Below, one piece after another: positions 1 through 64,000 of a stretch of 64,000 bases of DNA. Position 1 is the stretch's first letter. Each line of letters opens with the position of its first letter. Source of the DNA: Bacillota bacterium (GTDB taxonomy: Bacteria; Bacillota; UBA994; UBA5500); NCBI GenBank assembly GCA_050949085.1, contig JBMNFB010000009.1, positions 245,095 through 309,094 of the forward strand, written 5' to 3'. The notes beneath the pieces were generated by a model. It searched no databases. It was not told the DNA's origin and saw nothing but the letters and a program-made list of their open reading frames with translations. The position numbers were made by a program, and so were the translations under genes.

Positions 1-1002
1 CTCGGTTTCCAGGATCTCAAAGATCCGGGTCACAGACACCGTGGCCGATTGCCAGACGTTGTACACCTGGGAGAGATCGCGAATCGGCATGAAGAATTGC
101 TGCATGTAGTTGATAAACGCATAGACGGTTCCGATGGTCAGCACCCCAGCCTGCACCTGCCGGCCGCCGTAGAGAATGATGATAAAGATACCGGCAGCGC
201 CAACGAGTTCCACCGCTGGACCGAACAGCGCATTCAAGCGCGCTGCCTGCATGTTGGCCTGCATGTTCTCCGCATTGGTGGCATCAAAGATCTCCATATT
301 AGTGCCTTCGCGGCTGAACGACTGCACGACCCGCACACCCGAGATGCTTTCCTGCAGATTGGCGTTCACCGAGGCGATCTTGCGGCGCACCATGTGGTAG
401 GCCAGGCGGATCCGCGTCCGGAACTTGGTCGCCAGCAGAACCAGCGCCGGCATCACCAGGAATGTCAAGAGCGCCAGTCTCCAGTTCATAGCCAGCAGGA
501 TGCCTACGATCCCAGCCAAGCGGAAGACGTCGTTGACCACATTGATAATGCCCGAGGAAACCAGCTCGGTCAGGGCGTCAACGTCATTGGTAACGCGTGA
601 CATAATCCGCCCTGCCTCGTTGCGATCGAAGAAGTTGAACGAGAGCCGCTGCAGATGCTCAAACAGCCTTTGCCTGATGTCAAAGATGATGTTCTGGCTA
701 GCCCAGGAGATGCAATACGTCTCCCCGTAGGTGCCGACCCAGCTCATGATATAGACACCCACGTAAAGCAGCGCGATACGGGTCAGCCCGGCCAGATCGC
801 CTTCCGGAATGTACTTGTCAATGGCGCTGCGCATCAGCTGCGGAGTATAGAGGCGGATGGCGGACACCATCAGCATGAAGAACATGCCGGCCAGCAGAAA
901 GCGCCAGTAAGGGCGGACATGTGGCCAGATGCGCCTTACTACCTGTGCGTCGACCTTGACATCAATCGCATCTGCATCAAATCTGCCGTGATGGCCACGC
1001 AT
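1..1002 (-). CDS. ABC exporter permease/ATPase subunit (partner of the upstream half-transporter), truncated by the left window edge
   Basis: ATG at 1002 overlaps the upstream TAA (TAATG). Manual translation begins MRGHHGRFDADAIDVKVDAQVVRRIWPHVRPYWRFLLAG, an ABC transmembrane type-1 domain. Not in the ORF track because it runs off the edge. Confidence 0.9.
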   Translation of the reverse strand, partial: MRGHHGRFDADAIDVKVDAQVVRRIWPHVRPYWRFLLAGMFFMLMVSAIRLYTPQLMRSAIDKYIPEGDLAGLTRIALLYVGVYIMSWVGTYGETYCISWASQNIIFDIRQRLFEHLQRLSFNFFDRNEAGRIMSRVTNDVDALTELVSSGIINVVNDVFRLAGIVGILLAMNWRLALLTFLVMPALVLLATKFRTRIRLAYHMVRRKIASVNANLQESISGVRVVQSFSREGTNMEIFDATNAENMQANMQAARLNALFGPAVELVGAAGIFIIILYGGRQVQAGVLTIGTVYAFINYMQQFFMPIRDLSQVYNVWQSATVSVTRIFEILETE

Positions 1003-2756
1003 TAGCTACCACTCCTTTCCAGGGAAGCCGTCTCCTGCTGCCGGAACTGCATTTCGTAGATCTCGGAGTAGATGCCGCCAGCCTGCAGCAGCTCCTCGTG
1101 GGTACCCTGCTCGGCAATCTGACCCTGATCAAGAACAATGATCTGATCTGCATTCTTGACGGTAGAGAGGCGTTGAGCAATGACAAACGTCGTACGGTTT
1201 TTCATCACTTCCTCCAGGGCTAGCTGAATCTGATATTCGGTCTCGGTATCAACGCTGGACATCGAGTCATCCAGGATGAGAATCCGGGGATCGGTCAGCA
1301 GAGCTCGGGCAATGGCCACGCGCTGCTTCTGTCCGCCCGAGAGGCCTACCCCGCGCTCGCCCACCAGGCTGTCGTAGCCTTCCGGCAGGCTGACGATAAA
1401 GTCGTGAATGCGCGCGGCCTTGGCGGCGGCGATGATCTCGTCCATGCTGGCGTCCTGCCGGCCGTAGGCAATATTCTCTTTCAGCGTAGCCGAGAAGAGG
1501 AACGTCTCCTGCAGGACGATGCCGATGGGGCGCCTGAGGGACTTCAGCGTAATGTCGCGCACGTCGTAACCATCCACCGTCACCCTGCCTGAGGTGACAT
1601 CGTAGAATCGGGGGATCAGATTGATAACCGTGCTCTTCCCAGAACCGGTGGCCCCCAGTAAGGCAATAGTCTGCCCGGGTTTGGCTTCGAGACTCAGGTC
1701 CTTAAGAACCAGCTCCTTGCCATCATAGCTAAAGGAAACGTTCTCAAAACGCACATGCCCAACCATCTCAGGGAGATCAATGGCTCCTGGGGCGTCCTGA
1801 ACCTCAGGTTCGGTATCGAGGATCTCAAACACGCGCTCTGATGCTGTCGAAGCCTGAGTATACATATTCACCAGCCAGCCCAGCATCCGCACCGGCCCCA
1901 TCAGCCGCATCAGAAGCGAGTTAAAGGCGATCAACTGGCCGATGGTCATGGTGCCCAGAATGATGGAGCGACCGCCGTACCAGAGGATCATCGTGCTGCC
2001 AACCCCGGTGATGAACTGCATCAGGGGGAAATAGAATGCCCAGAGCCTAACGGTACGGATATTTTCAGTCAGGTAGACGTGGTTGCGCTCCCTGAATTTC
2101 TCCACTTCCCGGTCCTCCTGCGCAAATGCCCGCACGATGCGAATCCCGGTGACGTTCTCCTGCAGGACGGTAGTCAGATCCGCCATCAACTGCTGGATCA
2201 TGCGATAGCGAGGTCTGACCCGGGTGTTGAACATACCCACCGCCCAGCCCAGGAACGGTGTGGTAGCGAGAGACAGCAGGGTCAATCGCCAGTTCATCTG
2301 CAGCATGACCACCAGAACAAAGAAGAAAGTCAGCCCACTGTTTATCAGGCGCATGGTGCCGAAACTGACAAAACGGCGCAGCCGCTCCACATCGGCCGTT
2401 GCCCGGGACATCAACTCGCCGGTCTGAGCCTTGTCATAGTAGCTAAAGGAAAGGTGTTGCAGATGATTATAGATATCGTTGCGCACGTCATAGATGGTGT
2501 GCTGGCCAACCCATTCCATCGACACCCGTTCCAGATAGCTGATAATGCCCTGAAGGAGGGCAACGCCGATGACAGCCAGCGCCATCCAGATCAGCAGATG
2601 CCAGTTGCCTTCCTCGAAAACGTAGTCAAAAGTCCACTGGATGATCTTCGGCTGAGCCATCGTCAGTGCAGTACCTGCCACCATCAGCAGGAGGACAAGC
2701 ACAATGCGCTGCCAGTAGCGCAGGGCGTATCTGTATAAGCGCTTAACAGACTCCAT
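1002..2756 (-). CDS. ABC exporter permease/ATP-binding protein (type IV, degenerate-site subunit)
   Basis: 6-TM domain, GATGSGKST Walker A, LSGGQKQR signature, Walker B ILDD (E to D) and IAQR switch (H to Q). RBS GGAGA precedes MESVKR. Confidence 0.93.
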   Translation of the reverse strand: MESVKRLYRYALRYWQRIVLVLLLMVAGTALTMAQPKIIQWTFDYVFEEGNWHLLIWMALAVIGVALLQGIISYLERVSMEWVGQHTIYDVRNDIYNHLQHLSFSYYDKAQTGELMSRATADVERLRRFVSFGTMRLINSGLTFFFVLVVMLQMNWRLTLLSLATTPFLGWAVGMFNTRVRPRYRMIQQLMADLTTVLQENVTGIRIVRAFAQEDREVEKFRERNHVYLTENIRTVRLWAFYFPLMQFITGVGSTMILWYGGRSIILGTMTIGQLIAFNSLLMRLMGPVRMLGWLVNMYTQASTASERVFEILDTEPEVQDAPGAIDLPEMVGHVRFENVSFSYDGKELVLKDLSLEAKPGQTIALLGATGSGKSTVINLIPRFYDVTSGRVTVDGYDVRDITLKSLRRPIGIVLQETFLFSATLKENIAYGRQDASMDEIIAAAKAARIHDFIVSLPEGYDSLVGERGVGLSGGQKQRVAIARALLTDPRILILDDSMSSVDTETEYQIQLALEEVMKNRTTFVIAQRLSTVKNADQIIVLDQGQIAEQGTHEELLQAGGIYSEIYEMQFRQQETASLERSGS

Positions 2757-2780
2757 GTTGTCGGTTCTCCTTTCCCGCAA

Positions 2781-3062
2781 CTAAATCGGTTCTTCTACTT
2801 CCTGTTCGTCCTCCGGTTCAGCCGATTGCAGCTGATCGAGCAGCTGTTCCAGTTGGCTGACCTCTGTCAGCCGATCGCTGACCAGGCGGCTGACAAAATC
2901 GGCTCTGACGAGCAGCAGTCCCGCCTGACGTGGGCGACTGAAAACCATCAGTTTGTCACCCATCTTGATATCGTAAGCTTTGCGTGCTTCTGCCGGGATC
3001 ACTACCTGTCCCCGTTCGCCGACGGTAGTTGCCCCTAAAAAAGTGCCCCGCAGGAGCTTCAC
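2781..3062 (-). CDS. AbrB/MazE/SpoVT-family DNA-binding protein
   Basis: TTVGERGQVVIPAEARKAYDIKMGDKL swapped-hairpin motif; RBS GGGGGTG. Confidence 0.88.
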   Translation of the reverse strand: MKLLRGTFLGATTVGERGQVVIPAEARKAYDIKMGDKLMVFSRPRQAGLLLVRADFVSRLVSDRLTEVSQLEQLLDQLQSAEPEDEQEVEEPI

Positions 3063-3144
3063 TGGAAATCACCCCCCTTTAAGCAACAGCGTATACCTGG
3101 ATGTCCAGGCCAGAGCCCATGAAAAGTATGAAATGTCTGAGCTG

Positions 3145-3173
3145 ATTGTACGAAAATCCTCCTGCAATGTCAA
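3145..3173 (-). promoter_or_regulatory. SigA-type promoter of the abrB-like/ABC operon
   Basis: TTGACA-17 nt-TACAAT on the minus strand. Confidence 0.8.
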
Positions 3174-3231
3174 GGTTTCTAGGGAAAAAGATTTTGTTAC
3201 CAAAAGATTTATCGGTAAAATCAAGGGAAAC

Positions 3232-3263
3232 AAAAAAAGGACACGGTTTTTTCGTGTCCTTCT
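3232..3263 (-). terminator. Intrinsic terminator after the yvlD-like gene
   Basis: AAGGACACG/CGTGTCCTT stem followed by a T-run on the minus strand. Confidence 0.75.
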
Positions 3264-3279
3264 CATACCTATGCAGGCA

Positions 3280-3624
3280 CTAGTCAGTGATGCGGTTGAC
3301 GATAGCGCCGAAGAGGCTCAGCAGCATCGCCGCCCAGACACCTGTCCAGAAGCCATGCACCGCAAAACCGGGAGAAAGCCAAGCGGTGATGTGCAGCATG
3401 ATACCGTTGATAATAAACGTGAAGAGTCCTAGCGTGAGCAGATTCAGCGGCAGCGAAAGGATGATAAAGAGAGGGCGCACGAGGGTGTTGACCACGCCCA
3501 GCACTGCCCCGGCTACCAGTATGGCCAGGTCGCTGCTAAACTCGAGGCCCGGCACCAGCCAGCGGGCTATTAACCAGAGAGCAACAGCGTTCACCAGCAC
3601 CCGCCACCAGAATGTTCTTCGCAC
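3280..3624 (-). CDS. YvlD-like 4-TM membrane protein (phage holin superfamily IV)
   Basis: LGVVNTLVRP..LSLPLNLLTLGLFTFIINGIML motif; GGAGGT RBS before GTG. Confidence 0.88.
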   Translation of the reverse strand: MRRTFWWRVLVNAVALWLIARWLVPGLEFSSDLAILVAGAVLGVVNTLVRPLFIILSLPLNLLTLGLFTFIINGIMLHITAWLSPGFAVHGFWTGVWAAMLLSLFGAIVNRITD

Positions 3625-3651
3625 GAATCCACCTCCTGACTTCATACCCCA

Positions 3652-3834
3652 CTACTGGCTATCGGGGATCACGATCCAGGCTAATAGATAGAAAGCAACC
3701 CCAGTAAAATAGACCAGAGCCAGCAAACCCCATATCAGCCGCACGATAGTTGGATCCATGCGGAGGTATTCGGCGATTCCACCACACACCCCACCGAGCA
3801 TCCGATTCTGCCTGGACCTCACCAACTTGCGCAT
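3652..3834 (-). CDS. PspC domain protein (YvlC-like)
   Basis: LVRSRQNRMLGGVCGGIAEYLRMDPTIVRL..YLLAWIVIP. Confidence 0.92.
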   Translation of the reverse strand: MRKLVRSRQNRMLGGVCGGIAEYLRMDPTIVRLIWGLLALVYFTGVAFYLLAWIVIPDSQ

Positions 3835-4136
3835 CGCACTACCTCCCCTGATCCGCAACATCTTCTCCCTCTATTATACTACAGCAGCGAGTCCGAAGGA
3901 CTCGTGAGCTAGTCGAGGGCTGACCTTCTCGACTTCGCTCGTGAACAATTGGGCTGTCGCAGCAGCGAGCATTCCTCGGCCAGGGTACGCCCCTGGCATA
4001 GCGATGCCGCCAGTTCGCGCCTCCAGCGAAACGAGACGGGGAGCAACAGACTCGCCCGCCTCGCACCTTCGCATTCCTTCAACGTACGCCTGACCGCCAG
4101 GCCTGCGTGAGTGATAACACGCCGTTCTGGCGCAGT

Positions 4137-4514
4137 TTACTCGACGTAAACCTCTACCTGGGTATCCCCGTCCTGAACTTCCACCAGTTTTCCGGTAGCG
4201 CCGGCCTGGATAGCATCCATCAGCTGCTGGAGGTCGACGTCCGACAGCGAGCCACTCATGACTCCCTCCGGGATGAACTTCATCCCGAGCTTGAGGGCAA
4301 CCTCAATGAGAGCGATCGGCAGGTTGACGTTGACGTTGGTGCCACCCTCTTCAATCACGCGTACCCGCAGGAACTTGGCACCGCTGGCCGCTGCCGCGCG
4401 GGCCGCCGGCCGCGATGTCGGTTCGTCCACTGCCGCCAGCAACTTGCTGGCCTCCTCCACCGTAATCTTACCGTCCTGCACCATCTTCAGAATCGCGGTT
4501 CTCTCCGTATCCAA
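4137..4514 (-). CDS. SHOCT-like domain protein (YvlB/DUF2089-associated)
   Basis: ERTAILKMVQDGKITVEEASKLLAA SHOCT-like helix pair plus KFLRVRV..VNVNLP; GGAGGAG RBS before TTG. Confidence 0.8.
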   Translation of the reverse strand: MDTERTAILKMVQDGKITVEEASKLLAAVDEPTSRPAARAAAASGAKFLRVRVIEEGGTNVNVNLPIALIEVALKLGMKFIPEGVMSGSLSDVDLQQLMDAIQAGATGKLVEVQDGDTQVEVYVE

Positions 4515-4581
4515 ATTCGCTCCTCCTTGCTTTTCAGATTGATCCTGGTTTGGCGCCAAACCATTCAGAATCGCTGCTTTC

Positions 4582-4610
4582 ATTATACGGCGCCACCTTA
4601 TTGATGTCAA
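4582..4610 (-). promoter_or_regulatory. Consensus SigA promoter
   Basis: TTGACA-17 nt-TATAAT with an upstream A/T-rich UP-like tract. Confidence 0.85.
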
Positions 4611-4698
4611 TGCCCATTTTAATTTTTTTAACCCCAAACTTGAATTTTTGCAGGCGGGCCTGTCCCGCCGGCAAAAACAAAGACGAGCAACTGCTCGT

Positions 4699-4995
4699 CT
4701 AGATCAAACGGACTGAGACATCAACCTCCCCAGATTTGACGTCGACCAGGTGAAACGATCCGGCTGCCCGCAGCGCAGCAAACAGCCGCGGGACGTCCTG
4801 CAGAGCGAAATCAATCTGGGGCAGTGTCCTGTTCAGGTCTTTTTTCCAGCGGAAATGAAAGCGGTCGAGCCAGCGCCAGATGCCGATGCATGATTCCAGC
4901 AGATCCTGGACGACCCAGGTGGCCATCGGAATCACCCAGCGCCGCTGCCCGGGCAACCGAATCGTGCAGATCAGCAGGACGTTCGGACGGTTCAT
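4699..4995 (-). CDS. Hypothetical protein (DUF2089 operon)
   Basis: 98-aa ORF starting 11 nt after the DUF2089 stop; C-terminal LVDVKSGEVDVSVRLI resembles the tail of the neighbouring SHOCT protein. Confidence 0.65.
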   Translation of the reverse strand: MNRPNVLLICTIRLPGQRRWVIPMATWVVQDLLESCIGIWRWLDRFHFRWKKDLNRTLPQIDFALQDVPRLFAALRAAGSFHLVDVKSGEVDVSVRLI

Positions 4996-5006
4996 CTGCG
5001 ACCACC

Positions 5007-5387
5007 CTAACTCATGGACTTGAGCAGCTTCACTGCCTCTTCAGCACTGAGTTCGCCTCTGGATAGCTGTTCCAGTACCTCTTTGCGTTGCTGGCTGTAG
5101 TCAGGCCGAGGTGCCTGCTCCACGTGGTAGCCCAATGCTTCCAGAACATTATCCAGACGGCTGCGCACCGTCGGATAGGATATCCCCAGTTCGCGTTCCA
5201 CTTCCTTAATGTTGCCCCGGGAGCGCAGGAAAACTTCAACAAACGCCTTCTGTTCCGGCGTCAGACCGCAAAAGCGGCAGCTCTCGAAATCGCCGCTGAT
5301 CTTTGTCTCACAATAGTGACAGGTCAACTCTGTCACGGCCAGTTTCTTACCGCATATTGGACAAACTCCGGGTACCGGATAACCCAT
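5007..5387 (-). CDS. DUF2089 family protein (Zn-ribbon + HTH + SHOCT-like)
   Basis: CPICG..CHYC, FLRSRGNIKEVERELGISYPTVRSRLD, C-terminal LEQLSRGELSAEEA. Confidence 0.9.
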   Translation of the reverse strand: MGYPVPGVCPICGKKLAVTELTCHYCETKISGDFESCRFCGLTPEQKAFVEVFLRSRGNIKEVERELGISYPTVRSRLDNVLEALGYHVEQAPRPDYSQQRKEVLEQLSRGELSAEEAVKLLKSMS

Positions 5388-5416
5388 ATTTAGCCCTCCT
5401 CAAACTCGTTGACCAT

Positions 5417-5448
5417 ATTATACTCATTCTTGATGAACTTATCAAGAA
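5417..5448 (-). promoter_or_regulatory. SigA promoter with overlapping inverted-repeat operator
   Basis: TTGATA-17-TATAAT; TTCTTGAT-N6-ATCAAGAA inverted repeat at 5427-5448. Confidence 0.7.
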
Positions 5449-5468
5449 AATTGAGGCCCGGGTTAGCA

Positions 5469-6419
5469 TTATTCATCTATGCGCTGATCGGCTCGCCGGT
5501 TGCGCTGCTGCACCCGGATATCTGTTCCCCAGAGCATCAACGGCTTACAGATCTCTCCGAGACGCGAGTTGATGCGTTCGGAGTAGCGTTGAGCGATCTC
5601 GCTGCCCAGGGTGAGGTTGGAGGAGATGACCAGCGGCAGACGTTCGTTGCGCCGGTAATTGACGATGTCAAACAGCCGGCTGACCGAAAAGTCGGTCACG
5701 TGCTCAGCGCCCAGGTCATCCAGAACCAGCACCGGCACCTCGCGCGCCATCTGTATCAACTCATCCTCGGAGAAGCTGCTGCCGCCTTCAAAACTGGCTC
5801 GAATCTCGGCGATCAGATCAGAAAAAACCATATACAGAGGCACGATGCCATTCTCGGCCAACGCATGACAGATAGCGCTGCAGAGAAACGTCTTGCCCAA
5901 GCCACTGCGGCCGCTGATAAACAGCCCAGTAGCCGAATGCAGATCCTCCATCACCTCGGCAACAAATCGCTGGGCGGCATAGAGAACCCGGGCAGCGTTT
6001 TCGCGCTCACTGTACCCTAGTGGTGTCTCCCGCTCCGAGTACCACTCCAGGCTAAAGCGGTCAAATGTCTGGTCACGCAGGCGGCGCGGCAGGCGGGCCC
6101 CCTGGAAGCGACGCTCGAGAATCCGCTGCTGCTGGCAACGGCAAGAGCGCCCCTCGACGATGCCGGTGTCCAGACAGAGGGGACAATCCCACTTGGGCTG
6201 AGCGAAGTCCGCAGGTATCCCGTGTTGTATGAGGTAGTCCTGGCGTTGTCGCTGCAGCTCCGCCAATTCACTCTCCACGCTGCCGCGATGGAGGGCCTTA
6301 TCGATGTGCAGCGAGATCAGCCGTTCCTCAATCTGGCGTAGGTGCGGATGCCGTGCCAGAACCTCTTCATATTGGGCTCGCGCAGCCAGCAACTTCTCTT
6401 GGCGAAGGGCCTCACTCAC
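5469..6419 (-). CDS. DnaC/DnaI (IstB-like) helicase-loader ATPase
   Basis: CPLCLDTG..CRC Zn motif, GRSGLGKT Walker A, LVLDDLGAE Walker B, ISSNL; stop/start overlap with the dnaD-like gene. Confidence 0.88.
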   Translation of the reverse strand: MSEALRQEKLLAARAQYEEVLARHPHLRQIEERLISLHIDKALHRGSVESELAELQRQRQDYLIQHGIPADFAQPKWDCPLCLDTGIVEGRSCRCQQQRILERRFQGARLPRRLRDQTFDRFSLEWYSERETPLGYSERENAARVLYAAQRFVAEVMEDLHSATGLFISGRSGLGKTFLCSAICHALAENGIVPLYMVFSDLIAEIRASFEGGSSFSEDELIQMAREVPVLVLDDLGAEHVTDFSVSRLFDIVNYRRNERLPLVISSNLTLGSEIAQRYSERINSRLGEICKPLMLWGTDIRVQQRNRRADQRIDE

Positions 6420-7198
6420 TTGGGATCATTTCCTTTCTGGGTAGGCGGTAGACGATACAGCTCTAGATCATCCCAGGGATTAGCCGTCTTGGGCTGTGCC
6501 TTCTTGCTGCTCCGCCGGCTCCGGGCTGATTGCTGACCGCCCTGCTCTGTATAGCGCTCGGCCTGAAAACGATTGCTCACGCCGGCGGCTCGCCAGTTCT
6601 CCAGGATCCGGCTGACATAGGCCAGATTGACTTTTTCGTTATACACCGCCAGCTCCAGCGCATACTCCACCAACTCGCGCGAAAACTGCTGTTCCAGTTC
6701 CAGCACCTTCGCCAGTTCGGTGGGACTCAGAGGGCGTCTGAGCTCCTGCTCAAAAACCTCAATCAGAGTCCATTGGCGACGCTCCTGTTGCAGGGCCTGT
6801 AGCGCTGCTCCGGCAGAGGTCAGCGAATCATCCAGCGGACGCATCGTCTGTTGCACTGGATGATAGTCGCGCACCATCTGCTTGAACTCCTCGGCCGATT
6901 TCGGTGCGGCCAGAGAATAGCTCTCATCGGAGTTGGGTACGACCAATCTGAACTCCTGCAGCCGGGCCCAGGCCTCATTGCTGGCAGCCAGAGACAGCCC
7001 GAGAGGAGCACAGACCTCCGCTTGCCAGGTAGCCCCGCTGGGACTGGTTACCTCGTGTCTGGCCATGCGCTGTAGGTAGCAGTAAAGCAGCGCGGCAGTG
7101 GGACCGATGTAAGGCAGGTAGCAATCCCAGAGCTCGTCATAGATGATGCTGAAGTCCTGCCGTTCGTTCAGCGGATAGACCGTATTTGCCTTGCGCAA
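6416..7198 (-). CDS. DnaD domain protein
   Basis: N-terminal YLPYIGPTAALLY wHTH-like region; C-terminal FEQELRRPLSPTE..AYVSRILENW DnaB_2 motif. Confidence 0.85.
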   Translation of the reverse strand: MRKANTVYPLNERQDFSIIYDELWDCYLPYIGPTAALLYCYLQRMARHEVTSPSGATWQAEVCAPLGLSLAASNEAWARLQEFRLVVPNSDESYSLAAPKSAEEFKQMVRDYHPVQQTMRPLDDSLTSAGAALQALQQERRQWTLIEVFEQELRRPLSPTELAKVLELEQQFSRELVEYALELAVYNEKVNLAYVSRILENWRAAGVSNRFQAERYTEQGGQQSARSRRSSKKAQPKTANPWDDLELYRLPPTQKGNDPK

Positions 7199-7281
7199 AG
7201 GACACACCTCCCTCAGCAAGTCCGCCAGGACTTGCTCATCTGACAGCGTTCGACAATATCTGATTCCACAGGGGAACGGCC

Positions 7282-9129
7282 TTAACCTTCTCGGTCCGGT
7301 TCCCCTGCCTCGCGCAGAAACAGGTAAAGCCGTTCTGCCACCGTGCGAGGTATGCCCGGCACAGCAGCCAGCTCCTCCAGCTCGGCAGCTCGCAGCCGTT
7401 TCACCGAGCCAAACGCTTTCAGCAACGCCTGGCGCCGCTTAGCGCCGATGCCAGGACAGGACTCCAGCCAGGATGCCGTCAGTTGTCTGGAGCGCAGCTG
7501 GCGATGATAGGTCAGGGCAAAGCGATGGGCCTCGTCCCGGATGCGCTGTACCAGAAAGAGGCTCTGCGACTGCCGCGGCAGCTCGATCGGCTCAGGCCGC
7601 CCTGGCAGGAAGAGCTGATCAGCAGGTTCGGCCAGGCCGGCCGTAGGGATAAAGCCGAAGCCCAACCGTTCCATCGCGCGGCGAGCTGCAGAAAGCTGCC
7701 CCTTGCCGCCGTCGATGATAATCAGGTCGGGCAGATCAGCGAACTTCTCGTCGTCCAGCCTGACGCGGTTAAAGCGCCGGGCCAACACCTGCTCCATCAT
7801 CGCAAAGTCGTTGGGACCCTCGATCCCCCGAATCTTGAAGCGGCGATATTCCTGCCGGGCCGGTTTGCCATCCAGCATGACCACCATCGAGCCGACTGCC
7901 TCGGTGCCGGAGATATTGGAGATGTCGTAGCACTCGATGCGCCGCGGCGGTGCCGTCAACTCCAGATGGGTGGCCAGCTCCTGCAAAGCCGATTGCAGCA
8001 GCTGCCCCTCATTGAGCACCCTGGCGAGGCGCTCCTCCAGGGCCGCCGCTGCGTTCTTCTCCACCATCTCCACCAGTCGCTTCTTTACACCCCGCTTGGG
8101 TGTGGCGAGGCTGACCTTACCGCCGCGCTGGCGACTGAGCCAGTCGACCATCACGGACGCATCGTCGGCCGGCGGTTCGGCCGAAAGCAGGATCTCCCTC
8201 GGGATGGAGAGCGCAGTACCGTAGTATTGCTTGATAAAGGCGGCCAGCACCTCACCGCTGGGCATGTCCTCGGTGCCGGAGAGGAAAAAGTTATCCCGCC
8301 CGATGGTCTTGCCTTCGCGCACAAAGAAGATGCTGACACACGTTTCCTCTACCCCGCGGGCGAGAGCGATCACATCCCGGTCTTCCAGACCGGCCGAGAT
8401 CATCTTCTGAGTCTCCATGATCCGCTCGACTGAGTTCAGTTGATCGCGCAACTCGGCCGCCCGCTCAAACTCGAGGTTTGCGGCCGCCTGTTCCATCTGC
8501 TCCTGCAAGCGGGCCGTCAGATCCTCGTAGCGCCCCGAAAGGAACATGTCTACGGCGTATACGACTTCCAGATACTCATCCCGCGACACCGTCCCGGTAC
8601 AGGGCCCGATGCAGCGTTTGATCTGCAGATTGAGACAGGGCCGCCCCCGCTTCTCCCCATCCAGAGGCTGCTTGCAGGTGCGCAGCGGGAAGAGGCGCCG
8701 GATCAGCTTGAGCGTCTGCCGCATGGAGTTGGCGCTGGGGTAAGGGCCAAAGTATTTCGCTCCGTCTTTCTGGATACGGCGGGCCACCAGGAGCCGCGGG
8801 AATGTCTCCTGCATGGTCAGCTTCAGGTACGGATAATGCTTGTCGTCCTTGATCCGGATGTTGTACCAGGGCTGATGTTGCTTGATCAGGTTGCTCTCCA
8901 GAATGAGGGCCTCGACTTCGTTATCGGTGATGATCGTCTCCAGATCAGACACCTTTTCCACCAGAGCCCGGACCTTGACGGTGTGTTTTGCGCCTGGCTG
9001 AAAGTAGGAGCGAACCCGATGCCTGAGGGAAACCGCTTTCCCCACATAGATGATCCGCCCGTGCTTGTCCTTGAAAAGATATACGCCTGGCTGGTCCGGA
9101 AGCAGTGCCAGCTGATCAGCTATGGACAT
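7282..9129 (-). CDS. uvrC: Excinuclease ABC subunit C
   Basis: GIY-YIG (PGVYLF..IYVGKA), UVR domain, RIECYDISN, IDGGKGQ, RDEAHRFA, HhH. Confidence 0.97.
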   Translation of the reverse strand: MSIADQLALLPDQPGVYLFKDKHGRIIYVGKAVSLRHRVRSYFQPGAKHTVKVRALVEKVSDLETIITDNEVEALILESNLIKQHQPWYNIRIKDDKHYPYLKLTMQETFPRLLVARRIQKDGAKYFGPYPSANSMRQTLKLIRRLFPLRTCKQPLDGEKRGRPCLNLQIKRCIGPCTGTVSRDEYLEVVYAVDMFLSGRYEDLTARLQEQMEQAAANLEFERAAELRDQLNSVERIMETQKMISAGLEDRDVIALARGVEETCVSIFFVREGKTIGRDNFFLSGTEDMPSGEVLAAFIKQYYGTALSIPREILLSAEPPADDASVMVDWLSRQRGGKVSLATPKRGVKKRLVEMVEKNAAAALEERLARVLNEGQLLQSALQELATHLELTAPPRRIECYDISNISGTEAVGSMVVMLDGKPARQEYRRFKIRGIEGPNDFAMMEQVLARRFNRVRLDDEKFADLPDLIIIDGGKGQLSAARRAMERLGFGFIPTAGLAEPADQLFLPGRPEPIELPRQSQSLFLVQRIRDEAHRFALTYHRQLRSRQLTASWLESCPGIGAKRRQALLKAFGSVKRLRAAELEELAAVPGIPRTVAERLYLFLREAGEPDREG

Positions 9130-9182
9130 CCGACTCACCCCCCTGATCATTTAAGCTAATTATAGCATGCTGCCCGATAAGG

Positions 9183-9203
9183 AAAGGGGCCGTGTGGCCC
9201 CTT
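9183..9203 (-). terminator. Hairpin after uvrA
   Basis: AAGGGGCC-GTGT-GGCCCCTT. Confidence 0.55.
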
Positions 9204-9207
9204 AGGT

Positions 9208-12030
9208 TTAGCGGTTGAATAACAACGGTTTCAGGTATTGCCCGGTGTACGACTGTTCCATCACAGCCACCTCCTCCGGCGCGCCCCTGGCGACCACCAG
9301 GCCGCCGCGCTCGCCGCCCTCTGGTCCGAGATCAATGATGTAGTCGGCTGTCTTGATTACGTCCAGATTGTGCTCGATGACCAGCACCGTGTCGCCCTGC
9401 GCTACGAGGCGCTGCAACACATCCAGCAGGCGCCGCACGTCGTCCACATGCAGACCGGTCGTCGGCTCATCCAGGATGTAGAAGGTGCGGCCGTTGCTGC
9501 GGCGGCTGAGTTCTGTAGCCAGTTTCACCCGCTGTGCCTCGCCGCCCGATAGCGTCGTTGCTGACTGCCCCAGCCGGATGTAGCCGAGGCCGACGTCGAC
9601 CAGAGTCTGCAGCTTGCGCCGGATGCCCTGATGGTTCTCGAAGAAAATCAGCGCCTCGGCCGCCGTCATGGCCAGGATATCGGCGATGTTCTTCCCCTTG
9701 TAGCGCACCTCTAGCGTTTCCCGGTTATAACGCTGGCCGCCACACACCTCACAGGGCACATAGATGTCGGGCAGGAAGTGCATCTCGATCTTGATGATAC
9801 CGTCGCCGCGGCAAGCCTCGCAGCGTCCGCCCCGCACATTGAAGCTGAAGCGTCCCGGCTTATAGCCGCGCATCTTGGCTGCCTGAGTCTGCGCATAGAG
9901 CTGGCGGATCAGATCGAACGTTCCTGTATACGTGGCCGGATTGGAGCGTGGCGTGCGCCCGATCGGCGCCTGGTCGATGTTGATCACTTTCTCCAGATGC
10001 TCCAGTCCGAGGATCTGGTCATGCTGGCCGGCCTTACGCTTGGCCCGGTTGAGGTCCATCGCCAGCTGCTTATAGATGATCTCGTTGACCAGCGTGCTCT
10101 TTCCGGAGCCGGATACGCCGGTCACGCAGGTGAACACCCCCAAGGGAATGTCCACGTCCATATTCTTCAGGTTGTTCTCCCGTGCGCCGCGCACCCTCAG
10201 CCATTTATCGTTGGGTTGGCGACGCTGCTGGGGAATAGCTATGCTCTCCTTGCCGGAGAGATAGCGGCCGGTGATGGATTCCTCGACCTGACAGATCTCC
10301 TCCAGCGTACCGGCGGCGACAATCTGACCGCCGTGCTCGCCTGCCCCCGGACCCATGTCGATAATATAATCGGCGTTGCGCATCGTCTCCTCATCATGCT
10401 CGACGACGATCACCGTATTGCCGTGATCACGCAGGGCCTTCAGCGTCTCGATCAGCCGCCCGTTATCGCGCTGATGCAGACCGATACTGGGCTCGTCCAG
10501 GATGTAGAGCACCCCTGTCAGGCTGGAGCCGATCTGCGTCGCCAGCCGAATCCGCTGCGCTTCGCCCCCCGAGAGGGAGCCGGCCTTGCGGTCCAGCGTC
10601 AGGTAGTCCAGACCGACGTTGACCAGGAACCCCAGCCGGGCCTTGATCTCTTTCAACACCTGACCAGCGATCAGCGTCTCCCGCTGGCTCAGTTCCAGAC
10701 CGGCAAAGAAGTTGAGCGCGTCGCTGATGGAGAGTGCTGTGACTTCAGCTATGGAATATCCGCCAACCCTAATTGACAGCACTTCGGGCTTAAGGCGCTG
10801 CCCGCGGCACGTCGGGCAGATATGGTCGCTCATATATTGCTCCAGGTTCTCGCGTATTGAGTTGGAGCTGGTCTCGCGATAGCTGCGTTCCAGCATGGGG
10901 ATTACTCCCCGGAAGACAAGATTGAACTCCCGCCGTTGCCCGTTGCTGTCTACGTAGCGCACCTTCAACCGATCGGGTGCGCCGTGGAGGATGATATTCA
11001 GGTGCTCGTCGCTGAGTTCGGCTATCGGCTTGTGCAGGTCGATACCGTACTGCTTGCTGACCGCCTGGAACAGGGCCGGATAGTAATTACTGGAACTATC
11101 GGCCCAGACAGCCATGGCGCCTTCAGCCAGCGACTTGCTGGGATCGGGGAAGATCAGATCCGGATCGAACTTGAGATGCGCGCCCAAGCCGCTGCAGGCT
11201 GGACACGCCCCATAGGGGTTGTTGAACGAGAACATGCGCGGGCTGATCTCCTGATAGCTGAAACCGCATTCGGTACAGGCAAAGTTCAGGCTGTAGAGGG
11301 TCTCCTCGCCGCCCAGTTCGTGGATGATGACCAGACCTTCGCTGAGTCGGGTGGCTGTCTCCAGCGAGTCCGCCAGACGCGCACCGATATCCGGCCGGAT
11401 AATCAGCCGATCGACGACGACTTCGATGGTGTGCTGGCGGTTTCTCTCCAGCTCGATGGGTTCGCCTAGCTCCCGCAGCTCGCCGTCCACCCTTACCCGG
11501 ACGTAACCTTCCTGCTGCAGCTCCTCCAGCAGCTTGACATGCTCACCCTTCTTGCCGCGCACCACCGGGGCCAGCACCAACACCCGCGTACCTTCCGGCT
11601 TAGCCAGCACCAGATCGACAATCTGCTGAATCGTCTGCTGGGCAATGGCGGTGCCGCAGTTGGGGCAGAACGGGTGGCCGATGCGAGCGTAGAGCAGCCG
11701 CAGATAGTCATAGATCTCGGTCACCGTGCCGACGGTAGACCGCGGGTTGCGACTGGTGGTGCGCTGATCGATGGAAATGGCCGGCGATAGACCCTCGATC
11801 AGATCCACGTCCGGCTTGTCCATCTGCCCCAGAAACTGACGGGCATAGGCGGAGAGGGACTGGACATAGCGGCGCTGACCTTCGGCATAAATCGTATCAA
11901 AAGCTAACGACGACTTGCCTGAGCCAGACAAGCCGGTGACGACAACTAACTTATCTCGGGGAATATCCACATCAATATCTTTTAGATTATGGGCGCGTGC
12001 ACCGCGCACGATGATTTTCTCCTTGGGCAA
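9208..12030 (-). CDS. uvrA: Excinuclease ABC subunit A
   Basis: [17 protein letters not shown], two ABC domains, Zn fingers; GGAGGTG RBS before TTG. Confidence 0.98.
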
Positions 12031-12049
12031 AATCGCACCTCCTGCCCAT

Positions 12050-12094
12050 CGTACATACATTCGCTATTCTATCACTAGGAGCCATGGTGAGCAA
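12050..12094 (-). promoter_or_regulatory. uvrA promoter with putative LexA (SOS) box
   Basis: TTGCTC-17-TAGAAT with extended TG; CGAATGTATGTACG (12063-12050) has two mismatches to the Gram-positive CGAACRNRYGTTCG consensus. Confidence 0.65.
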
Positions 12095-12127
12095 GAGAAA
12101 TGCAGGTGAGATTCGGGGGGCGGCGGC

Positions 12128-14104
12128 TCAGGCCCGCGCTCGCAACTCGAGGATCAGGTCTCGCAGCTCTGCGGCGCGCTCGAACTCCAGCTCGCGGGCA
12201 GCCTGCTTCATTTCCTTCTCCAGTTTGGCGATCAGGTCCAGGCGCTCGCGCCTGGTCATCTGCTTGACGACAGCGCTGGTGACTCGATAGGGTTCCTCCT
12301 GTTCCGCTACCTGCGTCGCCTCGATCACGTCGCGCACCGCTTTCTGAATGGTGCGCGGCACGATGTTATGTTTGGCGTTATACTCCAGCTGCAAGGTGCG
12401 GCGGCGTTCGGTCTCGCGCAATGCCGCCTCCATGGAGCCGGTGATCTGATCCGCATACATGATGACCTTGCCGTTCACATTGCGGGCGGCACGCCCCACC
12501 GTCTGGATCAGTGACTGGGTGGAGCGGAGGAAGCCCTCCTTGTCGGCATCCAGGATCGCCACCAGTGTCACTTCCGGCAGGTCGAGACCTTCGCGCAGGA
12601 GGTTGATGCCCACCAGCACATCGAAGACTCCCAGGCGCAGATCGCGGATGATCTCCATCCGCTCCAGGGTATCGATATCGGAATGGAGGTAGCGCACCTT
12701 GATCCCCATCTCACGGAAGTATTCGGTCAGGTCCTCGGCCATCTTCTTCGTCAGCGTCGTCACCAGCACCCGCTCCCTGCGCTCGGCGCGCTGGCGGATC
12801 TCGCCATAGAGGTCATCCACCTGACCCCGGATGGGGCGGACGATGATCTCCGGATCCACCAGACCGGTCGGCCGGATGATCTGCTCCACAACCTGCTGGC
12901 TCTCGCCCAGCTCATAGGCGCTGGGAGTGGCCGAGACGTACACCACCTGGTTCAGCCGCTCCTGAAACTCGGCGAAGTTGAGGGGGCGGTTGTCCAGGGC
13001 CGAGGGCAGCCGGAAACCGTGCTCCACCAGGGTGCGTTTGCGTGACTGGTCGCCGGCATACATGCCTCTGACCTGCGGAATCGTCTGGTGTGACTCATCG
13101 ACAATCAGCAGGAAATCCCTGGGGAAGTAGTCCAGCAGCGTGAAAGGCGGCTGGCCCGGCTGGCGCCCATCCAGGTGGCGCGAGTAATTCTCAATGCCGG
13201 AGCAGAAACCGATCTCCTGCATCATCTCCAGATCGTAGAACGTGCGCTGCTGTAAACGCTGCGCTTCCAGCAGCCTTTCCTGACGTCGCAGCTCCGCCAG
13301 ACGTTGATCCAGTTCGGCACGGATGGAACGAATGGCCGCCTGCATCTTATCGTCGGAGGTAACGAAGTGGGATCGCGGGAAGATGAGGACGTGCCGCCGC
13401 AGCCCGATAACTTCCCCCGTCAACGTATCGATCTCGGTGATGCGGTCGACCTCGTCGCCGAAAAACTCGACGCGGATAGCCCGCTCACTGGCGGACGCAG
13501 GGAAAATCTCCACCGAGTCGCCCCGCACTCGAAACGTGCCCCGGGTGAAGTTGACATCATTGCGGCTATACTGGATATCCACCAGCTGATGCAGCACCTC
13601 ATCCCGATCTTTCCGCATTCCCGGCCGCAGTGAGATACAGAGCTTCATGTACTCGCCGGGGTTACCGAGACCGTAGATACAGGAGACGCTGGCGACGATG
13701 ATCACATCCCGCCGCTCGAAGAGTGCCGCCGTCGCCGAGTGCCGCAACTTATCGATCTCTTCGTTGATCTGGGCATCCTTCTCGATATAGGTATCGGTGG
13801 AGGGAATGTAAGCCTCCGGCTGGTAATAGTCGTAGTAGCTGACAAAGTACTCAACAGCGTTCTCCGGAAAGAACTCGCGAAACTCGCCGCAGAGTTGAGC
13901 GGCCAGGGTCTTGTTATGAGCCAGCACCAGCGTAGGTTTTTGCACCTGGGCGATGACATTGGCCATCGTGAACGTCTTGCCTGACCCCGTAACTCCCAGC
14001 AGGGTCTGGGCCCGCATGCCCTCATTGATCCCCCGGACCAGGCGCTCAATAGCCTGGGGCTGGTCGCCGGTGGGCTGAAATTCTGAACGGAGCTGAAACT
14101 GCAC
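12128..14104 (-). CDS. uvrB: Excinuclease ABC subunit B
   Basis: [27 protein letters not shown] beta-hairpin, C-terminal UVR domain. Confidence 0.98.
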
Positions 14105-14115
14105 CCGGGTACCTC

Positions 14116-15366
14116 CTAACTATCCTCGTCCCGCCGCCTGAAAATGCGTTGCCAGAGCTGCTTGAGTCGCTGGCTTTCTCTGACCTCCAGAAAGGCTGAA
14201 GCGGTAGCATCCGGAGTCAGCAGGATGCCCAGCTGACCGGGCTGATCAGTGGGAGGCAGGTTGAGCAGGATGTTGTGCTCCCGACCAGCACGAACGACAG
14301 TCAGATAGATCTGCAGTGCCGACCGCAGCACCGCTCTGATCTCGGCGATGGTCTCCACCGGTTGCCCATTGGCCCGCAGGATAATATCGCCGGCCTGCAG
14401 TCCTGCCCGCTCGGCGACCCCGTCCCGCAGCACTTCCATCACCTGCACACCCGGCCCCAAGTGCCCAAAGCGAGGCTCGCCCCGCTGCTCACGCCGGTTG
14501 TTGAGCTGGATCAGCGCCTCATGTCCCAGCGGAGCGAAGATAGCTCCCAGCCAGAGCAGTGCCGGTTGGCGGCTGCCCAACCAGGCCAGCAGCAATAGTA
14601 GCAGACTGTAGGCCAACAGCTGCCAGGCAGATTGACGCACCTTTTGTCTGGGCGGTACAGTCACCGCCAGGTCACCATAGCCCAGCCCAGCCAACAGGGG
14701 CACCATCCAGAGGGTGAGATCTGTCCCGAGAGGAGCATCTACCGGTCTGATCAGCGGCCACCACATCGGCATGCCGATCCCGCCACGTACTCCGCCCATT
14801 GACCCGGGAATGAAGATCAGCGCCAGCAGGGGCAGTGGCCAGAACATCTGCAGGTTATAGGCGCCGACAATGCGCCCCGACGGCTGGCGCATGGCCACCG
14901 GGGTAGCCATCAGGTGGCCGCTGATCAGCATGAGTACGCTTTCGACAATGTGCAAAACGGCAACGAGGCCCAGCAGCGACGCCACATCGAGTTCAGGCCA
15001 ACCTGTCAGGAGATGAAGGAGGGCCAGCAGTCCTCCCGAGTAGGAGAAGCAGATAAAGCGCATGTTGATGATCGCCAGAGCAACGGAAACCGCAAGCACA
15101 TATCGCACCCAGGCAAAGGATATGGTTATCCCGACGCCCACGACGATCAGGCTGCCAAACCAGCCCCCCAGCAACCCAAAGAAAAGGGACAGGAGAACAC
15201 GATAGAACAGCGGCTGGCGCTGCCGACCGTAGAACGTCTGCTCCAGTCGGGCCAGCCGGTAGAACTGCCAGGCAACCAGTCCGAGGACCACCCAGAAGAA
15301 AGGGTTGGCCGGAAAATGCTGCAGGGTTGAAAAATAAGCCTTAGAGATTTCAAGCAGCGGGGGCAT
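14116..15366 (-). CDS. Multi-TM PDZ-domain protein (MinJ/YvjD-like)
   Basis: Multiple TM segments, [11 protein letters not shown]-terminal PDZ ([17 protein letters not shown]); located between ftsEX and uvrB. Confidence 0.8.
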
Positions 15367-15705
15367 AAGCATACCTCCCCTAGCATCAGCTACTACAATT
15401 ATACAACACTTGTTCGGGAATCAGAAACCGCGCCCGCCAGGAGGGGCGCCACAAGCTGGGCAAATCTCAGCTTCATCCGGCAAGTCCCACTGTAGAGAGA
15501 CGCAGCGGGCCTGTCGTCCCCGGGCGGCACACCCCCTTGCGCGCACCGTCTTCTTCAGGAATAAAGTATCAGGCGGAACGCGACGGGGAGCAGCAAATCT
15601 CGCCCTACCGCAACCGGTGCTCTGGGCGACCATGCCATGGATGGAGTCTGGGTTCACCTGGCACGACTGCGCCTTCAGGGTAATGCCGTCTTCCACAGGC
15701 TAAAG

Positions 15706-15745
15706 AAAGCACCCACTGCGACCCGGGTGAGAGGCAGTGGGTGCT
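15706..15745 (-). terminator. Intrinsic terminator of ftsEX-M23
   Basis: AGCACCCACTGC/GCAGTGGGTGCT stem followed by TTTCTTT. Confidence 0.7.
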
Positions 15746-15776
15746 ATTGCAGCAGCTCCAATACAACAAGCCCAAT

Positions 15777-16916
15777 TTAGCGCGGCACGTAATCCAGCGG
15801 ATTCACCTTCGCTCCATTCTTGCGGAACTCGAAATGCAGGTGAGGCCCGGTTGAATATCCCGTGCTGCCCGCCTCGCCGATCTTTTGTCCCTTCAGGACG
15901 GTCTGATTCGTCGAGACACTCAGTCGGTTCAGATGGGCATAGACAGTCGAGATACCTTTGCCGTGGTCGATGATCACGACTTGCCCGTACGAGCCCATCC
16001 AGCCCGAGAAAAGGACAGTACCGTCGTCAACAGCGACAATCTTGGCGCCCAGCGGTGACCCGATATCGATGCCGGCATGATGTTTGCGCTGCCCCGTGAT
16101 GGGATCATTGCGCCAGCCGAAATAGGAGTTGATCTTCGTGTAGCCGGGTGCTGGCCAGACGTATGTACCGGTTCCCGTCGCGCCACCCGGGTTATTCCCC
16201 TGGGCTTCACGAATCAGGCGTTCCAGCTCGCGTTCCGTCGCCTCCAGCTCAGCCATCGCCGCCTCGTAGGCCTGTCGATCGGTCAGCAGTTTTTTCTGTA
16301 GCTCAACCCGGTTGGCCATGCGCGAGGCCACCGAACTGCGTTGCTGGTCGGTCTGGCGATGCAGGTCGCTCAGCTTGGCCTTCTGCGCCTCCAGCGCTTC
16401 CTTGCGCAGTTCGATGTCGGCCTTATCCTGCTTGATGGAGTCCACCACGACGGCGTCATGCTCGACCACCTGCCCCAGCAGGTTGATCCGATTGATGAGA
16501 TCGCGGAAGCTGCTGGCCCCGATCAATACCTCCAGGTAGCTCATCGGCCCCCGTTCATAGAGCGCACGCACGCGCAGCTTCAGTGCTTCCTGGCGCTGGG
16601 CCAGCCGGGCCTCGGCCTCGGCCAGATCCTCCTCCGTCAGCCGGATCTCAGCTTCTGTGGTCTGCAGGCGCTGCTCCAGATAGGCCAGCTGCTGTTCTGA
16701 CTCCTCAATCGCCTTGTCAAGGCTGCGCAGCTCGCTGGTAACACTGTTATACTGTGAGCGATTCGCGTTGATCTTCTTTTCCAGTTCTTTGATCTCCCGC
16801 TGTACAGCCTCATAGCGCGCCCGCTGTTCGGCCAGAGTGTCGGCAAATCCGGTCAGGGCGTGTGCCAGCAGCAGCACGACAACCAGGCCAACGGCAAACC
16901 CTTGTTTCAGCCGCAT
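15777..16916 (-). CDS. Coiled-coil M23 peptidase / murein hydrolase activator (EnvC/CwlO-like)
   Basis: Signal peptide, PcsB-like coiled coil, HAGID and STGPHLHFE motifs; directly after ftsX. Confidence 0.92.
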   Translation of the reverse strand: MRLKQGFAVGLVVVLLLAHALTGFADTLAEQRARYEAVQREIKELEKKINANRSQYNSVTSELRSLDKAIEESEQQLAYLEQRLQTTEAEIRLTEEDLAEAEARLAQRQEALKLRVRALYERGPMSYLEVLIGASSFRDLINRINLLGQVVEHDAVVVDSIKQDKADIELRKEALEAQKAKLSDLHRQTDQQRSSVASRMANRVELQKKLLTDRQAYEAAMAELEATERELERLIREAQGNNPGGATGTGTYVWPAPGYTKINSYFGWRNDPITGQRKHHAGIDIGSPLGAKIVAVDDGTVLFSGWMGSYGQVVIIDHGKGISTVYAHLNRLSVSTNQTVLKGQKIGEAGSTGYSTGPHLHFEFRKNGAKVNPLDYVPR

Positions 16917-16953
16917 CCCCACTCCCCCTCTCTATCCATACTGAAAGCTCCAG

Positions 16954-17841
16954 CTAAACCCTCAAAAAGCGGCGCAGGCTGACTGCGCTGCCCAATCCAC
17001 CGATCACAGTGCCGGTCAAGACCACCCAGCCTCCCATGTGTAGCACGAGCGGCCAGGGCTGAATCAGCGGCAAGAACGGCATCGAGACAGCCAGCCGCTG
17101 AACGGCCAGAATATAGAGGTAGCTGACCAGCCCGCCGGCCATCAGGCCGCCGATCAACCCCAGTAACATGCCTTCAACCAGGAATGGCCAACGAATAAAC
17201 CAGTTGGTGGCGCCGACGTACCGCATGATCTCTACCTCGCGTCGCCGCGCGAAAACAGTGATGCGGATCGTGTTAGCGATGATAAATGTGGCTGCCAGCG
17301 CCAGGCCGACCATCAGGACCATGGCCACCAGACGCATCACCCGGGTGATCTCAAAGAGCTGCTCCACCACGCCTTCGCCATAGATGACTTCAGCTACGCC
17401 ATCCAGAGTCTCCAGCTGGGGAACCAGCTCCAACACCTGCTGGGGCTGGTGAGTGCGCACTTCAAACCCATTGCGCAGAGGGTTGTCCATTTCCAGGCCA
17501 TCAAGAAAGGCGGCGCTGCCTCCATACCATTCGCGCATCCGCAACAAAGCCTCTTCTTTGCTGACATACTTGACAGTGGCGACTTCCGGAAAGGACATCA
17601 GCTGCTGGGCCAACTGATCTATCTGCTGGCTGCTGATTTCGTCCTGCAGGTAGAGGGAAATCTCAACCTGGGACTCCATCTCACCCGCCATACCGGCCAT
17701 GTTCTCGGCCAACAGGAGAAAAATGCCGAAGATCAGCATGGTGATGGCCACGGTGCCGATGGACGCCACCGTCATCCAGCTGTTACGCCACATGCTGTGC
17801 ACGGCTTGCCGATGAAAGCCCAACCAGGTTCTAATTTTCAT
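16954..17841 (-). CDS. ftsX: Cell division permease FtsX
   Basis: SKEEAL, NPL, IANTIRITVFARRREVEIMRYVGAT..IRWPF. Confidence 0.95.
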   Translation of the reverse strand: MKIRTWLGFHRQAVHSMWRNSWMTVASIGTVAITMLIFGIFLLLAENMAGMAGEMESQVEISLYLQDEISSQQIDQLAQQLMSFPEVATVKYVSKEEALLRMREWYGGSAAFLDGLEMDNPLRNGFEVRTHQPQQVLELVPQLETLDGVAEVIYGEGVVEQLFEITRVMRLVAMVLMVGLALAATFIIANTIRITVFARRREVEIMRYVGATNWFIRWPFLVEGMLLGLIGGLMAGGLVSYLYILAVQRLAVSMPFLPLIQPWPLVLHMGGWVVLTGTVIGGLGSAVSLRRFLRV

Positions 17842-18517
17842 GGCCGTATCTCCCCCTGTCCTCGTCGCGCGTGATCCGGCCATCAACTAATTCCACAACC
17901 CGTTTACGCATACTGTCGACGATATTGCTGGCATGGGTGACCATCAGAATCGTCGTGCCCTGAGCATTGATATCCTGCAGAACGCGCATGATCCCCCATG
18001 CGGTCTCCGGATCCAGATTGCCTGTGGGTTCATCGGCCAGCAGAATGTAAGGCTGATTGACAATCGCCCGGGCCAGAGCTGCCCGCTGCTGCTCTCCGCC
18101 GGAAAGCTGGGTCGGCAGATGGCTGGATTTCCCCCCGAGGCCGACCAGATCCAGAACTTCGGGAACCCGTCGCCGGATGGCGCGCGGCGAAGCTTCAACG
18201 GCCCGCATCGCGAAGGCGATGTTCTCGCCGATGGACCAGTTGGGCATCAGACGGAAATCCTGAAAGACGACACCGATCTGCCGGCGCAGATAGGGGATCT
18301 CGCGCGGCCGTAGATGGTTGACAACCCGCCCGTTAACAATTACCTGTCCCTTGGTCGGCTTTTCTTCGGCCAAAACCAATTTCGTCAGCGTCGTCTTGCC
18401 GGCTCCGCTGGGGCCGACAATAAAGACAAACTCACCGCGAGTGATATGCAAATTAATATCATGCAGCGCCACTACCCCATTGGGGTAAATCTTGGAAATG
18501 GCGTTTAACTCAAGCAT
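17831..18517 (-). CDS. ftsE: Cell division ATP-binding protein FtsE
   Basis: GPSGAGKT, IPYLRRQIGVVFQDFRL, LSGGEQQR, ADEPTGNLD. Confidence 0.96.
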   Translation of the reverse strand: MLELNAISKIYPNGVVALHDINLHITRGEFVFIVGPSGAGKTTLTKLVLAEEKPTKGQVIVNGRVVNHLRPREIPYLRRQIGVVFQDFRLMPNWSIGENIAFAMRAVEASPRAIRRRVPEVLDLVGLGGKSSHLPTQLSGGEQQRAALARAIVNQPYILLADEPTGNLDPETAWGIMRVLQDINAQGTTILMVTHASNIVDSMRKRVVELVDGRITRDEDRGRYGHEN

Positions 18518-18920
18518 TATTAACCACCTTTCGGCTCCTCGTTCTGTCAGCTTCTGTCTTTCCTGGGTGCGTAGCCGCGAAATCGCCAGGGGTCTCAGAT
18601 CCTGGCGGGTGTGAGAGGGTCAACGATTTCTTTCGACGGCGGACCGAGCAACTCCTGTCAGTTGCTGACGAATTTCTGTGGTTCGTATTGGGTTTTGGGG
18701 CTTTCCCTGTAGAGGCAGCCAACTAGTTGCAGGCCGCTTTGCCCTGCCAACTGGCGTATGCTAGAATTAAGCAATAAGGAGCAGAACCGGACCAGAGAAA
18801 TCGATCGGCAGGAATCAACCGATGGATAGCGTCAGACAATACTAACCAGGCAATGAAGGCGGCTCGGCTGTCTGGTTGGTATTGGTTACGGATATTTGAG
18901 AAGCGAGGTAGATAGACGAA

Positions 18921-20582
18921 GTGTCCAAGTGCAAAACAGTACAGGTGATCCCCCTGGGTGGAATGGGGGAGATCGGTAAGAACATGTATGTCTTCCAGTC
19001 TGGAGATGACATTCTGGTAGTCGATGCCGGCCTCAAGTTTCCAGAGGATGAGATGCTCGGCATTGATTTTGTCATCCCCAATTTTTCCTACCTGGTGGAG
19101 AACCAGCATAAACTGCGTGGCATCGTTCTCACCCACGGCCATGAGGATCACATCGGCGGCATCCCCTACTTGCTGCAGAAGATTCAGGCGCCCATCTACG
19201 GAACGCGCTTGACCCTGGGCATCCTGCAGGGGAAACTGGACGAACACGGCATCCAGGCCGATACGCGCGAGGTGCGCGCCGGGGAAGAGATCAGCCTGGG
19301 CGAGAGCTTCAGAGTGCGCTTTATCCGCATTAACCACAGCATTCCGGACGGAGTAGCGCTGGCTATCGAGACGCCCCTGGGGGCGATCATTCACAGTGGG
19401 GACTTCAAGTTCGATCAGACGCCGGTGGACGGCCAGGTAACCGACTATCAGACTCTGGCTGAATACGGACGAAAGGGTGTGCTTGCCCTCTTCGCCGATG
19501 CCACCAATGCCCACCGACGCGGGTATACACCATCAGAACGTCTCGTGGGGCGAACATTTGAACAGATATTCAATCAGACGCAGGGGCGGATTCTGATCGC
19601 GACCTTTGCGTCCAACATCCATCGCATCCAGCAGGCCTTTGACACCGCCATGGAATATCAGCGCAAGGTCGCCGTCGTGGGACGCAGCATGGTCAACAAC
19701 GTACGGGTGGCGCACGAGCTGGGCTATCTCAATTTCCCTGATGGGATCTGCGTCGATCCAGAGGAAATCAACAACTTCCCGCCAGAAAAAATGGTGGTTC
19801 TGACCACCGGCAGCCAGGGCGAACCTCTATCGGGGCTGAGCCGGATGGCCAACCAGAGTCACAACCGACTGACAATCGTCCCTGGCGATACGGTAATCAT
19901 GTCGTCCACTCCAGTGCCAGGCAACGAAAAACTGGTCAACCGCGTCATTGATGGCCTTTCCCGGGCGGGCGCCGACGTGATCAGCCAGGCTGAAGCTGAC
20001 GTGCACGTATCGGGGCACGCCAGCCAAGAAGAACTGAAACTGATGATGAATTTGGTCCGTCCCCGCTATACGGTTCCATTCCACGGGGAATATCGGCATG
20101 TCGCAGCCTATCGGCATCTGGCCGAGCAGGTGGGCATTCCGCCGGAAAATATCCTCGCGCCGGAGAACGGCGACGTGCTGGAGTTCAGCGAGAACGGCGC
20201 CCGGATCACCGGGCGCGTCAGCGCCGGCAGCGTGCTGGTTGATGGGCTCGGCATCGGCGACGTGGGCAGCGTAGTCTTGCGCGACCGCCAGCAGCTGGCC
20301 CGCGACGGCATGGTCGTCGCCGTGGTCACAATCGACCGGGTGACCAAGAGCATTAAGGCCGGTCCGGACATCATCACCCGCGGCTTTGTCTATGTGCGGG
20401 AGTCAGAAGACCTGCTATGTGAAGCCGAGGAGCAGGTGCGCCAGGCTCTCGTCAAATGCCTGCAGAATGAAGGTGCCGACTGGGCGGAGCTGAAAGCAGC
20501 CGCGCGAGATGTGCTCAGCGGTCTGCTCTACGAACGCACCAAGCGTCGGCCAATGATTCTGCCGATCATCATGGAAGTCTAG
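18921..20582 (+). CDS. rnj: Ribonuclease J
   Basis: PLGGMGEIGKN, THGHEDHIG, TTGSQGEP, HVSGHAS, TKRRPMILP. Confidence 0.97.
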   Translation: MSKCKTVQVIPLGGMGEIGKNMYVFQSGDDILVVDAGLKFPEDEMLGIDFVIPNFSYLVENQHKLRGIVLTHGHEDHIGGIPYLLQKIQAPIYGTRLTLGILQGKLDEHGIQADTREVRAGEEISLGESFRVRFIRINHSIPDGVALAIETPLGAIIHSGDFKFDQTPVDGQVTDYQTLAEYGRKGVLALFADATNAHRRGYTPSERLVGRTFEQIFNQTQGRILIATFASNIHRIQQAFDTAMEYQRKVAVVGRSMVNNVRVAHELGYLNFPDGICVDPEEINNFPPEKMVVLTTGSQGEPLSGLSRMANQSHNRLTIVPGDTVIMSSTPVPGNEKLVNRVIDGLSRAGADVISQAEADVHVSGHASQEELKLMMNLVRPRYTVPFHGEYRHVAAYRHLAEQVGIPPENILAPENGDVLEFSENGARITGRVSAGSVLVDGLGIGDVGSVVLRDRQQLARDGMVVAVVTIDRVTKSIKAGPDIITRGFVYVRESEDLLCEAEEQVRQALVKCLQNEGADWAELKAAARDVLSGLLYERTKRRPMILPIIMEV

Positions 20583-20605
20583 GGCTATAAACCGATCCAG
20601 AGAGC

Positions 20606-20656
20606 AAAAAGCGCCTTCGCCGGTGGTCGACTGAACCACCAACGAAGGCGCTTTTC
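20606..20656. terminator. Bidirectional intrinsic terminator between convergent rnj and transketolase
   Basis: AAAAGCGCCTTCG..GGTGGT-loop-ACCACC..CGAAGGCGCTTTT. Confidence 0.85.
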
Positions 20657-20694
20657 TCTCAGAGAACGTCTCGCCGGCGCAGCAGGCCGAAGCG

Positions 20695-21642
20695 CTACGA
20701 GCGCTTGCGGCGCCAGGCGCGGACCGCCTTCTCCACGATGTGGGCGGCGGTGAGGCCATATTTCTCCAGCAGCGCCGCGGGAGGCCCTGATTCACCGAAA
20801 GCATCATTCACACCCACCCGCTCCATTGGAACCGGGTAGTGTTCAGCCAGCACCTCAGCCACCGCACTGCCCAGGCCGCCTATGATCGAATGCTCCTCGG
20901 CGGTGACGGCGCACCCGGTGTGGCGAGCCGCCTCGACGATCGCTTTGACATCGATGGGCTTGATGGTGGAGACGTTGATCACCGCTGCGCTGATGTTCTG
21001 TTCCTGCAGCGTTTCCCTGGCCTCCAGCGCCTGCTGCACCATGATGCCGCAGGCAAAGATTGCCACATCATCCCCGTCAGCCATCAGCTCGGCTTGCCCC
21101 AGTCGGTACCGGTAGTCAGCCGGCCTTGGCAAAATGGGCACTGCACTGCGCCCCAGCCGCAGGTAGACTGGCCCGCCCCGCTCGGCGGCAGCGTGCACCA
21201 TCTGCGCCGCTTCCACACCGTCCGCCGGAACCAGCAGCGTCATCCCCGGCAACGACCGCATCAGGGCAATATCCTCCACCGACTGATGGGAGCCGCCATC
21301 CGGGCCGACAGTGACGCCGGCATGGGTAGCGGCGATGACCACGGGCAGCTGCGGATAGGCGATGCTGTTGCGGATCTGCTCAAACGCCCGGCCGGTGGCA
21401 AAGATGGCAAACGTGCTGGCGAAGGGAACGAGACCGGTGGTAGCAAGGCCCGCCGCCGTCCCCATCATGTCTGATTCAGCGATGCCCATGTTAAAAAAGC
21501 GGTCCGGGAATTGCTGAGCAAAGATTGACGTCTTGGTGCTTCCAGAGAGGTCAGCGTCCAGGACGACGATATCCGGCCGCGCTTCACCCAGACGCGCCAG
21601 TTCCCGGCCGTAGGCTTCGCGCGTAGCTATTGCTTGCGTCAT
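20695..21642 (-). CDS. Transketolase, C-terminal subunit
   Basis: ATREAYG, DADLSGST, MGIAE, GPDGGSHQ, EEHSIIGGLG. Confidence 0.95.
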   Translation of the reverse strand: MTQAIATREAYGRELARLGEARPDIVVLDADLSGSTKTSIFAQQFPDRFFNMGIAESDMMGTAAGLATTGLVPFASTFAIFATGRAFEQIRNSIAYPQLPVVIAATHAGVTVGPDGGSHQSVEDIALMRSLPGMTLLVPADGVEAAQMVHAAAERGGPVYLRLGRSAVPILPRPADYRYRLGQAELMADGDDVAIFACGIMVQQALEARETLQEQNISAAVINVSTIKPIDVKAIVEAARHTGCAVTAEEHSIIGGLGSAVAEVLAEHYPVPMERVGVNDAFGESGPPAALLEKYGLTAAHIVEKAVRAWRRKRS

Positions 21643-21643
21643 C

Positions 21644-22459
21644 TCAAACACCCGCCTTTCTCTCTAGCTCAGCCGCAACCTGTTCGCTGCTGGGTGCCTT
21701 GCCATGCCATTCAGCCTTATTCTCCATAAAGGCGAAACCCTTCCCCTTGATGGTCTGGGCCAGGATCAGCGTCGGCTGCCCCCGGCGCGCCTTGGCCTCC
21801 TCGAACGCCTCAGCCAGCGCCGCCAGATCATGGCCGTCCAGCTCGACCACATGCCAGCCGAAGGAACGCCACTTTTCGGCCAGGGGTTCCACGCCCATCA
21901 CCGACTGAACTGGCCCGTCGATCTGCAGTCGATTATGGTCGACGATGCCGATTACGTTGTCCAGCTGATAGTGAGCCGCAGTCATCGCTGCTTCCCAGAT
22001 CTGGCCTTCCTGCATCTCGCCATCACCCATGATCACAAAGACATGACTGTCGCTGCCCTGCAGACGCAACCCCAGGGCCATGCCATTAGCTGCCGACAGC
22101 CCCTGGCCCAGCGACCCGGTGGACATCTCCACACCGGGGAGCTTCTTCATATCCGGATGCCCCTGCAAGCGACTGCCCAGTTGCCGCAGGGTCGCCAACT
22201 CGTCCACTGGGAAATATCCCCTCATGGCCAGGGCGGCGTAGAGTGCCGGGGCAGCATGTCCCTTGCTGAGTACCAGACGATCCCTCTCCGGCCAATCAGG
22301 GTGTTCAGGATCAAGGCGCATCGTCCGGAAAAAGAGCACCGTCAGAATGTCCGCCACCGACAACGACCCGCCCGGATGCCCGGACCCGGCCCGCACAATC
22401 ATCTCCACGATCTGCTGCCGCATCTCGGCTGCCAACTCCACCAAATCCAATCCCTGCAT
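21644..22459 (-). CDS. Transketolase, N-terminal subunit
   Basis: GSGHPGGSLS, LSKGHAAP, STGSLGQG, GDGE ThDP motif. Confidence 0.95.
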   Translation of the reverse strand: MQGLDLVELAAEMRQQIVEMIVRAGSGHPGGSLSVADILTVLFFRTMRLDPEHPDWPERDRLVLSKGHAAPALYAALAMRGYFPVDELATLRQLGSRLQGHPDMKKLPGVEMSTGSLGQGLSAANGMALGLRLQGSDSHVFVIMGDGEMQEGQIWEAAMTAAHYQLDNVIGIVDHNRLQIDGPVQSVMGVEPLAEKWRSFGWHVVELDGHDLAALAEAFEEAKARRGQPTLILAQTIKGKGFAFMENKAEWHGKAPSSEQVAAELERKAGV

Positions 22460-22481
22460 CGCGACCACCACCTCTCTTGAG

Positions 22482-23222
22482 CTATCCACGTATCTCATTC
22501 CACCTCTGCCAGAGGACCGACCAGACAAACCGGGGTAAGGCCAGCATGCGCCCGATGCGCGACGGTTCCTTCAGCAGGCGAAAAAGCCACTCCAGCCCGG
22601 CCCGCTGCATCCAGAGCGGGGCACGCTCCGCTGTGCCGGCCAGGATGTCAAAACTGCCGCCAACACCGATGCCTACGGCTGCTCCCGTCTTACTGAGATT
22701 CTCATGCAGCCAGATGTCCTGTTTCGGCGCACCCATCGCCACCAGCAGAATATCAGGTTTGCTGGCTTTGATCTCTGCCAACAATGCTGAGGTCTCATCA
22801 GCAGAAAAATAGCCGTGATGCCAGCCAACGATCTGGATCAGGGGATAGAGCTGTCGCAACTGCTGCACCGCCGCTTCCACCACTTCTGGCTTGGCACCCA
22901 GCAGGTAGAAATTCCAGCCGATCTTGGCGCCATGCCCGGCCAGCGCATAGACGAGGTCGCAGCCGGCCACTCGTTCCGGTAAGGGCCGCCCTAGTATTCT
23001 CGAAGCCAGGACAACCCCCATCCCGTCAGCCGTCACCAGCCCCGCATCGTGTAGCACCAGATAGAGAGCCGGGTCTCGCTGCGCCATGTAGAGGATCTCA
23101 GCGTTGGCAGTGACGACCTGTGCGCTGCTCCCTTGCTCCACCATCGCGGCAATGCGCTGGACGGCCGACTCCATCGTCAGCACGTCCACAGCAGTTCCCA
23201 AAATCTTTACTCGTTCACTCAT
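22482..23222 (-). CDS. WecB/TagA/CpsF family glycosyltransferase
   Basis: TADGMG, ERVAGCDL, MGAPKQD, GVGGSFD, RAPLWMQRAGLEW. Confidence 0.94.
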   Translation of the reverse strand: MSERVKILGTAVDVLTMESAVQRIAAMVEQGSSAQVVTANAEILYMAQRDPALYLVLHDAGLVTADGMGVVLASRILGRPLPERVAGCDLVYALAGHGAKIGWNFYLLGAKPEVVEAAVQQLRQLYPLIQIVGWHHGYFSADETSALLAEIKASKPDILLVAMGAPKQDIWLHENLSKTGAAVGIGVGGSFDILAGTAERAPLWMQRAGLEWLFRLLKEPSRIGRMLALPRFVWSVLWQRWNEIRG

Positions 23223-24280
23223 CGTCCTACTCCTTTGGCCAGAGAACAAGCGATCTGCCCATTCCTTGCTGCCAGTCTCCGCTGTGCCTCCAGGGTCACC
23301 GCGATCTCCCGGCTGATCTGCTGCCGCTTAGCGTAGACCTCCTGCACCTGGGTCACTAGCTGGCTAGCCTGCAGATCGTCGGTTGAGCCGGCAATCGGTT
23401 GGGCAAATGATTCGAGGAAACCGGTAACTTTCGGGTCATAGCTGATGCCGACACAAGGGCGCAGACAGATGGCCGCCATAATCAGGGCATGCAGGCGCAT
23501 GGCGATGACCACCTCGGCTGCGGCCAGAGCGTTCAGCAGCTGGGTAAATGTCTGCGGTTGCTCCAGGCAGCTCGCCCCGGCTCCCACCTGCTGGGCCAAA
23601 CGCTGCGCCAGACTCAGGTCGTGAGAGTAGTGCAGCGGAATGAACTGCAGCTGGAAGCCTGACTGCACCAGCTGCCGCCCTGCCGCAATAATCTCTGCCT
23701 GATAATCATGTCCGCTTTTCCAGTTTCGTATCGCCAGGGCGATCCGCTGCGGCTCCGGGGCAACCGTGCTGCCTGGCAGGAGCAGCACCGGGTCCGCCGT
23801 CAGTTCGACCTGCGGCTGCGTCACGCCCCAATCCTGCAACACCTGCAGCGAATACTGATCGCGTACCGTGATGCACTCCGTCCGGTTGAGGACGGAGCGC
23901 GCCAGAACCTGATTCAGCGGCCGCCGCACCGGACCCATGCTGTTGGCGAAGATCATGGTGGGGCAGCGCTGGAGTTGAGCCAGCCTGATCAGGCTCAGAT
24001 AGTAGAGCAGCGAGCGGCTGCTGGTCACATCCTGCAGCAGCCCACCGCCGCCGCTGATGAACAGATCGGCCCGGCGCATGCAGGCGGCAATGCGCAGCAG
24101 GTCGGTTCGCCTGACCGCCTCGACACTGTGCTCGCGCGCTGTCAGCTCTGGACGCGCTGAGAGCACCGTTAGCTGCGCCTCGGGATCGCATTCCCGCAGA
24201 TTCCGGACGATAGCGCGCAGAATGGCTTCATCGCCCGCGTTGCCAAAGCCATAGTAGCCAGATATCAGATAGCGGCTCAT
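23219..24280 (-). CDS. csaB: Polysaccharide pyruvyl transferase CsaB
   Basis: ISGYYGFGNAGDEA, SGGGGLLQDVTS, MRLHALI, ISYDPKV. Confidence 0.93.
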   Translation of the reverse strand: MSRYLISGYYGFGNAGDEAILRAIVRNLRECDPEAQLTVLSARPELTAREHSVEAVRRTDLLRIAACMRRADLFISGGGGLLQDVTSSRSLLYYLSLIRLAQLQRCPTMIFANSMGPVRRPLNQVLARSVLNRTECITVRDQYSLQVLQDWGVTQPQVELTADPVLLLPGSTVAPEPQRIALAIRNWKSGHDYQAEIIAAGRQLVQSGFQLQFIPLHYSHDLSLAQRLAQQVGAGASCLEQPQTFTQLLNALAAAEVVIAMRLHALIMAAICLRPCVGISYDPKVTGFLESFAQPIAGSTDDLQASQLVTQVQEVYAKRQQISREIAVTLEAQRRLAARNGQIACSLAKGVGR

Positions 24281-25818
24281 CGCTGACTCACCCACTTTAC
24301 GATCGGGCGGAGGAGCAGGATGCCCAATAGCCCCGCAATCAGTCCCAGCGACAGGCTCAAACCAGAGCGAACCAGGCTGACGACAACGGGGTGATGAATA
24401 TGTTCAAATGTGTTGACCAACGACAGCTCAGCGATGAAGCCGTAGAGAATAGCCAGCCCCCCTAGTATTCGCCAGTTATTGCGCCAGAGATAAAAGCCGC
24501 AAAGCAGAGCTGGGAAAAGCAGCACCTCTTTGGTACGCGGCCTGACCCAGAACAAGGCCTCCAGAGTATCGCGGAAGGAGGATTCTACCGGACTGACCTG
24601 AACGCCTGGGGCACGTCCCGAGCCCAGTAACAGAACATAGACAGCCGCGAACAGAATCAACAGTCCACCAACGATCAGCCAGTGCTCCCTGGCATTCGTC
24701 GTCCAGATCCGCCCGTCCCGTTGCCGAAAATGCCAGGACCAGGCCAGGAGCACCAACACTAACGCCAGAGCCATGGGCAGCAGGTAGCTGGCCTTGACGC
24801 CTAAAAACTGGGCAATCTTCAGCTGAAAGACAGTCTGCCCTAAGACGGCCTGAAGCATCAGCCCGCCAGCTAGAGCGAATCCCGTCATTCCCAGCCAGTC
24901 AAGCAGGACAGGCCAAAGGCCTGGTTCGCGCCGTTGCCGCCGACTCCACCACCAGACAAATCCGCTGGAGGGATAAAGGAGCGCTGCGCCAAAGGACACC
25001 AGCTGGCGGCTGAGCTGTTCATCGACCAGGCTGCTGAGAAGCACGGCTGCTAATAGTGCCAGTAGCGGCAGCCAGCAGAACAACCGACTAAGCCTATCGA
25101 AAAGCCAACTGAGGGTCAGCCCGGAAACCGCCCCCAGAGATAATGCTACCAGGAAGTAAACCGGTGTTGTCGAGATTTCTGGCCGCGGGCTGATGCCTGG
25201 AGCCACTATCTGCCCTGCCTCCTCAAGGGCCTGGCGGACCGAGGTGAGGTGGGCCAACCGCTCGTCACCTGCCGCATCAGCGAAAAGGCGAACAACCAGA
25301 AGATCAGCCTGACGCTCGCGCACTGCAGTCTTGTACTTGCGCAGCGCATAGTCAGCCGGTTGATCAAAGACGCGAATCACCCGGTTTCGCACCAGATCCT
25401 GATAGTCAGCAAAGCTGCGGGGAGGGATCAGCTCAATCAGGCCGAAAGCTGCCTCCTCCAGCCAGGCGGCGTCCTCCACCGCCTCGCCAGCAAACTCGTT
25501 ATCAGCAAACATGACCAAGTCTGGCTGGATGCCCGCCGTCGACCAGGCTATCCAGTTGTGGGCACTCAGGACCGGCACCGCCTGCAGCGGCGGCGTTACC
25601 CAGGCCAGATCTTCCGGCTGATGCACCAGTACGTAGTACACCCCCGACTCGGCCAGTTGGGCCAGAGCGGATCTGTCCCGCAGCTCGGTCAGATCGACGG
25701 CTAGCGCAACCGAGCGCGCCAGCGGTTCGGTGGTCGCTTTCGCCAGCAGTTGCCAGCCGGCACCCAGTAAACCCAGGATGACCAGGGAAATCAGCAGTAT
25801 TCGGTAGCGGCGTTCCAT
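24277..25818 (-). CDS. DUF5693-like membrane protein
   Basis: QFLGVK, VRPRTKE, NTFEHIHHP motifs; directly upstream of csaB. Confidence 0.75.
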   Translation of the reverse strand: MERRYRILLISLVILGLLGAGWQLLAKATTEPLARSVALAVDLTELRDRSALAQLAESGVYYVLVHQPEDLAWVTPPLQAVPVLSAHNWIAWSTAGIQPDLVMFADNEFAGEAVEDAAWLEEAAFGLIELIPPRSFADYQDLVRNRVIRVFDQPADYALRKYKTAVRERQADLLVVRLFADAAGDERLAHLTSVRQALEEAGQIVAPGISPRPEISTTPVYFLVALSLGAVSGLTLSWLFDRLSRLFCWLPLLALLAAVLLSSLVDEQLSRQLVSFGAALLYPSSGFVWWWSRRQRREPGLWPVLLDWLGMTGFALAGGLMLQAVLGQTVFQLKIAQFLGVKASYLLPMALALVLVLLAWSWHFRQRDGRIWTTNAREHWLIVGGLLILFAAVYVLLLGSGRAPGVQVSPVESSFRDTLEALFWVRPRTKEVLLFPALLCGFYLWRNNWRILGGLAILYGFIAELSLVNTFEHIHHPVVVSLVRSGLSLSLGLIAGLLGILLLRPIVKWVSQR

Positions 25819-25822
25819 CGGC

Positions 25823-26929
25823 TCACCTCCCGCCTGCCAGAACCTCTCGATAGACAGCATCGGTCTGTCGGCACATCTGTTCCAGGGTAAATCGCTCCAG
25901 GACTCTGGCCCGGCCTTGTCGGCCAGCCGCCTCCGCCTGCGCCGGCTGGCGCAGGTAGAAGGCGATCGCCTTCGCCAGCTCCTGCGGCGCAGCCGGGGTC
26001 ACCAGCTTTCCGTCCTGTCCATCGCGGATCAGCTCGGGGATGCCGCCTACGCGGCTGGCCACCACCGGCAGGCCGCTGGCCATAGCCTCCAGAACGCTCA
26101 ACCCCAATGCCTCCATGATGGATGGGAGTACGAAGATATCGGCTGCCGCCAGGATGGTGGGGATGTCCTCCCGATACCCCAGGAATCGTACAGCATCCGC
26201 CAGGCCAAGTTGCACCGCTTGCTGTCGCAGTTCATTCTCCAGCGGCCCCTGCCCAGCGAACAGCCAGGTAAACTCATAGCCCCGGCGCCGTAGCTCTGCC
26301 GCTGCCTGCAATGCATAGGGCAGCCCCTTTACTTCGGTTAAGCGAGCCACGGTGGCGATGACCGGCCGCGCAGCGAGCACATCAAGCTGATGGCGCGCTT
26401 CCTGCCTGTCAGCAACCAGGAAAGGGCGCGGATCGATACCGTTATACACCAGACGAATCATATTTTCAGGCACGCCCTCAGCCTGAAGGCGCCCCACACA
26501 GGCCGCAGAAACGGCGATGATTGCGTTGGTCAGCTGCCTGGCCACCAGGCTATATGCCACCCGCTTCCAGCCAGGCAACCCGTTCGCCGGAAGCGGCGGG
26601 CCGAGGGTGTGTCTGGTTAACACCGTCTTATAGCCCCTCTGCCTGGCGATGAGGCGTCCCGCCAGGCTGGCATGGGTATGAACGATATCCACAGAAACGA
26701 GAGTGCGTTGCAGCGAGCGTAGCAGCGCCCTGCTCAGCGATCTCTCACCTTCCGGCAGGATGATCACCTCGGCGCTGCTACTCTGCCGGATAGCATCAGC
26801 CAGCGGACCCTCCGGCAGACAAACAAAAGGTTTCCAGCCATACGTCTCCGCCCCGCCCAGCAGGCCCAGCAGGTAACGACCGGCCCCACCGATATTGGTG
26901 TCGCTGATGACATGCGCTACTCTCAGCAT
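25823..26929 (-). CDS. GT4 glycosyltransferase
   Basis: SDTNIGGAG, KG, EALGLSVLEAM (EX7E). Confidence 0.92.
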   Translation of the reverse strand: MLRVAHVISDTNIGGAGRYLLGLLGGAETYGWKPFVCLPEGPLADAIRQSSSAEVIILPEGERSLSRALLRSLQRTLVSVDIVHTHASLAGRLIARQRGYKTVLTRHTLGPPLPANGLPGWKRVAYSLVARQLTNAIIAVSAACVGRLQAEGVPENMIRLVYNGIDPRPFLVADRQEARHQLDVLAARPVIATVARLTEVKGLPYALQAAAELRRRGYEFTWLFAGQGPLENELRQQAVQLGLADAVRFLGYREDIPTILAAADIFVLPSIMEALGLSVLEAMASGLPVVASRVGGIPELIRDGQDGKLVTPAAPQELAKAIAFYLRQPAQAEAAGRQGRARVLERFTLEQMCRQTDAVYREVLAGGR

Positions 26930-28611
26930 GGCTTTTCCTCACTCGGCAGGGGGCGCGGTCGGCGGCGCCAGGTGATCAGCGCCAAGGCTGCCAGGAGCCA
27001 GAACAACAGCAGAAGTCGATTCCCATACCACGCATAGTCAAACAGCCCATAGACCAGATGCCCGATCAGAGCGGCAAGAACACCGGCCGATAGCGCATCC
27101 ATCCCCTGGCGCCGGCTAAGGCAGGCCCGCACCAGACCGATGGCGAGCAAGGCGAAGGCACCCAGTCCCGGGACACCGCCCTCAACAGCCTGCTGCAGAG
27201 GCAGGTTATGCGCATGTATCGCATGGACGGCTTCAAATCGATAGGGTGGATAATGAAGCGCGAACGGCTCATACCCGGGGCCGATGCCGGTCAGCCAATT
27301 ATCCCGAAACATTCGCAGCGAACTGCCCCAGATATAGAAGCGCAGCTTGATGGACGAGTCGTTCAGGTTTCCCGCGCTGAGCAGACGGTTCCAGATGGCC
27401 TCGGGGACAATCAGGGGCAGCACGAGCAGAGCCGGCGGCAGCAGCCAGAAAAGCTTCGGCTGCAGGCTGGCCACCAGCACAATGGCGATGGCGATGGCAC
27501 CCAACCAGGCACCCCGCGAAAACGTCATGATCAGCGCCAGACCCAGCACGCTGCTGACCAGGGCTGCCAGCAGGCGCGATAGCCACTTGCCCTCCCTGGC
27601 AAGAAACTGGCTCACGGCGAAGGCCAACAGCGCGATCAAATAGACTCCGAAGACATTGGGGTTATCGAAACTCCCCACCACCCGCACCGCAGTGCTCGAG
27701 TAGCGCAGGTCAACCCAGGCCACCTTGGCCGGCATCCCGCCAAAATATTGCCAGATCCCAAGGCCTGACACGAGAATGCCGATGGTCAGAGCCAGCGCCA
27801 GCAGCCGATTTAGGGCGGTCCGGTCTCTTACTACTGCTGGCAGCTGCAAGAACAGCAACAACCCGGCCAGCTGATAGCTCCAGGAATGAAGCGCAGCCAG
27901 AACCAAACGGCTGTTCAGCGCCGACAGCAACAGGGTCAGGCAGAATAGTCCACCCCAGAAGGCCAGCAATGAACGCTGCGGGAGACGCAGCTTCCCCTGT
28001 AGCAGCCTGGCCAACAGCGAAAACAGAATCAGGGCCACGTTAATCAACGCCGGCACCAGCGGGATGAGGGCGACCACCAGGTAGAGCCCCCAGTCAGGTC
28101 GGCCCCAGATCAGGAGCAGCGTCACTGCTGCGCCAGCCAGAAGCAGCAGCGATCTCCCCCATTCAAAACTCAGAAAAACCCATACCAGCAGTCCGCCCGC
28201 CAGGAGATAGCTGCTCAGGCGCCAGATCGGGGGTGCTGGCGCATCCGATGTATCCTCCAGGGACTTATCGATATAGAACACCGCCCAGAACTTGCGCCAG
28301 AGGCGCCCCAGGAGACTGGTCTCCCAGACCCAGGTCAGATCGCTAACCAGCCAGTGGGGCAACACCGCCAGGAACCAGCTGGTCACCAGCCAGTCCGCCG
28401 GCAGGCGCAGCCGCGTCAGCCACTGGCCGAGTGACCGCCCAATCTGAGCCAGCCGACTGGTGGCCAGGTGCGGCGGCTGGTCATCCCACTCCCTATCCAG
28501 CCAGCGGGCCGGCCACCAGCCTCTGAAAACCGCCACCAGCCAGTGGGCGAAGGACTCGATCTGGCGTACCAGCCAGGATGATTCCCAGCAAGCATAGAGA
28601 ACAGCCAGCAT
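26923..28611 (-). CDS. O-antigen ligase (Wzy_C) family membrane protein
   Basis: RVVGSFDNPN, TFSRGAW, GIGPG, HAHN. Confidence 0.88.
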   Translation of the reverse strand: MLAVLYACWESSWLVRQIESFAHWLVAVFRGWWPARWLDREWDDQPPHLATSRLAQIGRSLGQWLTRLRLPADWLVTSWFLAVLPHWLVSDLTWVWETSLLGRLWRKFWAVFYIDKSLEDTSDAPAPPIWRLSSYLLAGGLLVWVFLSFEWGRSLLLLAGAAVTLLLIWGRPDWGLYLVVALIPLVPALINVALILFSLLARLLQGKLRLPQRSLLAFWGGLFCLTLLLSALNSRLVLAALHSWSYQLAGLLLFLQLPAVVRDRTALNRLLALALTIGILVSGLGIWQYFGGMPAKVAWVDLRYSSTAVRVVGSFDNPNVFGVYLIALLAFAVSQFLAREGKWLSRLLAALVSSVLGLALIMTFSRGAWLGAIAIAIVLVASLQPKLFWLLPPALLVLPLIVPEAIWNRLLSAGNLNDSSIKLRFYIWGSSLRMFRDNWLTGIGPGYEPFALHYPPYRFEAVHAIHAHNLPLQQAVEGGVPGLGAFALLAIGLVRACLSRRQGMDALSAGVLAALIGHLVYGLFDYAWYGNRLLLLFWLLAALALITWRRRPRPLPSEEKPC

Positions 28612-28613
28612 GG

Positions 28614-29096
28614 CTATCGCCCCTGGCTCAGGCTAGTGGTATTAGCATAAATGGCATATAGCGGGCCGTAGAGGGTGCGGCTCTCCCCAACCCTGATGCT
28701 GACAGCACCGATGCGATAGTCGGTCGGCGTCACCGTACCGTCGGCGGCAATGGTGAGGCGCACCTGTGAGCTGCGGGGTGAGTCGGCCCAGACGATGTTG
28801 CCTCTGCCGTCAGCCACGGCCACCGGCACCGGGCTAACATCCAGCTCCACAACCTCCCCCAGGTAGACCCCGGTGAGCTTATCGTAGATCTTATCGCCTA
28901 CCTGCATCACTTCGGCAACCTGATTGAGGACGTCTCCCTGGAACTGGATCAGCAGCCGCTCTCCCTGAGGGTTGACGATCTGACCCGCATTGAACCGGTC
29001 ATAAGCCAGCTTCCCCGCCCCCAACAGGACCACGAGAATGACCAGAAGGTCAAGAATGTTGATCCGGCCAAACAATCGTCCCTTTTTGTCAATCAT
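28614..29096 (-). CDS. DUF4330 family protein
   Basis: MIDKKGRLFGRINILDLL N-terminal signature and a single TM. Confidence 0.85.
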   Translation of the reverse strand: MIDKKGRLFGRINILDLLVILVVLLGAGKLAYDRFNAGQIVNPQGERLLIQFQGDVLNQVAEVMQVGDKIYDKLTGVYLGEVVELDVSPVPVAVADGRGNIVWADSPRSSQVRLTIAADGTVTPTDYRIGAVSIRVGESRTLYGPLYAIYANTTSLSQGR

Positions 29097-30205
29097 CGGT
29101 CTAACCCCTTTTCTTCCCTACAGCTGTCATAGACCTGCAAAATCTGTCTCGCCTTCTCTTCCATGGAGAATTGCTCCACCACCAGGCGGTAAGCAGCCTG
29201 CGCAGCTGCCTGACCCAGCGCCGGCGCATCCAGCACCCGGCTGATTTCCTCGGCCAGCGTTTCGCCGGTGGTGGGAATGCTGGATCCCCGCCCGCTGAAA
29301 TTGTGGCGCGTAACCTCGGGCAGGACCGACTCTTCCAGCAGGCCGGCCATGCCGTACTCAGCAGCGATGATCACCGGGCGGCAGCTGGCCATGGCTTCCA
29401 TCGCCACCCTGCCCACGCCGATCACCAATCCAGCCTCGGCCAGGAGCTCTGGCACATCGTTGCGGCCTCCCAGCACTCGACACAACTCCCGGCCCCTGGC
29501 CTCATTTATCGCAGCAGCCTGCCGGCGGACTTCTGTCAGGCGGTCGCCGTCGCCGACGATGGTCACCGTCAGCTGGGGATAGCGCTCCGCCAGACGGTCA
29601 GCTGCTTCCAGCACCGCCAGGGCCACGCCGCCGCGTTCTCCAGAGAGGCGGCTGATATACGTCACGTTCAGCGGGTTGCGAGGCGAACGGCCGGGAGTAA
29701 ACTGCTCCAGATCGATGCCGTTGTGCACGATGCTGATCTGCTCGGCGGGCACGCCCAGCTTGTTGATCAGATGCTCCTTGACGTCGTCACTGACGGCGAT
29801 GGTCTGCTGTCCCGGGGTAGTCACAAGGCGAAACAGCCAGTGGGCATTATATAAGCCGTGATAGGTGGTCACCAACGGAATTCCGGTCTGCCGCGACACC
29901 CAGCTGCCGATCCAGGCCGGAATCCGCGCATGGGCGTGCATCAGGCCCACATTCTCGCTGGCAACAATCCGGCGTATGGCCAGAAGGCTGCGAAGCATGT
30001 CACGCAGACTGCGGCTATGCATCGGCACCAGAAAATGAGGGATACCTGCTCCCTCCAACTGAGCGACTAGCCGGCCGCCATGTGAAGCGACGATGACCGG
30101 CTGACCCAATTTCTTCAGCGCCCTGGCCAGGGAGACGACATGTGTCTCCGCCCCGCCCAGATCCAGCGCCATGCTCATCAACAATACGCTCTTCGGATTT
30201 GCCAT
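29093..30205 (-). CDS. GT4 glycosyltransferase
   Basis: LGGAETHV, HAHARIPA, GVGRVAMEAM. Confidence 0.9.
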   Translation of the reverse strand: MANPKSVLLMSMALDLGGAETHVVSLARALKKLGQPVIVASHGGRLVAQLEGAGIPHFLVPMHSRSLRDMLRSLLAIRRIVASENVGLMHAHARIPAWIGSWVSRQTGIPLVTTYHGLYNAHWLFRLVTTPGQQTIAVSDDVKEHLINKLGVPAEQISIVHNGIDLEQFTPGRSPRNPLNVTYISRLSGERGGVALAVLEAADRLAERYPQLTVTIVGDGDRLTEVRRQAAAINEARGRELCRVLGGRNDVPELLAEAGLVIGVGRVAMEAMASCRPVIIAAEYGMAGLLEESVLPEVTRHNFSGRGSSIPTTGETLAEEISRVLDAPALGQAAAQAAYRLVVEQFSMEEKARQILQVYDSCREEKGLDR

Positions 30206-30236
30206 TAGATCCGCTCCTTCGAGCCAAGAGACTGGT

Positions 30237-30707
30237 TTACGGTTCGATGGTCCAGCGCCCTCGCACCATCACGATCAGGTCGGTGATCGCCTGCAGGCCA
30301 CGCCCATCATCGCGCGGCAACAACAAGAGGTGGTTGGCGGGTATCGTGGCATCAGGTGGCAGATTCGTGCCTGCCGTCAGGTCAGGCAAGCCATTATCCA
30401 CACTGGGAGCCACGGCCCTTGCCTGGCCAGCGCGCAAAATCAGCTCAGTTCCGGCATAGCCGATCAACCGCTGCCCGGCAGGCACGGTGACGACCTCCAG
30501 GGCGATGGCCCCCGGGCCCTCGCCAGACAGACTGTCCTTCAACTCAGCCAGAGCCTGATCTACATAACTCTTGGTGATCAATGGGTCGGCCTCGCTGCCC
30601 GGTGCCGGAGAATTGCTGTCAGCATAGCTATGCCCCATCCAGATCCCCGCCGCCAGCGCTGCGATGGCAATAAGGGCAGTAAGCCCCCACATTTTCGATC
30701 TTCTCAT
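30237..30707 (-). CDS. Conserved exported hypothetical protein
   Basis: Signal/TM, PGSEADPLITKSYVD, GTELILRAG, NHLLLLPRDDGRG. Confidence 0.78.
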   Translation of the reverse strand: MRRSKMWGLTALIAIAALAAGIWMGHSYADSNSPAPGSEADPLITKSYVDQALAELKDSLSGEGPGAIALEVVTVPAGQRLIGYAGTELILRAGQARAVAPSVDNGLPDLTAGTNLPPDATIPANHLLLLPRDDGRGLQAITDLIVMVRGRWTIEP

Positions 30708-30781
30708 TTCTCTCCCCTCCAGCGAATCCGGCCGGCTCGGTTCCCACCGAGCTGCTCGACGGTTTGGCAACTGATTGATTC

Positions 30782-31898
30782 TCAGGCGCGCAGGTTCAGC
30801 GGCGAGCGCAGCCAGGCGTCGATAAAGACATCGATTTCCCCATCCATGACAGCCTGCACGTTCCCCACCTCAGTCTCCGTGCGGTGATCCTTGACCAGGC
30901 TGTAGGGATGAAAAACGTAGGAGCGAATCTGGTTGCCCCAGGCGATATCCTTGATGTCGCCGCGGAGCCGGGCCAGAGCTTCCTCCTGCTCCTTGATCTG
31001 CAGCTCCACCAGCTTGGAGCGCAGCATGCGCAGCGCCGTTTCCTTGTTGGAGTGCTGCGAGCGTTCATTCTGGCACTGAACGACGATTCCGGTGGGCAGA
31101 TGGGTGATCCGCACCGCCGAGTCGGTCTTGTTCACATGCTGGCCGCCGGCGCCTCCTGAACGATAGGTGTCAATGCGCAGGTCTTCCGGCAGAATCTCAA
31201 TCGCCTCGTCATTATCGATCTCCGGCGTGACTTCCACCGAGGCAAAGCTGGTATGGCGACGGCCGGAGGAGTCAAAGGGAGAAATGCGCACCAGCCGGTG
31301 CACGCCCTTCTCTGACCGCAGGTAGCCATAGGCCAGCGGGCCGTTGATCTGCAGAGTAACGTTCTTCAGCCCGGCTTCCTCACCGGGAAGATAATCAAGA
31401 ATCTCCACCTGGTAGTTGCGCCGCTCCGCCCAACGGGTATACATGCGCAACAACATCGCCGCCCAATCCTGGGCTTCGGTGCCGCCGGCGCCGGGATGAA
31501 TATTGACGATGGCGTTGGACTGGTCATACTGACCCGAAAGCAGCACCGTCAGCTCCAGATCCGCCACCTGCTGCTGCAGCAGGGCCGCCTGGCTGTCCAG
31601 GTCCGCCAGGAAGGAAGCATCCCCTTCATCCAGCGCCAGATACAGCAAGTCCAGCGCAGCGGCGCTCTGCTTCTCCAGATCATGCACCCGGTGCAGCTGA
31701 TCGCGCAGCAGGTTCGCCTCGGCGATGACCGATTGAGCCCACTTCTGGTCGTCCCAGAATCCTGGCTGACCCTGTATCTCTTCTAGCTCCTGCAGGCGCG
31801 CCTGTTTCTTCGGGAGGTCAAAGAGAGTCCCTGATTTCTTTGATGGTCTGACGCAGATCCTCCAGATTGCGCCGCAATAAGGCCGTATCAACTAACAT
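30782..31898 (-). CDS. prfB: Peptide chain release factor 2 (programmed +1 frameshift)
   Basis: ATG at 31898 gives MLVDTALLRRNLEDLRQTIKEIRDSL, then CTT-TGA-C at 31823-31817; the +1 frame contains SPF and GGQ. Confidence 0.96.
31817..31832 (-). other. prfB +1 frameshift site
   Basis: AGGGACTCT-CTT-TGA-C: internal SD-like sequence plus slippery codon. Confidence 0.9.
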
Positions 31899-31965
31899 CG
31901 CATCATTCTCCTTACAGCAGATTCATACCTGTATTGTCTAACTGCCCAGGGCAAAACTCGCCCCC

Positions 31966-34647
31966 CTAGGCGTTGCGGCCGCAGCAGCGCTTGTATTTCT
32001 TGCCGCTGCCGCAGGGACAGGGATCGTTCCTGCCGACCTTGGCCGATGAGACCTGTTTGGTCCGCGCCGGCTGACCAGCCGGCTGAGGCGCAGTAGCCTG
32101 ACGCGGCCTGGCTACAGCTCTCGCCTGGGGAGGAGCCGTGACCTGCACATGATAAAGATAGCGGACCACATCGTGCTTGATCTCCTCGACCATCATCTGG
32201 AACATGTCGTAGCTCTCCAGCTGATACTCCACCAGAGGATCCTTTTGACCATAGGCCCGGAGGCCGATGCCCTGGCGCAGGTCATCCATGGCGTCGAGGT
32301 GAGCCATCCACTTGCTGTCCACCACCCGCAGCAAGATCACCCGCTCCAGCTGGCGCATGATCGATTCGCCCAGTTCACTCTCCCGCTGGGCAGAGGCCTG
32401 ACCGGCAAACTCCTGGGCAGCGCTGAGCAGATCTTCACGCTGAAGTCCCTGCCAGGTTGTCCAGTCCAGCTCAGCCGCCCGCGGGATATACTCAGTCAGC
32501 GACTTCTGGAGCGCCTGCAGATCCCAGGCGGACTGGTCCGCATCGGCCGGGCAATGCAGATCTACCAGATGATGGATCACGTCAACCTGCATGGCAGCGA
32601 TGGTCTCCTGCAGATCCTCGCCATTCAGTACCTGACGGCGCTGCTGGTAGATCACGTTACGCTGTTCATTGAGCACGTCGTCATATTGCAGCACGTGCTT
32701 GCGGATGTCGAAGTTGCGGGCTTCCACCCGTTTTTGGGCTCGTTCAATGGCCCTGGTCAGGATATCATGTTCGATAGCAGTCTCATCATCCATGCCGAGG
32801 CGTTCCAGCAGGTTGCCCACCTGCTCGGAAGCGAACAGGCGCATCAAATCGTCCTCCAGGGAGATGAAGAACTGCGAAGCGCCCGGGTCCCCCTGGCGGC
32901 CAGCCCGTCCGCGCAACTGGTTGTCGATGCGCCGCGCCTCATGTCGCTCGGTACCCAGCACGCAGAGCCCGCCGACTTTCAGCACCTCTTCCCGCTCGGC
33001 AGCGCAGACTTTTTCCATGTCCGCCAGCACCTGCTGATAGAGTTCCCGTATATTCCTGGCCTCAGCATCGTTGGCATTGTAGTCCAGAGCGGCCATCAGC
33101 TGCTCCCGCGGGATGCCGCGCTTTTCAACTTCGGCCCGAGCCAGGAATTCGGGATTGCCCCCCAGCAGGATGTCGGTGCCGCGCCCCGCCATGTTGGTGG
33201 AGATGGTGACCGCCCCGAGGCGCCCGGCCTGAGCGACAATCTCCGCCTCCTGGGCATGGTACTTGGCATTGAGCACCTGATGGGGTACACCGCGCCGCTT
33301 AAGCATGGCACTCAGGCGTTCGGAATTCTCAATAGAGACGGTACCTACCAGCAAGGGTTGTCCAGTGGCATGGCGCCGGACAATTTCCTCGACCACTGCC
33401 CGAAATTTGCCCTGCTCTGTCTTATAGACCTGATCGGGCAGATCGACCCGGATCATCGGTCGGTTCGTGGGAATCACCAGGACATCCAGCCCATAGATAT
33501 GCCGGAACTCGTCCTCCTCTGTGGCCGCAGTGCCGGTCATCCCCGCCAGCTTTTCGTACATCCGGAAGTAATTCTGGAAGGTGATGCTGGCCAGAGTCTG
33601 GTTTTCTCGCTCAATAGTCACGCCTTCCTTGGCCTCAATCGCCTGATGCAGACCGGCGCTGTAGCGCCGTCCGAACATGAGGCGCCCGGTGAACTCGTCG
33701 ACGATGACCACCTTGCCCTCATGCACTACATAGTCCCGATCGCGCTTCATCAGGGCCTTGGCCCGCAGGGCGTTGTTCAGATAGTGCGACAGATCCATAT
33801 TGGAGTCATCGTAGAGGTTGGCGACTCCCAGGGCCTGCTCTGTCTTGGCGATGGCAGCCGGGGTCGGCGCCACCGTCTTGGCCTTTTCATCGATGGTATA
33901 GTCTTCATCCTCGCGAAAACGGGCGACGATGGAAGCAAACCGGTAGTAGAGATCAGTCGACTCGTCGCCTGCACCGGAGATGATCAGGGGGGTGCGAGCT
34001 TCGTCAATCAGGATGCTGTCCACCTCATCGACGATGGCATAGTGCAGCCCGCGCTGCACCAGCTGTTCGGGATGGATGGCCATGTTATCGCGCAGGTAGT
34101 CGAACCCCAGCTCATTATTGGTGGCATAGGTGACGTCGGCTCGATAGGCGGCGTGCCGCGCCGGGAAATCCATATCGTGCACTATGGCAGCCACCGACAT
34201 ACCGAGAAATCGGTAGAGCGGGCCCATCCATTCAGCGTGGAAGCTGGCCAGATAATCGTTGACGGTGACGATATGCACCCCTTTGCCCGTCAGGGCGTTG
34301 AGGTAGGCGGGAAAGGTAGCCACCAGCGTCTTTCCCTCACCGGTCTTCATCTCAGCCACCCGCCCCTGATGCAGGGCGATGGCACCGAGGATCTGCACAT
34401 CAAAGGCACGCTTGCCCAGGCTGCGGCGACCTGCTTCCCGCACGACAGCATAGGCTTCCGGCAACAGGTCATCCAGCGTCTCACCCTGGGCGAGACGCTG
34501 CCGAAATTCTGCCGTTTTTGCCCGCAGGGCAGCATCGCTTAACGCTTGCAGCGTCGGCTCCAGCCGATTTACCGCCTCTACGGTCTTCTCCAGCTTCTTT
34601 AGTTCCTTTGCATTAGCATCAAACAGGTGGCGAAAGACATTAAACAT
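31966..34647 (-). CDS. secA: Preprotein translocase SecA
   Basis: [28 protein letters not shown]-terminal [22 protein letters not shown]. Confidence 0.98.
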
Positions 34648-34875
34648 CGGCTCACCTCGTTAAGCAAGTCCAGAGGACTTGCGGGCTAGTTTAGATGATG
34701 TTTGCCTGGCAAACATCGGACGGCAACTTATTCAGGCTCTCCAGGTTTGCCCATATTATCACAGGAAAGGCTCTCATTATCGCCTGTCGCTCTAATGAAA
34801 GCCTTTGTTCATTCTAGCATGCCCGATGCGCAGGGGACAAGCTGAGCCCCTCCCGCCGCAGGACAGGGCAGCCCA

Positions 34876-36192
34876 CTACAGCCGCCGGCTGAGCACGCGG
34901 CAATACAGGCCCATGCCCGGCTGCAGCACCAGATCGCGCCGAAAAGCTGTCCTGAGGGCTACGCCGTCGTCCAGCGCCACGACCTCTCCCGGGAGCGCTC
35001 CGGCCACGTCCATCAGCCGCTGCCCGACCAGTGGGTGACCCGGCCCGAGACTCACCTGCCGATACTCTGCCGGCGGTTGCAGCTCCCCTGCCTCGTAGCG
35101 CAAGGTGTCGACCAGCGACCACATGCTCCCGGCTACCAGCGAATGCCCGCCGAGGATGATGGGGATGGGCGCAGCGAAGGCGGCAGCCGTAAACTCGGCC
35201 AGCAGTGGATGCTCCAGTCGATCCACCAGGCCCAGATCCGAGGCAAAACGCTGTCCCTCGCTCAGTCTCCATCCGAGATGGGCGAAGATCACCCGCGTAT
35301 CCAGGAATGCGGCGTCAGCGATGTTGCTGATATACTGCACAAGCCCCTGCGGCGACAGCTGCTCCAACAGAAAGCCGAGGAGCGAGTGCACTTCGCCCTG
35401 CTCAGCCCGACCCATGGCGCGCATGCCTCGCTCCTCGGAGATTACGCGCAGGCGGCAGCGGAAATGAGTGCCGATCTCAGACATGGTCCAGGGATTAACG
35501 CGACCCGCCAGGAGGATCCGGCTGCGTGGCAGAGCGAGCAGCTCCTTAGCTCGTGCCACCCGGTCCACCCGCCAATCCAGCTGCTGGATAGCCAGGCGCG
35601 ACCGCGGCCCCAATCGCGGCGACAGCGACATCACCAACACGTCGCTGGGGGTATCGACGTCGAAATGAACGCCCACCGAGTGAGGCAGCAGGATGCGCTC
35701 CAGGCCAGCCTGGCTGCGGAGGAGATTGGCGAGGACGTTATCGATAGCCGGCAGCTCGATCAGCTCGATGGCGCTGCCAGGCGTAAAGGCGATAAAATCG
35801 GCCGACTGAACATTGTTGGTGTAGACGACCCGCTTCCTCTGGCGCAGGCCGCGGGCAACTTCGCGAAATTCGTCAGCGCTGAGAAAGGGGGAGGATGCTC
35901 CTCCTACATAGATCACCCCGTCCAGCTGGTGGAGCCGGATCACGTCGCGCAGGCGGGTACCGAAATGGAACGGCGCTGTCTCAGCAACGGCGACGGCCCC
36001 CAGCGCGGTGGCTGCCTCAGCCAGATCAGGATAGTTGGTGGACAGATAAACCCCATCGATTTCGGGGATATCACGCACTCGTTCAATGATATCCAGGGTC
36101 AGCGCTTTGCGCACGCTGACCATCTGCTGCTCTATGATATCGGCGGGATTGCCGCCCTCGAGGATGACCACCCCAATCCGTTCGGCCCGCAT
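34876..36192 (-). CDS. Hypothetical CofC/DUF2064-like (GT-A fold) protein with possible C-terminal RCK_C/TrkA-C-like domain
   Basis: FHFGTRL, GGASSPFL, FDVDTPSD; tail GPGHPLVGQRLMD..EVVAL. Confidence 0.6.
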   Translation of the reverse strand: MRAERIGVVILEGGNPADIIEQQMVSVRKALTLDIIERVRDIPEIDGVYLSTNYPDLAEAATALGAVAVAETAPFHFGTRLRDVIRLHQLDGVIYVGGASSPFLSADEFREVARGLRQRKRVVYTNNVQSADFIAFTPGSAIELIELPAIDNVLANLLRSQAGLERILLPHSVGVHFDVDTPSDVLVMSLSPRLGPRSRLAIQQLDWRVDRVARAKELLALPRSRILLAGRVNPWTMSEIGTHFRCRLRVISEERGMRAMGRAEQGEVHSLLGFLLEQLSPQGLVQYISNIADAAFLDTRVIFAHLGWRLSEGQRFASDLGLVDRLEHPLLAEFTAAAFAAPIPIILGGHSLVAGSMWSLVDTLRYEAGELQPPAEYRQVSLGPGHPLVGQRLMDVAGALPGEVVALDDGVALRTAFRRDLVLQPGMGLYCRVLSRRL

Positions 36193-36373
36193 ATACCTCA
36201 CCCTCTCCTACTTCCTCTGGCGGGAATATCTAGCGGCTGTGACGCATGATTTTCTGTGCTGAGCTTAGTTTCGCCATCGATGTCAGTCTCTCCTGCAGAC
36301 GGAAGCGCAGATGCCAGCCTGTGTCTGACCATGATGAAAGGAGCCGGCAGCGCCGGCTCCTGCATTGACTTCC

Positions 36374-36901
36374 CTAGATCTGCGGTTCAATCAGGCCATA
36401 GTTTCCGTCCTTGCGTCGATAGAGGACTGCAAAATTCTCGCTTTCCGCATCCACGAACACGAAGAAGTCGTGGTTGAGCAGGTTCATCTGCAGAATCGCC
36501 TCCTCCACCGGCATCGGCTTGATGGGGAACCGCTTGGAGCGAACCACCCGGGGACCGTCGTCGTCTGGAATTTCCACGGCCTCTACCACACCATTCTTTG
36601 AGCCGTTGATCCTCAGCCGCCGGGCGATGCGCGTCTTGTAGCGTGCTACCTGTCTCTCCAACTTGTCGCTGACCAGATCAATGGAGGCATACATGTCGGT
36701 GCTCTCTTCTTCGCCGCGCAGTATCAGGCCGTCCACCGTCGCCGTTACCTCGACCCGATGCAGACCGCGTTGCACGCTGAGAGTAACCTGAGCCTCAATC
36801 GGCCGATCGATATACTTCTCCAGCCGACTGACCTTCTTGGTGGCGTAGTCTCGCAGCGCGTCGGTAACGTCGATGTTCTTTCCCCGAACGGTGACTTCCA
36901 T
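36374..36901 (-). CDS. hpf: Ribosome hibernation promoting factor (long HPF)
   Basis: VRGKNIDVTDALRDY, DMYASID, KPMPVEEAILQMNLLNHDF, YRRKDGNYGLI. Confidence 0.96.
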   Translation of the reverse strand: MEVTVRGKNIDVTDALRDYATKKVSRLEKYIDRPIEAQVTLSVQRGLHRVEVTATVDGLILRGEEESTDMYASIDLVSDKLERQVARYKTRIARRLRINGSKNGVVEAVEIPDDDGPRVVRSKRFPIKPMPVEEAILQMNLLNHDFFVFVDAESENFAVLYRRKDGNYGLIEPQI

Positions 36902-36960
36902 GTGATCAGCTCCCTTCGTGGCATATGGTTGGGGAGGTGACGATTTCCCCTTAGATAACT

Positions 36961-36985
36961 ATTCTTCAGTATTGCCAAAAATCCT
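36961..36985 (-). promoter_or_regulatory. SigH-type promoter of hpf
   Basis: AGGA-17 nt-GAAT (ACAGGATTTTTGGCAATACTGAAGAAT). Confidence 0.7.
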
Positions 36986-37016
36986 GTCAGGGAAGCCTGC
37001 GCTCGCCAGCGAGCGG

Positions 37017-37058
37017 AACTAGAAAAACCCTGGGCAACTGCCCAGGGTTTTTCTAGTT
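37017..37058 (-). terminator. Intrinsic terminator after csp
   Basis: Perfect AACTAGAAAAACCCTGGGCA/TGCCCAGGGTTTTTCTAGTT inverted repeat. Confidence 0.85.
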
Positions 37059-37066
37059 GTGTCAAA

Positions 37067-37264
37067 TTAAAGCTTTCGGACGTTGGCGGCCTGCGGCCCG
37101 CGCGGCCCGTCGACAATCTCAAATTCGACCTGCTGGCCCTCGTCAAGGGTCTTAAAGCCCTCTTCCTGGATGGCAGAGAAGTGGACGAAAACGTCCTGAG
37201 CATCCTGGGTCGTCAGAAAGCCATAACCCTTTTTCTGGTTGAACCACTTAACAGTACCGATCAT
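37067..37264 (-). CDS. Cold-shock protein (CspA family)
   Basis: GTVKWFN, KGYGFL (RNP1), DVFVHFSAI (RNP2), GPQAANV. Confidence 0.96.
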
Positions 37265-37372
37265 TTAGGACATTCCTCCTAGAGTTGAATGCAGCGCTTG
37301 CGCGCAGGTCAACTATATCACTGCCACAGGGGCAAGTCAAATATAGGCAGGACCGGCAGCTCCGCGTCCCCA

Positions 37373-38107
37373 TCAGTCGCGAATGTTCGTGATCGCAGCG
37401 GTGGCCGCGCGCACCTCCCGCGCTCCAGCCTGGAGCAAGACCCGGGCGCACTCGTCCAGTGTGCTCCCAGTAGTCAGCACATCGTCCACCAGCAGCAGAC
37501 GCTGGCCGACGATCTGCCTTTCCTGCCCGGGAGCAGCCTGAAAGGCGCCGCGCACGTTCTGACGCCGCTGCTGCTGGCCCAGCCCGGTTTGGGAAGCAAC
37601 GAACGTTCTGCGCACTAGCAACTGACGCATGGGTCGACCGGCCAGCAGCGCCAGCTGATAAGCCAGTTGCTCCGCCTGGTTAAAGCCGCGCTGTTGCAGG
37701 CGCTCGGCATGCAGCGGCACCGGCACGATGCTGTCGATCTCCTGCCACCAGGCGGCATCAATCGCCTTGTACAGCAGCTCGGCCAGAGCCCGGCTGACGT
37801 CGCGCTGACCGCGAAACTTGAGGCGATGGATGGCATGGCGCAGCTCGCCGTCATACGGCCCGATACTGCGCGCCTGAGAGAAGGCCCATGGCATATCCTG
37901 ACAGGCAGTGCACGCGTTCTCACCCTGCACTGGCCGACCGCAACGCGGGCAGATTCCACCGGCAGGATGGGAGGCGGCCGCTTGACAGGCATGACAGACC
38001 AGACCGGGTTCGGCCTCGGCCATGACCCGGCCGCAGAAGGCACACCTGCTCCGCGGTGGGAACAGGAGGTCCAGCAAGAATGAGGTCAGCTGCTTCCAGT
38101 TAGTCAC
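37373..38107 (-). CDS. comFC: ComF family protein (ComFC; double Zn-ribbon + PRTase)
   Basis: LFPP, four CxxC, VPVPLH..RGFNQ, LLVDDVLTTGST. Confidence 0.9.
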   Translation of the reverse strand: MTNWKQLTSFLLDLLFPPRSRCAFCGRVMAEAEPGLVCHACQAAASHPAGGICPRCGRPVQGENACTACQDMPWAFSQARSIGPYDGELRHAIHRLKFRGQRDVSRALAELLYKAIDAAWWQEIDSIVPVPLHAERLQQRGFNQAEQLAYQLALLAGRPMRQLLVRRTFVASQTGLGQQQRRQNVRGAFQAAPGQERQIVGQRLLLVDDVLTTGSTLDECARVLLQAGAREVRAATAAITNIRD

Positions 38108-38198
38108 CCAATCCCCTCTCCCCTGCAGAGCATCCTCTGCTAACATCCTATGCCCCGAAGCCTGGTCACCTTGCGCCGCGCAACGGAAAGTCCTGCTA

Positions 38199-39218
38199 TC
38201 ACAGAGTGTCGGCTTTCTCTACAAATGTGTAGTACTCAGCGTCGCCCAGGCGCACCCGGTACTCCCGGCCGCGCAGGCTGCCATCGATCACGCGCCGCAC
38301 CTGTTCGGCGTAAGCCTCACTGGCCGCTGCCAACTGCTGAGCGCTAGCGACGCTGACTTCTTCCCAACTGACAGTATCGCCAGGTTTTGCCTGAGCCAGA
38401 CGGCTCAGATCGGCCGACACCACCGTGCCGATCTTGGGATAGCCGCCGGTAGTCTGGCGATCGGGCCCCATGATGATCGGCTGGCCGTCGCGAGGAACCT
38501 GAATCGATCCATAGGCGATGGCGTTGGAGATAATGTCCGGTGTCAGCGGCTTGACGGCTGGCCCTGTCAGCCGCACACCCATCCGGTCGGACGCCGGCGC
38601 AATCAGATATTCGCTCTGGCGAAACAGCAGCCGCGCCTCAGCTGAGAAATGGTCAGTCTCTGGGCCGGCCACGTAGCGCAGCCTCACTTTCCCAGGCAGC
38701 TCGGGCCAGAAGGCCCGGGGCAGTCGCCGTTCGGGTGGGGTTTCCCGCAGAGACTCCACGGCGATTTCATCCCCTGCCTTGAGCTGGCGCCCCTCGTAGC
38801 CGCCGATTCCCGCCCGCAGATAGGTGGAGCGGCTGCCCATCACCGCCGCCACTTGCCAGCCTCCTGACACAGCCAGGTAGGCGCGCGCGCCGCGCCGCAG
38901 GCTGCCGATCTGCAATGTCTGGCCGGGCCGCCAGAGAAACGACTGCCAGAGCTCTACCGGCTCCCCGTCCAGCCAGCACTCTGCCTCGCCGCCGCAGACA
39001 GCAGCTTGCAGCAGGCAGGTGGTGCGCAGGGTGGGCCCGAGCAGCGTAATCTCCAACACGGCGGCTGTAGCGGCGTTGCCCACCAGCCAGTTGGCTACCC
39101 GAGCCGAGAAGCGATCAAAGACACCGGCCACCGGCACGCCAAAACGCTGATAGCCGAAACGCCCCAGATCCTGCACCGTTGTCAGCAAGCCAGGGGGTTC
39201 AATCCTCACCTTACTCAT
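38199..39218 (-). CDS. pxpC: 5-oxoprolinase subunit C (KipA/AHS2 family)
   Basis: GLLTTVQDLGRFG, GSRSTY, SDRMGVRL, DRQTTGGYPKIG. Confidence 0.92.
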   Translation of the reverse strand: MSKVRIEPPGLLTTVQDLGRFGYQRFGVPVAGVFDRFSARVANWLVGNAATAAVLEITLLGPTLRTTCLLQAAVCGGEAECWLDGEPVELWQSFLWRPGQTLQIGSLRRGARAYLAVSGGWQVAAVMGSRSTYLRAGIGGYEGRQLKAGDEIAVESLRETPPERRLPRAFWPELPGKVRLRYVAGPETDHFSAEARLLFRQSEYLIAPASDRMGVRLTGPAVKPLTPDIISNAIAYGSIQVPRDGQPIIMGPDRQTTGGYPKIGTVVSADLSRLAQAKPGDTVSWEEVSVASAQQLAAASEAYAEQVRRVIDGSLRGREYRVRLGDAEYYTFVEKADTL

Positions 39219-39951
39219 CTGACGTCACCTCTTCCTGGATCATGGGCTGATATGTACCGGCTGCCACCTGTTCGGCGATCTCGGCATACTCAGCGGCATT
39301 GATGGCGCGGAATCGCAGCAGATCGCCGGCCGCCAGCAGAAACGGCTGCGGACGGGTCGCATCGTAGAGTCTCAGCGGCGTCCGCCCGATCAGCTGCCAG
39401 CCACCGGGGCTGGCCAGGGGGTAGACACCAGTCTGCCGATCGGCGATGCCTACCGAGCCTGCCGGCACCAGCGTGCGCGGCGTGCTCAGCCGCGGCGTGG
39501 CCAGCTGCCGGGGCAGGCCACCCAGATAGGGGAAGCCAGGCAGGAAGCCCAGCATATAGACGAGATAATCGGGCTCCTTGTGCAGGGCGATAACTTCCTG
39601 CTCACTGAGTCGACAATGCTGGGCCACGGCTGCCAGATCTGGCCCCATCTCTCCCCCGTAGAGCACCGGAAGAGTGACGAGGCGCCGCTGGATCGGGCCA
39701 GTCTGCTCCAGCCTCTGGCACCGTTGTTCCAGCCAACTGGCCAGCTCCTGATAGCTGACCTGCAGCGGATTGTAATAGACCATCAGTGAGCAGTAGGTGG
39801 GAACCCATTCAATGATGGCAGGATGAGGTTCCCGGCTGATCGCCTGCTCTAGGGCTGAAACTGCCGCCTGGAGGGTCGGGTCGATCGACCGACCCAGTTC
39901 CACAAGCAGGGCGCTGTCGCCTACGGGAGCGATGCGCGGCTGGATATTCAC
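39211..39951 (-). CDS. pxpB: 5-oxoprolinase subunit B (KipI/AHS1 family)
   Basis: GDSALLV, GFLPGFPYL, PAGSVGIA, SPGGWQLIGRTP. Confidence 0.93.
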   Translation of the reverse strand: MNIQPRIAPVGDSALLVELGRSIDPTLQAAVSALEQAISREPHPAIIEWVPTYCSLMVYYNPLQVSYQELASWLEQRCQRLEQTGPIQRRLVTLPVLYGGEMGPDLAAVAQHCRLSEQEVIALHKEPDYLVYMLGFLPGFPYLGGLPRQLATPRLSTPRTLVPAGSVGIADRQTGVYPLASPGGWQLIGRTPLRLYDATRPQPFLLAAGDLLRFRAINAAEYAEIAEQVAAGTYQPMIQEEVTSDE

Positions 39952-40703
39952 AGCCCAACCACCTCGATGCCAGCCTCAGCCAGCGCCTGCCGCAGGGCCT
40001 GGAGGTGCTGGAGAGCTTCAGGGGTATCGCCGTGCACGCAGATGGTGTCGGCCCTCAGCTCCACCCATTGACCGTTGTTGGCCTGCACGCGTCCCTCTTT
40101 GATCATGCTTACCACCCGGGCAGCTACCTCGGCTGGGTCGTGCAAGACTGCTCCTGGCTCGCTGCGCGGCACCAGGGCTCCGTTGGGGAGGTAAGCTCTA
40201 TCGGCAAACACTTCACTGGCGGTGCGCAACCCCAGATCGGCAGCCTCCGTCAGGACCGGCGAATTAGCCAGGCCGACCACAACGAGGGATTCGTCAAATT
40301 CAGCGATGGCCTCGACCAGCGCCCTGGCGAGGCGGGGATCGGCCGCGGCCTGATTGTACATGGCACCATGGGCCTTGACATGGCGCAGCTGGCCGCCCAG
40401 CGCCCGGACAAAGGCAGCCAGAGCCCCCATCTGGTAGAGGACATAGTCTTTCATGTCTGCCGGGCTCAGGGCCAGGTTACGGCGCCCGAAGCCGAGCAGA
40501 TCGGGGTAGCCGGGATGGGCGCCGATACCCACGCCGTGCTGCAGGGCCAATTGCACCGACTGACGCATCACCCGCGGATCGCCGGCATGCCAGCCACAGG
40601 CGATATTGGCCGAAGAAATCAGGGGCATGATCTCCGCGTCTGGCCCCAGTCGATAGGCGCCAAAAGCCTCGCCCATATCACAATTGAGATCAACCTTAAA
40701 CAT
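39948..40703 (-). CDS. pxpA: 5-oxoprolinase subunit A (LamB/YcsF family)
   Basis: DLNCDMGE, NIACGWHAGD, GAHPGYPD, TICVHGD. Confidence 0.95.
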   Translation of the reverse strand: MFKVDLNCDMGEAFGAYRLGPDAEIMPLISSANIACGWHAGDPRVMRQSVQLALQHGVGIGAHPGYPDLLGFGRRNLALSPADMKDYVLYQMGALAAFVRALGGQLRHVKAHGAMYNQAAADPRLARALVEAIAEFDESLVVVGLANSPVLTEAADLGLRTASEVFADRAYLPNGALVPRSEPGAVLHDPAEVAARVVSMIKEGRVQANNGQWVELRADTICVHGDTPEALQHLQALRQALAEAGIEVVGL

Positions 40704-40706
40704 GCT

Positions 40707-42425
40707 TTATGCCTCCTCTTTACTCACTATAGCTGGCTGGGCTGCCAGCTGATTCAGGGCGCGAATCTTGTCAACGGCAGCCAGCATCGCCCCGCTGCGC
40801 CGTTCGGCAAAGAAACTGACCCGACCCTGCGGGTACTCAGGCAGCAGTCCGATCCGTTGGGCCAGGTCGATCAGTACGGCTTCGGTGAAGACATCGTCCC
40901 GTTCGGCGTAGAGAACCGCCAGATTCAGTCGCGGCAGCCTGATGTCCCGCTGCAGGAGCGGCGGAGTGACGAGAATCGGATATTCACCCTGGAGAAAGCG
41001 GTTGCGCTTGCTGACCAACAGATCATCAGCCTCGTGCACGAACTCCACCCACTCGGGGCTCCGCTGCCGGCTGAAATGAGACTTGAGGGCACGCCCCACC
41101 TGCTGCGCCAGCTCATCATCAGGAACGACGACCAGGATCTGAGAGAGGTCGCGCTCCATGCTCTCCTGCAGAAACTCATCCAGCCCAGCCGGTATCGGCC
41201 AGGCGAACTCCCTGACACCGCCCAGCCTGCCCAGCTGGAGCACAGGCTGGGGCAGAGGTTGCCCGTGCAGGCGGGCCGCCAGAATAACTTCGGCCATCTT
41301 CCCCCGCTGCACCTGCTGCAGCTGATCCCGCGTCGGCGTCGCTGTCAGGTAGATCAGCTTGCCGCTGGATTTCACCGCCCGCTGGGAGACCAGCTCCAGC
41401 AGCGGGTTCTGCAGATCGGGGAAGGCAGCCACCTCGTCCAGCAGGACGAGATCGAAGTCGGCGAACCGGCGCATGGCCTGACTGGGCGTGGCAATCTGCA
41501 GATCGGCCATCCGGTCGCGCGTCGTGGTCACTCGCACCTCGGGGAAGGCGGCTGCCAGCAGGGGTTGCAGCTGCAGCGCCAGATCGCGCCGCGGCCGGAT
41601 CCAGAGCGCCCTGCCACCAGCGGCCAGAGTCTGCTGCAGCGCTGGCAGGACGGCGCTATCAGCCCCCGCCCCGGCCACTGTCCAGAAGAGGCAGCTGGAC
41701 CGCTGGGGACTGACAACAAACTCCAGCAGACGCTGGCTCGCCGCGCTCTGAGCTGGCGAAAGCGGCTGGGGCAGCCGGAGCGCCACCTCCCGCCGCTCTA
41801 GCCTGCCCTGAGACGGCACCGCATAGTAGGGCGAGCAGGAGCTGGCCTGCCCCAGCTGGCGGCAGCTCTGGCAGACCCAGCTAGCCGTATCGCCACACTC
41901 CAGGCAGGGCTCCTGACGCAAATCTCTGCTACCGCAACGCAGGCAGCGCTGCACCGGATACTCGGCCACAGCCGCGCGGCAGTCTATCAGTCCCTCAAGA
42001 TAGAGATATTGCAGCAGGTCGGGCAGCGATTCCTGAAAAAACAGGCGCTGCTCCCGGACCAGCTGCTCCACTTCCTCCAGGAGGAGAATGCGCCCTTCCA
42101 GCAGTTCCAGCAGCAGCCGTGCCTCGTCCTGGGCAGAACAGACGCCAGGCTGCACCGGCTGTGGCGTGATTGCGGCTGCCTCCCCCAAACGCCGCAGTTC
42201 GCGGCGCACCACGCTCAGCTCCAGCTCGTCCCTGGGCAGCAACTGCTGCAGCAGCCGCTGCAGGTGCTCAGCGCGAGCGATGCTCAACGGCGGCGTCAGC
42301 ACCGTGATCGTGGCCTGTCTTTCCTGCCAGTAGCCGGCGTCCAACGCTGGGTTGCCCGTAACGAAATAACGCTGACGGCGGTCACCGCCCCTCAGACGAT
42401 AGACCCAGTATGATAGGCAACGCAA
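40707..42425 (-). CDS. comFA: ComFA-like SF2 helicase homologue with degenerate ATPase motifs
   Basis: Zn finger (CLRCG..CLEC..CQSC), PRRDLALQL, DEVAAFP, YLTATP, RLHGQPLPQP, DVFTEAVL; Walker A reads AGAGAD. Confidence 0.78.
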   Translation of the reverse strand: MRCLSYWVYRLRGGDRRQRYFVTGNPALDAGYWQERQATITVLTPPLSIARAEHLQRLLQQLLPRDELELSVVRRELRRLGEAAAITPQPVQPGVCSAQDEARLLLELLEGRILLLEEVEQLVREQRLFFQESLPDLLQYLYLEGLIDCRAAVAEYPVQRCLRCGSRDLRQEPCLECGDTASWVCQSCRQLGQASSCSPYYAVPSQGRLERREVALRLPQPLSPAQSAASQRLLEFVVSPQRSSCLFWTVAGAGADSAVLPALQQTLAAGGRALWIRPRRDLALQLQPLLAAAFPEVRVTTTRDRMADLQIATPSQAMRRFADFDLVLLDEVAAFPDLQNPLLELVSQRAVKSSGKLIYLTATPTRDQLQQVQRGKMAEVILAARLHGQPLPQPVLQLGRLGGVREFAWPIPAGLDEFLQESMERDLSQILVVVPDDELAQQVGRALKSHFSRQRSPEWVEFVHEADDLLVSKRNRFLQGEYPILVTPPLLQRDIRLPRLNLAVLYAERDDVFTEAVLIDLAQRIGLLPEYPQGRVSFFAERRSGAMLAAVDKIRALNQLAAQPAIVSKEEA

Positions 42426-42446
42426 TCTGTCACCTCCCGTCAAAGG

Positions 42447-44636
42447 TCAATCCAATAACTCGGCATGCCGCAAACGCCAACCCAACAGCGAGTAGCGTTC
42501 CTCAACCCGATTGTTCTTCACAGCCAGGGCCAGGGCTCGCTTCGTCCCCACGAGGACCACCAGTTTCCTGGCCCGGGTGAGGGCGGTATAGAGCATATTC
42601 CGCTGCAACATGATGTAGTGCTGGGTGGAGACAGGCATCACCACCACCGGATACTCGCTGCCCTGGCTCTTGTGCACCGTGATCGCATAGGACAGCGTCA
42701 GCTCATCCGCCTCAATCAGGTCGTAGCTGACGAGGCGCTCGCCGCTGCCATCGGGATAGAGCACGTGCAGCTCACCGGCTTCCCGGTCGATGCTGGCGAT
42801 GCGGCCGATATCGCCGTTAAACACCTGCTTCTGGTAGTTGTTGCGGATCTGCATCACCTTGTCCCCCAGGCGAAAGGTGGTAAAGCCGGCGTGCACCTCT
42901 GTCTTGCCGGGAGACGGCGGGTTGAGGGTCCGCTGCAGCTGCAGGTTGAGGTTGTCGACACCGATGACGGTGCGCCGCATCGGCGTCAGCACCTGGATAT
43001 CCTCCAGCGGATGGTAACCGTAGGCGTTGGGCAGCCGCTGCCGGCAGAGGGTAAGGACATGCTGGGCGATCTGCTCCGGATCTTCCTCATTGATATAGAA
43101 GAAGTCGTTGTCTCTGACATTCAGATAGGGAAACTCACCGCGATTAACCCGGTGGGCATTGGTGACGATCAGGCTCTGGCCGGCCTGGCGAAAGATGGTC
43201 TTCAGGCGTACCGTGGGGATGACGCCTGACTCGATGATGTCGCGCAACACGTTGCCGGGACCGACCGAGGGCAACTGATCCACATCCCCCACCAGCACCA
43301 GCTGGCAGCCGTCGGGCAGGGCGCGCAGGAAGTGATACATCAGGAGGATGTCCAGCATCGAGACCTCATCGAGGATCACGACATCAGCCTTCAGGGGATT
43401 GTCAGCGTTGCGACCAAAGGACATGCCCTGCCCGGGCGTAAAACTGTACTCCAGCAGGCGGTGAATCGTCTTGGCCTCGGCACCCGTCGTCTCGGTCATG
43501 CGTTTGGCGGCGCGCCCGGTGGGGGCCGCCAGCAGCACCGAGCGGTTACGATTGGCCAGCAGCTTGAGCAGACTGCGGATGATGGTAGTCTTGCCAGTGC
43601 CGGGGCCGCCAGTGATGACGCTGACGCCGTTCTGCAGGGCCGCGATCAGAGCCTGGCGCTGTTCCGGGGCAAGGCGAATCCGCTGCTCCTGCTGCAGCTG
43701 CCTCAGTTCCGCCTCCAGCCCCCCTGGCAATTCCAGAGCCAGACGCTGCTGATGCAGCTGGAGCAGGCGGCGCTGAACCCCCAGCTCGGCATAGAAAAAG
43801 GGAGCCAGGTAGATCATCCGCTGCTCGTCCACATCCGTCAGGAAGATCTCCTTCTGCCGCTCCAGCTCAGCGCAGGCAGGCGGCAACAGGTCGCCGGAGA
43901 CCTCCAGCATCGCCGCCGCCTGCTGATAAAACTCCGCCAGCGGATAGGACGTATGCCCGTCCTCGGCCAGTTGCTGCAGTGAATACTTGATCCCGGCGAT
44001 GAGGCGTGCCGGCGATTCAGGGTGCAGCCCCATCTGCTGCGCCAGCTTATCCGCTGTCTTGAAACCGATGCCAAAGACCTCGTCGGCCAGGCGGTAGGGG
44101 TTCTCCTCGATCACCCGGCGGGCGGTATCACCGTAGTGGCGGTAAATGCGTGCCGCCAGGCCGGGAGTGACACCATACCCCTGCAGATAGATCATCATGT
44201 CGCGAATCTCGCGATGCTCGGCAAAGGCCCTGCCGATAGCGGCCGCCTTCGCCTCACCGACTCCGGGGACCTCCACCAGGCGCTGCGGCGACTCCTCCAG
44301 GATCTGCATCGCCGCCAGGCCGAAATGCTGCACAATCTTCTTGGCGGTGGCCGGGCCCACTCCCTTGACCAGGCCCGAGCCCAGGTATTTTTCCAGACCG
44401 GCGAGCGTCGCCGGCAACACCGACTTATGAGACGCAACCTTGAACTGGCGCCCGTAATCAGGATGCAGCACCCACTCGCCCTGCATCTCCAGGGTCTCAC
44501 CCACCGCCAGTTGCGGAAAATAGCCGACGGCTGTCACCAGGTCCCTCTGGGCGGGGCTACGCAGACGCAGCACTGAATAGAAGTTTTCTTCGTTGCGATA
44601 GGTGATCCGCTCCACCGTGCCCGTCAGGTTATCCAA
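42447..44636 (-). CDS. recD2: ATP-dependent RecD2-like DNA helicase
   Basis: N-terminal GTVERITY..YLGSGLVKGVGP, NPYRL..GIGFKTAD, GGPGTGKT, DEVSM, TVHKSQGSE, YTALTRA. Confidence 0.93.
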   Translation of the reverse strand: MDNLTGTVERITYRNEENFYSVLRLRSPAQRDLVTAVGYFPQLAVGETLEMQGEWVLHPDYGRQFKVASHKSVLPATLAGLEKYLGSGLVKGVGPATAKKIVQHFGLAAMQILEESPQRLVEVPGVGEAKAAAIGRAFAEHREIRDMMIYLQGYGVTPGLAARIYRHYGDTARRVIEENPYRLADEVFGIGFKTADKLAQQMGLHPESPARLIAGIKYSLQQLAEDGHTSYPLAEFYQQAAAMLEVSGDLLPPACAELERQKEIFLTDVDEQRMIYLAPFFYAELGVQRRLLQLHQQRLALELPGGLEAELRQLQQEQRIRLAPEQRQALIAALQNGVSVITGGPGTGKTTIIRSLLKLLANRNRSVLLAAPTGRAAKRMTETTGAEAKTIHRLLEYSFTPGQGMSFGRNADNPLKADVVILDEVSMLDILLMYHFLRALPDGCQLVLVGDVDQLPSVGPGNVLRDIIESGVIPTVRLKTIFRQAGQSLIVTNAHRVNRGEFPYLNVRDNDFFYINEEDPEQIAQHVLTLCRQRLPNAYGYHPLEDIQVLTPMRRTVIGVDNLNLQLQRTLNPPSPGKTEVHAGFTTFRLGDKVMQIRNNYQKQVFNGDIGRIASIDREAGELHVLYPDGSGERLVSYDLIEADELTLSYAITVHKSQGSEYPVVVMPVSTQHYIMLQRNMLYTALTRARKLVVLVGTKRALALAVKNNRVEERYSLLGWRLRHAELLD

Positions 44637-44702
44637 GTGCGACCGCCTCCTTTCTAACTACACTGAGTCTGTTAAACGTCGCGGGGAGGAATTCCTGCTG
44701 AA

Positions 44703-44772
44703 TGGGAGGTGAGAGGTGGGATATGGGAGGTGAGAGGTGGGGTATGAGAGTTGGGGGGTGAGAAGTGAGACG
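44703..44772. repeat. Ten tandem degenerate heptamers (TG(G/A)GAGG-like)
   Basis: TGGGAGG TGAGAGG TGGGATA TGGGAGG TGAGAGG TGGGGTA TGAGAGT TGGGGGG TGAGAAG TGAGACG. Confidence 0.85.
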
Positions 44773-44912
44773 TATGAGCCATGACACGGAGAATTAGGGC
44801 AATCAGAGGCGGTAGCGGCAAGGTGTTGGCAATCGCAGGGCGCAGGTGACTATCAGAATGGTGAGACCTTAGCAGGCGCAAGACGTAGGGCGAGCGCCAC
44901 TCTATACAAGGC

Positions 44913-44940
44913 AACAAAGAAAGCACGGTTCCCCGTGCTT
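44913..44940 (-). terminator. Probable terminator of the tad operon
   Basis: AAGCACGG/CCGTGCTT stem followed by TCTTTGTT on the minus strand. Confidence 0.65.
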
Positions 44941-45034
44941 GCGTGGCAGGCCATCATGGCGTGTATTGATCCTATACCAGGTCGCGCTACGTGTATTGGC
45001 TCGGTAGCGGTCAGTCAGCTACGCCTGTTGGCGG

Positions 45035-45391
45035 TCAACCCACTGCTGTCTTCAGGCCCAGATCCAGCTGGTCGCCGAGTGCGGTGCCGCTGGCGGCGAT
45101 GCTGCCGGCGGGCAACTCCAGCGCGTAGTAGGCGTCAGGATAACGCCGGCTCACCCTCCAGGGCGCCAGTTCCGGCTCCAGCCCCACCACCCGGGCTGCC
45201 TTGTCCAGAAAGATAACATCGAGGCTGAAGCGCATATGCATCATATGCACCGCCTGGCAGGGGTAGATAAGCAGCGCCTGCCCAGGCGGCAGCTCCCGCC
45301 GAAACATCAGGCCACGCAGCCGTCGCCAGAATGTGGCGGCGATTTCCGTCTGCTGGGTAAGGGCGGTCTGGCGCGTTAGATTCTGTACCAT
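45035..45391 (-). CDS. DUF192 family protein
   Basis: AATFWRRLRGLMFR, VHMMHMRFSLDVIFLD, ALELPAG; TGATG coupling to tadC. Confidence 0.88.
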   Translation of the reverse strand: MVQNLTRQTALTQQTEIAATFWRRLRGLMFRRELPPGQALLIYPCQAVHMMHMRFSLDVIFLDKAARVVGLEPELAPWRVSRRYPDAYYALELPAGSIAASGTALGDQLDLGLKTAVG

Positions 45392-46308
45392 CAATTGGCG
45401 AACATCTCCATGACCTGAATCACCGCCGGGCCGAGGACAACGATGAAGATGGCGGGAAAAATGCAGATCACCATCGGCAGGAGCATCTTCACCGGCGCCT
45501 TCCCAGCCTCTTCCTCCGCCCGCTGGCTGCGCTTCTCGCGCACGCTGGCCGACTGCACCTCCAGCACGTTGCTGATGCTGACGCCCAGCTGTTCCGCCTG
45601 CACGATGGCGGAGACAAAGCTGTTCAACTCGTCGACTCCGGTCCGATTGGCCATGGCTGCCAGCGCGTCCTTGCGCAGCACACCGGCGCGAATCTCGTGC
45701 AACACCTGGCGCAGTTCTTCCGGCAGAGGGCCCTGCATCTTCTCCGCCACCTTGACCAGGGCGGCGTCAAAGCCCAATCCGGCCTGAACGCTGACCGTCA
45801 GCAGGTCGAGCACGTCAGGCAATGCCCGCACGATCCGCTTCTGACGAGCAGCCGTCGCCTGGATGAGCCGCATATTCGGCAGGCGGCTGCCCAGCAAGGC
45901 GCCCACGACACCGTAGAGCAGGGCGAACTTGCTGCCGTTGAGCAGCCCTCCCAGCGCGCCGCCGATCACCGCACCCAAAGCCACGGAGAAGACGTACCAG
46001 CCGGTCCACTGGTCAGGCGTCATCTCCAGGCCGGCCATGGTCAGGCGCCGCTCCAGCAATTTGCGCTGGATGGAGGGGGTGCGCTGCTGGAGACGGCGCC
46101 CCAGGCGCTGCAGCAGCGGCTGGAAAACGCGCTCCGAGAACGGCAGCCGCAGGCGCTCATCCATCAGGGGATCAGCGTCACTGCTCTGACTGATGGACTT
46201 GAGGCGCCGTTCGTAAGCCAGGCGTTGGCTGAACTTGGCCCGAAGCAGCATGTACGTGACCAGGAAGGTCAGACAGCCCAGCGAGACTGCCAACCAGAGA
46301 AGCATCAC
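45391..46308 (-). CDS. tadC: TadC (T2SS F family)
   Basis: LPDVLDLLTVSVQAGLGFD, QAEQLG, AEEEAGKAPVKMLLP. Confidence 0.9.
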   Translation of the reverse strand: MMLLWLAVSLGCLTFLVTYMLLRAKFSQRLAYERRLKSISQSSDADPLMDERLRLPFSERVFQPLLQRLGRRLQQRTPSIQRKLLERRLTMAGLEMTPDQWTGWYVFSVALGAVIGGALGGLLNGSKFALLYGVVGALLGSRLPNMRLIQATAARQKRIVRALPDVLDLLTVSVQAGLGFDAALVKVAEKMQGPLPEELRQVLHEIRAGVLRKDALAAMANRTGVDELNSFVSAIVQAEQLGVSISNVLEVQSASVREKRSQRAEEEAGKAPVKMLLPMVICIFPAIFIVVLGPAVIQVMEMFAN

Positions 46309-46324
46309 TTATCCCTCCTCAGCC

Positions 46325-47278
46325 CTAGATATCGATATTGACGATTTTTTTAATCATGATGATCCCCAAGAAAATCATTACGGCGCCAATAGCCAGGAGG
46401 GTAATCCCCAGGGGGTGGCGGAACATCGTGCTCATATAGTCTGGGCTGACCACATTTAGGATGGCTAGCAAAGCAAGCGGTAGCACGGAGATGATGATCC
46501 CGCTCATCCGCCCCTGGGCCGTCTGGCTCATGATCTTGCCCTTGATGCGCTGCCGCTCGCGGATGGTAAAGGCCATCTTGTCCATGATGCCAGCCAGATC
46601 ACCGCCCACCTGACGCTGCACCAGCACGGCCGTGACCAGGAGGTCCAGGTCAGCCGTCGGCAGCCGCTCCACCAGCCGCTGCAGCGCGGTGTCCAGCGGC
46701 ACTCCCAGATTCACTTCGCGCAGCGTCCGCCGCAGCTCGGCACCGATGGGATCAGGCATCTCTCTGGAGGCCAGATCCAGCGCCTGCTGAAAACTGTACC
46801 CGGCCCGCAGGGCGTTGGCCGTCATCGCCAGAAAATCGACCAGTTGGTCGTCGGCGTTCTTCAGCCGCTTCTTCTGGTGCGATTTGAGCAGCAGCTCCGG
46901 CAGCTGGGAGCCGACGACCGCCCCGATCAGGGCACCGGGCAGTTGCAGGAGCAGCCAGCCCAACAAGGCGCCGAGCGCAAAGCAGCCGGCTGCAGCACCG
47001 GCCATCTCCTCTCCCTTGATGGGTACACTGGCCGCCTGCAGCTGCCGGTCGTAGCGGGCCACGATGCCCTTGGGGGCGAGGCGGCCCACCGAGGCGCCGA
47101 CGCCGCGCAACCCCGCCGACTGCGGCCGGGGCCGGGGCTCGGCGGCAGCGGCCGTCTGTTCGCCGGTATACTGGGCCATCCGCCCCGAGAGGGAAGGCTG
47201 ACCAAAAGCGCGCTGCAGCAGCAGATAAACCAGGACGCCTACCAATGCAGCGACGGCAACGGCGATGAGATAGGTCAT
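46325..47278 (-). CDS. tadB: TadB (T2SS F family)
   Basis: ANALRAGYSF, QRQVGGDL, TAQGRMSG. Confidence 0.9.
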   Translation of the reverse strand: MTYLIAVAVAALVGVLVYLLLQRAFGQPSLSGRMAQYTGEQTAAAAEPRPRPQSAGLRGVGASVGRLAPKGIVARYDRQLQAASVPIKGEEMAGAAAGCFALGALLGWLLLQLPGALIGAVVGSQLPELLLKSHQKKRLKNADDQLVDFLAMTANALRAGYSFQQALDLASREMPDPIGAELRRTLREVNLGVPLDTALQRLVERLPTADLDLLVTAVLVQRQVGGDLAGIMDKMAFTIRERQRIKGKIMSQTAQGRMSGIIISVLPLALLAILNVVSPDYMSTMFRHPLGITLLAIGAVMIFLGIIMIKKIVNIDI

Positions 47279-47323
47279 TGCTTCACCTTCTTCCTGCCGG
47301 AGGCAATCGCTGTTGACCAGCGT

Positions 47324-48679
47324 TTACCTCTGCTCAAAAATCTCCGGTGGCAGCATCACGCCACTGGATTGCAGCTTCTCATAGCACTGGGGGCGAATGC
47401 CGGTAGGCCGGAACTCACCGATGATCCGCCCGCTGGGCTCCCGACCCAGCTCGTGGAAGAGAAAGATATCCTGCAGGGTGATCACGTCGCCCTCCATGCC
47501 GGTCACCTCGCAGATGTGGGTGATCTTGCGGCTGCCGTCGCGGAAGCGGCTTTGCTGCACGATGATATCGATGGCGGAGGCGATCTGCTCGCGAATCGCC
47601 CGTACCGGCAGTTCAACGCCGGCCATCAGCACCATCGTCTCCAGACGGGCCAGCATATCGCGCGGCGTGTTGGCATGGCCGGTGGTCAGTGACCCATCAT
47701 GGCCGGTGTTCATCGCCTGCAGCATGTCCAGCGCCTCGCCGCCGCGCACCTCGCCCACGACAATGCGGTTGGGCCGCATCCGCAGCGAGTTGCGCACCAG
47801 CTCCCGCATCGGGATGGCGCCCCTCCCCTCGATATTGGGGGGCCGCGTCTCCAGCGTCACGACGTGCTCCTGATGCAGCTGCAGTTCGGCAGCATCCTCG
47901 ATGGTGATGATTCGCTCGTCAGCAGGGATATAGGATGAGAGGCAGTTTAGCGTCGTTGTCTTACCAGAGCCGGTGCCGCCAGACACGACTACATTCAGCC
48001 GTCCGACGACACAGGCCTGCAGGAACCTGGCCATGGCGGCGTTGAGGGTGCCGAAGTTGATCAGATCAGCGATCTGGAAGGGGTCGCGGCTGAACTTGCG
48101 GATGGTGATCACCGGACCAGTCAGGGAGAGCGGCGGGATGATGGCGTTGACCCGCGAGCCGTCGGGCAGACGGGCATCCACCATCGGCGAGCTCTCGTCG
48201 ATGCGGCGGCCGATGGGAGCGACGATCTTGTCGATCACCTGCATCACATGCTGATTGTCGCGGAACTTGACGTCCGTCAGCTCCAGCTTGCCCTTGCGCT
48301 CCACGTAGACCTGGCCGGGACCGTTGACCATGATCTCCGACACGTCGTCCTCCCGCAGCAAGGGCGTGATGGGGCCAAAGCCCATCACCTCATCGGTCAG
48401 CTCGCTGATGATCCGCTGCCGATCGGCCGAACTGACGACAAAGCCGCTCTCGGCCATCACCCGGGCGGCGATCTCGGCGATCAACGCCTTCAGTTCATCC
48501 TCGCGCGCTGCGTCGCTCAGGAGTTCGGGCGGAACCTCGTCCACAATCGCCTGCTGGATCTGGGCCATTACCGCTTTTTTCGGTGAGGAGGAGACGATGG
48601 CGTCCTCGACGGCTGGTTTGTCCTTGCCCTTCTCGGCTGGTTTGGCCTGGCTGCCCTCCAATCGTCTTAACAGGGACAT
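47324..48679 (-). CDS. cpaF: CpaF/TadA pilus assembly ATPase
   Basis: EIMVNG, DARLPDGSRVN, GGTGSGKTT, LRMRP, AMNTGHDG. Confidence 0.95.
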   Translation of the reverse strand: MSLLRRLEGSQAKPAEKGKDKPAVEDAIVSSSPKKAVMAQIQQAIVDEVPPELLSDAAREDELKALIAEIAARVMAESGFVVSSADRQRIISELTDEVMGFGPITPLLREDDVSEIMVNGPGQVYVERKGKLELTDVKFRDNQHVMQVIDKIVAPIGRRIDESSPMVDARLPDGSRVNAIIPPLSLTGPVITIRKFSRDPFQIADLINFGTLNAAMARFLQACVVGRLNVVVSGGTGSGKTTTLNCLSSYIPADERIITIEDAAELQLHQEHVVTLETRPPNIEGRGAIPMRELVRNSLRMRPNRIVVGEVRGGEALDMLQAMNTGHDGSLTTGHANTPRDMLARLETMVLMAGVELPVRAIREQIASAIDIIVQQSRFRDGSRKITHICEVTGMEGDVITLQDIFLFHELGREPSGRIIGEFRPTGIRPQCYEKLQSSGVMLPPEIFEQR

Positions 48680-49890
48680 CAGCGTGCCCTCCTCCGACGG
48701 GCGAAGCGGCCGAGCTGTTCCGTCTTCGCGCCCTCTCCCGTCACTTCATCCAGCAGTTCACTGATCCGGTCGGCCAGTTTGGCATTGGTCTGTTCCAGCA
48801 CAAAGGGGATGCCACGGTTGACCGAGGTCATGATCGGGCCATCCTCGGCCGCCAGGTAGAAGTCCACGCTGCGCCCCATGGCCGGTTCCAGATCCCGAAA
48901 GCGAATCCCATGCTCGTAGCTGGCCTTGTTGACCAGCAGGTAGATCTTATCATCGGGATATTCCAGACGCTTCATGACCTCCAGCCCGAGCTTGACATTT
49001 TTTAACGTAGGCATATCCATCGCCCCGACCATGACTATCTTGTCGCTCATGTCCAGAGCGGTGAGCGCCGTTTCATGGAAGGAAGCCGGCAGATCGACAA
49101 TCACATAATCGAACACCTGCCGCGCCAGGTTGATGATCTTGCCGGCGTGTTCGCCGGTGACGAACTCGGCCAGCTCCGGCCGCAACGGCGCCGGCAGCAC
49201 CTTCAATCCACAGGGGTGGTTGAGCAGATAGGAAGGCAGGGTTTCCCGATCCAGAGTCGCCTCGTTGATCAGCTCGCTGATGGTGCGGCGCGGCACCAGG
49301 CTGAGCAGTACGCTGGTATCCCCAAACTGCAGATCCAGATCGATGAGGCAGGTGTTCTTCTGCCGCTCTGAGGCCAGCATGGCCGCCATATTCACGGCGA
49401 TGGTGGTCTTGCCCACCCCGCCCTTCGTGCTATAGACCGAGATCACCTTACCGGTAGCCGTGCTGAACTTGGCCGTCGGATTCTGGTTGATCTCGACTAT
49501 ACGCCGCTGCTGCTCGCGCTCCCAGGTCTTCTGGATGCAATCCACCAACTCGTCAGCGCCGAAAGGTTTCACCAGATAATCTTTGGCGCCGGCGATCATC
49601 GACTTGCGCAGGTATTCGATCTCCCCCTGCACCGAGATGACGATGACCACCGTGCCCGGTTGGCTGGAGCAGATCTGCTCGGTGGCCGAGATCCCATCCA
49701 TACCCGGCATGTTGATGTCCATCAGGACGACGTTAGGCTGCAACTCGTTCGCTTTTCGTACCGCTTCCTCACCGTCCTTAGCCTCGCCGACAACGGTAAA
49801 GCCGACGCTGAGACTGAGCAGGCGACGGATATTATCCCTGGTATCGGCTGCATCATCGGCTATCAAGACTGTGATGGGTTTGTCTGCCAA
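48679..49890 (-). CDS. cpaE: Receiver domain + CpaE/TadZ MinD-like ATPase
   Basis: REC domain (ADD, LMDINMP, LVKPF) plus KGGVGKTT and IDLDLQFGD. Confidence 0.88.
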   Translation of the reverse strand: MADKPITVLIADDAADTRDNIRRLLSLSVGFTVVGEAKDGEEAVRKANELQPNVVLMDINMPGMDGISATEQICSSQPGTVVIVISVQGEIEYLRKSMIAGAKDYLVKPFGADELVDCIQKTWEREQQRRIVEINQNPTAKFSTATGKVISVYSTKGGVGKTTIAVNMAAMLASERQKNTCLIDLDLQFGDTSVLLSLVPRRTISELINEATLDRETLPSYLLNHPCGLKVLPAPLRPELAEFVTGEHAGKIINLARQVFDYVIVDLPASFHETALTALDMSDKIVMVGAMDMPTLKNVKLGLEVMKRLEYPDDKIYLLVNKASYEHGIRFRDLEPAMGRSVDFYLAAEDGPIMTSVNRGIPFVLEQTNAKLADRISELLDEVTGEGAKTEQLGRFARRRRAR

Positions 49891-49902
49891 TGCTCTCCCT
49901 CC

Positions 49903-50610
49903 TTATTTTCCTCCGGCTACTGTCGCATTGCGCTGCCCCGGCGTGGGGACGATGTTATGATCGGTAGCCGGGCGTAAAATCAGATTGATATCACCGTAGT
50001 TCTGCGCCCAAATCACCTTCTCCGCATCGCCTGGGGTAACGGCCAGGGTCAGAGTAGAGGCCTCTGCGGGCGCCGGGCTGCCATTGCGCATTTCACTGCC
50101 GACAGCCAGCACCTTTATGTTTTGCAGCATGATTACTGAGCGATCAGTCTTGTCATCGGACGGCCACTTGCTGGAGAGGACGATGTCCACCCTATCACCC
50201 GGCCGCACCAGCTTAGCCACCGCGTTTAGCTCGCTGATGGCGATGCTCACCGCCCGCTGGCCGTTTTCCAGCTGGTAGGCCAGCCCTGATTGGCTGCCGG
50301 TGGCATAGAGGCGGCTGCTCAGCACCTGTTCGCCGGCGATGATCGATTGAGTCGTCACCTTGCCCAGGACATCGTTGAGACCGACAAAGGCCTGGGCGTG
50401 GCGCTGTCCTTTGGGCACCCGCTGGGCGGCCACCATGTCCGCAGTGATCAAGCTGCGGGCAGGGATGTTGCGCAAGGCCACGACCACTTCGTCGGTATGT
50501 TCCTGGTTGGCCATTTCCTGTAGATGCGAGAAAAACACGAAGACGCCGTAGCCAGCCACCACCGCCACCAGCAGTGCCAGCAGGATCAGACGTCGATTAG
50601 TAGCTTTCAC
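49903..50610 (-). CDS. cpaB: Flp pilus assembly protein CpaB/RcpC
   Basis: TM, SAF domain (VVVALRNIP), RAVSI, VRPGDRVD, LQNIKVLAVG. Confidence 0.9.
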   Translation of the reverse strand: MKATNRRLILLALLVAVVAGYGVFVFFSHLQEMANQEHTDEVVVALRNIPARSLITADMVAAQRVPKGQRHAQAFVGLNDVLGKVTTQSIIAGEQVLSSRLYATGSQSGLAYQLENGQRAVSIAISELNAVAKLVRPGDRVDIVLSSKWPSDDKTDRSVIMLQNIKVLAVGSEMRNGSPAPAEASTLTLAVTPGDAEKVIWAQNYGDINLILRPATDHNIVPTPGQRNATVAGGK

Positions 50611-50625
50611 TTGCCTGCCACCCCC

Positions 50626-51504
50626 TTAGCGTGTCAGCCTGACTACTTTGGTGCCATAGTCGTTGGCCGGGCCGACCTCACCGGACACCACGTTCTCAAT
50701 AAACTTGCCCCAGACCTCACCCCCGGCGCACCCCTCCAGGACAAAGGTGGCAAAGCCGACGACCTGCACCTCAGACCGCCCCTGTCCCAGCCGATCGATC
50801 ACCGGCACCAACACTACGCGCGCGCAATTTGTATGGGCACAGCCAGGTGTACACTGGTTGATGCGGTGGTTAACACCATCCTCCGTCGGCCCGGTCATGT
50901 TCCCCGGTTCGGTTTCCACCTGCTGGCCGATGCGCAGTACTTCGTCGAAGCCATATTTCAGCGTATGGCGATAGGGATCGGCGCCGCGGCCCGCCAGGGC
51001 CAGCGCACCGAAATTGCCTTGTTCCGAATCGTCCGGCCCCACTTTCAGCCGGTAGCTCTGGCCAAATTCAAAGTCCTGCCAGACCACACCCAGCGGTATG
51101 GCGCCCCGCACGCCGCTCAGCATTCCAGTGCCGGCCTCGCTGGCAGAATTGACGGTGGCCTCGTTCACCCCGAGCACGCGGGCCAAACCGAGACCGACAG
51201 TGCGCTCCGCCGTAACCACCACCGTCCGCTGGCCGTCCCGTTCGCGGATGGCCGCAACTGCTGTCGCCACGCCGTTGGCCGCGGCCACCTCGCGGGCAGT
51301 CTGAAGGGCGACCTCTTCGCCCAGCGATAGCGCACCGGCGCCGGCCAGCGCCGCCGCATCGCAGGCGGTCTGCAGGCGCGTCTCTTCAAGGTAGATCGTG
51401 CCGAAGTCGATCACCAAAGCGCCAAAGCCGCAGATCACAGTCATGGCCGCCAGGGTCAGCAAGCCGACTGCGCCCCTGCGGTCGCTAGAGAAGCGATTTT
51501 TCAT
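50626..51504 (-). CDS. TadG-like pseudopilin/tip protein
   Basis: RRGAV..ALVIDFG..RLQTACDAAALAGA; GNFGAL; TEPGNM. Confidence 0.82.
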   Translation of the reverse strand: MKNRFSSDRRGAVGLLTLAAMTVICGFGALVIDFGTIYLEETRLQTACDAAALAGAGALSLGEEVALQTAREVAAANGVATAVAAIRERDGQRTVVVTAERTVGLGLARVLGVNEATVNSASEAGTGMLSGVRGAIPLGVVWQDFEFGQSYRLKVGPDDSEQGNFGALALAGRGADPYRHTLKYGFDEVLRIGQQVETEPGNMTGPTEDGVNHRINQCTPGCAHTNCARVVLVPVIDRLGQGRSEVQVVGFATFVLEGCAGGEVWGKFIENVVSGEVGPANDYGTKVVRLTR

Positions 51505-51884
51505 TCTCCCCTCATCACCGCCTTTCCGACTACTGTATAGGGATTAGGTAAGAGCCGACTGATGATCGGCGTGATGATCGGTAGCTCATATTCGACCTGG
51601 ACCGTGACGTTCACCCCGGCGCCCCGCTCAGCAGAACCGGGGCTGATCTCGACGTTCAGGGCAGCCGCGTCCAGCGTAGCCGCCGCCTGCCGCACAGCCT
51701 CCTGAATTTCCGCATCAGCGGCGCCGACGATGGCCACCCGGGCGCCGGCCCGGGCAGCTGTGGTCACTGTCAGGTAGCCGTGAAAAATCCGGCCGAAATC
51801 GATGATGCCCATCAGGACCAGCAACAGCACCGGCAGGGCGACGGCCAGTTCCACCAGCGCCTGCCCCCGGCGATTCCTTCTCAT
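51501..51884 (-). CDS. tadE: TadE family pseudopilin
   Basis: RGQALVELAVALP..IIDFG..AARAGAR. Confidence 0.88.
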   Translation of the reverse strand: MRRNRRGQALVELAVALPVLLLVLMGIIDFGRIFHGYLTVTTAARAGARVAIVGAADAEIQEAVRQAAATLDAAALNVEISPGSAERGAGVNVTVQVEYELPIITPIISRLLPNPYTVVGKAVMRGE

Positions 51885-52351
51885 AGAATCCACCCCAGTT
51901 CCGCCAGGATGACGCCGATGGCGATGGCCGGCGAATAGGGGAACTTGCGCTGCATCAGGTCGGTGCGGGTGATCACGCTGACGGCGGCCAGCTGAACTTC
52001 GCGATGATAGATGAAGACAGCGACGGCCAGCGCGCCCCCGGCGGCAGCACCCAGCAGCAGGGCGCGCCAGAAAAAGTGAAACCCGCGCAACGCCCCCAGG
52101 GCCGCCAGCAGCTTGACGTCGCCGCCGCCGAATTTGCCGCTGGCGAAGAAGGGCAGCAGCACCAGCAGCCCCAGCGCAAAACCACCCAGGCTATCGCCGA
52201 GACCTGCCAGGCCATTGAGCGTCACCTGCAGCACAAGACCCAGGCCGGCCGCGCTCACGGTCAGCCAGTTGGGGATGCGGTTTTCCTTGAGATCCAGATA
52301 GACGGCAATACCCAGGAATAGATAGGTGATGGCCTGTAACATCAGGAGCAC
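51881..52351 (-). CDS. Prepilin peptidase A24 (CpaA/TadV)
   Basis: DLKENRIPN, GGGDVKL, FPYSPAI. Confidence 0.9.
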   Translation of the reverse strand: MLLMLQAITYLFLGIAVYLDLKENRIPNWLTVSAAGLGLVLQVTLNGLAGLGDSLGGFALGLLVLLPFFASGKFGGGDVKLLAALGALRGFHFFWRALLLGAAAGGALAVAVFIYHREVQLAAVSVITRTDLMQRKFPYSPAIAIGVILAELGWIL

Positions 52352-52380
52352 CCCTCCTCGTCAACAACTGCTGGTTACCA

Positions 52381-52428
52381 GAGCGCCCTAGGAAAAAACG
52401 GCCCTACAGGTGGGCCGTTTGTAGGGCT
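52381..52428 (-). terminator. Terminator/attenuator after the flp pilin gene
   Basis: AAACGGCCC/GGGCCGTTT stem plus T-run, overlapped by a competing GCCCTACA/TGTAGGGC stem. Confidence 0.7.
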
Positions 52429-52437
52429 CGGTACTCC

Positions 52438-52626
52438 TTACGGACCGGCAGGATCGGGAACCTCGTCCAATCCACCCTCTACCTTACCAAAGATCTCCGC
52501 AATCTTATCTCTTAGGGCTACTAGAGTAACAATCAGTCCCACCGCGATCAGTCCAATAATCAGTCCATACTCGGTCATCGCCTGGCCAGACTCGTCCTCC
52601 CAAAGGCGTAGGAACATTTCCTTCAC
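52438..52626 (-). CDS. flp: Flp family type IVb pilin
   Basis: EDESG|QAMTEYGLII Flp motif; GGAGGT RBS before GTG. Confidence 0.93.
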   Translation of the reverse strand: MKEMFLRLWEDESGQAMTEYGLIIGLIAVGLIVTLVALRDKIAEIFGKVEGGLDEVPDPAGP

Positions 52627-52765
52627 TATTGTCACCTCCCTCGAATTGGTATGTCTTAATATGTTCGCTCGGCTGTCTTAATTGTAGGAGAAATAGAAAT
52701 CTGGCGCATGCTGCGCCAGACTCAAAGTGGGACGAGCCCATCGGACCATTTTCGACTATTTTTGA

Positions 52766-53206
52766 CTAGGACTTTAGTCCCTGAGCCAGTTGGGACCGTT
52801 CGATGAGGAGCCTACCCAGCAGCTCCACCGCCTGCAGCGGGGTCAGCCGCCGCGTGAGATCCAGCACCCAGGTGACCTGCCCGCTGGCCCGATCACAGAC
52901 GGCGTGGGTGGCGTCCGTGCCAGTCATCCAGTGTAACAGCGGATATGTATCCTGCAGGCGCTGGATAAGGGGGGCGAGGGACCCGCCGTCGTCATTGGAG
53001 ACAACCCAGACGTCGCTGAGGGAGAGATGCTCCGCCTCCCGAAACAGCCGCCAGACCAGCTGCAGCAGGGGATCGAGGAACTCCTCGCCATGCTCCACCT
53101 GCAGCACCAGGCTGACAGCGATGCTCTGCCGTTTTCCGGCTATGTATAATGACCAGGCCGCCCAGATGCCAAGCAGGGCGATGCCGACGAGAAACAGGCC
53201 AGCCAT
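52766..53206 (-). CDS. Hypothetical single-TM protein
   Basis: N-terminal TM; GAGGTG RBS; directly after degU. Confidence 0.7.
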   Translation of the reverse strand: MAGLFLVGIALLGIWAAWSLYIAGKRQSIAVSLVLQVEHGEEFLDPLLQLVWRLFREAEHLSLSDVWVVSNDDGGSLAPLIQRLQDTYPLLHWMTGTDATHAVCDRASGQVTWVLDLTRRLTPLQAVELLGRLLIERSQLAQGLKS

Positions 53207-53263
53207 AGCACCACCTCGATCTTTCCTGGAGTGCTACAGCATATGCAGCCAGCGAGGCGAGTG

Positions 53264-53923
53264 TTAAGGCAGCTGCACCAGCTTCAGCTTCAGGGCCTGC
53301 ACCACTGCCTGGGTGCGGTCGCTGACCTCCAGCTTGCGCAGGATGTTGCTGACGTGGTTCTTGACAGTCTTCTCGCTGATATACAGCTTCTCGGAGATGT
53401 CGCGATTGCTGCAGCCCTGCACCATCAGATCCAGCACCTCCTGCTCACGCTCGCTGAGCAACTGGGCGCCGTTTCCGGCGGCGAGGGGCTGCCCCTGGGA
53501 AAGGCGGCTGAACTCATGGATCAGCTTGTTCGTCATCTCCGGCTGCACCACCGAACCGCCGTTGACGATGATGCGGATGGCGTCCACCAGCCGATCCGGC
53601 TCGACATCCTTCAGCAGGTAGCCGGCGGCGCCGGCCTTCAATACTTCGAAAAGGTACTCTTCATCATCGTAGATGGTCAGGATCAGGATCGCCACCCAGG
53701 GAAACTGGGACTTCATCAGCTTAGTGGCTTCGACACCGTTGCAGACCGGCATGTTCAGATCCATAATCACCAGATCGGGGTTCAGCTCCGGCAGACAGGC
53801 ACAGGCCACCTCGCCATTGCAGGCTTCGCCCACCACTTCCAGATCGGGCTCCATCTCCAGGATGCGACGCAACCCCTGACGAAACAGGGTATGATCGTCC
53901 ACCAGCAACAGCTTAGTTGACAT
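53264..53923 (-). CDS. degU: NarL-family response regulator, DegU-like
   Basis: VDDHTLFRQGLRRIL, MDLNMP, LuxR HTH (ISEKTVKNHVSNILRKL); overlaps degS. Confidence 0.85.
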   Translation of the reverse strand: MSTKLLLVDDHTLFRQGLRRILEMEPDLEVVGEACNGEVACACLPELNPDLVIMDLNMPVCNGVEATKLMKSQFPWVAILILTIYDDEEYLFEVLKAGAAGYLLKDVEPDRLVDAIRIIVNGGSVVQPEMTNKLIHEFSRLSQGQPLAAGNGAQLLSEREQEVLDLMVQGCSNRDISEKLYISEKTVKNHVSNILRKLEVSDRTQAVVQALKLKLVQLP

Positions 53924-55064
53924 CTGCTGATTCCCCCCTTGTCGGTACCTGGACACGGATCCTGGTGCCTTCACCCGGAGCCGAGTCCAGTTCCCATACT
54001 CCCTGCAACAGTTCCACCCGCTCCCGCATGCTGAGCAGGCCGTAGTGATCGCCCACCCTGCCCAGGGCCTCATCAACGGCGAACCCTACTCCATCGTCCT
54101 GTACCAGCACCTTCAGCGTATCGGGGCTAAACTCGACCCGCACCAGCACATTCTGCGCCTTGGCGTGTTTGATGATATTGTTCAAAGCCTCCTGCACGAT
54201 GCGGAAGATACCAACCTCCACATGGGAGGGCAGGCGCTCCTCCTTACCCGCCACCGAGAAGTCGATCAGGAAGCCGTGCTGATCCTTCATATCGTTGATA
54301 TAGCGCCGCAGCGTGGGCACCAGCCCCAGATCGTCCAGAGTCATCGGCCGCAGGTCGTGGATCACCTTGCGGATATCCTGCAGGCTGCGGCGCACCACAT
54401 CCTTCAGCTGGCGTAACTCCGCCCGCACCTGCTCGATATCGCTATCCAGCAGCTTCTCGCAGATCTCCGCCCGCAAGACGACGTTAGCCAGCGTCTGGGC
54501 CGGACCATCGTGGATATCCCGCGCCACGCGCTGCCGCTCTTCCTCCTGCGCCTTGATGACTCGCATGCCCAGGAGGTGACGCTGTTGAATGCTGTCCAGC
54601 TGGCCGGTCAGCTCGCGCAGGTTGCCCTGCATGTATTGGGTAGCAACGTTGATCTGACTGATCAGTTCCTCGGCCTTGCGGCTGGTGTTCTGCAGGTTTT
54701 CCAGCGTGAGTTCGACCTCATCCCACTGCGCCCGCAGCTTGGCCTCGCGCTCCCGCAGGACGACCAGATCCAGCTGCGTCGTCTGGGCCATCTCATAGGC
54801 CTGCTTGATGTCTTCCTCTGAATAACGGTCGAAGTCGCGGCTGACCTCCATCAGCCGCAACCGATCCATCCGATATAGGCCTTCCTTTTCATCCACCTGG
54901 CCGATGACCGCTTTGGTCTGCGCTTTGATATCCAGGGCCTGCATCTCAACCCGAGCATACTCAGCTCGAGCCATTTCCGAGATCTCGAAAATCTGGCTCT
55001 TGCTTTTCTCGATCATCATGACCGTATCGTTGATGATTTTGTCCAGCAATTTGCCGTCAACCAT
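53913..55064 (-). CDS. degS: Cytoplasmic sensor histidine kinase DegS
   Basis: DegS sensor coiled coil (RLMEVSRDFDRYSEEDIKQAYE), ARDIHDGPAQ, QEALNN, DDGVGF. Confidence 0.9.
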   Translation of the reverse strand: MVDGKLLDKIINDTVMMIEKSKSQIFEISEMARAEYARVEMQALDIKAQTKAVIGQVDEKEGLYRMDRLRLMEVSRDFDRYSEEDIKQAYEMAQTTQLDLVVLREREAKLRAQWDEVELTLENLQNTSRKAEELISQINVATQYMQGNLRELTGQLDSIQQRHLLGMRVIKAQEEERQRVARDIHDGPAQTLANVVLRAEICEKLLDSDIEQVRAELRQLKDVVRRSLQDIRKVIHDLRPMTLDDLGLVPTLRRYINDMKDQHGFLIDFSVAGKEERLPSHVEVGIFRIVQEALNNIIKHAKAQNVLVRVEFSPDTLKVLVQDDGVGFAVDEALGRVGDHYGLLSMRERVELLQGVWELDSAPGEGTRIRVQVPTRGESADVN

Positions 55065-55297
55065 CTGCAGCCCCTGCCCTCTTCGAATTGCTTTCTGGCG
55101 GAATCTCTGCATAACAAACCAGCCGTTAGCTGCTGGCCACAATCGCCCACTTTCCTCGAACGCCGGATGGCAATCAAGGATACATATGGAAGACACCTGC
55201 CAACGCTCTTAGTTCGCTGATGGGACGACATAGTCCTGCCTCAAGAGGCAATTTTACCAGACAAGTTTGCCAAGAGAAGGGAGAATCCTGCAAACGG

Positions 55298-55334
55298 CAA
55301 AAAAAACACCCGCCCTCGAGAAGAGGGCAGGCGT
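55298..55334 (-). terminator. Intrinsic terminator after metK
   Basis: CGCCTGCCCTC/GAGGGCGGGTG stem followed by a long T-run. Confidence 0.75.
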
Positions 55335-55358
55335 CTGGAGGACAAAGGCCTGAGGTTA

Positions 55359-56558
55359 TTACTCGCTGCCGGCATCTTGCCGCAGGAGCTCCACCTTGTC
55401 CAGGCGCTCCCAGGGCAGATCCAGATCATTGCGGCCGAAATGCCCGTAGGCTGCCACCTGGCGGTAAATCGGCCGCCGCAAATCCAGGTCGCGGATGATG
55501 GCCGCCGGACGGAGATCAAAATGGCGGCGAATAAGCTGGGTGATGCGTTCGTCGCAAACTTTGCCGGTGCCAAAAGTGTCCACCATGATGCTCACCGGGC
55601 GAGCGACGCCGATGGCGTAGGCGATCTGTACTTCGCAGCGGTCGGCCAGGCCGGCGGCCACCACATTCTTGGCGACATAGCGGGCCGCGTAGGCCGCCGA
55701 GCGATCGACCTTGGTGGGATCCTTGCCGGAAAAGGCGCCGCCACCGTGCCGAGCCATGCCACCATAGGTGTCGACGATGATTTTACGGCCGGTCAGGCCG
55801 GAATCACCCTGGGGCCCACCCACGACGAAGCGACCGGTCGGATTGACCAGCAGGCGCGTATCCTGATCCAGCAGCTGGCTGGGAATCACCGGCCTGATCA
55901 CGTGTTCGATGATATCGGCACGAATCGTCTCCAGCTCCACCGCAGGGGTGTGCTGGCAGGAGACGAGCACGGTATCCACCCGTACGGGCCGATAGCCTTC
56001 ATACTCGACAGTAACTTGCGTCTTGCCGTCCGGCCGCAGATAGGGCACGATCTGGTTCCGCCGCACCTCGGCCAGGCGACGTGCCAGCTTGTGAGCGAGC
56101 ATGATCGGAGTCGGCATATATTCGGGTGTCTCGTTGCAGGCAAAGCCAAAGACCATCCCCTGATCGCCAGCACCCACCAGCGCCGACATATCCTGTTCTT
56201 CGCCACTCCTGTGCTCCAGAGCCTGATCAACTCCCTGGGCGATGTCCGGCGATTGCTCGTCGATGGACGTGAGGACGGCGCAGGTATCGGCATCAAACCC
56301 GTGCTTGGCTCGATTGTAGCCGATATCGCGCACCGTCTGCCGCACCAGCTTCGGGATATCCACATAGCAGCCGGTGCTGATCTCGCCGATGACCAGCACC
56401 ATGCCGGTGGTGACCGTCGTCTCGCAGGCTACCCGGGCCAGCGGATCCTGCGCCAGAATGGCGTCAAGGATGGCATCAGAAATCTGGTCAGCCACTTTGT
56501 CGGGGTGACCCTCGGTTACCGACTCTGATGTAAAGAAGTAGCGCTGATTGTTGAACAT
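55359..56558 (-). CDS. metK: S-adenosylmethionine synthetase
   Basis: [35 protein letters not shown]. Confidence 0.98.
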
Positions 56559-56596
56559 CTCATCTCCCCCTTATCCTCTACTCTTACCCATCATGT

Positions 56597-56636
56597 AGAG
56601 AGAGAAAGCCGCTCCCCGAAAAATGAGGAGCGGCAG
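56597..56636 (-). terminator. SAM riboswitch expression-platform terminator
   Basis: GCCGCTCC/GGAGCGGC stem followed by TTTCTCTCT. Confidence 0.75.
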
Positions 56637-56652
56637 TGAACTTCTGGCTCTG

Positions 56653-56754
56653 CTCTCATCTTCCAGAATACTCTGCAGGAATTGGCACCGCTGCGCCGGA
56701 GGCGCCGGTTGCCGGGTTTCATCGGGCCTGTCCCTCCACCTCTCTGGATAAGAG
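56653..56754 (-). ncRNA. SAM-I riboswitch (S-box)
   Basis: CTCTTATCCAGAGAGGTGGAGGGACAGGCCCGATGAAACCCGGCAACC...GGTGCCAATTCCTGCAG...CTGGAAGATGAGAG upstream of metK. Confidence 0.96.
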
Positions 56755-56763
56755 TCTGGGACA

Positions 56764-56792
56764 ATTATAGAGCGAAGCTTGTCGACTGTCAA
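56764..56792 (-). promoter_or_regulatory. Consensus SigA promoter of the metK leader
   Basis: TTGACA-17-TATAAT. Confidence 0.88.
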
Positions 56793-56963
56793 CGCATTGC
56801 TGGGGGAATTTATGGGTTTGAGCGGGAAAGCTATCGCCCCTTATGACATCGCTATCGGGGGAGGGATTTCATTGTCCAGGGGCGACCAAAGTTGCGGGTA
56901 ATAGGGGCGCACGTTCTTGCGGATACCCGGCAGCTCGGCCGAGGCAGAGATGCGAATCTCGGC

Positions 56964-57845
56964 TCAGATCAGCAGCAGAGGCGGCTCGGGTTCTTCCGGC
57001 GGCTGGCGTCGGGAGTAGTCCGGGGCATCCGGTTGTGCGCGGCCGCTGGCCCGCCAGTAGGCAGCAAACAGTGCCAGCTGATAATACGTGGACCAGATGA
57101 CGCCGAGTATGCCGTAGAGGAGGCCGCCCAGCCCGCTATCGTTTCCTGTCTCCAGCAGCACGCCGTTGACCGCCAGGGAAAGCAGGGCGAGCAGCAGGAA
57201 GCCGCTCAGGTTACGCCAGACCACGCGCGGGCTGGCCAGGACGGCCGGCACGGCACCGCACTCCTCCAGCGGTGCAATCTTGTTCCACAGGCCGAAGAAA
57301 AAGCGCAGCGTACTCAGCAGAAAACCTCCGATCATCACCCGGGGGAGCAGATGGGAGAAATGCTGGATGAGGGTGATGAGGTCAGCCGTGGTTCCATAGG
57401 CGATGGCCAGGGTCAGCAGTTGATGGAAAACGTTGCCCCAGAGTATAACCGCCAACACAATCTGCGCCAGGCCCAGAAGTGCGCTGCCGCCGATGAATGT
57501 CCAGAAGTAGCGGCGCACCCCGGCAGCGAAATGCCCGGTATCCACGGGCTCTCCCTTGATGGCTGCCGCCAGCATATTGGCCTGACCGGAAAGATGGAAA
57601 GCTACCAGGGCAAAGGCGGCCATACCCGCCAGCGAGAACTGTCGCCACAGACCGGCCAGCGACGAAAAATCCCCGGCCAGGAGCCGCGACTGGATGGTGG
57701 GATCCAGCCCCAGGAGCAAGGCCACGGCGACAATCACCAGGACAATGCCGCTACCGATAGCCATCAGCACGGGGAACCAGACCACAATCCAGTTCTGTCG
57801 CAGAACCTGCCAGGCGTCGCGCAACGCATCTAGCGCCAACTGCAT
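56964..57845 (-). CDS. Hypothetical integral membrane protein
   Basis: About 6-7 hydrophobic segments; GGAGGAGG RBS. Confidence 0.75.
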   Translation of the reverse strand: MQLALDALRDAWQVLRQNWIVVWFPVLMAIGSGIVLVIVAVALLLGLDPTIQSRLLAGDFSSLAGLWRQFSLAGMAAFALVAFHLSGQANMLAAAIKGEPVDTGHFAAGVRRYFWTFIGGSALLGLAQIVLAVILWGNVFHQLLTLAIAYGTTADLITLIQHFSHLLPRVMIGGFLLSTLRFFFGLWNKIAPLEECGAVPAVLASPRVVWRNLSGFLLLALLSLAVNGVLLETGNDSGLGGLLYGILGVIWSTYYQLALFAAYWRASGRAQPDAPDYSRRQPPEEPEPPLLLI

Positions 57846-58116
57846 ACCAACCCCTCCTCCCGCAGCACCGGCCCTGGGGCGGCGCTGGCTAACCTCCACC
57901 TGTCTGGACGGCAGACTACAGCATTAACGTTAATTGATTAATACGTTGTTGAACACGATTGTATCACTCGACCGAATGCCCCAACAAGCAAGCCTGCCGC
58001 ACGGCGCCGTCTGCTGCGAGACGTAGTGCGGCAGGCCCACTCTAACCTACTTGGAAGTATTTGCAGGGTCCCTGTTGCTGTTTCCGTGAAGTCATCCGAA
58101 AAGCGGTGCCGCTGCC

Positions 58117-58563
58117 CTAGATGGCTCCCGTCAGGGCCAGGATGATCTGGGCGATCACGGCGGAGCCGACAAAGGTGCCGACAAAGGTCAGTAGTGCGGT
58201 AACCACTATCTTCGCCCCCTGCTCCCGGAAGCTTCTTAGATCCTTGCCGATGGAGATACCGGCGTAGGCCAGAATCGGCGTACAGAGAGCCAGGAACTGC
58301 ACCTTCTCAACCTGCTTGACCACATAATCCGCCCCGGGGAATCCCGGAATGGAGATGATGATAGCCAGCAATGAGATATAGGCGATAGCGGGGAGCTTCC
58401 AGGGTATGATCTTGGAAAGCGCGTAGCCGACGGCGGACACCGCCACCAGGATTGCCAACCCCGGGATCGCTTCCAGAGGGGGAACGTTAAAGCCGATCCA
58501 GTTGCCGATCGCCGTAATTGCACCGGTTATCGCCAATACCCTAAATACGCCAGAATGGGTCAT
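58117..58563 (-). CDS. Small membrane protein, partner of DUF3100
   Basis: FLALCTPILAYAGISIGKDL..TFVGSAVIAQ; directly after DUF3100. Confidence 0.8.
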   Translation of the reverse strand: MTHSGVFRVLAITGAITAIGNWIGFNVPPLEAIPGLAILVAVSAVGYALSKIIPWKLPAIAYISLLAIIISIPGFPGADYVVKQVEKVQFLALCTPILAYAGISIGKDLRSFREQGAKIVVTALLTFVGTFVGSAVIAQIILALTGAI

Positions 58564-58586
58564 CTCTGATTACACCTCCGCAGATT

Positions 58587-59360
58587 TTAGGCCGTGGCCG
58601 ACTTGCCGCCTAACCGACGGTAGAGCCATTCGGTGATGGGAATCGCCATGAAGAGCCCGACCCAGAGTCCATCGACGGCGCTGAGCAGCTGGCTGCCAGC
58701 GGCAAAAGCAGTGATCTCTGTCTCCAGCGCCGGATACGCTGCGACCACCGGTCCCAGCGCCGCCGCCATCATCGAAGCGCTGCCGGTACCGCAAGCCATG
58801 CCCAGGGCAAACGGATGAAAGATATTCAAGGCAGTCAGGAAGCCGACAAACAGGCCGTTGAAGATCGCACCAAACAGTGTTCCGGTGATGTAGGCCCCCA
58901 TGACGCCGCGGCCCTCGGCAGAATCGAGACCGTAGAGCTCACTGACGATGGCCAGGGAACCCTCGCGCGAGATGGAGAATGAGGCGCCGATGGCCTCCCG
59001 TCCCAGGCGCAGCAAGAGGACAGCCACCGGCAGGGCAAAGAAGATCGTAAAGAGGTTCCCTAGCTCCTGTAGCACCAGAGCCGGTCCGGACCTGAACAGC
59101 AGGGGCAGATTGGGGCCGATGTTCGTGCCCATCTTGGCCGTGAGCAACAGGACAGAAACGGTGATAAACGGAGAAGCGATATCCATGTCCTCCCGATCCA
59201 CCAGGCGCAGTGAAGGTAAGAACATGCCGATGACCAGCGCGTAGAGCATCGGCAGGAGGGTCACCACTGCCGGCCCGAGCGTAAACGAGAAAATGCCGAT
59301 GGCTTCGGTGAGCGCGACTACCGCCAGACAGATCAGATGAACCTTCAGTTCCTTATTCAT
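58587..59360 (-). CDS. DUF3100 family membrane protein (putative transporter)
   Basis: LVLQELGN, REAIGASFSISREG, GMACGTGSASMM. Confidence 0.87.
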   Translation of the reverse strand: MNKELKVHLICLAVVALTEAIGIFSFTLGPAVVTLLPMLYALVIGMFLPSLRLVDREDMDIASPFITVSVLLLTAKMGTNIGPNLPLLFRSGPALVLQELGNLFTIFFALPVAVLLLRLGREAIGASFSISREGSLAIVSELYGLDSAEGRGVMGAYITGTLFGAIFNGLFVGFLTALNIFHPFALGMACGTGSASMMAAALGPVVAAYPALETEITAFAAGSQLLSAVDGLWVGLFMAIPITEWLYRRLGGKSATA

Positions 59361-59544
59361 GCTGCTTCGTTCCTCCTCGGCTAGCTACTGCAGTTAGCTT
59401 TCCCCGGCAACTTCCCTGATCATTCCTGAATAGGCTCCAATCTTGCCAACGTCAATCTCCTCACCAACCCTGCTCATACAGGAAAAAGAGGTGTCCCCTG
59501 CCCTTCTGGCGGGGAACACCCCTATCATCTGGATCCGCTCGTGT

Positions 59545-60852
59545 CTACTCTTCCTGGAAAAGCTCCTCCCACATCTGCAGATAACTCTCCCGGGTATAGG
59601 TAGGTTCAAACTCCTCCCTGGCCCGCAGTGCCAGGGCTGCCTCATCGGCCAGCAGGTCAACCAGGCTGGTGGCCAGCAGCTTCGCCGCCGTCACGTAGGC
59701 CAGTTCCTCATCTTCAATCAGATAGTCGCTGGCATGGCCACGGCCAACCGCACCGCCCACATAGGGCTGGATAGTGGGCATCAGCAGGCTGACGTCGCCT
59801 ATGTCGCTGGAACCGGCGCCATGGCCACCGCGGCTGACAAACTCTTCACCCACCAGCCGGATGGCGTTCTTCTCGAAGATCTCGGTGAGCACCGGATCGT
59901 CAACCCGCGGCAGATAGCCAGGAATCTGGGTGATCTCGACTTCAGCGCCGACGGCCAGCGCTCCGGCCTTCAGGGCGCGATCTACCTTCTTGCTGGCATC
60001 CAGAATGGCATCCATGCGTGCGCCGCGCACGTATGTCTCCATCCGCACATCAGCGGGGATGATGTTCACCAGGTCGCCACCCTTGGTGATGATCGGATGT
60101 ACACGGATATGGTCGGCATCGCGAAACGTTTCCCGCTGGGCATGAATGCCCATCAGGCCCAGGGTAGCCGCGTTGAGGGCGTTAACTCCGGCGTGCGGCG
60201 CACCGCCGGCGTGGGCCTCCTGGCCGCGATAGCGCACCAGCTTGCCGATAAACCCGTTGCTGGTGCCACCCATGACGACCTTCCGGTCACCGCCCGAGGT
60301 GTGGAACATCATCGTGATATCGATGTCGTCCAGCTCGCCCAGCGCGATGAACTCCTGCTTGCCGCCCAGAAACCTGATCTTGCCTTCAGACCGCAGCCGG
60401 TTGCGATACTCAATCTCTACATACTCCTCGGCCGGCACGGCCATGAAAACCACGTCGCCAGCCAGTTCGCTGAACAACCCGGTATCCTTAAGGGCCATCG
60501 CGACACCCAACATGCTGGCAACCTGGGCGTTATGACCGCAGGAATGTGCTGCGCCAGTCTGGGGATCAGCATGCGGATGCTCAGGGCAGACGACTGCATC
60601 CAGCTCACCCATCACTGCCACCTTGACCTTGCTGTCCTTGCCCTTCATCTCCGCCCGCACCCCGGTAATGGCGATGCCCGAGCGGTATTCGAGGCCTAGC
60701 TCAGCAAACGTTTTCTGAACCAGCTCTGCTGCATAAAACTCCTTATAGCCCAGCTCTGGGTGTCGGAACAGATCGCGACCGATACCGATGATCTGGTCCC
60801 GACGGGCGTCAATCGCGGCGCAGAGCCGCTCCTTAATGGTTTGCTTATCCAA
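59545..60852 (-). CDS. M20-family amidohydrolase
   Basis: HPELGYKEF, GELDA, HSCGHN, VPAEE, AHAGGAP..GVNALNAA, GSSDIGD. Confidence 0.92.
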   Translation of the reverse strand: MDKQTIKERLCAAIDARRDQIIGIGRDLFRHPELGYKEFYAAELVQKTFAELGLEYRSGIAITGVRAEMKGKDSKVKVAVMGELDAVVCPEHPHADPQTGAAHSCGHNAQVASMLGVAMALKDTGLFSELAGDVVFMAVPAEEYVEIEYRNRLRSEGKIRFLGGKQEFIALGELDDIDITMMFHTSGGDRKVVMGGTSNGFIGKLVRYRGQEAHAGGAPHAGVNALNAATLGLMGIHAQRETFRDADHIRVHPIITKGGDLVNIIPADVRMETYVRGARMDAILDASKKVDRALKAGALAVGAEVEITQIPGYLPRVDDPVLTEIFEKNAIRLVGEEFVSRGGHGAGSSDIGDVSLLMPTIQPYVGGAVGRGHASDYLIEDEELAYVTAAKLLATSLVDLLADEAALALRAREEFEPTYTRESYLQMWEELFQEE

Positions 60853-60910
60853 TTTCCGTTCCTCCTCGCTACTTGCCTGGATTCATCCTTATGAGTCCAC
60901 CCTGAACAAT

Positions 60911-60937
60911 ATTCAGCAGCTGCCAGGCCAATCCTGC
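60911..60937 (-). promoter_or_regulatory. SigH-type promoter of the amidohydrolase
   Basis: GCAGGA-17 nt-GAAT. Confidence 0.6.
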
Positions 60938-61716
60938 TAGCGCCAGCGGGCCACCTGAATATGGATGCGCCCCTTGCGGCTGACGCCGCCAACTTCTATC
61001 AGCTCAGCTCTACCCTGCCCAGCCAGTGAGAGAATCGCCCCTTCCTCCACGACTCGGTCGACTCGCTGCTCAGGGAGGAAGTTCAGCTTCAGCTTGCCGC
61101 CACGGATCAAGGCGGCCGCCTCACTGCGCGAGAGTTGATATGCCGCGGCCACCACCGCGTCCAGACGCAGGCTGGCCACAGTAGCTGTCCTCACCTGCCG
61201 CTGGCGCTGGGGTGGCTCAACCCGTGTCAGGTCCAGAACCTCCACCTGGATGGCGGCTGAGCCGATGGATGACCAGTTGCAGAGCAGGTAGTCAGCCACG
61301 CTCTGGTGCACCATCACCTGCCCCCCTGTCGGCCGGACCAGGATATCTCCCAGGAATTCGCGCTTGATGCCCAACGCCAGCAGCGAGCCAAGATAGTCGC
61401 GATGCGCCAGCTTCGCGAACTGGAAGTTGCCCGTGACCTGCAGCGCCAGCAACGGATAGTCATTAGCGACCGGGGCGCAGTCATCGGGCAGGAAGGCTAT
61501 GATCTCCCGTTCGGCACCGGGGTAACCGCCAAAACTGGCCAGACCGGCGCTCCAGAGGTAACTGTATTGGTGGATCAGTGAGCGCTGTCCCGGATCGAGA
61601 AAATAGCTATAGGCGATCCGCCAATCGCGCTCGGCCTGTTCGGCCTTGTCCCAGGCATGAGCCAGCAGCTGCCGCTGGTCGCCGGGAAGACGCTCCAGAA
61701 CACTGCGCTTTGTCAT
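60937..61716 (-). CDS. ylmH: YlmH/Sll1252 family S4 RNA-binding protein
   Basis: FLDP, GGYPGAER, HRDYLGSLLALGIKRE..GDI, SLRLDAV, S4 domain. Confidence 0.88.
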   Translation of the reverse strand: MTKRSVLERLPGDQRQLLAHAWDKAEQAERDWRIAYSYFLDPGQRSLIHQYSYLWSAGLASFGGYPGAEREIIAFLPDDCAPVANDYPLLALQVTGNFQFAKLAHRDYLGSLLALGIKREFLGDILVRPTGGQVMVHQSVADYLLCNWSSIGSAAIQVEVLDLTRVEPPQRQRQVRTATVASLRLDAVVAAAYQLSRSEAAALIRGGKLKLNFLPEQRVDRVVEEGAILSLAGQGRAELIEVGGVSRKGRIHIQVARWR

Positions 61717-61845
61717 TGATCATCCTCCCTGAGTTGCAGGCCCCGAGCCGGGGCGCACCTGGCGTCGCCAGACCTGCTTACCAACAGAAACGCCCGGCCA
61801 TTCCTGGGTAGCGCCGGGCGTTTTTCTAGCATAGTTAACTGCCTG

Positions 61846-62976
61846 TCATCGTTTTCTGACTGCCCTGGAGGGCGAAGCCTTCGCCGGTGGAGGCACGATG
61901 CGCAGCCTGGGCCGCTGCTTCAGCTCCTGAGCTTCCCCCGGCGTGTGACCCTTCAACCCCCACAGCCTGGTCTGCTGCCGCATGGCTGCAATCAGGGAGA
62001 GCACGGCGGCTGCCTCGTCATACGATCGCACCGGCACCCCGATATGCCCCAGCTGGTGCAGCACCACTTCGGCAGACAGATCGTTATTGACAGAAGCTAT
62101 TAAAGCCCAGATCGCCGTCATCGCCTCTTCATCACTCAGCCCGCAATGATCCAGCAGATACTGGCCCAGCGCTTCATATTCGTCCGACCAAGCAGTGATG
62201 AATTCCTGGCCGGCTGTTATGGCCTCGTCCAGCTGCAGGCGGCGATAGTCCAGGTCGGGGTGTTTCCCCTGCTCAGCGATAATCCGTTCTACATCCAGCA
62301 CGCGAAAATCATGCAGATAAACCGAGTTTCGGGCGAAGCGGCCCGTGGCTTCCCCGAGACCTGCGCCCAGATCCAGCAGTCGCTCAGCGCTAACGTCAAA
62401 CCCCAGTCTCTGCAGGATCTGCTGCAGGTCATCCGCCCGGATAGATCCGTAGTGGGTCAGATGGCCCTGAATGGTCAGCAGCAGCCGTTCATTCTCACTG
62501 ACCCGGTCGCGGATCTCCTTGCTCTTCAGCCAGGGGCGGCAGGCCTCCAACAGCTCAGTCGGCATCACCATTGCCAACCCCTGCCCCTCCAGGTAGCCGG
62601 TGTATGCCAGGCCTGTCTCACGCAGGTAACGGGCCACCGTCGGCTCAATTGCTGCGCCGATCAGCGCCAATCCGCGGCTATCGACAACTTGACGCACTAT
62701 ATCCCAGCAGACCTCATCCAGCGCTTCTATCTGCTGCCGCACGCAGCGCGGCAACTCCTCTTCCAGAACGGCAACCAGCTCTGCCTTGTGCAGCCTGCTC
62801 AGGCCGCTCAAGCCCAGCCGCCGCCGAATCTCCACCAACTCTTCCTTAGGCAGGCGATTGAGATGATAGCGCAAACTGCGCTCGAGAGCCATCGGCCGGG
62901 TGAGCCCAAGTCGCTCCCATTCCGTCTGCCTGACGCCCTGCCTTAACTCATCAACCCAGGCCGGAAACTCATCCAT
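61846..62976 (-). CDS. Conserved hypothetical protein
   Basis: GLSRLHKAELV, TRLWGLKGHTP; strong AGGAGGAGG RBS. Confidence 0.75.
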   Translation of the reverse strand: MDEFPAWVDELRQGVRQTEWERLGLTRPMALERSLRYHLNRLPKEELVEIRRRLGLSGLSRLHKAELVAVLEEELPRCVRQQIEALDEVCWDIVRQVVDSRGLALIGAAIEPTVARYLRETGLAYTGYLEGQGLAMVMPTELLEACRPWLKSKEIRDRVSENERLLLTIQGHLTHYGSIRADDLQQILQRLGFDVSAERLLDLGAGLGEATGRFARNSVYLHDFRVLDVERIIAEQGKHPDLDYRRLQLDEAITAGQEFITAWSDEYEALGQYLLDHCGLSDEEAMTAIWALIASVNNDLSAEVVLHQLGHIGVPVRSYDEAAAVLSLIAAMRQQTRLWGLKGHTPGEAQELKQRPRLRIVPPPAKASPSRAVRKR

Positions 62977-63138
62977 TCTCTATCGTCTCCCTCCTCCTAA
63001 TGCACAGTTTACCCAACTGCTGCAAGCCTTGTCCAGACAGCTCCGCCTCCTGCACTGCTAAGTTCGCGAACTGCCATCGTTTCCCTCTTACAGGCATGCA
63101 GAAGGCCCGGATTGCTCCGGGCCACGGGATGAAGCCAC

Positions 63139-63528
63139 TTAGGCGTCCTTACTCTCCAGCAGATCATCCAGCGGAAACACGAAGACGCCCCGCTTCGCAT
63201 CAAACTGGCCAACAACTTTGCTCAGGGCGATACCCAGTTCCTCCGCCCAGCTGGCAACGGCTGCCGACGAGATAACTGCCGAACTGGATCGACTTCCCTT
63301 GGATACCTTGAGGCTGCCTTCAGACGGCTTGGCCGGCGCGATGATGAAGGCCCTGCCGTCGAGCACGCCCAGCCGTACATAATCTATCCCCCGTTCCTCG
63401 AGAGCTCTGGTCAAGCTGGCGTTGAGCCGAACGCCGCGCGGCTTCACTGTAAACGTCAGTGTAAGGGGCCTGTCTATAGCAGCTCTTCTACTTTGACGGA
63501 GCTGTTCAAACCATGCGATGTCACTCAA
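63139..63528 (-). CDS. Hypothetical protein
   Basis: 129-aa ORF with AAGGAGG RBS before TTG. Confidence 0.65.
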   Translation of the reverse strand: MSDIAWFEQLRQSRRAAIDRPLTLTFTVKPRGVRLNASLTRALEERGIDYVRLGVLDGRAFIIAPAKPSEGSLKVSKGSRSSSAVISSAAVASWAEELGIALSKVVGQFDAKRGVFVFPLDDLLESKDA

Positions 63529-63744
63529 TTTATAAGCCTCCTTTCGTCTCCAATATTAAAGACCGGCGTTTCATAATTAAGATTTTGCTGTTCATTTGTA
63601 GCTTATCGTATTTTTCCAAGCAGGACAACTACCTTTCGCAGTTTTCGTGGAATTATCGTCAAGTGAAACTATTGGGAAGGGAACAGCCAACCAGCTGTGG
63701 AACAGTAAGGCAAAGCTGCTATCTGCGAAAAGGAGGGGCTTTTA

Positions 63745-64000
63745 GTGCAGTACATCGTCACCGAAACTGAATTGAAACGGTATCTGGATGAGCTGGAAGG
63801 GAGACTGGAGGAGATCGGCAACCGCATGGGAGAACTGAGCTTCCAGAGGTATGTCGACAGAAAACCCAATCCGGAGCTGGCGGACCTGCAACAGCAACGC
63901 GCAGCCATCATGCTGGACAAGCGCCTCGCAGAGCTGGTGGAAAACTGGGTGAACCGCGTAGCCGATCCGCTGTTGCAGAAACGCCTCCAGGCCTGGAGCA
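63745..64000 (+). CDS. Partial CDS running off the right edge (possibly an M2/M3-type peptidase N-terminus)
   Basis: AGGAGG RBS, GTG start, open frame VQYIVTETELKRYLDELEG...DPLLQKRLQAWS; the function is a guess. Confidence 0.6.
   Translation, partial: MQYIVTETELKRYLDELEGRLEEIGNRMGELSFQRYVDRKPNPELADLQQQRAAIMLDKRLAELVENWVNRVADPLLQKRLQAWS

Follow-up and report, generated by a model that had tools for sequence, protein, structure and literature searches.

How should a locus be read in which a two-component system, a Tad pilus cluster and the cytoplasmic genes of DNA uptake follow one another in a single direction? The question is raised by a block within a 64,000-nucleotide stretch of a Bacillota genome (contig JBMNFB010000009.1), hereafter the window. 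The earlier note proposed that the Tad pilus captures DNA for a remodelled ComF complex under DegU control. This interpretation is partly supported by our analysis, and DNA capture by the Tad pilus is retained as a candidate role. We consider, with a probability of about 0.6, that the window carries a local copy of a deep Bacillota neighbourhood, inherited vertically, in which two functional modules are neighbours by descent.

The 19 named genes are all encoded on the minus strand in the order originally described, and each was confirmed by Pfam and NCBIfam searches. The block reads degS-degU-orf-flp-cpaA-tadE-tadG-cpaB-cpaE-cpaF-tadB-tadC-DUF192-recD2-comFA*-pxpABC-comFC, and its features are as follows.

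53913–55064, minus: degS, cytoplasmic DegS-type histidine kinase (PF05384 DegS 1.2e-48, HisKA_3, HATPase_c)
~53264–53923, minus: degU, NarL/LuxR-type response regulator (Response_reg 4.1e-29, GerE 9.1e-22)
52766–53206, minus: small membrane ORF of 146 aa between degU and flp (profile match)
52697–52723, minus: terminator-like hairpin between the small ORF and flp (12 pairs, 6 G-C; consensus match only)
52438–52635, minus: flp, Flp-type major pilin (PF04964 1.6e-8)
51881–52351, minus: cpaA/tadV, prepilin peptidase (Peptidase_A24 6.1e-17)
51501–51893, minus: tadE, minor pilin (with the tadG-like gene: PF07811 1.4e-16, PF13400 4.6e-11)
50626–51504, minus: tadG-like minor pilin (matches given with tadE)
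49903–50610, minus: cpaB/rcpC (TIGR03177, 172.5 bits against a cut-off of 71)
48679–49890, minus: cpaE/tadZ-like ParA/MinD ATPase with a receiver domain (Response_reg 9.8e-30, AAA_31)
47324–48679, minus: cpaF/tadA pilus ATPase (T2SSE 1.5e-65; TIGR03819 348 bits, slightly below the cut-off of 373)
46325–47278, minus: tadB, platform protein (with tadC: T2SSF 9.6e-21, 1.4e-20)
45391–46308, minus: tadC, platform protein (matches given with tadB)
45035–45394, minus: DUF192, final gene of the Tad module (PF02643 1.3e-22)
44921–44940, minus: terminator-like hairpin at the module boundary (8 pairs, 5 G-C, weak T tail TCTTTGTT)
42447–44636, minus: recD2, SF1B helicase with intact motifs (TIGR01448, 900 bits against a cut-off of 500)
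40707–42443, minus: ComFA-like pseudo-ATPase, 578 codons (motif alignment with relatives)
38199–40703, minus: pxpA-pxpB-pxpC, 5-oxoprolinase genes (NF003814 376.8, TIGR00370 236.8, TIGR00724 305.6 bits, all above cut-offs)
37373–38146, minus: comFC, double zinc ribbon and PRTase motifs intact (DZR_2, Pribosyltran)

The start of degS is the ATG at 55064, preceded by a purine-rich stretch, and degU likely starts at MSTKLLLVDDH. The first module, comprising degS-degU, the small ORF and flp through DUF192, would encode a secretin-less (monoderm) Tad/Flp pilus. Its major pilin carries the motif G/QAMTEYGLI (ESG/QAMTEYGLIIGL). The absence of a secretin, noticed earlier in the block, extends to the whole genome (98.8% complete), in which PF00263 had 0 matches. 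The linkage suggests that tad is under the control of DegSU as its likely cognate two-component regulator. The receiver domain of CpaE is canonical (the DD pair, D58 in LMDINMPGMDG and the K in VKPF are all present) and may provide a second phosphorylation input. Under DegSU, the pilus may serve in adhesion or surface sensing. The small ORF had no Pfam or NCBIfam match; its residues 3–134 were matched (E 1.3e-6) by a profile made from 8 ORFs that occupy this position in other families, and it carries a degenerate GT-A-like fold signature.

The two modules are separated by a gap of 398 nt between DUF192 and recD2, at whose end GAAAGGAGG precedes the TTG start codon of recD2. A probable terminator had been placed here, at about 44913–44940. 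A hairpin does follow DUF192 at 44940–44921, but it has 8 pairs and a weak T tail, and the scan yielded 15 sites of this kind, compared with 10.3 expected in shuffled sequences; therefore, this hairpin by itself is weak evidence. In one metatranscriptome, short contigs only were found, on recD2, cpaE/cpaF and flp, with possible DNA carry-over.

To place the block in the phylum, 301 genomes were scored for CpaF and ComFA. Both proteins were found in 90 genomes, CpaF only in 74, ComFA only in 49, and neither in 88, a co-occurrence above expectation (odds ratio 2.2, relatedness ignored). At least 25 of the 90 genomes that encode both proteins, representing 12 families, have the arrangement degS/degU-flp…tadC-DUF192-(0.1–5 kb)-comFA-comFC; this is a lower bound, and many "unlinked" cases are separate contigs of fragmented genomes. 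All 24 linked loci from the 11 other families share the order flp..cpaF-tadB-tadC-DUF192-comFA-comFC in one direction. Upstream of tad, a degS homologue was found in 21 of them and degS and/or degU in 23, the 24th contig being too short. CpaF of the window is 60–67% identical to the CpaF proteins of these 24 genomes and 70–75% identical to those of f2, a family of the same class. The linked ComFAs have diverged to 25–36% identity, and the adjacency is nonetheless far above chance. The order tad-DUF192-comFA-comFC also occurs at 11 of 80 comFA loci of named Bacillota, at least 4 of these 11 contigs being identical to loci in the phylum sample. One of the 11 (L091) has degU upstream as well, and they include the isolates Tepidibacillus infernus and Vulcanibacillus modesticaldus, where the order from tad on is tad-DUF192-GGDEF-DegV-comFA-comFC. 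With at least 25 of 90 genomes from 12 families and 11 of 80 loci keeping the order, the adjacency is therefore ancient and not a local insertion. The synteny is thus stronger than the earlier note expected, and its caveat of an insertion into a conserved backbone falls away, Tad itself being part of the backbone. The block represents one local instance of an old arrangement that is widely conserved among spore-forming Gram-positives. Downstream, it is flanked by the housekeeping genes hpf, secA and prfB. The same genes follow comF in the same order in B. subtilis, an arrangement that would be consistent with frozen synteny.

These observations also bear on the idea that tad is a recently acquired mobile island inserted by chance between degU and recD2. 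Tad systems are reported to be often horizontally transferred (Denise et al. 2019, PMC6668835), hairpins lie on both sides of flp..DUF192, and the cluster is missing from the sister genera G002 and G003, in which the order is degSU-orf-recD2-comFA-pxpABC-comFC. However, the insertion point and order are the same in all 24 linked loci and in f2, the G+C content of the block is 0.60–0.65 throughout without a break, and no integrase or transposase was found in the block (Pfam, NCBIfam). The tad-less genera retain the first ORF of the module, the small ORF adjoining degU in both. In the RecD2 tree, the tad-bearing genera G000, G001, G005 and G007 form one clade, opposed to the tad-less G002 and G003 (support 96/95). 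We consider a mobile island highly improbable. The tad-less orders look rather like deletion derivatives, namely degSU-orf-recD2-comF in the sister genera and degSU-DegV-comF in Geobacillus-type Bacilli, such as locus L118 (degS-degU-DegV-...-comFA-comFC).

Ancient adjacency may also reflect a single unit, DegSU-Tad-DUF192-ComFA-ComFC, in which Tad would capture and retract DNA for ComEA/ComEC/ComF under DegU, with selection for co-expression keeping the order. The identical order and direction in 12 sampled families and in named Bacilli speak for such a unit, as does the co-occurrence noted above. The DUF192 and comFA matches are only ~80–330 bp apart in L150, L154, L159, L160, L161 and L163; with such short gaps, co-transcription and a genuine functional link would be possible, which counts against a reading as two modules. 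The same applies to the reported requirement of tad genes for transformation in Micrococcus luteus (PMC4322843) and the reported link between Tad pili and DNA uptake in Liberibacter crescens (PMC8513845). Moreover, one linked genome (G098) has CpaF-type ATPases only, with no PilB found, and the literature searched names these gene sets together nowhere. However, ComFA is missing from 74 of the 164 CpaF-positive genomes and CpaF from 49 of the 139 ComFA-positive ones. The comF genes are kept in G002, G003 and G009, where no CpaF ortholog was found, and degSU-tad-DUF192 stands without ComFA at 3 of 3 loci of f2. DUF192 follows tadC at all 24 linked loci, the 3 ComFA-less loci and 5 of 5 unlinked tad clusters. 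The DUF192/comFA junction, by contrast, holds nothing, recD2, two GGDEF cyclases, DUF362 with a sigma factor, GGDEF with DegV, or, once, an IS element; the GGDEF cyclases suggest c-di-GMP and adhesion control. In four complete genomes with tad and comF far apart, degSU adjoins a tad cluster in two and lies upstream of comFA in none. Thus, after a split, degSU goes with tad rather than with comF. The terminator-like hairpin of the window points the same way.

As the earlier note suggested checking, the window genome was searched for other uptake genes. It contains a full-length ComEC as well as ComEA and DprA, in keeping with the reading of that note. So is the result for a canonical ComFA elsewhere, which was not found in the genome; the ComFA-like protein of the window is its sole ComFA. 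Against a single unit speaks the full type IVa pilus cluster of the genome (PilB, PilT, PilC, PilM, PilN and pilins). Of 10 linked genomes checked, 9 likewise have PilB and PilT. For DNA capture, should the organism be transformable, the type IVa pilus with PilT is the conventional candidate. Taken together, the evidence favours two neighbouring modules over a single machine, which we judge unlikely.

The second of these modules is the recD2-comFA*-pxpABC-comFC operon, which would represent the cytoplasmic end of a DNA-uptake route. It is tightly packed, with gaps or overlaps of 3 to 8 nt among recD2, comFA, pxpA, pxpB and pxpC. ComFC shares its cysteines, PVPLH..RGFNQAE and LLLVDDVLTTGST with its relatives. 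The loss of ATPase motifs from ComFA, already suspected, was borne out by comparison with 11 relatives (29–52% identity) that keep the motifs in all cases. Helicase motifs I, V and VI and part of motif II are lost: GAGADS, DEVAAF, ATPSQ, VTPPLLQRDIR and DLAQRIGL stand in place of GAGKTE, DEVDAF, ATTHQ, VTTTLLERGIT and QIAGRAGR. Among the parts replaced are the lysine and threonine of Walker A and the second Asp of DExD, together with motif V and the two arginines of motif VI, while the N-terminal domain, the four zinc-finger cysteines and motif III have been preserved. Of 104 positions invariant in the 11 other ComFAs, 20 are altered in the window, clustering in motifs I, Ic, II, V and VI; the corresponding counts are 0–2 in the eight closest relatives and 6–9 in the three distant ones. 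The terminal ComFA branch is 0.97, against 0.08–0.37 in relatives. RecD2 evolved evenly, with a clock-like branch (root-to-tip 0.28, against 0.26–0.28 in the sister genus) and 74–76% identity to family relatives. An assembly artefact was considered and rejected: the gene is covered, with 0 indels, by contigs of two DNA runs that come independently from other studies. Four runs showed two single-base differences in comFA in total, and the strains found were ~99.9% identical.

The remodelled ComF complex proposed in the earlier note does not extend to the conserved block as a whole. The Walker A lysine is kept in 22 of the 24 tad-linked ComFAs and the full GxGKT in 21, and recD2 is absent from all 24 loci. 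The pxpABC insertion between comFA and comFC is family-specific, occurring at 5 of 5 family loci and at 0 of 80 other Bacillota comFA loci. The dead ComFA is lineage-specific.

Such a protein might simply be dying. Competence would then be decaying in this lineage, the frame would be open by chance, no DNA would be imported this way, and tad would be irrelevant. The loss of all nucleotide-binding motifs and the long branch are consistent with decay, as are the absence of ComFA at E <= 1e-30 from the same-class families f2 (0/4) and f3 (0/2) and the similar erosion in the tad-linked L150 and L154 (GAGRP or GAARP, GWS in motif VI). However, a frame of 1.7 kb (578 codons) has accumulated, along its branch, roughly one amino-acid substitution per site and yet contains no stop or frameshift, and no indel appeared in the independent runs. 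The gene lies within a tight operon, its zinc finger, N-terminal domain and motif III are retained, and ComFC, ComEC, ComEA and DprA appear intact. Decay seems doubtful to us; from its open frame and conserved N-terminus, the dead ComFA may still be under selection.

In B. subtilis, the gene order is degS-degU ... comFA-comFB-comFC. The window resembles this order and that of Geobacillus L118 in having a DegS-type kinase and a DegU-type regulator upstream of, and co-directional with, comFA-comFC. It differs in the ~8 kb of Tad genes and recD2 between degU and comFA, in pxpABC at the place of comFB, and in a ComFA without ATPase motifs alongside a type IVa cluster in the genome. The Tad system itself is similar to that described for M. 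luteus (PMC4322843), with a Flp carrying the G/XXXXEY motif, TadA/CpaF, TadB, TadC, TadE/G-like pilins and no secretin. There, the order is tadA-B-C-flp-tadE/F-tadG at two loci, whereas the window has one locus with CpaB, REC-CpaE, DUF192 and DegSU. The M. luteus report makes no mention of comF.

ComFA is described as the DNA-uptake motor of Firmicutes in S. pneumoniae and B. subtilis (bioRxiv 10.1101/2021.10.29.466550; PMC12663950). The window protein has full-length homology and 48–54% identity to its family orthologues, two of them named ComFA in their source, and shares the four-cysteine finger, motif III and linkage to comFC. It is predicted to be unable to bind or hydrolyse ATP and would therefore not be the import motor. 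Mutation of Walker A or Walker B in B. subtilis ComFA reportedly reduced transformation strongly (bioRxiv 10.1101/2021.10.29.466550), and the window ComFA would therefore not be an ATP-driven translocase. The retained frame, N-terminal domain and zinc finger argue for a pseudo-ATPase whose most likely role is that of a non-catalytic partner in a ComEC/ComFC route. Uptake by ComEC and ComFC without ComFA is reported for diderm bacteria (PMC9005727), and N. gonorrhoeae is among those described as lacking ComFA. A ComFA-less route of this kind seems at least to exist in sister families of the same class; in f2, which lacks ComFA, ComEC and ComFC-like genes were each present in all 4 genomes. The window genome would be functionally close to the ComFA-less ComEC and ComFC state. 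Unlike the diderm route, however, it retains a full-length, putatively non-catalytic ComFA, with an intact RecD2 helicase encoded immediately upstream.

Each gene listed in the earlier note, its order and its location on the minus strand were confirmed by six-frame ORF analysis and by searches against Pfam and NCBIfam. The block (37373-55064) and its surroundings comprise the following features.

56653-56754, minus: SAM riboswitch RF00162 (92.5 bits), preceding metK (55359-56558)
53913-55064, minus: degS; its ATG at 55064 is the end coordinate in the earlier note
minus: degU, then a 146-aa membrane ORF, then flp
minus: cpaA, tadE, a tadG-like gene, cpaB, cpaE, cpaF, tadB, tadC, DUF192
minus: recD2, the ComFA homologue, pxpA, pxpB, pxpC, comFC
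30782-36901, minus: downstream of comFC, hpf (36374-36901), a 441-aa ORF (34876-36201, no Pfam match), secA, prfB
22482-30205, minus: cell-wall polysaccharide cluster, downstream of prfB

The 2.28-Mb genome is in 12 contigs, of which the window is C9, and is 98.8% complete; the G+C content is level throughout the block. Adjacent genes from recD2 through pxpC are spaced by −8 to +3 nt. Between DUF192 and recD2 there are 398 nt, which include a terminator-like hairpin (44940-44921), and recD2 begins at a GAAAGGAGG-TTG start of its own. An ORF in this spacer (orf84, 44672-44926) was taken as non-coding because it had no family match and no conservation; a short direct repeat, cccacctctcacctcccat, occurs twice within it at 44690-44760 (minus strand). 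Just upstream of degS, a strong terminator (55336-55304) closes metK, and the SAM riboswitch before metK is the sole Rfam match in the whole window. The cell-wall polysaccharide cluster encodes a WecG/TagA-type transferase, a pyruvyl transferase, DUF5693, two GT4 enzymes, a Wzy_C ligase-like protein, and DUF4330.

DegS is a soluble kinase with an N-terminal DegS domain (PF05384, 165.1 bits; Pfam cut-off, 27.6) followed by HisKA_3 and HATPase_c, and the adjoining gene encodes DegU, a NarL-type protein with Pfam Response_reg and GerE domains. No NCBIfam equivalog scored at or above its cut-off for either protein; therefore, domain content and position are the basis for their orthology to the Bacillus subtilis pair. 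RecD2, an enzyme of 5'-3' polarity, scored 900 bits against TIGR01448 (cut-off, 500) and contains OB_YrrC, HHH_RecD2, AAA_19, SH3_13, and UvrD_C_2 domains. PxpABC matched the NCBIfam models NF003814 (376.8 bits; cut-off, 226), TIGR00370 (236.8; 145.55), and TIGR00724 (305.6; 230.2), while the PxpC equivalog NF045499 gave 238.9 bits, under its cut-off of 500.

The Tad module contains the expected kinds of components. The Flp pilin (PF04964, 34.7 bits; cut-off, 32.2) carries the G/XXXXEY processing motif as ESG/QAMTEYGLI, and CpaF/TadA has a T2SSE domain (221.7 bits, Pfam) with a TIGR03819 score of 348 bits, slightly below the cut-off of 373. The platform pair TadB and TadC are two T2SSF proteins, and they are accompanied by a short prepilin peptidase (Peptidase_A24), TadE/TadG-type minor pilins (PF07811, PF13400), and CpaB/RcpC (TIGR03177, 172.5 bits; cut-off, 71). 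CpaE/TadZ (48679-49890, minus strand) combines an AAA_31 ParA-like domain with a canonical receiver domain that has the DD pair, the phospho-acceptor D58, and the conserved Lys. The same fusion is present in other loci, where degU gave tblastn matches on cpaE, and a kinase, DegS for example, may act directly on the receiver. The secretin RcpA had no match (PF00263) in the whole 98.8%-complete genome. Its absence is expected in a monoderm that forms spores (the genome has SpoIIP, Gpr, and YpeB), and it is compatible with membership of a monoderm Tad subtype. The window-wide Rfam search detected no c-di-GMP riboswitch before flp. DUF192 (COG1430; 45035-45394, minus strand) was always the final gene of the monoderm Tad cluster (24/24 loci linked to comFA, 3/3 loci lacking ComFA, and 5/5 unlinked loci); the titles and abstract openings of the papers listed suggested no link between this family and pili.

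The ComFA homologue was aligned with its relatives to examine the claim that it is an inactive ATPase. It is full-length and 47-52% identical to family-level relatives (P0003-P0018; E 1e-141 to 1e-173), two of which, P0003 and P0018, are named ComFA by a source. Other relatives, from Tepidibacillus, Paenibacillus, and one other organism, are 26-32% identical. All of the 11 aligned relatives have the sequences GAGKTE, ATTHQ, DExDAFP, TATP, VTTT..ERG.T, and Q.AGR.GR, which correspond to GAGADS, ATPSQ, DEVAAF, TATP, VTPPLLQRDIR, and DLAQRIGL in the window protein. Motifs I, II, V, and VI are thus altered against relatives that all keep them, and the claim was borne out: the protein is without the Walker A GxGKT, DExD, motif V, and the motif VI arginines for ATP hydrolysis. 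Of the 104 positions at which the other 11 ComFAs do not vary, the window protein departs at 20; the same count in a leave-one-out analysis was 0-2 in the eight closest relatives and 6-9 in the three distant ones. The terminal branch of the window protein measures 0.97 changes/site in maximum-likelihood trees, versus 0.08-0.37 in the relatives, and the RecD2 proteins of these genomes evolve in a clock-like way (root-to-tip distance of 0.28 versus 0.26-0.28 in the sister genus). Judging from these motifs, the protein is a homologue of ComFA placed outside its functional ATPase members, and we conclude that it would be unable to act as a motor. ComFA is reported to move 5'-3' on ssDNA, and Walker A or Walker B mutations of the B. 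subtilis protein to strongly reduce transformation (bioRxiv 10.1101/2021.10.29.466550).

The gene has nevertheless retained an open frame, the N-terminal domain, and the four-Cys zinc finger; seven cysteines (C167, C170, C180, C183, C191, C194, and C203) are invariant in the ComFA alignment. In the same closely packed run of genes, comFC follows 2.6 kb downstream, beyond pxpABC. The comFA frame was repeated without indels in contigs of two independent DNA runs from other studies. We infer that this ComFA is not a neutrally decaying pseudogene. The four runs compared contain near-identical strains with two single-base differences in comFA, which are too alike for a selection test. Complex prediction for ComFA and ComFC gave scores of 0.00 in both runs, made with no controls, and speaks neither for nor against binding. 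Close relatives of the inactive ComFA were sought in metagenomes, but none of the 152 pattern matches encoded a relative. Two further eroded ComFAs were found in other genomes (L150:13407-15266 in G128, with GAGRP, and L154:2990-4975 in G314, with GAARP), where motif V is altered and motif VI reads GR.GWS. The changes are common to both and unlike those of the window protein. The pair is a putative second origin of a ComFA pseudo-ATPase, and open-frame proteins of this predicted type have at least two origins.

Several other DNA-uptake genes are present. ComFC has DZR_2 (46.9 bits) and Pribosyltran (39.2 bits) domains in Pfam and scored 127 bits against TIGR00201 (cut-off, 233.55). Eight cysteines and the residues D221, D222, T225, T226, G227, and T229 of the DDxxTTGxT loop are invariant in 24 ComFC sequences, and the window protein retains all of the conserved cysteines and the loop, as LLLVDDVLTTGST. 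The genome encodes one full-length ComEC (763 aa; DUF4131, Competence, and Lactamase_B domains), a nearby HHH_3 ORF of the ComEA type (181 aa), and DprA. A complete type IVa pilus cluster is located elsewhere, with PilB (553 aa, with MshEN), PilT, PilC, N-methyl pilins, PilM, PilN, and a PilX-like protein. No second ComFA was found in the genome with the window protein or a profile of 12 ComFAs, the remaining matches being unrelated SF2 helicases.

Within the family, the tad genes are present beside recD2-comF in some genera and absent in others. In genus g2 (G005 and G007), the order tad-DUF192-recD2-comFA-pxpABC-comFC is kept. G007 differs in having degSU inverted at a distance of about 3 kb and an IS transposase between DUF192 and recD2; the inserted gene is as follows.

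L031:11190-12689 (G007): DDE transposase gene, at the DUF192/recD2 junction

The tad/comF junction therefore tolerates disruption. Genera g3 and g4 (G002 and G003) have degS-degU-small ORF-recD2-comFA-pxpABC-comFC without tad genes, and no CpaF ortholog was found in the whole genomes of G002, G003, and G009 (100, 98, and 94% complete), where the best matches, at 31-34% identity, are PilB/PilT. The tad-less and tad-bearing genera form two separate clades in the RecD2 tree. The small ORF beside degU in G002 and G003 is homologous to the ORF preceding flp in other families (E 1.3e-6), and because this ORF stays by degU, the tad-less state is best read as a probable deletion of flp through DUF192. 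An insertion of pxpABC between comFA and comFC (38199-40703 on the minus strand of the window) is seen at all five family loci (L031, L033-L036) and at none of the 80 comFA loci elsewhere; in G002, pxpB and pxpC form a single 593-aa ORF.

Synteny beyond the family was examined in two samples. The first consists of 80 comFA loci from named genomes among the matches listed, which are relatives of 26-36% identity only, with the window family's own records outside them. tblastn with the window proteins located tadG-cpaB-cpaE-cpaF-tadB-tadC-DUF192 directly 5' of comFA-comFC and co-directional in 11 of these 80 loci. They are labeled Syntrophomonadaceae, Thermacetogeniaceae, Thermoanaerobacteraceae, and HGW-Firmicutes, and also include Vulcanibacillus modesticaldus, Tepidibacillus infernus, an Aneurinibacillus-labeled MAG, and two MAGs with improbable labels. 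Among the same 80 loci listed, comFA and comFC are adjacent in 64 and recD2 and comFA in nine, with degS upstream in 39 and degU in 48. The second sample is an even selection of 301 genomes of the phylum, in which CpaF (E <= 1e-60) was found in 164 and ComFA (E <= 1e-30) in 139 (both in 90, CpaF alone in 74, ComFA alone in 49, and neither in 88). CpaF and ComFA lie on the same contig and strand, 2.4-7.6 kb apart, in at least 25 of the 90 genomes, representing 12 families; this number includes the window's genome, was obtained by pairing by hand the places listed, and is a lower bound as many genomes are fragmented. Since at least four of the linked contigs are identical to records among the 80 comFA loci, the two samples overlap. 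The shared contigs suggest that the phylum is a Clostridia-like part of Bacillota with MAGs labeled Syntrophomonadaceae. One gene order is common to all 24 of the other linked loci, running from cpaA or tadE through DUF192 to comFA; comFC comes next in 23, degS and/or degU is upstream in 23, and the remaining contig is 5.9 kb long.

This adjacency, striking as it persists in at least 25 of 90 genomes despite ComFA divergence to about 30% identity, could reflect a functional coupling of tad and comF, for which the Tad-dependent transformation of Micrococcus luteus offers a precedent (PMC4322843). However, the contents of the junction are mixed. It is empty in some loci (approximately 80-330 bp between matches) and holds recD2 in the window family, two GGDEF cyclases in four loci, DUF362 and a sigma factor in two, GGDEF and then DegV before comFA in Tepidibacillus and Vulcanibacillus, and the IS in G007. 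In a family of the same class with the closest CpaF (f2, 70-75% identity), degS-degU-flp through DUF192 is kept in 3/3 loci, but ComFA was not found and comFC is not near degSU-tad in any of the three; ComEC and ComFC-like genes are elsewhere in the genome in 4/4. Among four complete genomes with tad far from comF, degSU adjoins the tad cluster in two and lies upstream of comFA within the fetched range in none. A PilB-type ATPase with a neighboring PilT is present in 9 of the 10 linked genomes checked, the other (G098) having CpaF types only. Furthermore, gene order here is also kept by inertia, because the neighborhood reaches the non-competence genes hpf, secA, and prfB. The window has the order of the B. 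subtilis comF...hpf-secA-prfB region but lacks the intervening flagellar genes. These features point to tad and comF being two modules rather than one unit, and we regard functional coupling as unlikely; Tad-mediated DNA uptake is still a viable hypothesis, although a minority one.

In several families, the space between the Tad module and comFA holds one or two diguanylate cyclases (MASE9-GAF-GGDEF, or GGDEF alone); the loci are L143, L147, L149, and L156, together with L071 and L084. Their position suggests that c-di-GMP may control the Tad pilus.

The earlier note had proposed that a Tad pilus captures DNA for a remodelled ComF complex under DegU control. Its observation stands, and its interpretation is supported in part. 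The remodelled complex is not a trait of the conserved block: recD2 is present in none of the 24 linked loci, pxpABC is family-specific, and the Walker A lysine is kept in 22 of the 24 linked ComFAs, 21 of which have the full GxGKT. On the same counts, an inactive ComFA was rejected as a hallmark of tad-linked ComF complexes. Most likely, an ancient DegSU-regulated monoderm Tad module lies beside the comF operon by descent, and the window family has probably added recD2 and acquired the pxpABC insertion; the pseudo-ATPase ComFA would be specific to the window lineage and retained there. Alternatively, degSU-Tad-DUF192-comFA-comFC would be an ancestral Bacillota supermodule, in which Tad is the present or original DegU-controlled DNA-uptake pilus working with ComF; the degSU-comF adjacency of Bacillus would be a scar left by tad deletion and ComG takeover, and the co-transcribed 5'-3' helicase RecD2 would replace the motor lost by the window ComFA, leaving ComFA as an adaptor to ComFC/ComEC. 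Taken as a whole, this joint reading seems quite improbable.

All of the block components are known kinds of genes. A full-text search yielded no paper describing a tad-comF or degSU-tad neighborhood, and as most subscription journals are outside its scope, this is not proof of unpublished status; in the text available of Denise et al. 2019 (PMC6668835) and Angelov et al. 2015 (PMC4322843), 'comF' does not occur. Neither a Tad cluster bracketed by DegS-DegU and comFA-comFC, deeply conserved over many spore-forming Firmicutes families, nor putative open-frame ComFA pseudo-ATPases that have arisen at least twice were met in the literature searched. The bracketed arrangement offers a possible evolutionary explanation of the long-known degSU-comF adjacency in Bacillus and makes DegSU the candidate regulator for a Tad pilus. 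Which filament serves transformation in Clostridia-like Firmicutes becomes a testable question in cultured carriers such as Tepidibacillus and Vulcanibacillus. The ComFA pseudo-ATPases bear on whether ComFA is a motor only or also a structural part of ComEC-ComFA-ComFC.

The metatranscriptome X20, the only RNA library with matches (run X19 is probably DNA), gave eight short contigs on recD2, cpaE/cpaF, and flp, and none on comFA, which does not imply silence. Metagenomes from bioreactors and anaerobic digesters commonly contain the organism: at least half of the words sampled from the stretch occur in 18 runs, and some part of it is present in 20 runs from 18 studies.
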